Assembly: GCA_964035575.1 (NCBI GenBank)
Contig: OZ037838.1
Span: 186,001 to 250,000, forward strand
Direction of reading: 5' to 3'
DNA length: 64,000 nucleotides
Source: Rhynchopus sp. YZ270_cl-10
Taxonomy: Eukaryota
Positions 1 to 64,000 of this stretch are shown here, piece after piece. The notes under the pieces are model-generated. The model searched no databases, had not been told where the DNA came from, and worked only from the letters and a program-made list of their open reading frames with translations. Both the position numbers and the translations under genes were made by a program. How positions within the stretch are numbered: position 1 is the stretch's first letter; every line of letters starts with the position of its first letter.

Positions 1-578
1 TCCGACTCCATGGGGGCATGGGTCACAAGGCTGCCAGCAGGAAGTTCCTGCTTCAACCCGACGGTCACGTCCTTCAGAAACTTCTGCGCCTCTGCACCAC
101 GTGTGAAGCCACGTGACCCGCCGTTCTCGTAGTAGTACTCGTAGTCGATGTCCACACCGTCAAAGTTCTGTGCTGTCACAATCGACTTCAGCTGCGACAC
201 CACGTGTGCCTCCTTCCCGAAGCAGTAGTCCCAGCAGTCGTTCACGTCGCCTGCCCAGGACCCGCCCATCCCAGCTCCACCGAAGGACACAATCACCTTT
301 TTCCCTGCCGCACGCCACTTCGTCACCAGGTCTGGCTTTGCCTGGTTTGCGCACACAGGCACAGGCGAACCGATGTTGCACGCAGCATCGCAGTTGTTCT
401 TTGACGCAGCCCATGTGTACGTCACAGCGAACGAGATCATGATGTGAGTGTAGTGCTCCAGCTGTTTGTCTGTCGGGCAGTCCTGCCAGTTCCCCAAGAA
501 GGCAATCATACGAGAGTCTTCGGCGCTCACACACAGGGCATGCAGCAGCAGCACTGCCATTAGAGTAAGGACACGCAT
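1..578 (-). CDS. Secreted GH18 chitinase-family glycoside hydrolase (5' part; runs off the window start)
   Basis: Not in the ORF track. Manual minus-strand translation from ATG 578 gives MRVLTLMAVLLLHALCVSA (signal peptide)...YTHIMISFA...KKVIVSFGGAG...NFDGVDIDYE, containing the GH18 SxGG and DxDxE motifs. Confidence 0.9.
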   Translation of the reverse strand, partial: MRVLTLMAVLLLHALCVSAEDSRMIAFLGNWQDCPTDKQLEHYTHIMISFAVTYTWAASKNNCDAACNIGSPVPVCANQAKPDLVTKWRAAGKKVIVSFGGAGMGGSWAGDVNDCWDYCFGKEAHVVSQLKSIVTAQNFDGVDIDYEYYYENGGSRGFTRGAEAQKFLKDVTVGLKQELPAGSLVTHAPMES

Positions 579-1141
579 TGTTTGTGTATGGCCTGTCATG
601 GCGTGTGTGATGTGTACGTACCCTTTGCTATTCAACAACCCGTTGCCGGTAAGCGATACCACCTCGAGCACAGTCTCAGCAAGACTCTTCTTTGAGTAAC
701 AAGTTACACACGTACAAGTCTACAAGTCTACCGCAGGCTGGGATGTGCCAGGATTGAACAGGAGCCCCTTGCGATAGCGTCATGAGACGGACTGGTCACG
801 AACTGTGTGTCGGGAGAGTAAAAAACAGGGGGTGGTTCCTGCACCTTTTTTTATATATCAACATTGCCTGGAGGGCAACCTACCGATGATCGGAGGGCCC
901 TAAGACATGAACACGATAACCACGTAAGCACACTGGGGTCAGGGGAGGGGGGAATAAGGGAAAGCTTGAACAGACCAAACTCCAACAAAAAGAAACGTTA
1001 CGATGAACCCAAACCTGGCGTGCTAAGTCACCTAATAAAAAGAATGCTTGGAGAAAGCCTTCTGTACACAACCACATCAAAAACAAGAAAAAGAGAGCGA
1101 AGAAAACTCACAACATATCAACGTTGCAACACTGTGCACAT

Positions 1142-2716
1142 CTACTCCGCACAGAGGGGCGAGACTGCGAGAGGCCCGAACGGCTTTATTGGGATGCCCA
1201 TATCGTTGACGACTGCACAGGAGGGGAAGGCGCCGTGGGCGTAGCGCACTTCCCAGATTGGGTTGTTCGTGTCGTAGGACGCACCAAGGTCGATGTTGAG
1301 GAGCAGGTCTGTGCCGTCGGGCTGGATTGTGGCGGAGTGCCACGTGTCGCCTGTCCAGACGGACCCCGTCGACACCTGCGCAATGCCGTACGCAACACCC
1401 TCCAGCCCCGCCTGCGTCACATTGCAACACGTCGGCGACTGCACCAAACACTCCGTCGAAGGGACCAGACTAATCTTCTTGTTGTTGTCCAGCCGCAGAC
1501 GCACCTGAGCAATGTGGCTTGCACCACTCAATGTCGGCAGCTGCGACACGCATGCGGACTGAAGCACCGGGCCGTCCGCATTGACGGCGCTCTTCGGATA
1601 GGCAGTCTCAAGCACCTTCCAGCCAAGGCGCTGTCCAACGAGTGTCTTGTGTTTGGAGTGGATTGTGGACGAGCCCTGGTCGTAGGAGACTGCAAGCCCG
1701 ATGTCGGGGAGGGTGCGCTGGACGTCGTCCTGCGCCATGCGGATGTCGCCGTAGTTGCAGAAGTCTGCATAGCACTGCCCCGTGTTGCCGCTGTCGCATG
1801 CGTGCAGCTGCACCAGGTTGAAGGGAAAGGCCTGCTTGAAGGCACGACGCCACGAGCTGATCATGTTCATGAAGAGACAGCGGTAGTTGCCCCGCGTCAG
1901 GTGGTAGCCCTCGTTCATGTTCGCCTCGCCCTGGTACCACATCACGGACCGCACCGAGGTGCCCACCAGCGGCGAGAGGATCTGGTTGAACAGCGTGCCG
2001 CCGTAGTTGTAGGAGTACTGCGTGCTGTTCTGCTTGCTCTGGATCGGCATGGGGTTCGCCACGTTGCACGCCGCAAGCGCTTCGTCGGGACACCACGACT
2101 GAACAGGGCTGCCGCCAACTGCACTTTGGATGAGGCCCAGGGGACGGCCGGGCTTTTGCTTCGCGACCTCAATGGCGGCGAGAAGACAGATAGCACTGAA
2201 GTCCATCACCACGTCTGTTGCTACTGGGTTCCAGTCGAACTGGACAGCGTACTGCTTTTGGGGGTACGTCTTGTTGACAAGGTCAGGCACGATGCTGCTG
2301 TTGATCCGCCAGAGGAACAGCGGGAGTGCGCTGGCGTCAGCAGCAATGCCAGACGCGTTGTCGACTGCAGACACGGGGAGCACCATGTTGGACTGCCCGC
2401 TGCAGATGAACACGTCGCCGAAGCGCACGTTGCGCACTGTGCTGTTGCTGCCACAGCCAGAGAGCGTCACCGTGTACGTGCCCCCGGACGCATGCGGTAC
2501 GGACATGGTCCAGTCGCCCTCCGCATCGGCCTTGGCCTGCACAGTAGGCAGGCCTGCCGCACTCAGCGTCACCACCTCGCCAGCGCTGCAGCCAGCCCCG
2601 TACACAGACGCAGCAGTGCCGCTGTCGTCGGTGCTCTGCAGGACAAGGTTGTCCGTCCACGTCGGCATCGGAAGCAGCGCACCTGCGTGCAGCATCAGCA
2701 GCATGGTTTCAATCAT
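1142..2716 (-). CDS. Sialate O-acetylesterase (SASA/SGNH) family secreted esterase, ~524 aa
   Basis: Motifs DNLVLQ, FGDVFICSGQSNM, PLGLIQSAVGGSPV, WYQGEAN, PFNLVQL and EVRYA. Start placed at MIETMLL (2716), after a T-rich tract. Confidence 0.88.
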   Translation of the reverse strand: MIETMLLMLHAGALLPMPTWTDNLVLQSTDDSGTAASVYGAGCSAGEVVTLSAAGLPTVQAKADAEGDWTMSVPHASGGTYTVTLSGCGSNSTVRNVRFGDVFICSGQSNMVLPVSAVDNASGIAADASALPLFLWRINSSIVPDLVNKTYPQKQYAVQFDWNPVATDVVMDFSAICLLAAIEVAKQKPGRPLGLIQSAVGGSPVQSWCPDEALAACNVANPMPIQSKQNSTQYSYNYGGTLFNQILSPLVGTSVRSVMWYQGEANMNEGYHLTRGNYRCLFMNMISSWRRAFKQAFPFNLVQLHACDSGNTGQCYADFCNYGDIRMAQDDVQRTLPDIGLAVSYDQGSSTIHSKHKTLVGQRLGWKVLETAYPKSAVNADGPVLQSACVSQLPTLSGASHIAQVRLRLDNNKKISLVPSTECLVQSPTCCNVTQAGLEGVAYGIAQVSTGSVWTGDTWHSATIQPDGTDLLLNIDLGASYDTNNPIWEVRYAHGAFPSCAVVNDMGIPIKPFGPLAVSPLCAE

Positions 2717-3910
2717 TGTACAAACAAAACAAAACAAAAGGCCTCTATTAAGGGTTGTGTTTGTGGTGCAGGAAAAGTGTGAAAATGTTCCACTATCAGT
2801 TTTTGAGGCAACTTCTGTACCGTACAGTACTATGTGCTCTGATATCAGCTCCGAATGTGACGTATTGGGAGACAGAGAGACCCCTTCGATCCCAAGACGT
2901 GACGTGGATGTGACTGAACATACTAACAGCTCCAAAAAAATTGAGAGACAAATGTGAAGACCTGACCTTTTTGTTTTTTTTTTTGGCATCCCCTCCTGAT
3001 GGGGGCACTGGGTTTTGGAAAAGAGAAATTTTGAAAGCGCAACAGTCTCGCCATACACAGACTGACAAACACACAAGAACAGTTCCAAGATGAATAAGTC
3101 TCACGTGCACTCATCTCTCTTTTTTTGTCTCCTCCACCAAACACACAAGAAAGGGTTAAACGCGTATGTTTGGGAGACATAAAAACAAACTAACACAGGC
3201 TAGATAGCTGTACATACTGCGTACCCTCACCCAATCGAGAGAACGTGGTAGCCACGGGAAAGGTACGCCCACCTCCCTGAACTGGGGGCAAAATAATGGA
3301 AACAAAATATTTTTTTTTTTTTTTGAAAAAAAAGTGGTCCGAGCTTTCCGTCGGGGGCAACTGGAAGAGACGTAATGAAAAAATAAATCTTTGTTGCATA
3401 TCACCTACCAAATGGCGATGGGGTAGGAAGGGTCTGTAGTCGAGCAGCTTTTATGAAAAAAAAGGAGCCTTTCCGAGGGGGTGAACCTAACCTGCAAAAA
3501 ATTGCTCGTTGATTTGCTGGCACTCCTCTCATTTCATAATTGTAGATGGGTGGGGAAATAAATCTTGGGGGGGAAAATAGTGAAGAGTGATTTACATGTT
3601 CGCGTCACATCTCTGCTAAGAGAAAAGTTAAGAAAAGTTGATGAACCTAAGCCTCTCGTGCTTAGTCACCAGAGAGAGACCTTAAGCCTCGAAGCGTTGT
3701 TCACTTTGCTTTGAAGAAAAAGAGAATAAAAAAGACGAAAAAATTGATGAAAAAAAACTCATCTATAGTGAGAGCGAGGAGAGGAGAGGGAAAACGGGAA
3801 ACGGCCCGGAGGGAGAGGGCCGCTCAGATCGTTGTGGGCATTCATTTCTTGCATTGAGGAGACCTCTGATAGTGAGTAAAAAGGAAAAAAGGTTTTTTCA
3901 ATATTGGGTC

Positions 3911-4718
3911 CGTCCGGAAACCCTCCTGGTAAGATTCATCCTTTTGGGGTTTTTTGAGGTTTTTCTGCTCAAAACACCCAAACAACCCAATTTTTTGATA
4001 CCCACCATACACCTACCACCCCAGAGGGCATATTTTGGGCATTTATTTTTGTTTATTTCCCCTCCCCCCCTTTTTACTTATATTTTTTTACGTATTTTTT
4101 GGAAGAAAAAAACGTGGCAATGACAGCAGTGAAGTTCACTTTTTTGTCGAGAAACACGGTAAGAATGGGTGCGACGCACACTTGGTGTCGTTTCGAACCC
4201 TCTCTCTGATGATTCTTGTTGTCAGGAGATCCTTACCGTAGGGGTCATTGTCGGTGCCCTGCGCGAGCTTCCCCACACAGAGGCCTTTGTTATCTCATTC
4301 CCTCGTACTCATACGTATCAGTGCACCCTTCTTTCCATCAATCTCTTTTCGTCTGTGTACTGCTACCCGAGCAACGGTCGTGTCATTTCAGCTAGCGTGT
4401 ACTCTGACACGGAGGGAACCTGTATTTACTATGGAGTCTCCACATCCAAGGTGACCCGCAAAGCAAAAGTCCCTGGCATTGATCCAGTAGATTTGACAGA
4501 GGTCAATGAAACCTTGTCAAGGCGGCATGGCAGGATTAAGAAAGAGAGAAGAGATCCAGAAGAACGACAATAAAAGGCTGAAAATCTGATTAAAAAAGCG
4601 AAAATATAGCCTCAGACCCCCCAAAAAACCTATTTTCATATCAGAGTAATGGGGGGCATCATCAAAAAAACCCAAAAATACCCAAAAGGATGAATCTTAC
4701 CAGAGGGGTTTCCGGACG
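3911..4718. mobile_element. Degenerate MITE-like element with ~37-bp inverted arms
   Basis: cgtccggaaaccctcctggtaagattcatccttttgg (3911-3947) is nearly the reverse complement of 4682-4718. No clear TSD. Confidence 0.55.
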
Positions 4719-5809
4719 AGTCCATATAGAGTTGACTTGAAATACAAAAGCCCTCTCGTGACAGTGTGCTTGGTGCATTGTGCACTGTGGGTGGACCCTC
4801 AACCCATTCAGTTCTCCACTTTTCGTGGTTTATATCTGAAAAAGAAAGAAAAACTGTTCCCACAACCCGAATACCCCCTCTTTTGGAGCACCTTTTTTTA
4901 TAGTAAAATTGACTTTTTTTTTTTTGCATATGACATCAGTGTCTTATCCAGGAATCCAGATTTTAAGTTTGGGGGGGGTCAGTTTGTTTTTTTGCCCAAT
5001 TTTTTTTTTTCAGCACGACCAGGGAACATAGTGAACGGTATATTATTTTTTTTGCGGAGCAAAAAAAAACAAAAAAAAATGGCGCCGCAGGCGAAAAATT
5101 TTTTGGGTACGGTGTAAATGTATAGCTTTTTACACCACGCCGAGGAAACACCTCAAACCCAGCTGAAAAAACTGACCCCCCCCACCGGCCCAAATTTCCG
5201 GAGAAAATTTGGGGGGGGTCACTGACCCCCCCCAACCGGCCCAAAAAATACACTGTATGACATGCATTTGCCGTGGGTCTCGCACACACCACATTTTGAG
5301 TGTGCGCTTTTCCCACTGTGCATATTTTTGTTTTGTTCTGTTCTGTTCTGTTCTGATAATGTTGGTACTTCTTTTTCTTTTCTTCCGTTGCTTTTTTTAT
5401 TTCGTTTTTTTAGGTTCTGTACGACATCACACCCTCTTCTCCCCACACCCTCCCACCCCCTCCCATCCCTTCCCTTCCCCTCTCTGACCTTCTTTCAAAA
5501 AATCGGAGGGCACATTCCAACCCGAAAGCAATTCGATTCCCTACCCCCCCACTCCTAGGCAGACTTGAAGACACCCATTCGGGCAAGACCCAATATGCCC
5601 CATCCCTTTCCCCCTTTACCCCACACAACTACGTTCCCTATGTCAAAGAAAAAGACGAAAAAAGAGTAGTTGAAAACGTACTAAAACGCATCTCAGTCAA
5701 AAGGGGTCAACACTGCACCTTTAGGTGTGCATCGTAGCAACCCCAGCGGGTTTGCCTCCAGAGACCGCTGCTTGGTACACCTTTGCCTCCAAGCGCCTTC
5801 AACCTTTAA

Positions 5810-8800
5810 TTACCCTAGCAGAGGCCGCAGACCCTCGTTCTCGACATGTTCTGCTTGTGGCCCAGGTGTGTCTTGCGTGAGCCAGGCACTGTCAGAGCGG
5901 TCTTCCTGAGGTTTGCCTGTGTGTGTGTGGTGGTTTGCCAAGAGTCATACTCAAAAAAAAAAAAAGTTTTCGGGTAGCAAGGAGGACGTCAGGTCAGTTC
6001 TTTGACGCTGCTAATGGGGTAACTGTACACAAATACCAAAGACAGAAAACAAAGCATACCCCACAGATGCGGTTTAGGCTGTGCCTTGGACCCCCAATAG
6101 GTCCCCATGCTTTCCCCCTGCAGGCCCACCGGGTCCACTGACAACGCTTCTTCTGCAGGCGACTCTTCTGCCTTCTGCGCCACGTGCCTGTTGCTGTCTG
6201 CTGCGTCCATAGCAGAGTCCAGCCATGCGTACGCCTTCTTGCGCTTGGACTTCTTCCTCTTAGCCGCACGCTCTGCCACAGGCACGCTGGGAGCTAGCGC
6301 AGGAGAGTCTAGCTCCGTGCCCACCTCCTGCGCAGTGTCCATCGCTTCGTAGCCACCACGCCCCCAGGGGCCTCTGACTGCAGGCTTGTTGAGGGACAGC
6401 TCTTCGCCCTCCATGGCAACCTCATTGAGCACGTCGGCCTCGGCAAGGGTTTGCAGCTCAGCTTGTAGTTCGCGTTGTGCGGCAGCGTCCACTACGGCGG
6501 CACGCTCGGCAGGTGTTTGGTATGCCTTCATGGTGAAGCCCAGCGCTTCACGCTCTGCGGCCAGCGAGGACACAAAGGAGTCGAGGAACCCAAGCCGCTT
6601 GTCGACGTCTGCCTGCACCGTGGTCGCGTACGGCAGGGCCAGCTCCTCGAACAGCCCTGCCGCCACGTCAGACCCTTCGCCACGCGACTTCATCTCTAAC
6701 GCAGACGACGACATCTGCGTCAACCCCAAAGACATCTGCGCCGCACCTGCCACCACCAAATCCCTCGCCACACACTTCCTCTGCAGACACACAACATACG
6801 CAGCCAGCACATCCTTCCGCAACCCTGTGTCCTTCTGCAGCTCCCCCGCGACACTGCCATTCAACATAACAGGCTGCCCCGACAGCCGAAGGTGGGTGTA
6901 CATAATAAACAGCTTCGCCAAGGCTAGCAACGCACCAGAGACTGATACAGGGCTGTCCGTTGTTGCGACATAAAGCCTGTCGAGCAGCGCATCAAACAGA
7001 GTGTTGAGGTTGGCCGACCCATGCCAGAGGCCAAACTCTCCGAGCACCCAAACTGCAGGGCGCAGTGCGTCGGGAGGTGCGAGAGAGGGGTCGTTGAAGC
7101 CGGGGACCTGACGTGTGGTGAGACGTTGGACTGTGGAGAGGCCGCCGTTGACGACTTCGAGCATGATGTCGCACACAGAGTCGCGGAAGCTGTGTCGAGA
7201 GTGGATCTTCGCGGCGCGTGCGGCAGGTGTAGAGGCACCCTCGCTGTCGCTGTCGTCGTACGTCAGCTCCAGGTCGTGGTGGCCCAGAATCGTCTCCCCT
7301 TCGACGAGGCAGAGCTCGCTGTGCAGCCACCCAAGAAAGTTCTGATGGAACCCCGCCGCAAAGCGCGACGCCGACACCGCCCCAGCACCACGCAACGCCA
7401 GCTCCGCTGCCGCGAGCATGTCTTGGAACTGCCGCAGGATGGCCAACGTTGTGTACAAGAACAGCACCCGAGAGGACGGCCGCACCACATCCCACGCCAC
7501 AAGGTGGAGCCGTGTGATCACCGCCGTGCGCAGCGCATCACGGATCGAGAAGTTGCGTATCCCCTCAGGCGGCGACGATGCGTACTTCAACAGCATCTTC
7601 GTCACCGGCTTGACGTTGTCCGTCCGTGCAAGGCTGCACATTGTGTCAACCCCTGCAAGGAAGAGTGTCGCGTCTACCGAAGACAGCGCCCGCACCACGA
7701 GCGCCTGCTGCGCCATCCCCTCCTTCTGGTCGACCAACGAGAGGAACGCCGTCAGCCGCAGCGCAGTGTAAAACACATCACCACGCACCCGACGCGCATT
7801 GCTGAAACCTAGGTACCGCGCCTCTGAGAGGTTCCCCTGGGACTCCTTCCACTGACAGGCTTCGTCGGTTTCCGCACTTTCAGACGGGAAGAAGGGTTGA
7901 AGGAAGCCCACCACATCACTGCACGTCTTGAGAATATGCGCTGCCGACGTGCGTGCCTGCGTTGTCCCTGTAGGCGCAGCCTCCTTCGTGCCCCGCAGCA
8001 CTTTGTTGAGAAAGCCCTGCTGCGAAGGAGGGGCGCTCAAACACGCAGTGTCGACCTCGCCATCGCTCCTGGCCTCTTTTAATACCTGCAGCAGCAACGG
8101 CGACGCGGTTGCCAACGTCTTCACAACCTGCAACACCACGGCAGCAGCCTCCATGTCCGTCCGTGATGGCAGCGTCGCGCCGCTCTCGACCTCCACCTTC
8201 TTCTTGTCCTCCGAGCGTGCAAACGACACCAACCCAGAGAAGAAGCCCTTCGTGGGTCCTTCCTCCTCCCCACCACCCCCGAAGCCCTCAAAGGCAGACG
8301 ACGTGGCGGGCACACCAACGCCGTGGCTGTGCATGGTGTTGCGTCCGTTGTGTTGCGGTTCGTCCATCGCTGTGAAGGTGTGCGGCGAGGCAGGGGGGCT
8401 GCTTGCGACGATGGTGCTGACGGCGCCCTTCACACGCTCCTTCATATCGGTAAGGCGCAGGCCAAGCGCAGAGAAGGTCGTAGGGGAGCTGGCACGACGT
8501 GGCTTCTCACTGTGCGCAGGGGACGTGGTCGCGGAGGAGGTGTCGGAGGGCGGGAAGAGCTTCGCAGTACTTTGCTGGACAGGGGTGTCGAAAGCAGCAG
8601 GAATGAGACGGCCACGCGCACGACGGACAAGCCCGCCAAGCAGCGAGAACACAGTGTCTACGTGATCTGCAAGCACCGTGGGAGGCGCAAGACGTGCCAG
8701 AAGACCTACGCACCGCACCACCTCGATCTGCATGAACACAGTCGGCTTGGTAGCCTCGGAGAAGATGCCGTGGTGCTGCAACATCTCCTCAGCGATCGCA

Positions 8801-9606
8801 AGGACACGTATCAACATGGCTTCCAGCTCGAGAGGCGTCAGGACACAGATGTCGCCGTCGACGTCTGATTCGTCACCCACCATGCGTACCTTCGCACCCT
8901 CGACCAACGCACGGCACAACGCAAACGAAGCAAGAAAATTGTTGACAGAAACTGCTGCCAAAGTGGAAATAAACACTTCTGAAGGCTTCTTGAAGACAAT
9001 GCTTAAAACGTGCTTTCCTCCCGCACCACGGTAAAACCCGAGCAACGTGGTCGTCGCCTTCCTGCGCACCAAATGATGTTTGTGTTGTGACAGCGACCAC
9101 ACCGCCTGGATCAGCACCGTAAACGTTTCCTCGCATATCAGCTTTGCGGAGGCGGAGAGCGCTGCGAGGATGATGAGCGGGTCTGGGCTGCCGAGGTCCT
9201 TAAGGATTTGATTGGCAAGGAGGAGAAGGCGTTCGTCGCCTGGGGGTATGGAGACTGCACAGAAGAGGTATGCTAGGCGCTTCTCTGCGACGCACACACC
9301 GGGCGTGCCTGTCAGCGAGATGGCAGGCACGACAGCGCAGTCCACCTCCCCACCCATCATCACCACCATCAAAGCGGTCGCAATGCAGTTCACCGTATCC
9401 GCCAGGGTCAGGCCACGCTTCGTCAATGCGTTCCCCAAACCCACCTGCATCGCCTCAACCCACGTAGCCGCATCCCTGCGGGCGAGCACCCGGCACATCA
9501 CCACGTGGCACCACAAACCGTCCTCGCGAATGCTCTTCCGCAGCACAGCCTCGCACTTCTCCTCATCACGACTTCGCACCAGAAGACGCTCCTGCAGGTC
9601 TTCCAT
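5810..9606 (-). CDS. AP4E1: AP-4 complex subunit epsilon-like adaptin; probable intron 5917-6059
   Basis: Adaptin-N motifs EKRLAYL, LLLANQILKDL, HLVRRKA and WVLGEFG; epsilon-type VDKRLGFLDSFV and GPWGRGGY. A GTATGC donor (6059) and CAG acceptor (5917) give an in-frame last exon ending TAA at 5810. Confidence 0.8.
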
Positions 9607-10195
9607 CTTGCTACAAGGGGGAGGTGGGGAGGAGGGGTGACGTGGGGTGGGCAAAGAGAGATGTGCAGTCTTGCCGTTCTAGTTAGGCAGCATGTTGAGG
9701 GCGGAAAGGGAGGGAGGGGTGTGCTGTTGGTACGTGGTGTGAGTGTGTGGCGGAGGCGAGAGGGTAAGGGGGAAGGAGAGCGTGTTTGAACGAAAGTGGC
9801 GTGGGAGGAAGGGTGGGTGGTAAACACGGGGGTGAGTGGGGTATTCGTTTTTTCTTTTCTTTTTGGATAACGAAGCGGTGTGTAAGGAAATAATGCAAAC
9901 CGAAATGATTGGAATAGTGTGTGGCTTCAAAAACACATAGATGTGTAATGAAAATCAAGAAAAGTTCAAACATGTAGGCGTTGCTACTTCTCTTTTTGTG
10001 CCGTTGCTGTTCCCTGTCCACTATCGGGGTTAGATGTAGTGCAGAAACATATTTGATGGTGAGCAACACTGCCTTGTACAGGGAAGAGCTCCTGCAGTAC
10101 AGGAGGGTGGAAGAGAAGAAAATAAGTTTGGCAAAAGCACATTGAATAAAGGATTGATGAAAAGAGTGATGATGACGGCATGCTTGGTCACACAA

Positions 10196-11263
10196 TCATT
10201 CACTGTTGTGTGGGTACAGATGCTTTGTCACAATGACGCCATCTGGTTGCATAATCATAACAACACGTGAACACGGCGATATCGCAAAGTGCCCAACTGA
10301 ACTTTGCGGTATCACATGCACACAGGACATGGTCGCCACATCATACTGGTGCAGGCGTAAACCCCTGACCACAAGGTACTTCCCGCACGGGGTGAACTGC
10401 ATGCGCATGACACGCTCACCCACATCAACACTGCGAAGAGCCGCACCACTCCAATCATAGAGGTGCACGGTGTCTTCCTCCCCCACAGCAAAGACAGAGG
10501 CAGACCGTGAAAGCGCCACTCTGCACCATATCTCCGCAGGCACACATGCCACAGCAACAACTGTGTTCACATCCCACAGACGTACGTTGTTCTCCTTGTT
10601 GGAGGAGGTGATCACCCACCCACCACAGTCCGACAGTGCCGCGCTCCATCGCCTTTCGTGTGAGAGAGAGCGGAGCAACGTCAGGTCTTCGTCATACACA
10701 GAGACGCCGTCTTTGCCCTGCGAGACAACAACACTACCACAGGAGAACACTGTCTGTGAGAAGCCGTCTACTTTGCGGACCACCTCCCCACCCGGAAGTG
10801 CAACCGCGAGAAGGTGGTCCCAACACGCCAGGTAGCAGCGTGTCTTGCACTGCGAGATGGCAGGCGGACCGACCATTTTAGTGTCCACGTCAAACGAGAA
10901 GGCAGTGTCGAAGGTTTCTGTGTCGAAGCCACTAACGTTCCTGTCATAAACATAGATGCAGAGTGTTCCACAACGCGACAGTGACAAGCCTCCCACATGA
11001 GTTGCAGTGTACTCAGCAGGACACTTGATGTCGGCAAAGCGAGGGCGGGCAAGCACGATCTGCACCCCTGCATCAAACGCAGTGTCCTGCAGACGGCACG
11101 TCCCCTCCAGCACCTGCGTGCCGATGCGCATCTCGACAGACGCAGGCGAGACAGCAAGCGCCGTGCACGCAACCTCCTTTGCCGCTGCAACGTTCGCCTC
11201 GCACGGCACCTCCACTGTCGCAGTCACGCCTGACTCTTCCAGCACAAAGGTCACATCCATCAT
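10196..11263 (-). CDS. U1 UBL-WD40 propeller protein, 355 aa
   Basis: UBL-like N-terminus (VLEGTCRLQD resembles ubiquitin LEDGRTLSD); WD-like VRLWDVNT, LYDW, FTPCGKYL; ends YPHNSE. Confidence 0.85.
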   Translation of the reverse strand: MMDVTFVLEESGVTATVEVPCEANVAAAKEVACTALAVSPASVEMRIGTQVLEGTCRLQDTAFDAGVQIVLARPRFADIKCPAEYTATHVGGLSLSRCGTLCIYVYDRNVSGFDTETFDTAFSFDVDTKMVGPPAISQCKTRCYLACWDHLLAVALPGGEVVRKVDGFSQTVFSCGSVVVSQGKDGVSVYDEDLTLLRSLSHERRWSAALSDCGGWVITSSNKENNVRLWDVNTVVAVACVPAEIWCRVALSRSASVFAVGEEDTVHLYDWSGAALRSVDVGERVMRMQFTPCGKYLVVRGLRLHQYDVATMSCVHVIPQSSVGHFAISPCSRVVMIMQPDGVIVTKHLYPHNSE

Positions 11264-11868
11264 TATTTCAAGTGGACACGTGAAAAGAGGAGACGAGGGA
11301 TGGGGGTCGCTGTTTTGAGCGGGGTGTAATTTCTGAGGTGGAGAATAATATGAACGGACAGTGAGGGTCTGAATGGAGTCATGAGGGCGTCAACACAAAC
11401 ACGATGGCATTTTCCGTAATCGTAAAAATGTTCGACCATAAAAAAGGTCGAACTTGTGGAAAATCCTGAAAACGCCGAACCTTTTTACGATGACAGTAAT
11501 GCATACGAACCACTGGCAATGCATTTTGAACCTGCACATCTTTTCCACAATCATTACAGAGAAAAAGAGGAAAGAAAAGTTGTAAGACGAACCTAAGCCC
11601 CTCGTACTTCGTCACCTTGAGCACAATCGTTATCGCGCGTTTGTGTTGCTTCTCGTTGTGACGTTACGAAAGCAACGACACTTAGCAAGCGTTGTGTCAC
11701 CCACACGAGAGCGCCGCATGGGCAGCGTGTCTGGTGGGCGACCTGTGGCAGGCAAACAAGAAAAAAGCAGCAACGGAGCTGAAAGGGGAGTTTCTTGGGG
11801 GGTGGTTTGAGGGTCTGGGGCTTTTTTGCTGGGACCTAGGGTGTTCCCAGTTCTCCCCTGGTCACACA

Positions 11869-12933
11869 TCACTCACTGTTGTGTGGGTACAGATGCCTTG
11901 TCGCAATGACACCATCTTTTTGCATAGCCAAAACAACACCTGAACATGGCGACATCGCAAAGGACACAACTGAGATTTGTATCACATGCACACAGGACAT
12001 GGTCGCCACATCATACTGGTGCAGCACGTCTATACCCCCAACCACAAGGTACTTCCCACATGGTGTGAACTGCATGCCCTGGACAGCCTCAACCACATCA
12101 ACACTGCGAAGAGCCGCACCACTCCAATCACACAGGCGCACCATGTTGTCGCTCTCCACAGCAAAGACCGAGGCAGACCGTGAAAGCGCCACAGTACACC
12201 ACATACCCGCAGGCACACATGCCACAACAACACCTGTGTTCACATCCCACAGACGTACGTTCTCCTCCTTGTTGGAGGTGATCACCCACCCACCACAGTC
12301 CGACAGTGCCGCGCTCCATCCCCTTTCGTGCGAGAGAGAGCGGAGCAACGTCAGGTCTTCGTCATACACAGAGACGCCGTCTTTGCCCTGCGAGACAACA
12401 ACACTGCCACGGGAGAACACTCTCTCTGAATAGCCGTCGACTTTGCGGACCACCTCCCCACCCGGAAGTGCAACCTCGAGAAGGCAGCCCCTGCATGGCA
12501 CGTAGCAGCGTGTCTTGCACTGTGAGATGGCGGGCGGACCGACCACTTTAGTACCCACTTCAAATGAGCAGAAAGTGTCGAAGGTTTCTGTGTCGAAGCC
12601 GCCAACATGCCTACTGAAGCCGTCACCATGGATGCAGAGCGTTCCACAACGCGACAGCGACAAGCCCACATGTGTTGCAGTGTATTCAGCAGGACACTTG
12701 ATGTCAGCAAAGCGAGGGCGGGCAAGCACGATCTGCACCCCTGCATCAAACGCAGTGTCCTGCAGACGGCACGTCCCCTCCAGCACCTGCGTGCCGATGC
12801 GCATCTCGACAGACGCAGGCGAGACAGCAAGCGCCGTGCACGCAACCTCCTTTGCCGCTGCAACGTCCGCCTCGCACGGCACCTCCACTGTCGCAGTCAC
12901 GCCTGACTCTTCCAGCACAAAGGTCACATCCAT
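11869..12933 (-). CDS. U2 UBL-WD40 propeller protein, 354 aa
   Basis: Paralog; start set at the conserved MDVTF. Confidence 0.85.
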   Translation of the reverse strand: MDVTFVLEESGVTATVEVPCEADVAAAKEVACTALAVSPASVEMRIGTQVLEGTCRLQDTAFDAGVQIVLARPRFADIKCPAEYTATHVGLSLSRCGTLCIHGDGFSRHVGGFDTETFDTFCSFEVGTKVVGPPAISQCKTRCYVPCRGCLLEVALPGGEVVRKVDGYSERVFSRGSVVVSQGKDGVSVYDEDLTLLRSLSHERGWSAALSDCGGWVITSNKEENVRLWDVNTGVVVACVPAGMWCTVALSRSASVFAVESDNMVRLCDWSGAALRSVDVVEAVQGMQFTPCGKYLVVGGIDVLHQYDVATMSCVHVIQISVVSFAMSPCSGVVLAMQKDGVIATRHLYPHNSE

Positions 12934-13339
12934 TGCTTTGCGTTGCTTCGTGAGAAGGTGCAAATCAGCACGTTTACTCCACCACAAACGGGGGGAGTGA
13001 TGAGGTGGGTGGGGGAGAGGTGTTGTTCTGTGTTGCATGTTTGTGGTGGTTCTCGTTGTGACGTGACGAAAGGAATGACACTAACTTGACGTGACTAAGC
13101 ATAGCGATGTGTCACCCACACGAGAGCGCCGTATGGCCAGCGTGTGAGGTGGGCGACCTGTGGCAGGCAAACAAGAGAAAAGCAGCAACAGGACTGAAAG
13201 TGGAGTTTCTTGGGGGGTGTTTTGAGGGTCTTGGGCTTTTTCTGGGACCCTGGGGTATATTTTTCACTGAGCTTGTTTTCACTGTTTTTTCAATGCTCGT
13301 ATTTCATCACCACCCTCCCTCCCCTCCCCTGGTCACACA

Positions 13340-14407
13340 TCACTCACTGTTGTGTGGGTAAAGATGCCATGTCATAATGTCGCCATCTTTTTGCATAGCC
13401 ACAACAACACGTGAACATGGCGACATCGCAAAGGACACAACAAACCTTTCCGGCATCACATGCACACAGGACATTGTCGCCACATCATACTGGTGCAGCC
13501 CTTCTATATCCCCAACCACAAGGTACTTCCCACATGGGGTGAACTGCATGCCCTCGACATGCCCATCCACATCGACACTGCGAAGAGCCGCACCACTCCA
13601 ATCATAGAGGCGCACGTTGCGCATCCCCACAGCAAAGACAGAGGCAGACCGTGAAAGCGCCACTGTTTCGAACAACCCCGAAGGCACACATGCCACAGCA
13701 ACACCTGTGTTCACATCCCACAGACGTACGTTCTTCTCCTTGCTGGAGGAGGTGATCACCCACCCACCACAGTCCGACAGTGCCATGTCCCAACACGTTC
13801 CGTGCGAGAGAGAGCGGAGCAACGTCAGGTCTTCGTCATACACAGAGACGCCGTCTTTGCCCTTCGAGACAACAGCACTGCCGCAGACGAATACTGCGTA
13901 CGAGCGGCCGTCGACTTTGCGGACCACCTCCCCGCCCGGAAGTGCAACCTCGAGAAGGTAGTCTCTACATGGCACGTAGCACCGTGTCTTGCACTGCGAG
14001 ATGGCAGGCCCTCCGCGCACTTCATTGTCCACTTCAAACGAGAAGACAGTGTCGAAGGTTTCTGTGTCGAAGCCGCCAACATGCCCATTCCTGCTGCAAT
14101 AGACGCAGAGCGTTCCACAACGCGACAGTGACAAGTCTCCCACATGAGTTGCAGTGTACTCAGCAGGACACTTGATGTCGGCAAAGCGGCGGGCAAGCAC
14201 AACCTGCACCCCTGCATCAAACGCAGTGTCCTGCAGACGGCACGTCCCCTCCAGCACCTGCGTGCCGATGCGCATCTCGACAGAAGCAGGCGAAACAGCA
14301 AGCGCCGTGCACGCAACCTCCTTTGCCGCTGCAACCTTCGCCTCGCACGGCACCTCCACTGTCGCAGTCACGCCTGACTCTTCCAGCACAAAGGTCACAT
14401 CCATCAT
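13340..14407 (-). CDS. U3 UBL-WD40 propeller protein, 355 aa
   Basis: Paralog; ends YPHNSE. Confidence 0.85.
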   Translation of the reverse strand: MMDVTFVLEESGVTATVEVPCEAKVAAAKEVACTALAVSPASVEMRIGTQVLEGTCRLQDTAFDAGVQVVLARRFADIKCPAEYTATHVGDLSLSRCGTLCVYCSRNGHVGGFDTETFDTVFSFEVDNEVRGGPAISQCKTRCYVPCRDYLLEVALPGGEVVRKVDGRSYAVFVCGSAVVSKGKDGVSVYDEDLTLLRSLSHGTCWDMALSDCGGWVITSSSKEKNVRLWDVNTGVAVACVPSGLFETVALSRSASVFAVGMRNVRLYDWSGAALRSVDVDGHVEGMQFTPCGKYLVVGDIEGLHQYDVATMSCVHVMPERFVVSFAMSPCSRVVVAMQKDGDIMTWHLYPHNSE

Positions 14408-15041
14408 ATTGTTAAGGGGTCTGTTGTGTTTGATGTGATGGTTGGTGGTGTCACTTCGCAATGACAAATAAGAAGGTTGGTGGGTTGAATACGTGTTTCA
14501 ACAAACTCTGACAAAGCAAGCAATTTAAAGACACCTTACAAACACACAGTCACTGTGGTTTGCTAAAGATCGTGGTATGGAATAATAATTTCCTGGAGTG
14601 ATTTTCTTTGCCACGATTGTGCATAATAAATACATGATGACATGATCGTATTGTTGTTTGGCTAAGTGGTGTAGAAGGAACAGGATGAGGATGTCAGGCA
14701 GTGCAGCTACCTCAGATGCTGTGCGTTTGTCAAGTTGCAGCATCTGTGCATAACGTCCAGCTCAGGCGAAAAAGAGAAAGTGCAAAAAAAAAGTGACTCG
14801 AGAGACAATGCCTTGCCCTGGCAGTGTACCTTTTGGTGCGTGACCAGAACACCGTGGGTGGACCCGCGGCTGATCCCCCTAGACATAGATGGCGTGCGAA
14901 GAGTTTTCTTTGCATTCTTCTTCGCATTCGGGGGGAAAGCTAAAAGGGGTTTCTTGGGGGTGTTTTGAGGGTCTTGGGTTGTTTTGCTGGTACCCTGGGT
15001 TAGATTCATCACCACCCTCCCTCCCTTCCCCTGGTCACACA

Positions 15042-15337
15042 TCACTCACTGTTGTGTGGGTACAGATGCCGTGTTACAATGACGCCACCTCGTTGCATAG
15101 CCACAACAACACGTGAACACGGCGATATCGCAAATGACTCGCCAGAGAGTTGCGGTATCACATACACACAGGACATGGTCGCCACATCGTACTGGTGCAG
15201 GTCACTAATGCATACCAAACCAGCCCTGTTGTCATGTTCAACATAAAAGTTCTTTACCACGCTGCAACGTCCGCCTCGCACGGCACCTCCACTGTCGCAG
15301 TCACGCCTGACTCTTCCAGCACAAAGGTCACATCCAT
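15042..15337 (-). pseudogene. U4 internally deleted copy
   Basis: The first 77 nt of the UBL are joined out of frame (junction 15260/15261) to a 3' end closely resembling U9. Confidence 0.85.
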
Positions 15338-15647
15338 TGTTTTGTCTTCTTCTTGTTCCACCTCTGTTGGGAGGAGATGAGGTGTGGGTTGTTTTGTTTT
15401 GTGTGTTTGTGATGGTTTCGTTGTGTCGGTAGTTTCCACCAACAGAAGAGGGTCATAACAAAGCAAAAGTGAAAAAGAGAGGTAAAGGGTGGTGTGGTCG
15501 TTAGCGTGAAAATGTCTCAAAATGATTCCCCCACAGGCTAGTAGGTCGAGGGTGCAACGCAAATACTGATGCAACGCACGATAGCAACACACCGCAGTAC
15601 TCAGCGACAGCGAGGAGGTACTTCCCACACAGGGTGGACTGCGTCAC

Positions 15648-16760
15648 TCAGTAGGGGTACAGATGTTGTGTCACAAGGACGTCACTTCCTGCGTCACCTC
15701 CTGCTGCCTGGAACACAACCACACGTGAACACGGAGAGATCACAAATGAAGAGGCAACAACGACGTCGGAGAACACACGCACACAGGACATGGTCGCCAC
15801 GTCATACTGGTGCAGTGAATGTTGTCGATGATCCACCGCCAACCGTACTACGAGATACTTCCCACATGGTGTGAATTTTATGCAAAGAAAGGAAAGATTC
15901 TCCTGTTCAAAGCTGCCAAGAGCCGCACCGCTCCAGTCGTAGAGGTTCAGCACTTTATTTTCCCCCACCACAGCAAAGACAGAGGCAGACCGTGAAAGCG
16001 CCACGCACGACCCATCCGCAGGCACACATGCAACAACTTCACCTGTGTTCACATCCCACAGACGTGCGTTCTTCTCAGTGATCCAGGAGGAGGTGATCAC
16101 ACACCCACCACAGTCCGATACTGCCACGCACCCGCACCACTGGCCGCACCCCTTGTGCGAGAGAGAGCGGAGCAACGTCAGGTCTTCGTCATACACAGAG
16201 ACGCCGTCTTTGCCTTGGGAGACAACAACATCGCCACACGCAAACACTGAGTACGAGGGGCCGTCGACTTTGCGGAGCACCTCCCCGCCCGGAAGCGCAA
16301 CCTCGAGAAAGGACTCCTCACACGCCAGGTAGCAGCGTGTCTTGCACTGCGAGATCGCAAGCGCACCGTGCACTTTAGTGCCCACTTCAAACGAGAAGAC
16401 AGTGTCGAAGGTTTCTGTGTCGAAGCCGCCAACATGCCCATTCCTGCTACAATAGACGCAGAGCGTTCCACAACGCGACAGCGACAACGACGTCGCTTGC
16501 GGCTCAACACTGTACTCAGCAGGACACATGATGTCGGCAAAGCGGCGGGCAAGCACAACCTGCACCCCTGCATCAAACGCAGTGTCCTGCAGACGGCACG
16601 TCCCCTCCAGCACCTGCGTGCCGATGCGCATCTCGACAGACGCAGGCGAGACAGCAAGCGCCGTGCACGCAACCTCCTTTGCCGCTGCAACGTCCGCCTC
16701 GCACGGCACCTCCACTGTCGCAGTCACGCCTGACTCTTCCAGCACAAAGGTCACATCCAT
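15648..16760 (-). CDS. U5 UBL-WD40 propeller protein, 370 aa
   Basis: Paralog; YPY C-terminal class. Confidence 0.85.
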   Translation of the reverse strand: MDVTFVLEESGVTATVEVPCEADVAAAKEVACTALAVSPASVEMRIGTQVLEGTCRLQDTAFDAGVQVVLARRFADIMCPAEYSVEPQATSLSLSRCGTLCVYCSRNGHVGGFDTETFDTVFSFEVGTKVHGALAISQCKTRCYLACEESFLEVALPGGEVLRKVDGPSYSVFACGDVVVSQGKDGVSVYDEDLTLLRSLSHKGCGQWCGCVAVSDCGGCVITSSWITEKNARLWDVNTGEVVACVPADGSCVALSRSASVFAVVGENKVLNLYDWSGAALGSFEQENLSFLCIKFTPCGKYLVVRLAVDHRQHSLHQYDVATMSCVRVFSDVVVASSFVISPCSRVVVFQAAGGDAGSDVLVTQHLYPY

Positions 16761-17130
16761 TGTTTTCTCTTCTTAAGGTTCTTCTTGAGGTGTGGGTTGT
16801 TTTGTTTTGTTTTGCGATGTTTTAGTTACATCTGCAGTTTCCATAACAAAAGAGGGTTGGAACAAGGAAAAAGTGAAAAAGAGAGGTAAAGGGTAGTGTG
16901 GTCGTTATCATGAAAATGTCTCAAAATGATTCCCCAGGCTAGTAGGTCGAGGGTGCAACGTAAATACTGATGCAACGCACGATCGCAACACACCGCAGTA
17001 CTCAGCGACAGCGAGGAGGTACTTCCCACACAGGGTGGACTGCACGCCCAGACATGCCCATGCTTCATCAAAGCTGCAAAGAGCCGCACTGCTACTATCA
17101 TAGAGCTGCACGCTGTTGTGCTCATGAGGG

Positions 17131-18291
17131 TTACTCTTCTCTGTTTTCATCCCACGTAACATCACTCAAGTAGGGGTACAGATGCCGTGACACAAGGTTG
17201 TCACTTTCTCCTGACTCAAACAAAACCACACGTGAACACGGCGATATCGCAAACGTAGCTTGGCCGGCATTTGGTATCACATGCACACAGGACATGGTCG
17301 CCACATCATACTGGTGCAGGGTGCACTCTTCAGAATCCAGAACAAAGTCACCACTCACAAACCCAACAACGACGTACTTCCCACACGGAGTGAACTGCAC
17401 GGCAAAGACGCGAGACACCTGCATTTGAAAGCTGCCAAGAGCCGCACCACTCCAGTCGTAGAGCTGAACTTTTTCAGAGCACACCACAGCAAAGACAGAG
17501 GCAGACTGTGAAAGCGCCACTCCCCTCCCATCCGCAGGCACACATGCCACAGCTTCTCCTGTGTTCACATCCCACAGACGTGCGTTGTTCTCACTGAGGG
17601 AGGAGGAGATCACCCACCCACCACAGTCCGACACTGCCGCTTTCGCACACCCTTCGTGCGAGAGAGAGCGGAGCAACGTCAGGTCTTCGTCATACACAGA
17701 GACCCCGTCTTCACCTTGGGAGACAACAACACCATCACACGCGAACACTGAGTGCAAGGTGCCGTCGACTTTGCGGAGCACCTCCCCACCCGGAAGCGCA
17801 ACCTTAGCAAGACAACGCCTGAACGCCATGTAACAGCATGTCTTGCACCGTGAGATGGCAGCTGGACCGAGCCCACCAAATTCGACTTCAAACTTGAAGG
17901 CAGTCTCGAAGGTTTCTGTGTCAAAGCCGACACCGGTAATACCGATACCACCACTGGGATTGGAACGTTCCAAGTGGAAATAGAGACAGAGCGTTCCACA
18001 AGGAGACAACGAGAAGTTGCACAAGTTGTCCGGCACACTGTGTTTAGCAGGACACTTGATGTCAGCAAAGCGGCGGGCAAGCACAACCTGCACCCCTGCA
18101 TCAAACGCAGTGTCCTGCAGACGGCACGTCCCCTCCAGCACCTGCGTGCCGATGCGCATCTCGACAGACGCAGGCGAGACAGCAAGCGCCGTGCACGCAA
18201 CCTCCTTTGCCGCTGCAACGTCCGCCTCGCACGGCACCTCCACTGTCGCAGTCACGCCTGACTCTTCCAGCACAAAGGTCACATCCATCAT
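17131..18291 (-). CDS. U6 UBL-WD40 propeller protein, 386 aa
   Basis: Paralog; YPY class with a C-terminal extension. Confidence 0.85.
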   Translation of the reverse strand: MMDVTFVLEESGVTATVEVPCEADVAAAKEVACTALAVSPASVEMRIGTQVLEGTCRLQDTAFDAGVQVVLARRFADIKCPAKHSVPDNLCNFSLSPCGTLCLYFHLERSNPSGGIGITGVGFDTETFETAFKFEVEFGGLGPAAISRCKTCCYMAFRRCLAKVALPGGEVLRKVDGTLHSVFACDGVVVSQGEDGVSVYDEDLTLLRSLSHEGCAKAAVSDCGGWVISSSLSENNARLWDVNTGEAVACVPADGRGVALSQSASVFAVVCSEKVQLYDWSGAALGSFQMQVSRVFAVQFTPCGKYVVVGFVSGDFVLDSEECTLHQYDVATMSCVHVIPNAGQATFAISPCSRVVLFESGESDNLVSRHLYPYLSDVTWDENREE

Positions 18292-18698
18292 ATTGTTAAG
18301 GGGTCTGTTGTGTTTGATGTGATGGTTGGTGGTGTCACTTCGCAACGACAAATAAGAAGGTTGGTGGGTTAAATACGTTTTTCAACAAACTCTGACAAAG
18401 CAAGCAATTTGAAGATACCCTGCGGCAAACACACAGGAGATGTGAAAAGAAACCTCATGACCTGCCCGTACTGTGTGAACGGGGAAGGTATACAACCGAT
18501 TGTCACCCGGTTTGTGTTTCCGTTTAACAGATTGGATCCTCATGGAAAAGTAAGAAAAATAGAAACTTAACATTCATCGCACGATCGCGCCAGGGTGTTT
18601 AGGGGAGGAAAGCTCCTTGATGATGTTTCATCTTTGACATTTCGCCTTTGCACGAATGAAGAAGCTATTAGGCAAGAAAGAGGGACGCACCTCAGACC

Positions 18699-19796
18699 CT
18701 AGTAGGGGTGCAGGTGTCTTGTTAGTATAGTGTTGCCAGACTGGTTTACAAACACAACCACACGCGAACATGGCGATATCGCAAAGGGCGAACCTTTGGT
18801 GTTCGGTATCTCACGTACGCAGGACATGCTCGACAGATCATACTGAAGCAGGGACCAGTCACCGCCCTGTGCAACATCCAGACTGTTAATCACAAGGTAC
18901 TTCCCACACGGGGTGAACTGCATGCCGCAGAAGTAAGTGCCTGAGTCCTGTGCAAAGCTGCCCATAGCCACACCACTCCAATCATAGAGGTGCACTTTGT
19001 CAGAGCCCTCTACAGCAAAGACAGAGGCAGACCGTGAAAGCGCCACATTGCCCCCTGCCACGGGCACACATGCCACAGCTTCTCCTGTGTTCACATCCCA
19101 CAGACGTGCCTTCTTCTCTTCAAGTAAGGATGAGGTGACCACCCACCCACCACAGTCCGACACTGCCACCTCCCTGCACCCTTCATGCGAGAGAGAGCGG
19201 AGCAACGTCAGGTCTTCGTCATACACAGAGACGCCGTCTGTGCCTCGGGAGACAACAACACCGCCACACGCGAACACTGAGTACGAGGAGCCGTCGACTT
19301 TGCGGAGCACCTCCCCACCCGGAAGCGCAACCTCGTGCATACCTTCCCTGCACGCCAGGTAGCAGCGTGTCTTGCACTGCGAGATAGCAGGGGAAGCGTG
19401 GAAACGAAGCTGACTTACACTAAAAGCGAAGGTAGTGTCGAAGGTTTCTGTGTCGAAGCCACTAATAGCATGCTTTTCATCACAAGAGAGACAGAGCGTT
19501 CCACAACGCGACAGCGACAAGTGCTTCACTCCCTCCTGCACGTTATACTCAGCAGGACACTTGATGTCGGCAAAGCGGCGGGCAAGCACAACCTGCACCC
19601 CTGCATCAAACGCAGTGTCCTGCAGACGGCACGTCCCCTCCAGCACCTGCGTGCCGATGCGCATCTCGACAGACGCAGGCGAGACAGCAAGCGCCGTGCA
19701 CGCAACCTCCTTTGCCGCTGCAACGTCCGCCTCGCACGGCACCTCCACTGTCGCAGTCACGCCTGACTCTTCCAGCACAAAGGTCACATCCATCAT
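18699..19796 (-). CDS. U7 UBL-WD40 propeller protein, 365 aa
   Basis: Paralog; ends HPY. Confidence 0.85.
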   Translation of the reverse strand: MMDVTFVLEESGVTATVEVPCEADVAAAKEVACTALAVSPASVEMRIGTQVLEGTCRLQDTAFDAGVQVVLARRFADIKCPAEYNVQEGVKHLSLSRCGTLCLSCDEKHAISGFDTETFDTTFAFSVSQLRFHASPAISQCKTRCYLACREGMHEVALPGGEVLRKVDGSSYSVFACGGVVVSRGTDGVSVYDEDLTLLRSLSHEGCREVAVSDCGGWVVTSSLLEEKKARLWDVNTGEAVACVPVAGGNVALSRSASVFAVEGSDKVHLYDWSGVAMGSFAQDSGTYFCGMQFTPCGKYLVINSLDVAQGGDWSLLQYDLSSMSCVREIPNTKGSPFAISPCSRVVVFVNQSGNTILTRHLHPY

Positions 19797-19896
19797 ATTG
19801 TTAAGGGGTCTGTTGTGTTTGATGTGATGGTTGGTGGTGTCACTTCGCCATGACAAATAAGAAGGTGGTCGGTTAAATACGTGTTTCAACAAACTC

Positions 19897-20817
19897 CATA
19901 CATTGAAATCCCGGGGAGTCACGGGGAGTTTGGCAAAAAATCAAAAAAAACGAACTCCCCGTGAGTGTTTTTTTGGTTTCGAGAGTTTTCGAGAGTGTTT
20001 TTTTTTTTTTTTACGGAGAGTTTTCGCGATTAATCGCGACAAAATTCGCGATTAATCCCCGGGAGTAAAATCGCGATTTTTTGTAGCATTTTACCCCAAA
20101 CACAACTGTGCACACCTGGTGCTATCCGCATCTGACCTGTGCCTACCTGGGCACACGTTCAGTCTACGTACTCACATTACACCTACCGATTGATTCGCAA
20201 AATGCACCCACCACGACAGAGGGGTGATAAGCCTCGCGGCTTTAGGCGGCACAGTGGTGGCGGACATGAGCAAACGAGCCCACAGGTCGATCACAAATGC
20301 GACGGGTTAATTCCGCGCTTGGGAATTATCCACACCTGTTTAAGATATAATCACGCTTAAATTACTCTGGGCGAAAAATGGTACACCATACCAGCAGGGG
20401 AGCATACCACCACATGTAAGCAGGGCTATTTTAAAAATATAAAAAAATATGGGGATAAGGAACAAGAAAAGGGTGAAAACGGGTCGAGGCTTCCCGCCGC
20501 AGGCCTCGGAACGTAGTGAGAGCTTGTGAAAAAATCTCTCCCCGTTCATAGATGGCCCAGTTTTCGAGATTTTTTCATAAATTCGCGATTAATCGCAAAT
20601 TTTTATTTTATAAATTGGAGAGTTTTCGAGAGTATTTTTTTTTAAATCGGGGAGTATTGGAGAGTTTTGGAGAGTTTTTTTTTTAAATTGGAGAGTTTTC
20701 GAGAGTTTTTCACAAATTCGCGATTAATCGCGATTTTTTTTTCTTTTTTTTTAATCGCTAAAACTCTCGAAAACACCAGTGGAGAGTCTCCGCGACTCCA
20801 GGGGATTTCAATGTATG
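19897..20817. mobile_element. Non-autonomous TIR element (921 bp) with a 6-bp TSD
   Basis: TIR CATACATTGAAATCCC/GGGATTTCAATGTATG; AAACTC duplicated (19891-19896, 20818-20823). The empty site caacaaactctgacaaag is seen at other spacers (e.g. ~14500, ~26820). Subterminal GAGAGTTTTC and TCGCGATTAATCGCGA repeats. Confidence 0.9.
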
Positions 20818-21255
20818 AAACTCTGACAAAGCGAGCAATTTGAAGATACCTTACAAACACACAGTCACTGTGGTTTGTTAAAGATCGTGGTATGGAATAA
20901 CTGGCGAAAAGAAAGAAAAGTTTATAAGATGACCCTCAGCCTCTCGTCACCTTGATCACATTCGTTATCGCGCAGCATCAACAGCGCTGGTGTCCACAAA
21001 AGAAAGTGCAAAAAGAAGCGACTCGAGATACATGGCAGTGTACCTTTTGGTGCGTGACCAGAACACCGTGGGTGGACCCGCGGCTGATCCCCCTAGACAT
21101 AGATGGCGTGCGAAGAGTTTTCTTTGCATTCTTCTTCGCATTCGGGGGGAAAGCTAAAAAGGGTTTCTTGGGGGTGTTTTGAGGGTCTTGGGTTGTTTTG
21201 CTGGTACCCTGGGTTAGATTCATCACCACCCTCCCTCCCTTCCCCTGGTCACACA

Positions 21256-22329
21256 TCACTCACTGTTGTGTGGGTACAGATGCCGTGTGACAATAACACC
21301 ACCTCGTTGCATAATCATAACAACACGTGAACATGGCGATATCGCAAAGAACTCAACTTTAATTTGCGGTATCACATGCACACAGGACATGGTTGCCACA
21401 TCATACTGGTGCAGCACGTCTATAATCCTGACCACAAGGTACTTCCCGCACGGGGTGAACTGCATGCCCTTGGCACTCCTACTCACGTCAACACTGCGAA
21501 GAGCCGCACCGCTCCAATCAAAGAGCTGCACGGCCTTAAAACTCCCCACAGCAAAGACAGAGGCAGATCGTGAAAGCGCCACACCATAGCACCACCCGGC
21601 AGGCACACATGCCACAGCTTCTCCTGTGTTCACATCCCACAGATGTACGTTCTTCTTGCTGGAGCAGGTGACCACCCACCCACCACAGTCCGACAGTGCC
21701 GCGTCCCAGCAAGCTTCGTGCGAGAGAGAGCGGAGCAACGTCAGGTCTTCGTCATACACAGAGACGCCGTCTGTGCGTCGGGACACAACAACACTGCCAC
21801 ACGCGAACACTGACTGTGGAATGTCGTCAGTCACTTTGCGGAGCACCTCCCCACCCGGAAGTGCAACCTCGAGAAGACCTTCCTTACATGGCACGTAGCA
21901 CCGTGTCTTGCACTGCGAGATGGCAGGCCCACCGCGCACTTCGTTGTCCACTTCAAACGAGAAGACAGTGTCAAAGGTTTCTGTGTCGAAGCCGCCAACA
22001 TGCCCAGTCCAGTCACCATAGACGCAGAGCGTTCCACAACGCGACAGTGACAAGTCTCCCGTATTCGGTGCAGTGTACTCAGCAGGACACTTGATGTCGG
22101 CAAAGCGAGGACAGGCAAGCACAACCTGCACCCCTGCATCAAACGCAGTGTCCTGCAGACGGCACGTCCCCTCCAGCACCTGCGTGCCGATGCGCATCTC
22201 GACAGACGCAGGCGAGACAGCAAGCGCCGTGCACGCAACCTCCTTTGCCGCTGCAACGTCCGCCTCGCACGGCACCTCCACTGTCGCAGTCACGCCTGAC
22301 TCTTCCAGCACAAAGGTCACATCCATCAT
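21256..22329 (-). CDS. U8 UBL-WD40 propeller protein, 357 aa
   Basis: Paralog; ends YPHNSE. Confidence 0.85.
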   Translation of the reverse strand: MMDVTFVLEESGVTATVEVPCEADVAAAKEVACTALAVSPASVEMRIGTQVLEGTCRLQDTAFDAGVQVVLACPRFADIKCPAEYTAPNTGDLSLSRCGTLCVYGDWTGHVGGFDTETFDTVFSFEVDNEVRGGPAISQCKTRCYVPCKEGLLEVALPGGEVLRKVTDDIPQSVFACGSVVVSRRTDGVSVYDEDLTLLRSLSHEACWDAALSDCGGWVVTCSSKKNVHLWDVNTGEAVACVPAGWCYGVALSRSASVFAVGSFKAVQLFDWSGAALRSVDVSRSAKGMQFTPCGKYLVVRIIDVLHQYDVATMSCVHVIPQIKVEFFAISPCSRVVMIMQRGGVIVTRHLYPHNSE

Positions 22330-22523
22330 ATTGTTAAGGGGTCTGTTGTGTTTGATGTGATGGTTGGTGGTGTCACTTCGCAACGACAAATAAGAAGGTT
22401 GGTGGGTTAAATACGTGTTCCTGCAACAAGGCAAAAGGGGGTTCTTGGGTCTTGGGTTGTTTTGCTGGTACCCTGGGGGGAAATCATCACCACCCTCCCT
22501 CCCTCCCCTCCCTTGGTCACACA

Positions 22524-23643
22524 TCACTCACTGTTGTGTGGGTACAGATGTCTCGTTACAATGTTGCCATCTGGTTGCAAAGACACAACAACACGTGAAC
22601 ACGGCGATATCGCAAACGACTCGCCAGAGAGTTGCGGTATCGTACACACACAGGACATGGTCGCCACATCGTACTGGTGCAGGTCACTAATGCGTACCAA
22701 ACCAGCCCATGTTGTCATGTTCAAAATAAAAGTTCTTTACCACAAAGTACTTCCCACACGGGGTGAACTGCACAGCATTGACGTCCCCCACATCCCCACC
22801 CGCACGAACACTGCGAAGAGCCGCACCACTCCAATCATAGAGGTGCACGGTGTCTTCCTCCAGCACAGCAAAGACAGAGGCAGACCGTGAAAGCGCCACT
22901 CTACACCGCCTACCCTTCGCAGGCACACATGCCACAGCTTCACCTGTGTTCACATCCCACAGATGTACGTTCTTCTCCTTCTCGGAGTAGGTGATCACCC
23001 ACCCACCACAGTCCGACAGTGCCCCTTTCGCACACCCTTCGTGGGAGAGAGAGCGGAGCAACGTCAGGTCTTCGTCATACACAGAGACCCCGTCTTTGCC
23101 GTGGGAGACAACAACACTGCCACACGCAAACACTGAGTACGAGGTGCCGTCGACTTTGCGGAGCACCTCCCCACCCGGAAGCGCAACCTCGAGAAAGGAC
23201 TCCTCACGCGCCAGGTAGCATCGTGTCTTGCACTGCGAGATCGCAAGCGCACCGCGCACTTTAGTGCCCACTTCAAACGAGAAGACAGTGTCGAAGGTTT
23301 CTGTGTCGAAGCCACCAACATGCCCAGTCCAGTCACCATAGACGCAGAGCGTTCCACAACGCGACAGCGACAAGTCTCCCGTATGCGTTGCAGTGTACTC
23401 AGCAGGACACTTGATCTCGGCAAAGCGGCGGGCAAGCACAACCTGCACCCCTGCATCAAAAGCAGTGTCCTGCAGACGGCACGTCCCCTCCAGCACCTGC
23501 GTGCCGATGCGCATCTCGACAGACGCAGGCGAGACAGCAAGCGCCGTGCACGCAACCTCCTTTGCCGCTGCAACCTTCGCCTCGCACGGCACCTCCACTG
23601 TCGCAGTCACGCCTGACTCTTCCAGCACAAAGGTCACATCCAT
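22524..23643 (-). pseudogene. U9 frameshifted copy
   Basis: One extra base at ~22709 relative to U4 splits it into ORFs 22687-23643 and 22524-22724. Could be a sequencing error. Confidence 0.75.
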
Positions 23644-25565
23644 TGTTTTCTGTATCAGGATCCTTTGTGTTTAACGCACTGTGATGTGGTATGTTGGTAG
23701 ACGTGGAAGGATGTGGGAGTAGAATTGATTTGGTTGAGACACACAAATGTGTCGGTTCTGCCCGTATGCTGTGTCACATCGTTGATTCTTCTTTCCCTGC
23801 GTTGACTGCAGGAAAGTAGTACATCACGACCAGGAGTATGAAAAAATGAAAGCAGAAACTTTTAAAACTATACATTTTATTGTCCCTTTTGTCAAAATCT
23901 CTTTGTTTTGCCATTGTCTGTTTTTTCTACATTTTTTGTTTTTCTTATTGTAAAATGGCCACCGAATAAGTTTACCCCCAAGTAATAGCTATGGTGATTC
24001 GCACTTCTTGCGCAATTTTTTCACCCCAAAATCTTAACGTACACTCTCTGTTGATTCTAAAACGGGGGAGGGTAACAAAGCGCGAAAGGTAAATTGGGGA
24101 AGAGGTTGAAAAGTTGGAACGCTTCCTCACCCCAGATCACACTACAATACAAAGGTTTGGGTTTGAATAGGGTGGGTTCTTCTGACGATGAAAACTATTC
24201 CTAACGTCTTCTTCTTTTTTCTTTTTTTGAAAACTTGGTTGTATTAGTGTAGACACCCGAGGATGAACTCCACTTTTTTTTTTTGAAAAAATAAATAAAA
24301 CTGCTCTCGAAATTGTTCAAGATTTTTTTTTTGAACTGAGAGAAAGAAGAAACCCCAGACCCTCCCAGACCAAACGGTCTAACCTGTTGTATTGACATAG
24401 TGTGGGGAGAATGAGGAGCACAAGAATCGTCTTCGCGCATACTAAAAGATCTCCTACGATATGTCACCAGTGTCATGTCCCCGAACACCAAAAAATTTCG
24501 AGGGCTGATGCGCACGTATTGCACACTTTTCACGCTATTAACTGTTTCAAACACCCAATAGCACTCAATGAGTTTGGAGAAGGTGAACCCAGGCCTCCTG
24601 TGTCAAAAAATAAGAGAAAAATTTAAAACATGATCCTAAGCCTCTCGTCCTTAGTCACCTTGAAAAAAAGGAGGGAAGGGTGGGCATCAAATGGAAGGAT
24701 CAAGCCTTGTAGAACACAAGGAAAGCATCAAAATGCAGCAATGAACGCGGTCCGGGGAGGGGGAAGAAGGGGCAGGGAGGGAGAGTTTTCAACTGTGCAA
24801 ATATTGGCGTCATACCCCTAGCATAAGGGACTAGGGAAAGAGGGTGAGGAATTGGCCAAGGGTTGTGAAGAGAAATTGGTCGGTTTCTCTCTGATTTGCT
24901 CTGGTTGAAGAGAGGGAAGGAAAAGGTGTTGGAAGTTACACTTACCAAGAGAGGGGGAGAAAAAAAAATGAATATTTTGGTTCTGTTTAAAAACATCTCT
25001 GTTTGCCACCTTTTTAACAAAAAAGAAAGAGGAAATGGCAAAGTGTCCATCCACTGTGACGAACTGAACCTGGAGACATGCAACTTATTTTGTGGGGAAG
25101 CACGTAGTATAAAGTAAAAGAAACGAGCGTTTTTTTCCGGGGGAAAATTTTTTTAATATACATCTGTAGACATCTGTAGTGGGTGTAATATGCAATTAAC
25201 AAATGACAAAATAATATTCGTGATAAACAAAAAAAAAGAGAAGTTGAAAGTGCAAACGCCTCACCGTTCATCGGCGGACGCAGGCACTAAAAAAAGACCA
25301 AACAAAACAAGAACGATTTAACAAAAAAAAAGAGTGAAAGTCAAATGCATACACCTACACACATATACACAGGGATATAGTAGATCTACAATTTATGTAC
25401 AATCCCTGTATTATCCCATATACACTAGATCGTACACCCTGGACCCACAGGTACCCAGAGTGGAAAAACAGTTTCGAGTCCCCCACGCCCCCCCCTACAG
25501 ATGGTACTTCTGGGGTGGACTGCCTGCGAGAAGCTGCACAAACACAACCTCTCGCAAAACATCAC

Positions 25566-26720
25566 TCAGTAGGGGTACAGATGTCTCGTCACAATAGTGT
25601 CTCGTTGGGTGTTCGTAAATAGTACCACACGTGAACACGGCGATATCGTAAACTCACTGCAGTTGTCGGAGTCCGGTATCACACGCACACAGGACATGGT
25701 AACCACATCGTACTGGCGCAGTAAAAACTTTTTGGCAACCATGTCCATCAACTGTACTACGAGATACTTCCCACACGGAGTGAACTGCAGGAGAGAAAAA
25801 TAGTCACCATAATTACCCGACTCCTTCTCAAAGCTGCCAAGAGCCGCACCACTCCAGTCATAGAGCTGAACTTTGTCAGAGTGCACGACAGCAAAGACAG
25901 AGGCAGACCGCGAAAGCGCCACTCCAAAGCTGCGTGCATGTATACGTGTGACAGCTTCACCTGTGTTCACATCCCACAGACGTGCCTTCCCACTGCGGGC
26001 GTAGGTGATCACCCACCCACCACAGTCCGACACTGCCCACGAGCTCATACACCCTTCGTGGGAGAGAGAGCGGAGCAACGTCAGGTCTTCGTCATACACA
26101 GAGACGCCGCCCCCGCCTCTGGAGAAAACAGCACCACCACGCGCGAACACTGCGTACGAGGTGCCGTCGACTTTGCGGAGCACCTCCCCACCCGGAAGCG
26201 CAACCTCGAGAAGACAATGTCTACTCATCAGGTAGCAGCGTGTCTGGCACCGTGAGATGGCAGGCGCACTGCACACCTCAAAGTCTACTTCGAACATGAA
26301 GGCAGGGCTGAAGGTTTCTGTATCGCGGCCGGTGATATAGCAAAAACGAGTCGACAAGTCGAAACTGGCTGTATTTAGTACAAAGAGGCAGAGTGCTCCA
26401 CAAGGAGACAGCGACGAGTAATGGATATTCATTTCCAGCTCGCGTTGTCCAGTTGGCACCTTGTCAGTGTACTCAGCAGGACACTTGATGTTGGCAAAGC
26501 GGCGGGCAAGCACAACCTGCACCCCTGCACCAAACGCAGTGTCCTGCAGACGGCACGTCCCCTCCAGCACCTGCGTGCCGATGCGCATCTCGACAGACGC
26601 AGGCGAGACAGCAAGCGCCGTGCACGCAACCTCCTTTGCCGCTGCAACCTTCGCCTCGCACGGCACCTCCACTGTCGCAGTCACGCCTGACTCTTCCAGC
26701 ACAAAGGTCACATCCATCAT
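25566..26720 (-). CDS. U10 UBL-WD40 propeller protein, 384 aa
   Basis: Paralog; YPY class with insertions in the first blade. Confidence 0.85.
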   Translation of the reverse strand: MMDVTFVLEESGVTATVEVPCEAKVAAAKEVACTALAVSPASVEMRIGTQVLEGTCRLQDTAFGAGVQVVLARRFANIKCPAEYTDKVPTGQRELEMNIHYSSLSPCGALCLFVLNTASFDLSTRFCYITGRDTETFSPAFMFEVDFEVCSAPAISRCQTRCYLMSRHCLLEVALPGGEVLRKVDGTSYAVFARGGAVFSRGGGGVSVYDEDLTLLRSLSHEGCMSSWAVSDCGGWVITYARSGKARLWDVNTGEAVTRIHARSFGVALSRSASVFAVVHSDKVQLYDWSGAALGSFEKESGNYGDYFSLLQFTPCGKYLVVQLMDMVAKKFLLRQYDVVTMSCVRVIPDSDNCSEFTISPCSRVVLFTNTQRDTIVTRHLYPY

Positions 26721-27339
26721 ATTGTTAAGGGCTCTGTTGTGTTTGATGTGATGGTTGGTGGTGTCACTTCGCCATGACGACAAATAAGAAGGTTGGTGGG
26801 TAAATTCGTGTTTCAACAAACTCTGACAAAGCGAGCAATTTGAAGACACCTTACAGTCTGGAATAATTATTTCCTGGAGTCGTCGGATTGATTTTCTTTG
26901 CCACGATTGTGCACAAAAAATACATGATGATTGTATTGTTTGGCTAAGTGGTGAAGAAGGAACAGGATGAGGATGTCAGGCAGTGCAGCTACCTCAGATA
27001 CTGTGCGTTTGGCAAGTTGCAGCGTCTGTGCATAACGTCCAGCTCAGGCGAAAAGAAATGAAATACCCCCCTTCTTTATTTATTCGTTGTTTGTTATTTG
27101 TTTATCGCATCCATCCTTTTTTTTTTTCAAACCCCAAAAGTCCCGAAAACCCGCGTCCTGAAGTACGGTGGAGAGGTGGAGCAAAAGGGGGGAAGGGGAA
27201 AACGATAAAACTCATGACAATCGCCGAGCGCGTCTTTCATTTCCAGACGTATTGCATACTCGTACAAAGAGAAAGTGAAACAATAAGTGACTCGAGATAC
27301 AATGCCTTGCCCTGGAAGTTCCCCTCCCCTGGTCACACA

Positions 27340-28464
27340 TCACTCACTGTTGTGTGGGTACAGATGCTTTGTCGCAATGACGCCATCTTGCGTAACCGCA
27401 ACAACACGTGAACACGGTGATATCGCAAAGGAAATGGAGTCGGGGAAAGAGCTTTGCGGTATCACACGCACACAGGACATGGTCGCCACATCATACTGGT
27501 GCAGGTATACATTGTAAACAGGCCATTGTCTGTCGTCATCATCAGATTCCTCAACAGGTATCCCCACCACAAGGTACTTCCCACATGGTGTGAACTGCAT
27601 GCCCTCGACATCCCCATCCACATCAACACTGCGAAGAGCCGCACCACTCCAATCAAACAGCTGCACGGTGTTCGAACCCCCCACAGCAAAGACAGAGGCA
27701 GACCGTGAAAGCGCGACTCCTTCGTACACCCACCCATGCATAGGCACACATGCCACAGCAACACCTGTGTTCACATCCCACAGACGCGCATTCTTCTCCT
27801 TGTTGGAGGAGGTGATCACCCACCCACCACAGTCCGACACTGCCGCTTTCGCACACCCTTCGTGCGAGAGAGAGCGGAGCAACGTCAGGTCTTCGTCATA
27901 CACAGAGACGCCGTCTGTGCCCTTCGAGGCAACAACACCACCACACGCGAACACAAAGTGCGAGGTGCCGTCGACTTTGCGGACCACCTCCCCACCCGGA
28001 AGTGCAACCTCGAGAAGGTGATCCCCATACGCCAGGTAGCAGCGTGTCTTGCACTGCGAGATGGCGGGCGGACCGTACACATCATTGTCCACTTCAAACG
28101 AGAAGACAGTGTCGAGGGTTTCTGTGTCGAAGCCACCAACATGCCCAGCCCTGCTACAATAGACGCAGAGCGTTCCACAACGCGACAGTGATAAGTCTCC
28201 CGTATGCGTTGCAGTGTACTCAGCAGGACACTTGATGTCGGCAAAGCGGCGGGCAAGCACAACCTGCACCCCTGCATCAAACGCAGTGTCCTGCAGACGG
28301 CACGTCCCCTCCAGCACCTGCGTGCCGATGCGCATCTCGACAGACGCAGGCGAGACAGCAAGCGCCGTGCACGCAACCTCCTTTGCCGCTGCAACCGTCG
28401 CCTCGCACGGCACCTCCACTGTCGCAGTCACGCCTGACTCTTCCAGCACAAAGGTCACATCCAT
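27340..28464 (-). CDS. U11 UBL-WD40 propeller protein, 374 aa
   Basis: Paralog with an acidic loop insertion (EESDDDDRQW). Confidence 0.85.
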   Translation of the reverse strand: MDVTFVLEESGVTATVEVPCEATVAAAKEVACTALAVSPASVEMRIGTQVLEGTCRLQDTAFDAGVQVVLARRFADIKCPAEYTATHTGDLSLSRCGTLCVYCSRAGHVGGFDTETLDTVFSFEVDNDVYGPPAISQCKTRCYLAYGDHLLEVALPGGEVVRKVDGTSHFVFACGGVVASKGTDGVSVYDEDLTLLRSLSHEGCAKAAVSDCGGWVITSSNKEKNARLWDVNTGVAVACVPMHGWVYEGVALSRSASVFAVGGSNTVQLFDWSGAALRSVDVDGDVEGMQFTPCGKYLVVGIPVEESDDDDRQWPVYNVYLHQYDVATMSCVRVIPQSSFPDSISFAISPCSRVVAVTQDGVIATKHLYPHNSE

Positions 28465-28690
28465 TGTTTTCTCTTCTTATGCTGAGTGATGAGGTGGGTT
28501 GCTTTGTTTTGTGTGTTTGTGATGGCTCCATTGTGTCTGTCGTTTCCACCAACAGAAGAGGGTTTTAACAAAGCAAAAGTGAAAAAGAGAAGTAAAGCGT
28601 GGTGTGGTCGTTAGCGTGAAAATGCTCGAGAGACTAGTTACTCTTTGCTTGTTGCTCAAAAGACTATAAACGGGGAGGGGGGGGGGGTTA

Positions 28691-29882
28691 GGGGAGGGTC
28701 ACTGTACTCGATAAATGCGATTTTTCCGATTTTGATCCTCAGAACCGCAGAAGTCCCCGAAAACTATACCAAACCACCTAGGGGACCCAAAAAACGCACC
28801 AGCGCCCCAGTTTTGACACAGAAACACTCAGATAATGCCTGAAATGCAATTTTTAAAAAATGCCTACAGAACTTGTACCTGCCCACCCCCGTAGATAGAG
28901 CAAATCACACATTCATCACGCCTCAGTGTGGGCCAGGGGCCAGAAAAGCCCCCAAAGCCACATATTTTCACCCCAGAACCTATCCCGAGGGGTACCCAGG
29001 CTGTTTCGGGGTGTTTAGAGGGACTTGGTGGAACTTAGAACCATGTTTCAAAAAGGGTACAAGTACTGTGCCAAGGGTTTTCCCACCCTAAGGTATCTGA
29101 AGCCGTCAAAAAACGTGAAGTAGGCAATAAATCAAAAAATACCCCCTGAGGTCAAAAAAACCACACCATAGGCCCATTTGGACCCCAAAAACCGAATTCC
29201 GCCCGGTTTTGGGCACTTTTAACCACTTCTGAGCGACTTTTTTGCGTTTTTTAAAAGTGACCACCAACTTGTACCTGCCCACCCCCCCTGTAGATAGAGC
29301 AACTCACACATCCATCACGCCTCAGTGTGAGCCAGGGGCCAGAAAAGCCCCCAAAGCCACATATTTTCACCCCAGAACCTATCCCGAGGGGTACCCAGGC
29401 TGTTTCGGGGTGTTTAGAGGGACTTGGTGGAACTTAGAACCATGTTTCAAAAGGGTACCAGTACTTGGTCCCTTGAGAGGGCAAACCCTTGGCACAGTAC
29501 TTGTACCCTTTTTGAAACATGGTTCTAAGTTCCACCAAGTCCCTCTAAACACCCCGAAACAGCCTGGGTACCCCTCGGGATAGGTTCTGGGGTGAAAATA
29601 TGTGGCTTTGGGGGCTTTTCTGGCCCCTGGCTCACACTGAGGCGTGATGGATGTGTGAGTTGCTCTATCTACGGGGGTGGGCAGGTACAAGTTCTGTAGG
29701 CACTCTTTTAAAATTGCATTTCAGGCATTATCTGAGTGTTTCTGTGTCAAAACTGGGGCGCTGGTGCGTTTTTTGGGTCCCCTAGGTGGTTTGGTATAGT
29801 TTTCGGGGACTTCTGCGGTTCTGAGGATCAAAATCGGAAAAATCGCATTTATCGAGAGATTTAACGTGCAGTGACCCTCCCC
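28691..29882. mobile_element. Element A: foldback-like non-autonomous element with ~350-bp inverted arms, flanked by TA
   Basis: TA|GGGGAGGGTCACTG...CAGTGACCCTCCCC|TA. Arms ~28691-29080 and ~29484-29882, with an extra internal partial arm copy at ~29266-29460. Confidence 0.85.
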
Positions 29883-29905
29883 TAGGCATACTTGTCCCCC
29901 CAATA

Positions 29906-30772
29906 TGGGGAGGCCCTATTCCCCCATATTTTGGTACCCTACACTTTCGTGGCAAATATGGGGGAAATATGGGGGGAATACAGCAGGAATACAGCAGGAA
30001 TATGGGGGAATATGGGGGATTATGGGGGAATATGGGGGTGTTTTCCTATTGTTTTCCTTGTGTACTATAGTGCACTGTGGTGCACAAAAGTGTACTAGTG
30101 TACTAGTGTACTAGTGTACTAGTGTACTAGTGTACTAGTGTACTAGTGTACTAGTGTACTAGTGTACTAGTGTACTAGTGTACTAGTGTACTAGTGTACT
30201 AGTGTACTAGTGTACTAGTGTACTAGTGTACTAGTGTACTAGTGTACTAGTGTACTAGTGTACTAGTGTACTAGTGTACTAGTGTACTAGTGTACTAGTG
30301 TACTAGTGTACTAGTGTACTAGTGTACTAGTGTACTAGTAAGTGGGCTACAGGTCAAACGCAGGGGCAATGCTAACCCGTCTGTGTCGAGGGCCTTATCG
30401 ATGGCACCGGAAGGCCCGATGTCGTGAAGCTTTGTGTTGAAACCATCTGGGCGGTTAGGCCTGCTGATGCCTGACACCGGTGGCAAAACAGGGGAGTCTG
30501 AGAGGAACTCATAATGGTACCCTTCTTTCTGCCCATACCAAAACATCAGCAGGTTTGCCCTTCTTATAGGGACTTACAACCATGTAATCCTCATGCGTCA
30601 GAGAAACGTCGGGTGGGTAGGTAAGTAACGTACAGAAGCAGTACACCAGTACACCAGTACATCTATTCCCCCATAAAAAATATGGGGGAAATATGGGGAA
30701 AATATGGGGGAATATGGGGGGGAAAATCCCCCATATTTCCCCCATATTTTCCCCATATTTTACCCCTCCCCA
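29906..30772. mobile_element. Element D: 867-bp non-autonomous element inserted into the left TIR of B, TA TSD
   Basis: TA|TGGGGAGG...CCTCCCCA|TA. The uninterrupted right TIR of B shows the empty site. Subterminal AATATGGGG/CCCCATATT repeats. Confidence 0.8.
30089..30339. repeat. (AGTGTACT)n perfect 8-bp tandem repeat, ~31 copies
   Basis: Directly visible. An inverted degenerate version (gtacacca) lies at ~30641-30660. Confidence 0.97.
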
Positions 30773-30845
30773 TACACGGCGGGGTCCGCACACCCCGAGG
30801 GTCCGTAAAACGGCATGTTAGGAGGGTCCCTCTTTACGGAGTGTC

Positions 30846-30984
30846 ATTACGTACCCTAGGGTACGTAATTACGGACCCTAGGGTACGTAATTTCGTACCC
30901 TAGGGTCCGTAATTACGTACCCTAGGGTCCGTAATTACGGACCCTAGGGTACGTAATTACGGACCCTAGGGTACGAAATTACGT
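30846..30984. repeat. Six 22-bp palindromic subterminal repeats ATTACG(T/G)ACCCTAGGGT(A/C)CGTA
   Basis: CCCTAGGG cores at 30854, 30876, 30898, 30920, 30942 and 30964. Further copies at ~36996-37017 and ~37535-37575. Confidence 0.93.
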
Positions 30985-31289
30985 GGGCTGGGTGCTTTTC
31001 GGACTCAAAAAAAAAAAAAATTTTTTTTTTTTTTTTGGGCCGACAAAAAAATTTGTTGGGGGGGAAAAATATTTATTTTGATCAAAATTCGTCTTGTACT
31101 ATAGTGCACTGGGTACACCAAAATAACCGTATTTTGCCTCAAAATTTGACCTCACAATCTTTTCTCGAACATGTATTTCTGGGGGTTTCTTTGGATTTTT
31201 TGGGCTATTTTAAGACCTACCACGGCAAATTTTGGGGGGGATAACAGCATCCTCAACATCAGTATTGCGTGCACGGCGTGGCATTGACC

Positions 31290-31325
<36 letters not shown>

Positions 31326-31848
31326 GAAACAAAAGGAACTGGGTATGACCTAAAACTGCATCCAGTCGTGGAGGTATGTTCCTAGTAGGTAGGGGGGGGC
31401 TCTATGATGGGATTCCTTTGACCGCGCGAAGGCCTTGTGCCAGGGACGTATGGGGGGATGAACTAGAGCCCTGCGACCGCCCGTGGGACAATACCTTTGG
31501 GGGGGATACATGAGCGACCCCGAGGTGGGCTCTAAGAGCACTCCTTACCCATAACGCACAGCTCCGTCGATGAGTAGGTATGGTAAGGGATTAACGTACC
31601 CAAAGTCGGCGCTCTCAAGACCCTATGGCGGACCCCGTTCGGCTTTGGCCTGGGGACGGGCACGGTGAAGGTGTGCCTATTACGGTAGGGGTGCCTGAAT
31701 CGGAGAGCCGCCACCTAAGAACATGATGAAAATAATATATTCAAGCTTGTCTTCTGGCCACTGCACACTTTTGTGTACGCGAATTGACGTCATGATTGAC
31801 ACCACCCACATAAAAAACACTTTGTTATTTACATCCGATTCCACGGAA

Positions 31849-31899
31849 ATTGGTCTTGTAAACCAAGGGTCGGGGGTTCGATCCCCCCAGTTGCCTCCA
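31849..31899 (+). pseudogene. 5'-truncated tRNA-Thr(TGT) fragment ending in CCA
   Basis: Anticodon arm TTGGT-CTTGTAA-ACCAA, variable loop GGGTC, T-arm GGGGG-TTCGATC-CCCCC, acceptor 3' strand AGTTGCC, discriminator T, then CCA. No D-arm or 5' acceptor strand upstream. Confidence 0.8.
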
Positions 31900-32299
31900 C
31901 GTCCTGGGCTGGACGTTAAATTGCATCCGGGGGCCCTTTTGTGGCACTCCTCCTGAAACTCTATGAAGGTCTGACCTGAGGGTAAAAGGTGCTGGGTATG
32001 CTACCCTGGGTGCTGAAGGCAGGCACACAACATGTGTGGAGGGACCTGCAGAGCCCTAGCCAGTGAAGCCAAGGAGGCCCCCCTAGGAAACTAGGGAACG
32101 GATTGGAAGAGACCTCGCCGGTAGCCGGGAACCCTCCCTGGGCTAGTACAATGATGAAACTTCAATCTAAAGTCCACACCCATGTGGCGGCCGCTTTGGC
32201 ATGCGTCTGTAAGGACAGCCTTGACTGATACTTTCTGTATTAGCACACGATTGCCTCCCTGAAGGCTACGTAGCTACCTGAGTACAAAAAAAAAAAAAA

Positions 32300-33192
32300 G
32301 GAAAATAAAAGGTAAGAAAGTGAAAGTCCTCATCAATGATGAGGGGGTGACACCATGCATGTTTAACCAATCTCATTTTGGTGCCACAGAAGAGTCCCAC
32401 GACCTTGGGAGGGAGTAATGCTTGATGTACTCCCCAGGAGGGCAGCTGGACTCTTCACCGAAGTCCCTCTGCAGCTTCAGGGTAACATCCCTGTCGCTTA
32501 CCTTTACCGAGCAGGTTTTAAAGGAAGAACTTCACTTTTAAAAAACCCCTCCACAGCCACACAGTGCAGCATGTTTGTGGTGTTCTTTGTTTTTGCCAGG
32601 TTTGGAAACTTGTGTATGCAGGTGCGGCAAGGGTTTTGGGTGTCATTGCTGTTGCAACCTCCTCCTCCTCGTCACTGTCGTCAGCTTCATTGCCAAGCTC
32701 TTCGTAGATGCTCAGCATGCTGCACTGCCTGTACTTGGGCAGCAAGCCCTGCATCATGATCTGATACACACCGTTGCGGGCGTTCTCATTCTCCCAAGCC
32801 CTGATCACAGTGTTGCTGAGTGTGACGCCAACGTAGCTCGTCTTATATTTTCCGCCCTGCCGCTTAGTGAAGGAGTACGTACACATTTGGTTTCTCATGC
32901 TTAGGGTTGTTCACGAGTTTCGCGTCCACTTTGTCGAGCTTATTCTGTTTGTTGTTCTTCTGCTTCTTCCCAAAAAGGATGGCCATGGCGGCGCTGGTGT
33001 TCGGGGTGTTCGTGGGGATACGTTTCCCCGTAACCTTCATCGACAACTTCCGGAATCTCGGCCCTTCCAGAACACACCGTCCTCCTCCTCTTTATCCGTT
33101 GATTTCCTCACCCAGCAGCAGAGGAAGTCGTGGAAGTATTCGGTGTCTAAAGAAGAAGCACTATCACGAGCGCGTTTTCCAGGTGTGCACAT
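32300..33192 (-). pseudogene. Inverted, deleted and frameshifted copy of the accessory gene 33422-34579
   Basis: ORF fragments MKVTGKRIPTNTPNT and YSFTKRQGGKYKTSYVG match the plus-strand gene. The flanks also match (32341-32380 vs 34560-34600). Confidence 0.9.
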
Positions 33193-33421
33193 GGTCAGGA
33201 AGACTTACTAAAGGAACTCTGTTGGGAGGTAGAAAAGCTGCTGATATTGAAGGGCCTGAAACAAATTGCAAAAACCCCCCTCCTTTTGTTTGTTTCATTT
33301 TCAAGAACAAAACAAAACAAAAAAAAAAGGAGGGGGGATTTTTGCAAATTGTTTTTCAGGCCCTTCAATATCAGCATCTTTCTACCTCCCAACAGAATTC
33401 CTTTGTTAATTCTTCCTGACC

Positions 33422-34579
33422 ATGCCTGGAAAACGCTCTCGTGGTGCTTCTTCTGATTTAGACGCAGAATACTTCCACGACTTCCTCTGCTGTTGGGTGA
33501 GGAAAGCAACGGATAAAGAGGAGGAGGACTCCGGCAAGACGGGGTGTGTTCTGGAAGGGCCGAGAATCCGGAAGTTGTTGATGAAGGTTACGGGGAAACG
33601 TATCCACACGAACACCCCGAACACCACCACCGCCATTGCCACGCTTTTTGGGAAGAAGCAGAAGAACAGCAAGCTGAACAAGCTCGAGAAAGTGGACGCC
33701 AGACTCGTGAACGACCCCAAGCACGCGAAACCGAATGTGTACTCCTACACTAAGCGCCAGGACAAAAAATGTGTGACGAGCTACGCTGGCCTCGTACTCC
33801 GTGACAGTGTGATCAGGGCTTGGGAGAATGAGAACAACACCCGCCACCCTGTGTATGACCTCATGATGCAGGGCTTGCTGCCCAAATACAAGCAGTGTAG
33901 CATGCTCAGCATCTACCAAGAGCTTGGCAAAGAAGCTGACGACAGTGACGAGGAGGACGAGGAGGAGGAGGAGGAGGAGGATGAGGAGGTTGCAACACCA
34001 ATGACACCCAAAACACCGACAACGCCCAGAACACAGAAAACACCGACAACGCCCAGAACACCCAAAACCCAGGATACAAAGAGAAGAAGAACAACGGGCG
34101 CAACCCCTGCCGCACCTGCATACACGTTTCCAAACCTGGCAAAAACAAAGAACACGACCAACATGATGCACTGTGTGGCTGTCGAGGGGGTTTTTAAAAC
34201 CTGCTCGGTAAAGGTAAGCGACAGGGATGTTACCCTGAAGCTGCAGAGGGACTTCGGTGAAGAGTCCAGCTGCCCTCCTGGGGAGTACATCAAGCATTAC
34301 TCCCTCCCAAGGTCGTGGGACTCTTCTGTGGCACCAAAATGCGTACCGTGGATGGGGGTCTTCTTCGAGGTGCGGGTTGCTTTGCTGCCCCCTGTTGACG
34401 TCTCAATAACTTGCGACTTCTCCATGGAAACCTTGATGTCACCTGATGTCGTCTCGCAGGTGGACTCTTTGCTTGGGGGTACTGCAGCGGAGGGTACTGC
34501 AGAGGAGGGGCCCGGTGGTGACGAAGACGTACACCCCGTAAGCGAGCCAATTACAATCAGCCAGAATGAGATTGGTTAA
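33422..34579 (+). CDS. Transposon accessory protein, 385 aa: putative winged-helix N-domain, acidic and TP-rich linker, Hsp20/alpha-crystallin-like C-domain
   Basis: Intact ORF inside element B. YTKRQDKKCVTSYAGLVLRD resembles the RFX/D5-type wing. VAVEGV..VKVSDRDVTLKLQR..GEYIKHYSLPRSWD..GVFFEVRV resembles an alpha-crystallin domain. Domain calls made by eye. Confidence 0.65.
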   Translation: MPGKRSRGASSDLDAEYFHDFLCCWVRKATDKEEEDSGKTGCVLEGPRIRKLLMKVTGKRIHTNTPNTTTAIATLFGKKQKNSKLNKLEKVDARLVNDPKHAKPNVYSYTKRQDKKCVTSYAGLVLRDSVIRAWENENNTRHPVYDLMMQGLLPKYKQCSMLSIYQELGKEADDSDEEDEEEEEEEDEEVATPMTPKTPTTPRTQKTPTTPRTPKTQDTKRRRTTGATPAAPAYTFPNLAKTKNTTNMMHCVAVEGVFKTCSVKVSDRDVTLKLQRDFGEESSCPPGEYIKHYSLPRSWDSSVAPKCVPWMGVFFEVRVALLPPVDVSITCDFSMETLMSPDVVSQVDSLLGGTAAEGTAEEGPGGDEDVHPVSEPITISQNEIG

Positions 34580-34797
34580 ACATGCATGGTGTCACCCCCC
34601 CTTTTTTTTTATCATTGATCATACTCATAAAAGTACCCTCTCTCCACACCCCATACTTTTGGCCTTGCTGTATCTATTTTCATCGCTCCTCCCTTCCCAC
34701 ACATCATCATCTCTACTTCAGGACTTTCACTTTCTTACCTTTTATTTTTCTTTCGTTTTGTTTTGTTTTGTTTCGTTTTTATTTTACTTTTGGGTCA

Positions 34798-44944: not shown

Positions 44945-46274
44945 CAGGGATTTTTCTAATTGTGGATTTGGATATGGATTTCAGGAAAATAAAAAAATTC
45001 CCTGAAAAAAATTCCCTGTTTTTCCCTACAGCAATTTCAGGTACATTCTACCCCACCCCACCCCACCCCCAGAGAGTTTCGCCTGTGGGATGCGATCGAT
45101 CAACGCGATCAAATAAGTGAAAAAAGTGAGGGGGGGGAAAATAAAAATCTCGGATTTTCGAGAAAAAAATTGGTTGCAGACAGTTGCTGTAGTTGTTGTG
45201 GGTGCAGATGTTCGCGTCAGTTGCAGTCAAACGTCCAGCATCGGAGACATTTGAGGTTGTGCACAAGAAGAAGGAGAAGACGTGTCAATCGCATTCAATT
45301 ATGAGGGTTGGAAGACGGAGGAGATCTCAAATGTTGCGTACCGTGGCTTCGCCAGAAGCTTTCGCTTTAGCAAAATATGGAATCAAAATTGATGGCAATA
45401 ATGTATTGATTTTATTTTTCCTTCCTTCAAAACTACACACACAACGCTTTTTTGGTTTTTGGGAGACACACAAGGTGCCAGGTTCTATGATAAGCACGGA
45501 ACCACCCTGCACCTGTTTGTCATATTGTTTCCCGTGCAATACATGGAGAAACGTTTCGCACTCGAAACAAGGGCTTTTTGATTGAGCTTTTTGAAAAGCT
45601 TTTTGATAAAAATTAGCGAAATACAAAAACCAGCGCGTGTGGAAGAAAAAAGGAGAGGAAAATATTTTTTCTGATTCAAAGTGGTGTTTACGTTTTGGGT
45701 ACGGGGCGGAGAATAAAATCTGTTCGATAAAAGAAACGCGAGCTTATTGTTTTATCTTGTTCAGGCGCCGATTTCCCGCGCGGGCATTTTCCTGATGCTA
45801 ATTACCAACGACAGTGCCATTTTATGTCAACATTTTTTAGAAATGTTGCGCACCGTGGCTTCGCCAGGAACCTTTGGGTGCCTTGACTACCTTTTCTTAC
45901 ATAAATGTACTGAGGTTACTGATAAGGCTGACACCCACGATGGATCGTGATTCACTCTCCCCACCAGCCTTCTACGATTTTGTGCATCAGAGGGAAGAAG
46001 CCTCACCTCCCTGCACTGGCAGGGAGTCGCGCGCGCGACGCGCTCGCAGCGACCGCTTTTACGGGGGGAAAGCTCGGGACCCCAAATCACCCCAAAAGGG
46101 GGTGATTGGCAAGAGCCCTGTCAACGTGTCGAAAAAGTTTTGTGGGGGAAAAAAAAATTTTTTCCCGCAAAAAAGTCAAAAAACAGCCCAAAAACTGTAT
46201 CAAAAAAACAGGGAATTTTTTGGATTTGGATTTCGGAATTTGGCCAAAAAGGGTCGGATTTAGAGATATCCTTG
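44945..46274. mobile_element. Element F: non-autonomous hAT-type element (1330 bp)
   Basis: Imperfect TIR CAGGGATTTTTCTAA / TTAGAGATATCCTTG; 8-bp TSD CTTTTTTG (44937-44944, 46275-46282). Equivalent empty sites at ~9990 and ~49990. Confidence 0.8.
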
Positions 46275-46459
46275 CTTTTTTGTGCCGTTGCTGTTCACTA
46301 TCGGGGTTAGATGTAGTGCAGAAACATATTTGATGGTAAGCAACACTGCCTTGTACAGGGAAGAGCTCCTGCAGTACAGGAGGGTGGAAGAGAAGAAAAT
46401 AAGTTTGGGAACAGGACATTGAATAAAAGATGTGTTGTGCACACATGCCTGGTCACACA

Positions 46460-47566
46460 TCACTCACTGTTGTGTGGGTACAGATGATGCCTTGTCATAA
46501 TGACGCCATCTTCTTGCATGAACACAAGAATGTGTGAACACGGCGATATCGCAAAGGACACACCTAGGATTTCGCTGTCCATCACATGCACACAGGACAT
46601 GGTCGACACATCATACTGAAGCAGGCGTTGTGCACGGTGCAGGCCAAAATCACTCACCACAAGGTACTTCCCACACGGGGTGAACTGCATGCCCTCGACA
46701 TGCCCATCTACATCAACACTGCGAAGAGCCGCACCACTCCAATCAAAGATGCGCATGGTATCTACTCCCTCCGCCACCCAACCCCCCACAGCAAAGACAG
46801 AGGCAGACCGTGAAAGCGCCACTCTGCACCGCCTACCCTTCGCAGGCACACATGCCACAGCTTCACCTGTGTTCACATCCCACAGATGTGCGTTGTTCTC
46901 CTTGCTGGAGGAGGTGATCACCCACCCACCACAGTCCGACACTACCATGTCTTCACACCCTCCGTGCGAGAGAGAGCGGAGCAACGTCAGGTCTTCATCA
47001 TACACACAGACGCCATCTCGGACCTTTGAGAATACTGCACAGCCACACGTAAACACTGAGTACGAGGTGCCGTCGACTTTGCGGAGCACCTCCCCACCCG
47101 GAAGCGCAAGCTCGAGAAGTCCTTCGTTCCAACACGCCAGGTAGCAGCGTGTCTTGCACTGCGAGATGGCAGGCGGACCGAACACGACATTGCCCACTTC
47201 AAACGAGAAGATAGTGTCGAAGGTTTCTGTGTCGAAGCCGCCAACATGCGACTTAGAATTATAAACGCAGAGTGTTCCACAACGCGACAGCGACAAGTCT
47301 CTCGCACGCGCTGCAGTGTACTCAGCAGGACACTTGATGTCGGCAAAGCGGCGGGCAAGCACAACCTGCACCCCTGCATCAAACGCAGTGTCCTGCAGAC
47401 GGCACGTCCCCTCCAGCACCTGCGTGCCGATGCGCATCTCGACAGACGCAGGCGAGACAGCAAGCGCCGTGCACGCAACCTCCTTTGCCGCTGCAACGTC
47501 CGCCTCGCACGGCACCTCCACTGTCGCAGTCACGCCTGACTCTTCCAGCACAAAGGTCACATCCAT
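46460..47566 (-). CDS. U13 UBL-WD40 propeller protein, 368 aa
   Basis: Paralog; ends YPHNSE. Confidence 0.85.
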   Translation of the reverse strand: MDVTFVLEESGVTATVEVPCEADVAAAKEVACTALAVSPASVEMRIGTQVLEGTCRLQDTAFDAGVQVVLARRFADIKCPAEYTAARARDLSLSRCGTLCVYNSKSHVGGFDTETFDTIFSFEVGNVVFGPPAISQCKTRCYLACWNEGLLELALPGGEVLRKVDGTSYSVFTCGCAVFSKVRDGVCVYDEDLTLLRSLSHGGCEDMVVSDCGGWVITSSSKENNAHLWDVNTGEAVACVPAKGRRCRVALSRSASVFAVGGWVAEGVDTMRIFDWSGAALRSVDVDGHVEGMQFTPCGKYLVVSDFGLHRAQRLLQYDVSTMSCVHVMDSEILGVSFAISPCSHILVFMQEDGVIMTRHHLYPHNSE

Positions 47567-48587
47567 TGTTTCAAGAGCTGTGTTGGTGTGATGTAATTTA
47601 ATGTTCTGTTGGGTGGACAGTTGACGGAGCTGAGAGGGTGGACACGTGGAAAGAGGAGACGAGGGATGGGTCGCTGTTTTGAGCGGGGTGTAATTTCTGA
47701 GGTGGAGAATAATATGAACGGACAGTGAGGGTCTGAATGGTCTCATGAGGGTGCTCAAGGTGACGAAGTACGAGAGGCTTGGTTCATCTTATAACGTTTC
47801 TTGCCATTATTTCTCTGTAACGATTGTGGAAAATATGTGCAGGTTCAAAATGCGTTCGTGGTTGTTGCTATTGTCTTTGTGGCGTTCGTTGTCGCACAGC
47901 ATCTGCTGTGTGGAATTGCACGGTACTTCAGTATCCACATTTACGTCCGCGCTGCTCTTGACGTAATGCCTTCTATCGAAGCAGCAGTGTTTGACGCACT
48001 CCGGAATGATCTTTCCCACATGCCCACAAGGGGAAAAGCATTTTATAGTCCCTGTTGTAAATCACATTGTTTTGTTCTTCCTTTTTACTTTTTACTTTCA
48101 ACATTTTTTATTCATTTGCTTTTTTGTTGTTCGGGAGACACGCCCCACGTGTCGGTTCTGTGGAAAAACATGGCACGGAACCACCTGTGTGCTGCCCCTC
48201 TTCGTGTCTATCCATGGAAACTGTCTCACAAGAGTGATACCAAAAAAAAGTTGAAACTGCGGAAGACGAAGGTTGGTCGGTTAAATACGTGTTTCGACAA
48301 ACTCCGACAAAGCAAGTAATTCGAAGACACCATACAAACACACAGTCACTGTGGTTTGCTAAAGATCGTGGTATGGAATAAAAATTTCCTGGAGTCGTCG
48401 GATTGATTTTCTTTGCCACGATTGTGCACAATAAATACATGATGATATGATCGTATTGTTGTTTGGCTAGTGGTGAAGAAGGAACAGGATGAGGATGTCA
48501 GGCAGTGCAGCTACCTCAGATGCTGTGCGTTTGTCAAGTTGCAGCGTCTCTGCATAACGTCCAGCTCAGGCGAAAAAACAGAAAAGT

Positions 48588-49727
48588 TTATGGGGTATAT
48601 TCATCACCACCCTCCCTCCCCTCCCCTCCCCTAGTCACACAACACTCACTGTTGTGTGGGTATAGATGTCTTGTCCTAACGACGCGATCTCGTTCCACAG
48701 CCACAACAACACGTGAACACGGCGATATCGCAAAAGACTCAACTGAACTTTGTATCACATGCACACAGGACATGGTCGCCACATCATACTGGTGCAGCAC
48801 GTCTATAAGCCTTAACACAAGGTACTTCCCACATGGTGTGAAGTGCATCTCATTGACATCCTCACCCACATCGGCACTGCGAAGAGCCGCACCACTCCAA
48901 TCATAGAGGTGCACGGTGTTGTCCCCCACAGCAAAGACAGAGGCAGACCGTGAGAGCGCCACGAGACACCACGCCTCCGCAGGCACACATGCCACAGCAA
49001 CACCTGTGTTCACATCCCACAGACGTGCTTTCCTCTCGATATCGGAGTAGGTGATCACCCACCCACCACAGTCCGACACTACCATGTCTTCACACCCTCC
49101 GTGCGAGAGAGTGCGGAGCAACGTCAGGTCTTCATCATACACAGAGACGCCGTCTTTTCCCTTCGAGACAACAACACCACCACGGGAGAACACTGACCGT
49201 GGGATGCCGTCGACTTTGCGGAGCACCTCCCCACCCGGAAGTGCAACCTCGAGAAGGCAACCCTGTCGGTCGCCACACTGCACGCGTGTCTTGCACTGTG
49301 AGACGGCAGGCCCACCGCACACTCTGTTGTCCACGTCAAACGAGAAGACAGTGTCAAAGGTTTCTGTGTCGAAGCCGCCAACATGCCCACTCCAGTCACC
49401 ATAACTCCAGTCACTATAGACGCAGAGCGTTCCACAACGCGACAGTGATAAGTCTCTCGCATGTGATGCAGTGTACTCAGCAGGACACTTGATGTCGGGA
49501 AAGCGAGGACAGGCAAGCACAACCTGCACCCCTGCATCAAACGCAGTGTCCTGCAGACGGCACGTCCCCTCCAGCACCTGCGTGCCGATGCGCATCTCGA
49601 CAGACGCAGGCGAGACAGCAAGCGCCGTGCACGCAACCTCCTTTGCCGCTGCAACGTCCGCCTCGCACGGCACCTCCACTGTCGCAGTCACGCCTGACTC
49701 TTCCAGCACAAAGGTCACATCCATCAT
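48588..49727 (-). CDS. U14 UBL-WD40 propeller protein, 379 aa (ancestral stop lost)
   Basis: Paralog; YPHNSE is followed by TGT instead of TGA, extending the tail. Confidence 0.8.
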   Translation of the reverse strand: MMDVTFVLEESGVTATVEVPCEADVAAAKEVACTALAVSPASVEMRIGTQVLEGTCRLQDTAFDAGVQVVLACPRFPDIKCPAEYTASHARDLSLSRCGTLCVYSDWSYGDWSGHVGGFDTETFDTVFSFDVDNRVCGGPAVSQCKTRVQCGDRQGCLLEVALPGGEVLRKVDGIPRSVFSRGGVVVSKGKDGVSVYDEDLTLLRTLSHGGCEDMVVSDCGGWVITYSDIERKARLWDVNTGVAVACVPAEAWCLVALSRSASVFAVGDNTVHLYDWSGAALRSADVGEDVNEMHFTPCGKYLVLRLIDVLHQYDVATMSCVHVIQSSVESFAISPCSRVVVAVERDRVVRTRHLYPHNSECCVTRGGEGREGGDEYTP

Positions 49728-49796
49728 TGTTTCAAGAGCTGTGCTGGTGTGATGTAATTTAATGTTCTGTTGGGTGGACAGTTGAAGGAGCTGAGA

Positions 49797-50170
49797 GGGT
49801 CAGGCCACGCTTCGTCAATGCGTTCCCCAAACCCACCTGCATCGCCTCAACCCACGTAGCCGCATCCCTGCGGGTACGTGGTGTAGGAGTGTGGTGGAGG
49901 CGAGAGGGTGAGGGAAAGCGTATTTGAACAAAAGTGGAGTGGGATGAAGGGTGGGTGGTGAACACTGGGGTGGTCGGTGGTTCGTTTCCTTTTCTTTTGT
50001 GCCGTTGCTCTTTGTTCCCTGTCCACTATCGGGGTTAGATGTAGTCCAGAAACATATTTGATGGCGAGCAATACTGCCTTGTACAGGGAAGAGCTCCTGC
50101 AGTACAGGAGGTTGAAGAGAAGAATATAAGTTTGGGAAAAGCACATTGGAAGATAAAATATGTGTTGTGC
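49797..50170 (-). repeat. Deleted duplicate of the AP4E1 5' end and upstream spacer
   Basis: Matches ~9404-9482, ~9730-9850 and ~9990-10150. Confidence 0.85.
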
Positions 50171-50418
50171 CACGGGCACACATGCGTACCTCAAAGACAC
50201 CTGGTCAAGCATACTGTCACTTGAGCGATACATTGAAATATGAAGCACGGTGGAATAAAATAGTCATCCCACGAAGCAATTGACTCAGATTCATGTACTT
50301 TCCAGAATAGACAAAGCACTTGATAGATAAGGGGTGCACACATGCACCCCTTTCTTCAATTGACAAAAAAAAAAGACAGTTCCTCTGGGACGCAACAGTA
50401 CGCCACAAGCTGCAACAT

Positions 50419-51114
50419 TCATAGCGCCCCCTCCCTCTTCCCAAGCAACATCACGCAGACCTGATTTGGGATGCCAGCCTCGAGAAGCTCGTTGTGATGT
50501 GCGCACGCACCCCCAGAGTCACACGCAGATGCAGCACAGCCCTCTCCGCACCTTGCCATCACAGCACGCACAGCGGTACTGCTTTGCAGGTCGCCCTCTG
50601 CTGCTATCATATGAAACCCTGGCTGCGCAAGGCCTCTTGCCTCGTCACGTGCACGCTCTGCACGTAGGGACGCAGCCTGGGCCTCGCCACGGCAGAGGCA
50701 AAGCGTCGCTGTGCCGGGCTTCTGAGGTCTACGCCAGCGACCTGCACCACGGTCGCCTCCTTGCACGATGAGGATCGTCGCACCATGACACGCAGGCACC
50801 TCAGCAACAAAGTGCTTGCCATACTCAAAAGCGCTCCCGTAGCAGCGTGTTGGGCGCACAATGTCGCTGCCCACAGCCTCAAGGAACGTTGCCGCCACAG
50901 CAATCCGCTCGACGGCAGGGAGGTGCAGACCACCACTGCGTGCCATCTTCTGCTTCACATAGCCGTCAGGTGCCAAGGCTATCCCCTTCGCCACTACACT
51001 ATACCCAAGCGTCTCCTCAGCAGTCCGTGCAGCCTCCTCCACACAGCGTACATGGCCTGCGTGAAGAGGGTTGAAAGCTCCGCCCATCACCACAACTGCG
51101 GGTCGGGATAGCAT
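50419..51114 (-). CDS. HxGH nucleotidyltransferase (NMNAT/NadD/cytidylyltransferase-like)
   Basis: VVVMGGAFNPLHAGH, YVKQK, ER, GGD and SSTAVR motifs. Confidence 0.8.
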   Translation of the reverse strand: MLSRPAVVVMGGAFNPLHAGHVRCVEEAARTAEETLGYSVVAKGIALAPDGYVKQKMARSGGLHLPAVERIAVAATFLEAVGSDIVRPTRCYGSAFEYGKHFVAEVPACHGATILIVQGGDRGAGRWRRPQKPGTATLCLCRGEAQAASLRAERARDEARGLAQPGFHMIAAEGDLQSSTAVRAVMARCGEGCAASACDSGGACAHHNELLEAGIPNQVCVMLLGKREGAL

Positions 51115-51270
51115 AGTGGGGATCAACTCTGGTCTGAAGGGAAAGTGTGGGTGTGCAAGGGGGAAGACAGAGAAGGAGGAGGGATGAGTGAGCTGAAAAA
51201 CTGGGAGAGGGAAGGTGCGTGCAGAGCAGGAACTCAGAGGGGAGGGGGGGTGCAGGGCGGTTAGCAGTTG

Positions 51271-51670
51271 GGGGTGGTGGGGTGGTGGGGTGGTGGGGTG
51301 GTGGGGTGGTGGGGTGGTGGGGTGGTGGGGTGGTGGGGTGGTGGGGTGGTGGGGTGGTGGGGTGGTGGGGTGGTGGGGTGGTGGGGTGGTGGGGTGGTGG
51401 GGTGGTGGGGTGGTGGGGTGGTGGGGTGGTGGGGTGGTGGGGTGGTGGGGTGGTGGGGTGGTGGGGTGGTGGGGTGGTGGGGTGGTGGGGTGGTGGGGTG
51501 GTGGGGTGGTGGGGTGGTGGGGTGGTGGGGTGGTGGGGTGGTGGGGTGGTGGGGTGGTGGGGTGGTGGGGTGGTGGGGTGGTGGGGTGGTGGGGTGGTGG
51601 GGTGGTGGGGTGGTGGGGTGGTGGGGTGGTGGGGTGGTGGGGTGGTGGGGTGGTGGGGTGGTGGGGTGGG
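51271..51670 (+). repeat. (GGGGTGGT)n perfect tandem repeat, ~50 copies
   Basis: Directly visible; followed by a GGGGA-rich run. Confidence 0.97.
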
Positions 51671-52195
51671 GAGGGGAGGGGAGGGGAGGGGGGAGGGGGG
51701 AGGGGGGAGGGGGGAGGGACACACGGAAGTGTTTGCCTCCCCTCTCACCCGACTTAAGGCCAATGGATGTGTTTCCACATTGGTTTCTTTTTCAAGGGAT
51801 GAGTAGAATGCAGACTGCAATACATTTTTTGGGAGGAAATAAAAAGTTGAAAGATGAACGTGTCTAACCGAGCTTTGACTCAAAATACCCCGGCCTTTGG
51901 GATAGAGAATACCTAAATAAAGTTGACTTGAAATAAAAAGCCCTCTCGTGACAGTGCACCTTGGTACAATGACCGGTGCACCGACCATATGCAACCCTTC
52001 ATCCACTTCGTGGGTACTCTGGTGTGCCCTACTCCCGCTTCCTCTCATCGGTCAGATGTATGGGGATCATTGAAGACGCAGGTGCATTGCGTCTGCGTGA
52101 TGTAGGGTCTAGTGTTCGGGTCCTCTGCCCGTTTTTGCAGTGTGAGAGTGCAATAATGGAGCAGAACCGTCGATACAAAACACCCAAACAAACCT

Positions 52196-55100
52196 CTACC
52201 GTGAGCACCAGTCTAGGGGCACAAAATTACGCACCTTGAAAGCTTTGCAGAAGCGTTGCAGTGTTGGTGTGCGTGCTTCTGTATCGAGCACGGCGCGTGC
52301 TGCCTCAGCATCGGACCACTTCTGGTTCATGACACCCTGGGCGAACTGGTTCCACTTACTGAGGTGGTCCTTCTCCTGTGCGGGCGTGACAGTGGTGCCC
52401 GATGTGTCCTGCTGCAGGACCCACTCTGCGGCTTTGTTGCCGTTGTGCCGCTTTCTCCACATAACCTGCGAGATGCGGATGAAGCCGTTTGTGTAGCGCT
52501 TTGCGTACTTCACGTCGTCAACAAGCTTGCGTGTGTACTGCGACTTCAGCTCGTCGAGGATGAAGTGGTCTGCAAGGTTCGGGAGGTTCAGCAGGGTGGC
52601 ATGCCTCTCGAGCAGGTGGCACCACGGCAGCACTGCCGAAAAGCAGCAGAACTGCAGGACAGTCTTCCCGCACGTTCCAAGCCTGCCTTCTCCGTTCGCG
52701 ACAGCGGTGTGCGTCGTGACGCCCAGTGTCTGCAGCACCTCGGGGATGAGCAACGCCGTCTCGCACGCAGCCTTGCGGTTCGCACGCAGCGGGCGCACCG
52801 TGTTGAACCCACACAGAAACTTATCCCCATTGAACCGCTCGGAGACGCCACCCATGGAGGCGTGCAGCGCAGACAGCGCAGACACGACCTCGCCGTACAG
52901 CACCGTCAGACGCTTCTCCCCTTCCGTCTCGAGGATGGTGTGCGTGCCCTTCACATTCGTTAACACAAGCGAGAAGCGCCTGCGATGAAGACCTGGGACA
53001 AGCAGGCTCGTCGCAGGGAAGACCCCGAGGCTGTTCACAGTGGGCCGTCTGTCTGGGGAGGGGAATACCGGTGACTGCCCTGTCGACGTGCTGTGGCTTG
53101 GGGTGTACGCCTGCGACCTGATCGATGTAGTGGACGACCCGCACGTCTCCAGCGTCGCATCGCTGCTGTCCTCAAAGCTCGGTCCCCAGGTGTCTGAGGC
53201 TCCTGTCCGCCGCACCCGACGCTGCTCCATGTCGTGCAGGACGTACTGCGGGAGGTGGCCTTTGGTGTCACGCAGGTTCTCCACAAGGGTGTGCACTGCA
53301 GCAAAGATGTGGTCGCCCTCCTTCGTCCGCACGGCAGGGAAGGGCGCAGTGAGCGCTGCAGGGAGCCCGCCAAACAGAAGACTGCGTGTCTCCCTCTGGA
53401 CACCCTCTGGGAGGAAGGCACCGAGACACCGTGGCTCTGCCGGGGCAGGGTCCATGATGTGGCAGTGTGCAGCATTCCACACCACCAGCGCGGCACGCTC
53501 CATGGTGGCGGCGACCACCTCCGTCACGAACACGAAGTACAGCAGCAGCAGGCACGCACCCACCATGCAGCACACAAGCGCCGCACCCACCACGCCTTCA
53601 CGATATCGCGACACACCTTCGCGTCTCGCCTGCTCAGAAACATCACTCACCACCCCCACCGGCACTGCAATGGCCACAAGCCAAGAAGAAACCACACTCA
53701 GCGCAGAGCTCACACTGGGCACAGGAAGCGGCACGCGCACCACCTGGTAGAGGTAGGCGTGCTCCGTGGAGATGCCAGGAGACAGAAGAGATCCCGTATG
53801 ATGGCGAAGTGCGATCTCAGCTGCAGGCATGCTGCGTGACTGCACCACAACAGCGACGTCCTGAGCAGCGACCAACAGCTCCGCACCCGACCCACCCCCA
53901 CCCCCACCCCTACCCCTACCTGCGAACACATTCGACACCACCTCTGTTCCATTGACGTACACCGCACACCACCCATGCCCACCACGCGGTGCATGCACCA
54001 CCACTGCAATAGACGCATACCCTACTGGGAAGCCCCCTGGCATCGCAGCTGTCACGCAGCTCTGCTCTGACCCTATCACCAAGGCACCGTTTGCGTGCAA
54101 CGTCACGACACTCACCCCGACTTCGTCGCGCACCTCCAATATGGTGTCCAGAACACCCGCAACACGCAATGTACAGAAGATGGTGAGGTCCGCCTCACCA
54201 GGTGCACCCCCCACACCAGGTCGCAGATACAGCACAGTCCCGGTAACGGTGTGCACAACGTCGCGCACCATATCCTCTTCTTCTTCGGGCACCTCCTCTG
54301 CACGGACCTGCCCCTCAGCAACGTTGTCCGCCACAAACCGCTGTGTGGCCTGCTTCAACATCCACGTCTGCTGAGAGGAAACGGGGCCTGCCGTGCTGCA
54401 TGCTGCAAGGTGTGTCACGTTGTTGCCGGAGGTGGAGGACACGAGGATCACCGCTTCTAGACCTGCCATGCGTTGCAGCGACGAATGTATCGCTGACACC
54501 ACAGCACGGCGTGTTATGTGCACCACCACAGCACCCAGCCTACCACGTATCGGTGCTGCTAACGACAGCAACGCACCCTTCGCCGTGAAGAGCAGTGGTG
54601 CGTGCACTGAATAGTGCAGATGCTGTGTGCCAAAGAGTGATGTGGTCCCAGGGCTGTCTGGAAGCATACAGCTCCCCGGGAATGGTGCGGAATTCTCCCA
54701 GCCGTAGCTCCACCCGGTGCATATGCCCCTCAGCGCAGAGGAATGTCTTTGCGTCAACACATCAACCCCATCTGCGAGGAGACGTTCCAACGCTGTGGAG
54801 ACGGTGCGCGCTTTGTCTTGAATATTTGCTTTGTGTTGAATGGCTGTGCAGTGATTGGCTGTGGTGCGTATCGCGTCGTCTGCAGTGTCAAGCAGGAGAA
54901 GACAGAGCATCGTTGCGACCACGGCAGTGATTGTTGCTGTGAAAATGACCAAGATGACACGGACTGAGAGTGTCCGTGTTTGTTTTTCTACGTTAGGGTC
55001 GACCAAGCTGTCACGATGGTGCAGCGCTACGCTTGCCCCTGGGGCAGCAGAGAGTGGCCCTTCGGCAAGGAAGAAGGAGGACATACTCCGCTTCTGTGGG

Positions 55101-56560
55101 GTGCGCGCCTCCATCGCGTTGGGTGGCAATGCTTCAAAGGGGTTGTGCGGGCCTGGCGCAGACCTGGCCTGTTCTCTGTGCAAAGAATCCTTTACAATAC
55201 ACCCTGCACGCATCCGCGCAAACACCAGCACACCACACCCAAACACACACAACACAAACAGCCCTCCTGCCACATCGTACACCGTAGCATCTGCGTCAAC
55301 ACTACCGGGGTGCACCACTGGCAGCACACCCCGAGACAGTACACTGTCTATATCACTGCTTTTAGAGAGCGCAACCCCAAAGGTGCATCCCTGAACCATA
55401 ATGTGCGCAGCATTCTGTCCTACCTGCAGTGCGATGTCAAGGGAAAAGCAGGGACTCTGTACGGTCAAAGCGGTGTGCCCCACCGTAGGAAGATCGGTGG
55501 ATGTGTTCACAGAGAACGTTGTGGCGGTGTACTGCGGTGGCATGGCGTTCCATTGTGCGGTGAATGTGGCTTCTATTTGGGGTGTGTTGTGGGGCAGCAC
55601 CACGGCAAATGCCTCAGCCTGCACGCTTCCTCTGAGAGGTAGGATCAACGCATCGTGCAGACCAGAAACAAACAACCCAGGCACCCTGCGCGCAAACCCA
55701 TCCACATACGGGTCCTCCGCACCGAACACCAACACACGCAGTGCGCACAACATAGTATAATTTGACGCCCGCGCCACCACCTCTCCTACTGCACTTCCGC
55801 CTAATGCCACCTCCATGCTCTCTGCCGGTTCTCCATTGGTTGTGTTAGTGGTGCAGTACCGTGGTGGACGGATGACAACAGCTCCGCCACGTGGCATGGA
55901 CTTAGCGATCATTGCGAACACAGCAGAAGTGGCGTAGAAGGTGTCTGCACTACCATATGCCTGGGTATAGTGTTCAAGATCGGACAACTCACGTAGTGTG
56001 TCAGAACGTTCTGCAGAATATGAGGATTTAGGCAGTACAACGATGACAAAAGAAAACCCAGCACTCCGTGCCGCCACCGTCGCATGCTCGACACAATGCG
56101 TGCCAACGAATGTGAGCAGAAGGATAGGTGCAGGCCCGCTCTGCGGCAGCACGACACTGCAGTGCGCGTCCACATGCCCTGAGAGGATGCTTGCAAAATG
56201 CGTAGTGGACGGCAACGGAGCAGATCGGATGCTGACGAGGCAGTGGGGCGCGCGGTGCTGCTGCACGCTGCTTGCATCATCCAAAAGCAGCGACACGACA
56301 CATTCCTTATGGCAACCGTCCAGTGTACGAAGCAGATCTGGCGAGGGGGTGTGGTGTTTCTCGTAGGTGCTGCTTTGTGCCCAGATGCCACCCTCGATAG
56401 GCAGAAGCTGTCGTACACACGCAGTGAAGAGGCCAGAGCAGGAGGGTGGTGTGGTGGTGGTGGTGTTGGTACATTCGCCCAACTGCAGCAATGTGCCCAG
56501 CAGTAGAAACGGAAGCAGAAGCAGCCTCCCACCTAGCACGCCCTGCCCGGCAGCGTGCAT
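52196..56560 (-). CDS. Multi-pass membrane protein with a degenerate class III nucleotidyl cyclase domain, 1454 aa
   Basis: Signal-like N-terminus and three hydrophobic spans. C-terminal FSLVLTNVKGT...GGVSERFNGDKFLCGFN...ACETAL resembles a cyclase domain. Confidence 0.7.
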   Translation of the reverse strand: MHAAGQGVLGGRLLLLPFLLLGTLLQLGECTNTTTTTPPSCSGLFTACVRQLLPIEGGIWAQSSTYEKHHTPSPDLLRTLDGCHKECVVSLLLDDASSVQQHRAPHCLVSIRSAPLPSTTHFASILSGHVDAHCSVVLPQSGPAPILLLTFVGTHCVEHATVAARSAGFSFVIVVLPKSSYSAERSDTLRELSDLEHYTQAYGSADTFYATSAVFAMIAKSMPRGGAVVIRPPRYCTTNTTNGEPAESMEVALGGSAVGEVVARASNYTMLCALRVLVFGAEDPYVDGFARRVPGLFVSGLHDALILPLRGSVQAEAFAVVLPHNTPQIEATFTAQWNAMPPQYTATTFSVNTSTDLPTVGHTALTVQSPCFSLDIALQVGQNAAHIMVQGCTFGVALSKSSDIDSVLSRGVLPVVHPGSVDADATVYDVAGGLFVLCVFGCGVLVFARMRAGCIVKDSLHREQARSAPGPHNPFEALPPNAMEARTPQKRSMSSFFLAEGPLSAAPGASVALHHRDSLVDPNVEKQTRTLSVRVILVIFTATITAVVATMLCLLLLDTADDAIRTTANHCTAIQHKANIQDKARTVSTALERLLADGVDVLTQRHSSALRGICTGWSYGWENSAPFPGSCMLPDSPGTTSLFGTQHLHYSVHAPLLFTAKGALLSLAAPIRGRLGAVVVHITRRAVVSAIHSSLQRMAGLEAVILVSSTSGNNVTHLAACSTAGPVSSQQTWMLKQATQRFVADNVAEGQVRAEEVPEEEEDMVRDVVHTVTGTVLYLRPGVGGAPGEADLTIFCTLRVAGVLDTILEVRDEVGVSVVTLHANGALVIGSEQSCVTAAMPGGFPVGYASIAVVVHAPRGGHGWCAVYVNGTEVVSNVFAGRGRGGGGGGSGAELLVAAQDVAVVVQSRSMPAAEIALRHHTGSLLSPGISTEHAYLYQVVRVPLPVPSVSSALSVVSSWLVAIAVPVGVVSDVSEQARREGVSRYREGVVGAALVCCMVGACLLLLYFVFVTEVVAATMERAALVVWNAAHCHIMDPAPAEPRCLGAFLPEGVQRETRSLLFGGLPAALTAPFPAVRTKEGDHIFAAVHTLVENLRDTKGHLPQYVLHDMEQRRVRRTGASDTWGPSFEDSSDATLETCGSSTTSIRSQAYTPSHSTSTGQSPVFPSPDRRPTVNSLGVFPATSLLVPGLHRRRFSLVLTNVKGTHTILETEGEKRLTVLYGEVVSALSALHASMGGVSERFNGDKFLCGFNTVRPLRANRKAACETALLIPEVLQTLGVTTHTAVANGEGRLGTCGKTVLQFCCFSAVLPWCHLLERHATLLNLPNLADHFILDELKSQYTRKLVDDVKYAKRYTNGFIRISQVMWRKRHNGNKAAEWVLQQDTSGTTVTPAQEKDHLSKWNQFAQGVMNQKWSDAEAARAVLDTEARTPTLQRFCKAFKVRNFVPLDWCSR

Positions 56561-59027
56561 AGCAGCAATGGCGCACGCATGAAAATTTAGAGGAAAAAAT
56601 CAAAAGAAAAAATGGCAAGAAAAGGGGGCGGGTGCAGAGGCCTGTGGGTTTTTTTTGTTGAAAAGGTGTGAATGGTGGCCTTTGCAGTTCAATAGTTTGG
56701 AAAGGGTATGTGATGCGTGCAGACACGACCTGCCACCCCCTCGCAGTAGGTCTCCGTACCACAGCTTTAGAACTCCAAACTCAACGCGCAGGAAAGTAAA
56801 TGTGGTTTAGGGGGGGGGGGGTATGGATTTCTCTTTCTTGGATTGCTAGAATAATTGAGGAGGGTGGTGGGTGGGGGTATTTCCAACACAACAAAAAAGT
56901 CAGTGATGCAGGCGCACACCTCTGACTGACCCACGTACGCTGCCGTCCATACAAAAGCACAACGTACATAAGGAATACACCCAGACTACACACACACTCC
57001 TCAGCGGAAGTCTTTTCTGTAACACCCAGTAAAAAATACAGGGCAAAAAAAAACAAAACAAAACAAAAAAAAAATACCTTTGTCAATGACAGCCCCAAAT
57101 TGTCACGACACTTACGTCTCCTCTCTCCCAAAATTAAATACATAGTGACCGCACAACTCTTGGGGTGTGGTTTCGATGTCTCTAATCGTGGGTGGGGTTA
57201 TTTCGTTTTTAATTTTTTCACAATTCGCAACAAAAGCACCAAAAAAAAAGCAGTGCGCAGTGTAGGATGTGGATTGTACTTTACCTGTACAATAAAAGAG
57301 AACAAAAAAAATCGAAAACACACAAAAAACAAATTTGAAAGATGGAATGAAGTCCCTTGGCAACACACATCCAACAAAAAAAATCAAAATAAAAACAAAT
57401 TCATATACTTCACTCTTAGCCATCAGGGTATACCATATGCCGTCCTCCAAAGTGAAGTTGATAGTGCAAACGCCTCTTGGAACGCAGGCACTGAGGCAGA
57501 AAGAAAACAACACTTTGTAGATGATCCTAAGCCTCACTCAGTTAACCTTGGGGGAAAAAAAAAGCTTTTCTGGTGCTTTCGGAAGTCGGTCAGCGACCTA
57601 TCAGCGACCTGTCAATATCGACTCCCAGAGCACCATTTCTATTTGTTAATTTGGGGGTTCGTCCCCCTTTGGTCGTCAGCCCAGAGCCACGAGGCTCTGC
57701 CACACCTTGGGGGGAGGTGTACGGGCTGTGCCCCCAGGGAGGAAAAGGGAAAACTGTACCCCCTGCCCAGTCGCAGTGTGGAGTGGAACCCCGCTAAGTA
57801 GCTTCAACAACATAGGGTTGCAAAGGGGGCAGTGGGTCTACGCCTGGTTGCAGTGAAAAACTTTTCAGTACTTTTTTCCATTCAAGTCTTTGCACATCCA
57901 TGGGTTACGAACGCGCGTTCGAAAAAGCACGCCCAAACCCAAAAATTGGAAAAACACACGTTCGAAGAAAAAGAATGCCCTTGGTAAGATTGACCTACTC
58001 TAGTCACGAAGAAAATAAAAGAAAATAAAAATATTTTCATCATATGCAATCAATAAATTGATAGTATATGGTGAGGGAAAATAAAAATACAAAAAAAAAA
58101 TTGAAAAAATAATCTCACCCCCCGGCCCCAGATTCCATTGTACACGACGTTGCTGTATGATACGTGTCCCTGTATAATACGCGTACCCCTTCGAAAAAAA
58201 AAGAAACGTTTATAAGATGAACCCAACCCTCTCGTGCTTAGTCACCTTAAAAGGGGGAAGAGGGGGAAAACGTGAAAGATAAAATGTGTTTCTATCTTGT
58301 GCAAAATCCCGCAAACAACTTTTCAAGGCTAGGATGCCTTTTTGTTTGCAATAGGCTGAAAAGAAGTTGTAAATAAAAATAAAGATAAATGCAGGATTTT
58401 GCCTTTTTTTGTTACTTTTGTGTTTTAAATCCATGACCAATAAATGGGGGGACACAAAAGAAAGAATATGACTGCTAAGCTGATTATATGCCACCTGCGC
58501 AAGAAGAGGGAAAAAAAAAAAAGTGAAGTTGATAGTGCAAACGCCTCTGGGACACAGGCACTGAAAAAAAAACTCTTAAAAAGAAATACGTGCGTTGCTG
58601 TGCACAAAGCTTAAAGGGGGGTGGGAGGGCAATCATACTGCAACTTGTTAGAATTGTTGTTTTTTTAGTCTTTTTTTTTTGTCACTTTTGCGTTCAAAAA
58701 AATAAACTTTCTCGCTTTGTGCTGCATCCACAATCACTTACACCTACATGGTATAAAGATCTGTACTCAATGTCGGCCGAAGCCTTATTGTCGATTTGTA
58801 GTATTTTGTTATTCTGTCGACATCAACTTTACACCCAAGCTCAGCCACGACTTTTTTTTTCTTGAAAACTTGGTTGTATTAGTGTCACCCGAGGATGAAC
58901 TCCACTATTTTTCTTGTTTGGTTTGCTTTATTTTTAGGGGGGAAGGGTCGCTGCTTTTTGCGGGGCTAAAAAATTTTTTGGGGTCAAATTAGGTCACATG
59001 ACTCGCGGGGACCAGATTGTTGCACGT

Positions 59028-59657
59028 TTACCGTGGGCTGATGGGTGGGGAGTCTTTGAACAGTCGCTTCTTGTGCATGCATGGAAGCTTCGGTATGACG
59101 CAGATGAGTGTTGCACCGAGCACCCAAGGGAACAGCGTCCACTCGTTTCTGACCCAGTTCATTGTGATGACGAGGCTGTGTGGTGTTGTGGTGTGTGTTT
59201 GATAACTAATAGGGGTAATTCTTGGCCCCAATATGTGTGTGTGGGTGGATGGGAGGAGGTGTCGGGTGGTTTACTAGATTATCCTGACAACATACATGAT
59301 GATAGGAACGCTCGCGAAGGCCTTCCTGATGAAGGTGCCGTGGAATTCGTCATCGATCTGCTCCCAGAACGTCAGCTCGTCGTACTTCCCACGGATGCTG
59401 ATGTCGCCTATCGGGGCACCCTTCAGGCCGTGAAGCAGAATGTACGACATGACAGCATGCACGATGCACGTCACTGTCCACCCTTCAGCTGGGCTGTTGA
59501 TCAGCACCCTGAACACAAGACGTGTCAGTGTGATCACACTGATGTACAACGCCCAGAAGCCGTACGAGTGCAGCCACTTCGTCATCGGGTTGACGCTGAC
59601 CACTGTCGAGAGGTCGTCCGTGCTACTTCGCATCTCGGGGCCTCCTTTGCGCTGCAT
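59028..59657 (-). CDS. ORMDL: ORMDL/Orm1 sphingolipid-synthesis regulator, 169 aa; intron 59176-59295
   Basis: NP..W, WT...H, LHGLKGAP, LTFWEQID, RK...VPII and IPKLPCMH motifs. GTATGT donor and CAG acceptor join the two exons in frame. Confidence 0.93.
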
Positions 59658-60700
59658 GGTTGTCTTGGTGTGTATGTGTTCTGTTGTGATGTTCGTGGAG
59701 AGAAAGTTTGGTTTAACCACAACTATGCTGTGCAGTTGCCACTTAACGGCGTCACGGGAGAAGTGTGCAGTAGTTGCTTGGAGCGACGAGCTCCTCACAT
59801 ACAACGTGGTTGGTGTGCTTCGACGCAGTGTTGCATCGACACACCGAAGGCAGCACAACATGGACTGTGGAACACCTCGCCTTCCTGAGTAAGGTGGACC
59901 CGCACCCTGGCACGTCTATGAAGTCTTCTTTGTCTTCTTTTTCTTCTACAGAAACCGAACTTTTGGTCAGCAAAAAGAAAAAGGTTGATCAGTAGTTTTC
60001 CAAGTCTGACGCACTACGACAAGATGAGCCCTGAGCCTCCTGATGTGCCGTTCTTCGGAGACACAAAGAAAGTTGGCAAGATAATAGACCGCTTGCTTAG
60101 TCGCTGTTAGAATAAGAAAAAGAAACAGCGAAGGAAATTGCTACGTTGACGATGCCCAGCCCCTCCCTCTCGCTCCCGTCGTTTATTTTTTTTTTACCTT
60201 TTTTTTTTGATTTCTAAAAAACGGTACGCGCACTACGCCAGAAGCAGCAACCCAGGGCACCACTTATCGCCGTTTTCATTTATTTTTTTGTTGATTTCCA
60301 TAAACGACCTCGCTATTATGTCCTCTTCGTCTTCGTTCTACACACGGTTCGTTCAAAGATGCCGTACCTTACACAATAAAACACGGGAACAAGGCACGAC
60401 AATTTGGTTATCACGTTGAGTATTTATTTCGATACGATTCCCCACCCCACCCCCCCTTTCCCCCCCCAATAAAAAAGCTTTGATGCAAAGCAAGAGAAGG
60501 TGTCTGTTCACCGCACACTATACGCAGAACAACTGGATAGTGGTTTTTTTTTTCCGGTACATATTCCGAATACACAGACAGACACGGCGCAGTGCCCCCG
60601 CACCACATTCACACCACAAAAAGGGCCATATTCTGCGCAAGAATTACCCTCATTACACCACACCATTTTAGCCATTAGATCATGACATGATGATCAGAGA

Positions 60701-63700
60701 TCATGACAGCACACCAGAAGGCACCGGTGCCCTGCGCCGTCTTCCGAACAAAAAACGCAATATCGCACGCGCCACACGCAAGCCTGCGAAGAACAGCGCC
60801 ACACACACGACAGCGGCCACTCGCAGATCCAGCAGGTACAGATACTGTGTTTGGTTTTTTGGTAAAGTGTTGTTATTGGACACTCCATGACTGTTCTCGC
60901 CCAACAACCCTATTTCACAAAGCATTACATACCGGGACCTGCAAACTCGCTATATCCACCCAACTACCGAATCTGTACGCAGCTCTCTTGACAAACGTTG
61001 CAGGCGTTGAGCGGTCGTCGTCCTTCGATATGCCCATGGAGGCGAGGAAGACATCGTCCAGGTCGAGAGAGGGCTCCTTCCAGCCGTAGAAGCTGCGTTT
61101 ATGCAACGGATAGGAGAAGGTGTGGAGGTGCTCGTTGATGACGCCGTCGGGGAGTTCGAAGTCCGTCGGGATCGGGAAGTACTCCTGCATGAAGTCGAGC
61201 AGCACCTTCTTCACTTCGGGTGCTGTCGGGGAGCTGTGGTTGATGTTGTCGTTGATGCACATAAACTTCGACTTTTGGTAGAGCATGTGGTCCATCTGGT
61301 GGCGTGTCTGCGTCGCGTTGTCGCGCACCATGAAGAAGCTGATCTCCGACTCATCCATCACAACGTGCTGGTAACGCTTCTCCACCGGCGCCGACGTCAG
61401 CAACAAATCCGCCAGATGCGAGCCATTAAACAGATACGCATTCAATCTCCCTGTCACCGACGGCCTCTGCGTCCTCTCCATCCCCACGCCCTGCGCTGCC
61501 AGGTGCACTAGGTTCACCACCGCACGCACGTAGTCATCCCCCATGGTCTTCTCCTCTTCAGGCGGAGGTGCCTTGTAGCTGTACGGCGCGTCTGTCTCAG
61601 GGATGAGCGGCGCTGCTGTCTCCGGTATGGGGATCACCTCCTTGCAGACGAGCTTGGTCACGAAGTAGACCGATCCGTTTGTGTCTGCGTAAGGGAGTGT
61701 GATGTTTTCGCAGTGTGTGATGTTCTGGTCTACGTGCTCGAGGGAGGGTGTCAGCGTGGGTGTGGCAGAGAGGTGCACCATGTCGTCGTCGTCATCATCG
61801 CCTAGCTCCGTCTCGTCAAACCCGAAGCCCAGTGTATTATCGTAGAGGTCCTCGTCGTTGTCTTGCGTGAGGTTCGCGCGCCAGAGCTCGACAATCTTTT
61901 TGGAGACGCGGTGGGATTTGTCAGAGGTTGAGGAGGAAGTGTCTTTGGAGGCTGTGTTCGGTGCTGCGGTGGGGACCAGGTAGGCTGCGATGTCGCGCAG
62001 TGCGTAGACCCCTGGGGGCAGGATTATGGAGCGCACCTTCTCGATCTCGACCTTGCGCTCCCACAGGAGCAGTGCAGTGCGGCGGTATTCGGCAGGGTCG
62101 AGGATGCCGTTGTCGTTGAAGTCGAGCTCCTTCGCGAAGAAGCGCCAAGGGCTCAGCTCGGCTTCGGCGTGCGTGATCCAGTACATGTGCGAGAAGGAGT
62201 ACTGCATGTCCACAGGGGAGCGGAAGCGGTGGCTCGACGTCGCCTCAAAGCGATCGGACCACTCGCTGTGCATCTCGCGGACGACCTGTTGGAGTGTGGG
62301 GGGTGGGGTGTTGGGAGGGGGGTTAGAATAAAGTGTCCCTAATCGGACTTCTTCAGATTTGCAAATTTAGAGAAGAGGTTGGTACATGAATGCATCTCTT
62401 GCCTTAAGATGCATCGGTGACAGCATTAGAAGGATATGAAAGAATAATGTGTAGAGCAGAGCAAGGACACACCTGTGAGTCGATGAAGTGCGGCATGTGG
62501 GAAGGCACACGCCTGGCGCTGGTGCCGAACTTCTTTGTGTACAGCCGGTTGACCTGCTTCAGCGAGTCGCCAAAGGTGTCGAGCAGCTTCCGCCGTGTGT
62601 CGTCGACCAGCTCTGCCCTGTCGTCCCCTTGCAGTGAACCGCCGAAGGGCTCAAGCCACTTGCGGCCCTCGGTTCTCCAGAGCGCGTCTGTGGCGTTCTC
62701 TTCTTGGCGCCGCATGAGGAGCTTGCGTGAGGACGTCTGCTGTGCCTGGGGCTCCTCCTCCTCCTCCTCTGCATGCTTCTGCCCTTGCCCTATGATGCGT
62801 ACCTGCGACAGAAGCAGGCCAGCATCAGCATCAGCATCTATGTCGACACTCAGCAGACGTCGGCCATGTACTGCAGAGGCCAGCGTGTCACTGCCCGTGG
62901 TGTCCACCGGTGCAGCGTCCTCATCGATGGGTGCGTCGTTCTGCATGGGTGCCTCGTCGTTCTTGTTGACGTCGGCCTCATGTACAGCAACGTCGCTGCC
63001 GTCGTCTGCTGGCGCAGCGTCAGTGTCCATGGGCGCCTCATCCAGGACCTGTGTAGGTCTGTCTGCACTGAACGTAACGTTAAAGAGAACGCGAAGGGTT
63101 GCTGGCGTGTCGCCCGACGTCGACGCACTCTGCTCTGTCTCAGTGGGCACCTCCCCGACCAGCTCAAACTCCGATTGGAAGTACGGACGAACCGGCTCGT
63201 CCGCTTTGAGCATGACAAGCAGAAGCTTGTACAGCTGCGACACTGCCACAATGCGAAGCGACTCCGACACGCTGTTGAGGAACGTCCCCGAGGTGACGGT
63301 GCCTGTGCCCAGCGGGTAGCACTGACTGATGTTGACGACAAGGAGGAAGGCCTCGCGCGGCACCACGATGTTGTCGAGGTGCAGTGTTCTGTGCTGCGGT
63401 GTGGTGGCTGTCGCCCACTCGTCGCACTCAAGCGTCGAGAAGACGTAGTCCCTAGGCAAGGTGTCGTCGCTGCCGCTGCCGCTGCTGTCTGTGCGTGGTG
63501 TGTTCTGCTCTGCCAGCACGTCCTCGATGCCGCAGTCCAGCGCATCGTACCCACACTCCCGGTTGTTGCAGTTCCTGTCGCAGAACCTGTCCCCCAGCCA
63601 TGAGTCCGGGCACCCACTGTGGCAGTGCTGTGCGACCCACCTGTTCTGGTTGTGCGCCGCTGCCGGTGCTGGGACAGAAGAACCTCCAGCAGCACCGTCC

Positions 63701-64000
63701 TTGCTCTTGCAGTCATCCGCATCCCAGTCGCACGCAGCATTGTTGCACGTCTTGTCGCAGTACCCATCCCCGACCCAATTCGAGGGACACCCCTCAGCAC
63801 AGTTCGGCACAGGCCACGAAAGGTAAATACGGTGCCCCGACACCTGCAATGAAATTAAAGATTCCCCAACCTTCCAAAAACTCGAACCCCTAATCCACCC
63901 CACCTTTAGAAAAGCAAAACCCACTTCACCCCACACCTTTTCCCTACTTCAACCCATCACCCTCCCCACACCCCACATACCTGCGAGACAAAGTCCTCTG
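60701..64000 (-). CDS. GNPTAB: GlcNAc-1-phosphotransferase alpha/beta precursor (Stealth family), 5' part outside window; introns 60845-60932, 62286-62472, 63844-63980
   Basis: IYLSWPVPNCAEGCP, two LNR repeats, DTFGDSL..VPSHMPH, TSSHRFRS..DMQYSF, EF-hand DFNDNGILD, KFMCINDN..FPIPTDFEL, and a C-terminal TM span. All introns are GT-AG and preserve the frame. Confidence 0.93.

Follow-up and report, generated by a model that had tools for sequence, protein, structure and literature searches.

The array and its genes

The DNA analysed is a 64,000-nt window from a marine flagellate, probably a diplonemid, in which positions 10196-49727 hold an array of genes for proteins made of an N-terminal ubiquitin-like domain (UBL) and a propeller. 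The array comprises 12 intact copies, 2 broken copies and 1 remnant, all on the minus strand (Table 1). All 13 long copies open with the same codons for MDVTF; a frameshift affects one of them, and the remaining 12, of 354-385 aa, are intact. The genes are intronless, and in the intact copies (12 of 15) every indel preserves the reading frame. The deletion fragment and the frameshifted copy carry the same type of blade-6 loop. At least 119 more close relatives are found in the database beyond the window, and the UBL-propeller family is a tandem family of more than 100 genes. The array sits among transposons and has duplicated flanks.

As a check for artefacts, the most divergent copy was compared with the listed short-read contigs: its copy-specific loops were recovered with 0 other letters, and its depth in run X2 (109-113 versus 95-106) is about that of a single copy. 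Listed contigs continue from genes into intergenic DNA with little change in depth, so the runs behave as DNA.

Table 1. Copies of the UBL-propeller gene and other features of the array (window coordinates)
Feature	Position	Strand	Remarks
Intact gene, 354 aa	10196..11260	-	modelled copy; UBL = codons 1-71, about 11048-11260
Intact copy, 354 aa	11869..12933	-	
Intact copy, 354 aa	13340..14404	-	
Deletion fragment	15042..15337	-	UBL codons 1-27 fused out of frame to blade 6-7
Intact copy, 370 aa	15648..16760	-	
Degenerate remnant, blades 5-6	16923..17123	-	tblastn E 4e-5
Intact copy, 385 aa	17131..18288	-	
Intact copy, 364 aa	18699..19793	-	
Intact copy, 356 aa	21256..22326	-	
Full-length frameshifted copy	22524..23643	-	frameshift in blade-6 b-c loop; reads 318 aa
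Intact copy, 383 aa	25566..26717	-	most divergent; loops matched in short-read contigs
Intact copy, 374 aa	27340..28464	-	
Transposon-rich gap in array, 14.5 kb	28465..42953	.	inverted-repeat elements and hAT transposase ORF
hAT transposase ORF	39102-41945	-	inside array gap
Intact copy, 363 aa	42954..44045	-	
Intact copy, 368 aa	46460..47566	-	
Intact copy, 378 aa	48588..49724	-	C-terminus extended

Propeller variation is concentrated on one predicted face

The structure model has the two folds that the first-pass annotation had proposed, a UBL followed by a seven-bladed WD40-type propeller (pLDDT 93.8, pTM 0.84), which between them take up the whole 354-385 aa. The best WD40 structure match to the model has an E value of 3e-18; in Pfam, WD40 is matched weakly (E 0.0075 or worse). 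The seven propeller islands, previously called invariant, are near-invariant rather than strictly so, each being exact in 9-12 of the window's 12 copies and, in the wider family, in 46-96 of 100 members. Between them, variable blocks do recur at two fixed places per blade, which in each of the seven are the d-a and b-c connections. They also map to a single face, as had been suggested. Of 25 indel blocks, 23 lie in the top-face partition, and so do 59 of the 60 sites with entropy over 2 bits among 100 members; the partition comprises 131 of the 266 propeller positions. Propeller variation is therefore almost entirely on one face of the predicted structure. Across the same number of members each loop has 64-99 distinct sequences, and 4705 of 4950 member pairs are without any common loop. 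Since hardly any loop recurs, the reading that a limited stock of fixed loop cassettes is being reshuffled was rejected.

The UBL fold begins at Met1 in the structure model, thus the proteins are without an N-terminal signal sequence. If the proteins were offensive effectors, with the UBL engaging the ubiquitin system of a prey or host cell into which they are delivered, the arms-race signature described below and the 16-22 cysteines counted per protein might be expected, but a fold that starts at residue 1 and a hydropathy maximum over 19 residues of only 1.28-1.79 speak against delivery, making this the least probable of the readings considered here.

The UBL is constant at the DNA level

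Residues 1-71 are predicted to adopt the ubiquitin (beta-grasp) fold (TM 0.87, Z 12.6 to a ubiquitin-like protein). Five of the 12 UBLs match the Pfam ubiquitin family PF00240, and 0 of 12 match the NLE family PF08154 at E up to 1. The UBLs of NLE1 and WDR12 are absent among the 50 fold matches listed, which does not exclude likeness to them. The best 150 representatives include no conspicuous close fusion of the UBL to another domain, though diverged UBLs would score below this list; the best ESM Atlas score for the UBL (0.82, to unnamed clusters) is a lead only.

The near-identity of the N-terminal codons in the 12 intact copies, silent sites included, is borne out: only 7 of codon columns 1-72 vary, with pS 0.014 and pN 0.012, against 0.26 and 0.21 in the propeller. 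The silent-site difference is 0.008 in the UBL versus 0.14-0.20 in the propeller. The array of variable propellers with a constant UBL is thus confirmed as an observation. RNA structure was discarded as the cause of silent-site constancy (z -1.2, not the lowest of 5 windows). UBL omega is 1.5 in the codon model by partition, not significantly different from 1. Purifying selection over the short term is not seen, nor is the UBL (27-43% conserved) better kept than the bottom face (32-40%) in six distant relatives. The constancy had been taken as a sign of a shared effector. It extends to silent sites in equal measure (tree dS 0.05, versus 1.09 on the bottom and 2.56 on the top face), so that it does not show such an effector and is mainly due to gene conversion, i.e. 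homogenisation of the DNA.

The hydrophobic patch formed by L8, I44 and V70 of ubiquitin is a feature of proteasome-binding UBLs of the Rad23/Dsk2 type. In a profile alignment, these residues correspond to positions 9, 45 and 71 of the UBL, which are E9, R45 and A71 (in 100, 100 and 98 of 100 family members, respectively). Judged by this alignment, the UBL is without ubiquitin's I44 patch and differs from the Rad23/Dsk2 type; because of these replacements the proteasome-type coupling envisaged earlier is disfavoured.

Exchange between genes

The raw count of cross-blade trees rejected by AU tests, 38 of 42, was accepted only with a no-recombination control, against which 36 of 42 rejections compare with at most 25 in 109 simulations. 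Spacers of the different upstream types occur mixed over the two propeller types. The copies are recombinant mosaics, and exchange is intergenic. No off-register matches within intact copies were found at E 1e-3 (tblastn of copy 1).

At four-fold sites, silent divergence in the propeller is about 20-fold that of the UBL; by tree length, the gap from UBL to top face is 50-fold. Together with the near-uniqueness of the loops, this could indicate a targeted mutator (like a diversity-generating retroelement (DGR) or a deaminase) or programmed cassette exchange that makes loop diversity, possibly within a cell lineage. Such divergence peaks are, however, known from conversion with selection (described in PMC3924837), and variable top sites have no base bias (A 0.27, C 0.23, G 0.23, T 0.19), in particular none towards A as in a DGR. 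In addition, a reverse transcriptase match was found in 0 of the 13 window ORFs scanned, and four short-read runs from two studies have no other letters inside the tested copy, in contigs that drop rare variants. A mutator or programmed exchange is consequently very unlikely.

Selection on the top loops

Codon analyses were carried out on the 12 intact window copies, with the frameshifted copy left out. The bottom face is under purifying selection (omega 0.41, p 1e-10), strongly so in its loops (omega 0.23). Diversifying selection, previously attributed to the variable face at large, is seen in part of it: structure-defined top loops have an omega of 1.62 (p 0.001), but the mean of the whole top face is 1.14 (not significant, p 0.16) and falls to 0.97 on gap-distant columns. 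On gap-distant columns the top-loop omega is 1.48, which is not significant (16 codons, p 0.13); omega values can be inflated by loop misalignment and by multi-base changes. A count of isolated single-base differences, which favours quiet regions, yields N/S ratios of 0.92 and 0.37 for the top face.

The check proposed earlier, a plain site model, is misleading for these genes. M2a versus M1a gives an LRT of 241 on the real data, but also of 94-203 in every one of 15 simulations that lacked positive selection, and due to these false positives it was dropped as evidence of selection. The LRT of a rate-aware site test is 37.5, placing 17% of codons at an omega of about 2.9, and 43.6 with per-blade trees, where the maximum of the null is 15.3 (15 simulations); on gap-distant columns with one tree the LRT is 14.2, inside the null range of the larger column set. 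Positive selection on the top loops is real but moderate.

Weak constraint is a competing reading, with the family amplified by unequal crossing-over and top loops that merely tolerate change and carry no distinct specificities. A mean top omega of about 1, isolated-change ratios no higher than 1, false positives of plain site tests in this setting, and a setting among transposons with duplicated flanks are all compatible with it. Neutral drift under conversion, however, leaves the raised silent divergence of the top face unexplained (2.0-2.8 in top loops versus 1.0 in bottom loops), and the rate-aware test above its null, the top-loop omega and the strong purifying selection on bottom loops also tell against tolerance, which we regard as unlikely.

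Very probably, the family evolves by conversion and crossing-over acting against selection for new specificities. Unequal crossing-over and gene conversion would keep the long identical UBL homogeneous and would also reshuffle blades, and selection would hold the top loops apart, dragging silent sites along. The same population-genetic mechanism, in otherwise unrelated proteins, is reported for MHC, plant R-gene and opsin paralogues, where conversion and selection together produce homogenised constant regions, divergence peaks at selected sites and pseudogenes inside the cluster (as outlined in PMC3924837), all of which recur here. The array is a clean natural case of conversion opposing selection within one propeller. 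It also serves as a caution: in arrays of this kind, selection is overcalled by standard site tests.

A putative repertoire of recognition adaptors

Taken as a whole, the evidence is best explained by a tandem family that is a candidate repertoire of cytosolic recognition adaptors, to which we give about an even chance; the putative function as defence adaptors we hold to be just as evenly balanced. The face that varies would engage a wide range of targets, which are probably foreign and may come from bacteria, viruses or selfish elements. The UBL and the bottom face, both conserved, would deliver what is bound to a shared host partner, most likely a component of the ubiquitin or AAA-ATPase machinery. 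The earlier interpretation is, as a whole, partly supported.

The means by which free-living protists detect intracellular invaders are largely an open question. We tentatively suggest, as a possibility, that diplonemids possess a cell-autonomous system of immune receptors of their own. Its putative germline repertoire would number hundreds of UBL-propeller proteins, with gene conversion reshuffling them; the top faces would recognise proteins of invading bacteria or viruses, and the charged, non-canonical UBL would recruit one dedicated effector. No published account of the family turned up in full-text searches, though supplements may list one; the main text of the D. papillatum genome paper contains no instance of 'WD40', 'ubiquitin' or 'immun', and bioRxiv 10.64898/2026.01.29.702485 none of 'WD40', 'ubiquitin' or 'propeller'. 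A simple, intronless, soluble family with a constant handle and a variable face is a directly testable candidate, and with one handle per family a single UBL pull-down would name the effector for all.

The targets could also belong to the organism itself, in a functional, diversifying family for allorecognition or mating type, control of resident symbionts, suppression of selfish drivers, or adaptors of endogenous proteins. Every evolutionary signature fits this equally well, and fungal HNWD propellers are described as recognising allelic self proteins (PMC12222747). More than 100 paralogues with almost no common loops would nevertheless exceed the need of most self-recognition loci, and the broken copies point to fast turnover; own targets seem rather unlikely.

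Comparison with known systems

By analogy, the family evolves like nematode F-box adaptors. The F-box and MATH-BTB ubiquitin-ligase adaptors are large birth-death families with a constant N-terminal docking module, proposed to detect foreign proteins, in which positive selection is reported only in the substrate-binding domain (PMC4334554). Birth-death expansion and positive selection confined to a candidate substrate-binding domain are common to both, but the N-terminal module differs from the one described there in being a ubiquitin fold, constant down to silent sites; no Pfam match to an F-box or BTB cullin-docking domain was found at the N-terminus.

Likeness to HNWD receptors stands as an analogy and fails as membership. 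The fungal NLRs het-d, het-e and het-r have a WD40 propeller with hypervariable interaction-surface sites under diversifying selection and diversity driven by recombination (PMC12222747). Diversifying selection on the predicted interaction face is found in UBL-propellers as well, being moderate and weaker on gap-distant columns. No HET domain was matched in the 4 copies scanned, residues 1-71 are predicted to be a ubiquitin fold, and there is no NACHT domain in proteins accounted for by UBL and one propeller. HNWD repeats are, in the same account, 80-100% identical within a gene, whereas the blades of a UBL-propeller gene lack such near-identity. Whole paralogues, rather than one gene's repeats, exchange sequence, and loops of the single propeller vary in length too.

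The domain order, N-terminal UBL then WD40 propeller, is that of Rsa4/NLE1 and Ytm1/WDR12, in which the non-conjugatable UBL is described as a handle for AAA-ATPases (PMC8122580). A conserved MIDAS-binding glutamate is a further mark of the Rsa4/NLE1 and Ytm1/WDR12 group. Those proteins are conserved ribosome assembly factors, in contrast to a family of more than 100 hypervariable copies, and the window UBLs match the Pfam ubiquitin family, not NLE. Rsa4 (4wjs) is among the fold matches of the modelled protein, and the best whole-protein score in the ESM Atlas (0.83), a lead only, is to an NLE-WD40 cluster.

Copy number and family size

The array holds 12 intact single-ORF genes (354–385 aa), alongside a frameshifted copy, a deletion fragment and a remnant. 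The first-pass annotation's observation of a constant ubiquitin-like domain (UBL) joined to a hypervariable propeller is real. N-terminal near-identity, silent sites included, is borne out by only seven variable positions in the first 72 codon columns (pS 0.014, pN 0.012; propeller pS 0.26, pN 0.21). All seven conserved propeller motifs (islands) are present, although their supposed invariance is not strict (exact matches in 9–12 of the 12 copies). Assembly error does not explain the loops seen in the most divergent copy: in four public runs from two studies, the listed contigs contain these loops with no other letters.

A family search gave 421 matches, of which the best 120, all sourced from ENA, were examined. 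Leaving aside the query itself and a member with an internal duplication, identity to the query is 67–83%. A single 2.7 Mb contig carries 81 of the 120, the window's own 457 kb contig 31 (seven inside the window) and five other contigs the remaining eight. Older members with the same architecture were found by profile search at 49–57% and 25–31% identity, some of them probably from the same assembly as the close family. No named diplonemid protein is among the matches listed in the family searches. The duplicated member (P0112, 439 aa) has about two blades doubled, and thus blade number can change in the family.

Predicted structure

The model of one copy (pLDDT 93.8, pTM 0.84) comprises a beta-grasp domain at residues 1–71 followed by 28 strands in seven blades, closed by strand 83–85; two assignments, strand 2a and where strand 2d ends, come from the repeat pattern, not DSSP. 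The top fold matches of the whole model are WD40 propellers, and those of the UBL alone are ubiquitin and ubiquitin-like proteins (TM 0.87; in a separate fold search Z 12.6, rmsd 1.5, 71 aligned). A profile of the 12 UBLs aligns with ubiquitin free of gaps. Because the UBL has no C-terminal Gly-Gly, it is a fused, non-conjugatable domain. Ordinary binding to proteasome receptors is based on a surface of the L8/I44/V70 type. The ubiquitin positions L8/R42/I44/V70 are E9/E43/R45/A71 in the UBL, nearly fixed among 100 family members, and these residues, as read from sequence, argue against such binding; the proteasome, earlier suggested as a shared effector, is therefore disfavoured.

Each protein contains 16–22 cysteines in all copies. 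Several a-b turns have an S-x-C-G motif, kept even in the most distant relatives, and the linker motif ahead of blade 1 is well kept in several distant members (42–67% in five of six).

Variation on one face

The propeller was partitioned by topology alone, the d-a and b-c connections being assigned to the top face by WD40 convention, not from atomic coordinates, and the remainder to the bottom. A motif and length filter for entropy and loop counts was passed by 100 of the 120 listed proteins. With this partition the variable blocks do map to one face, as proposed: 23 of 25 indel blocks are on top, as are all but one of the 60 sites that exceed 2 bits among the 100 members. Mean entropy is 0.09 in the UBL, 0.36 on the bottom and 1.78 on top. 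Among the 100 members, every one of the 14 loops occurs in 64–99 distinct sequences, with maximum lengths of 9–36 residues depending on the loop. Window paralogue pairs are as low as 35–44% identical on top, versus 81–87% on the bottom and 96–97% in the UBL.

Recombination and homogenisation

Four-fold-site divergence is 0.008 in the UBL versus 0.14–0.20 in the propeller, so the UBL appears to be homogenised at the DNA level; the islands are patchy (0–0.40). The same pattern is described for paralogues under conversion in which selection holds some sites apart (PMC3924837). The UBL is better conserved than the bottom face in four older relatives (68–83% and 57–67%), and no better conserved in six distant ones (27–43% vs 32–40%).

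Compatibility of nearby informative sites exceeds permutations (0/300 and 2/300). Cross-blade trees are rejected in 36 of 42 comparisons and the global tree in four of seven blades (at most 25 and 1, respectively, in 109 simulations lacking recombination), and the nearest neighbour of a copy differs between blades. Upstream spacer types are found alongside both types of propeller, and therefore crossovers fall in or near the UBL. Exactly one identical loop is shared by 233 of 4950 pairs among the 100 members, and more by 12, which is consistent with short conversion tracts.

Selection

Tree dS is 0.05 for the UBL, 1.09 for the bottom and 2.56 for the top. Omega does not differ significantly from 1 in the UBL (1.5) or on the top (1.14) and is 0.41 on the bottom (p 1e-10). 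Structure-defined loops gave 1.62 on top (p 0.001, 49 codons) and 0.23 on the bottom, and when restricted to gap-distant columns they gave 1.48 (p 0.13, 16 codons) and 0.24. Plain M2a against M1a (LRT 241; 42 selected sites, all but one on top) was rejected as evidence, as null simulations that include rate variation and recombination but no positive selection reach 94–203 in 15 of 15 runs. A rate-class test gave an LRT of 37.5 (14.2 for gap-distant columns) versus 0–15.3 in the null simulations, and per-blade trees gave 43.6 and 24.5, with omega 3.1–4.9 at 9–20% of codons. Evidence against positive selection comes from single-base differences that stand isolated on the top face (N/S ratios 0.92 and 0.37). 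Positive selection is likely, moderate and confined to a subset of top sites; the claim of diversifying selection is supported for that subset but not for the mean of the face. Mere tolerance of change is unlikely.

Proposed function and known systems

The top face of WD40 propellers is their usual ligand surface. With confidence evenly balanced, we read the array as a putative cytosolic recognition-adaptor repertoire, in which the variable top would contact targets and the UBL and bottom face would engage a common partner. That the targets are self or symbiont is rather improbable. A targeted mutator is a highly unlikely account of the variation, and that the proteins are secreted effectors is marginally less likely still.

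The component parts and evolutionary logic are already known. The nematode F-box/MATH-BTB family (PMC4334554) comes closest as a working model, and Rsa4/Ytm1, in which the UBL acts as a handle for an AAA-ATPase (PMC8122580), comes closest in architecture; the array belongs to neither. The earlier likening to HNWD receptors (PMC12222747) is apt for a hypervariable propeller face under likely moderate selection, but the array is not a member and its N-terminus is a beta-grasp UBL. We found no description in the full-text literature, supplements aside, of their combination as a large diplonemid family of hypervariable UBL-propeller proteins.

Genomic setting

The neighbours are eukaryotic (adaptin, acetylesterase, a Stealth/LNR gene and a hAT transposase). 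The product of the neighbouring ORMDL gene shares 75% identity with a protein of Rhynchopus euleeides, 68% with one of Flectonema neradi and 67% with one of Diplonema papillatum (n=5 matches), which makes a diplonemid host most likely. All array copies share a single strand, as expected from the unidirectional gene clusters reported in D. papillatum (PMC10161547).

The identical hAT transposase protein is recorded on 19 contigs, which suggests a recently active DNA transposon. The inverted repeats of the MITE-like elements are 378 bp at 98% and about 320 bp at 96%. Two ORFs on the strand opposite to the surrounding genes may belong to a mobile element of unclassified type. Duplicated pieces of the adaptin 5' end and array downstream flank, within the array and at its opposite end, are the footprint of local duplication. 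One intergenic stretch, where summed contig depth is very high and loose ends are numerous, is a high-copy dispersed repeat.

Features of the window and their positions
Feature	Position	Strand	Remarks
Dispersed repeat	about 3300-5700		intergenic
Adaptin 5' end and array downstream flank	9401-10154		
Duplicated pieces of these	44724-44934; 49796-50173		
Array	10196-49727	-	
Most divergent copy	25566-26717	-	
Transposon-rich interruption	28465-42953		14.5 kb
MITE-like elements	28707-29856; 37064-38431		short; flanked by long inverted repeats
Tandem repeat	30089-30339		perfect, 8 bp
ORF	33422-34576	+	385 aa; no Pfam match; degenerate inverted copy near 32370-33200
ORF	about 34800-36813	+	roughly 670 aa; weak HTH and C2H2 zinc-finger matches
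hAT transposase ORF	39102-41945	-	948 aa
Tandem repeat	about 51270-51670		long, short-unit; reads as proline/histidine-rich run
ORF	52199-56560	-	1454 aa; no Pfam match; C-terminus presumably resembles a degenerate nucleotide cyclase
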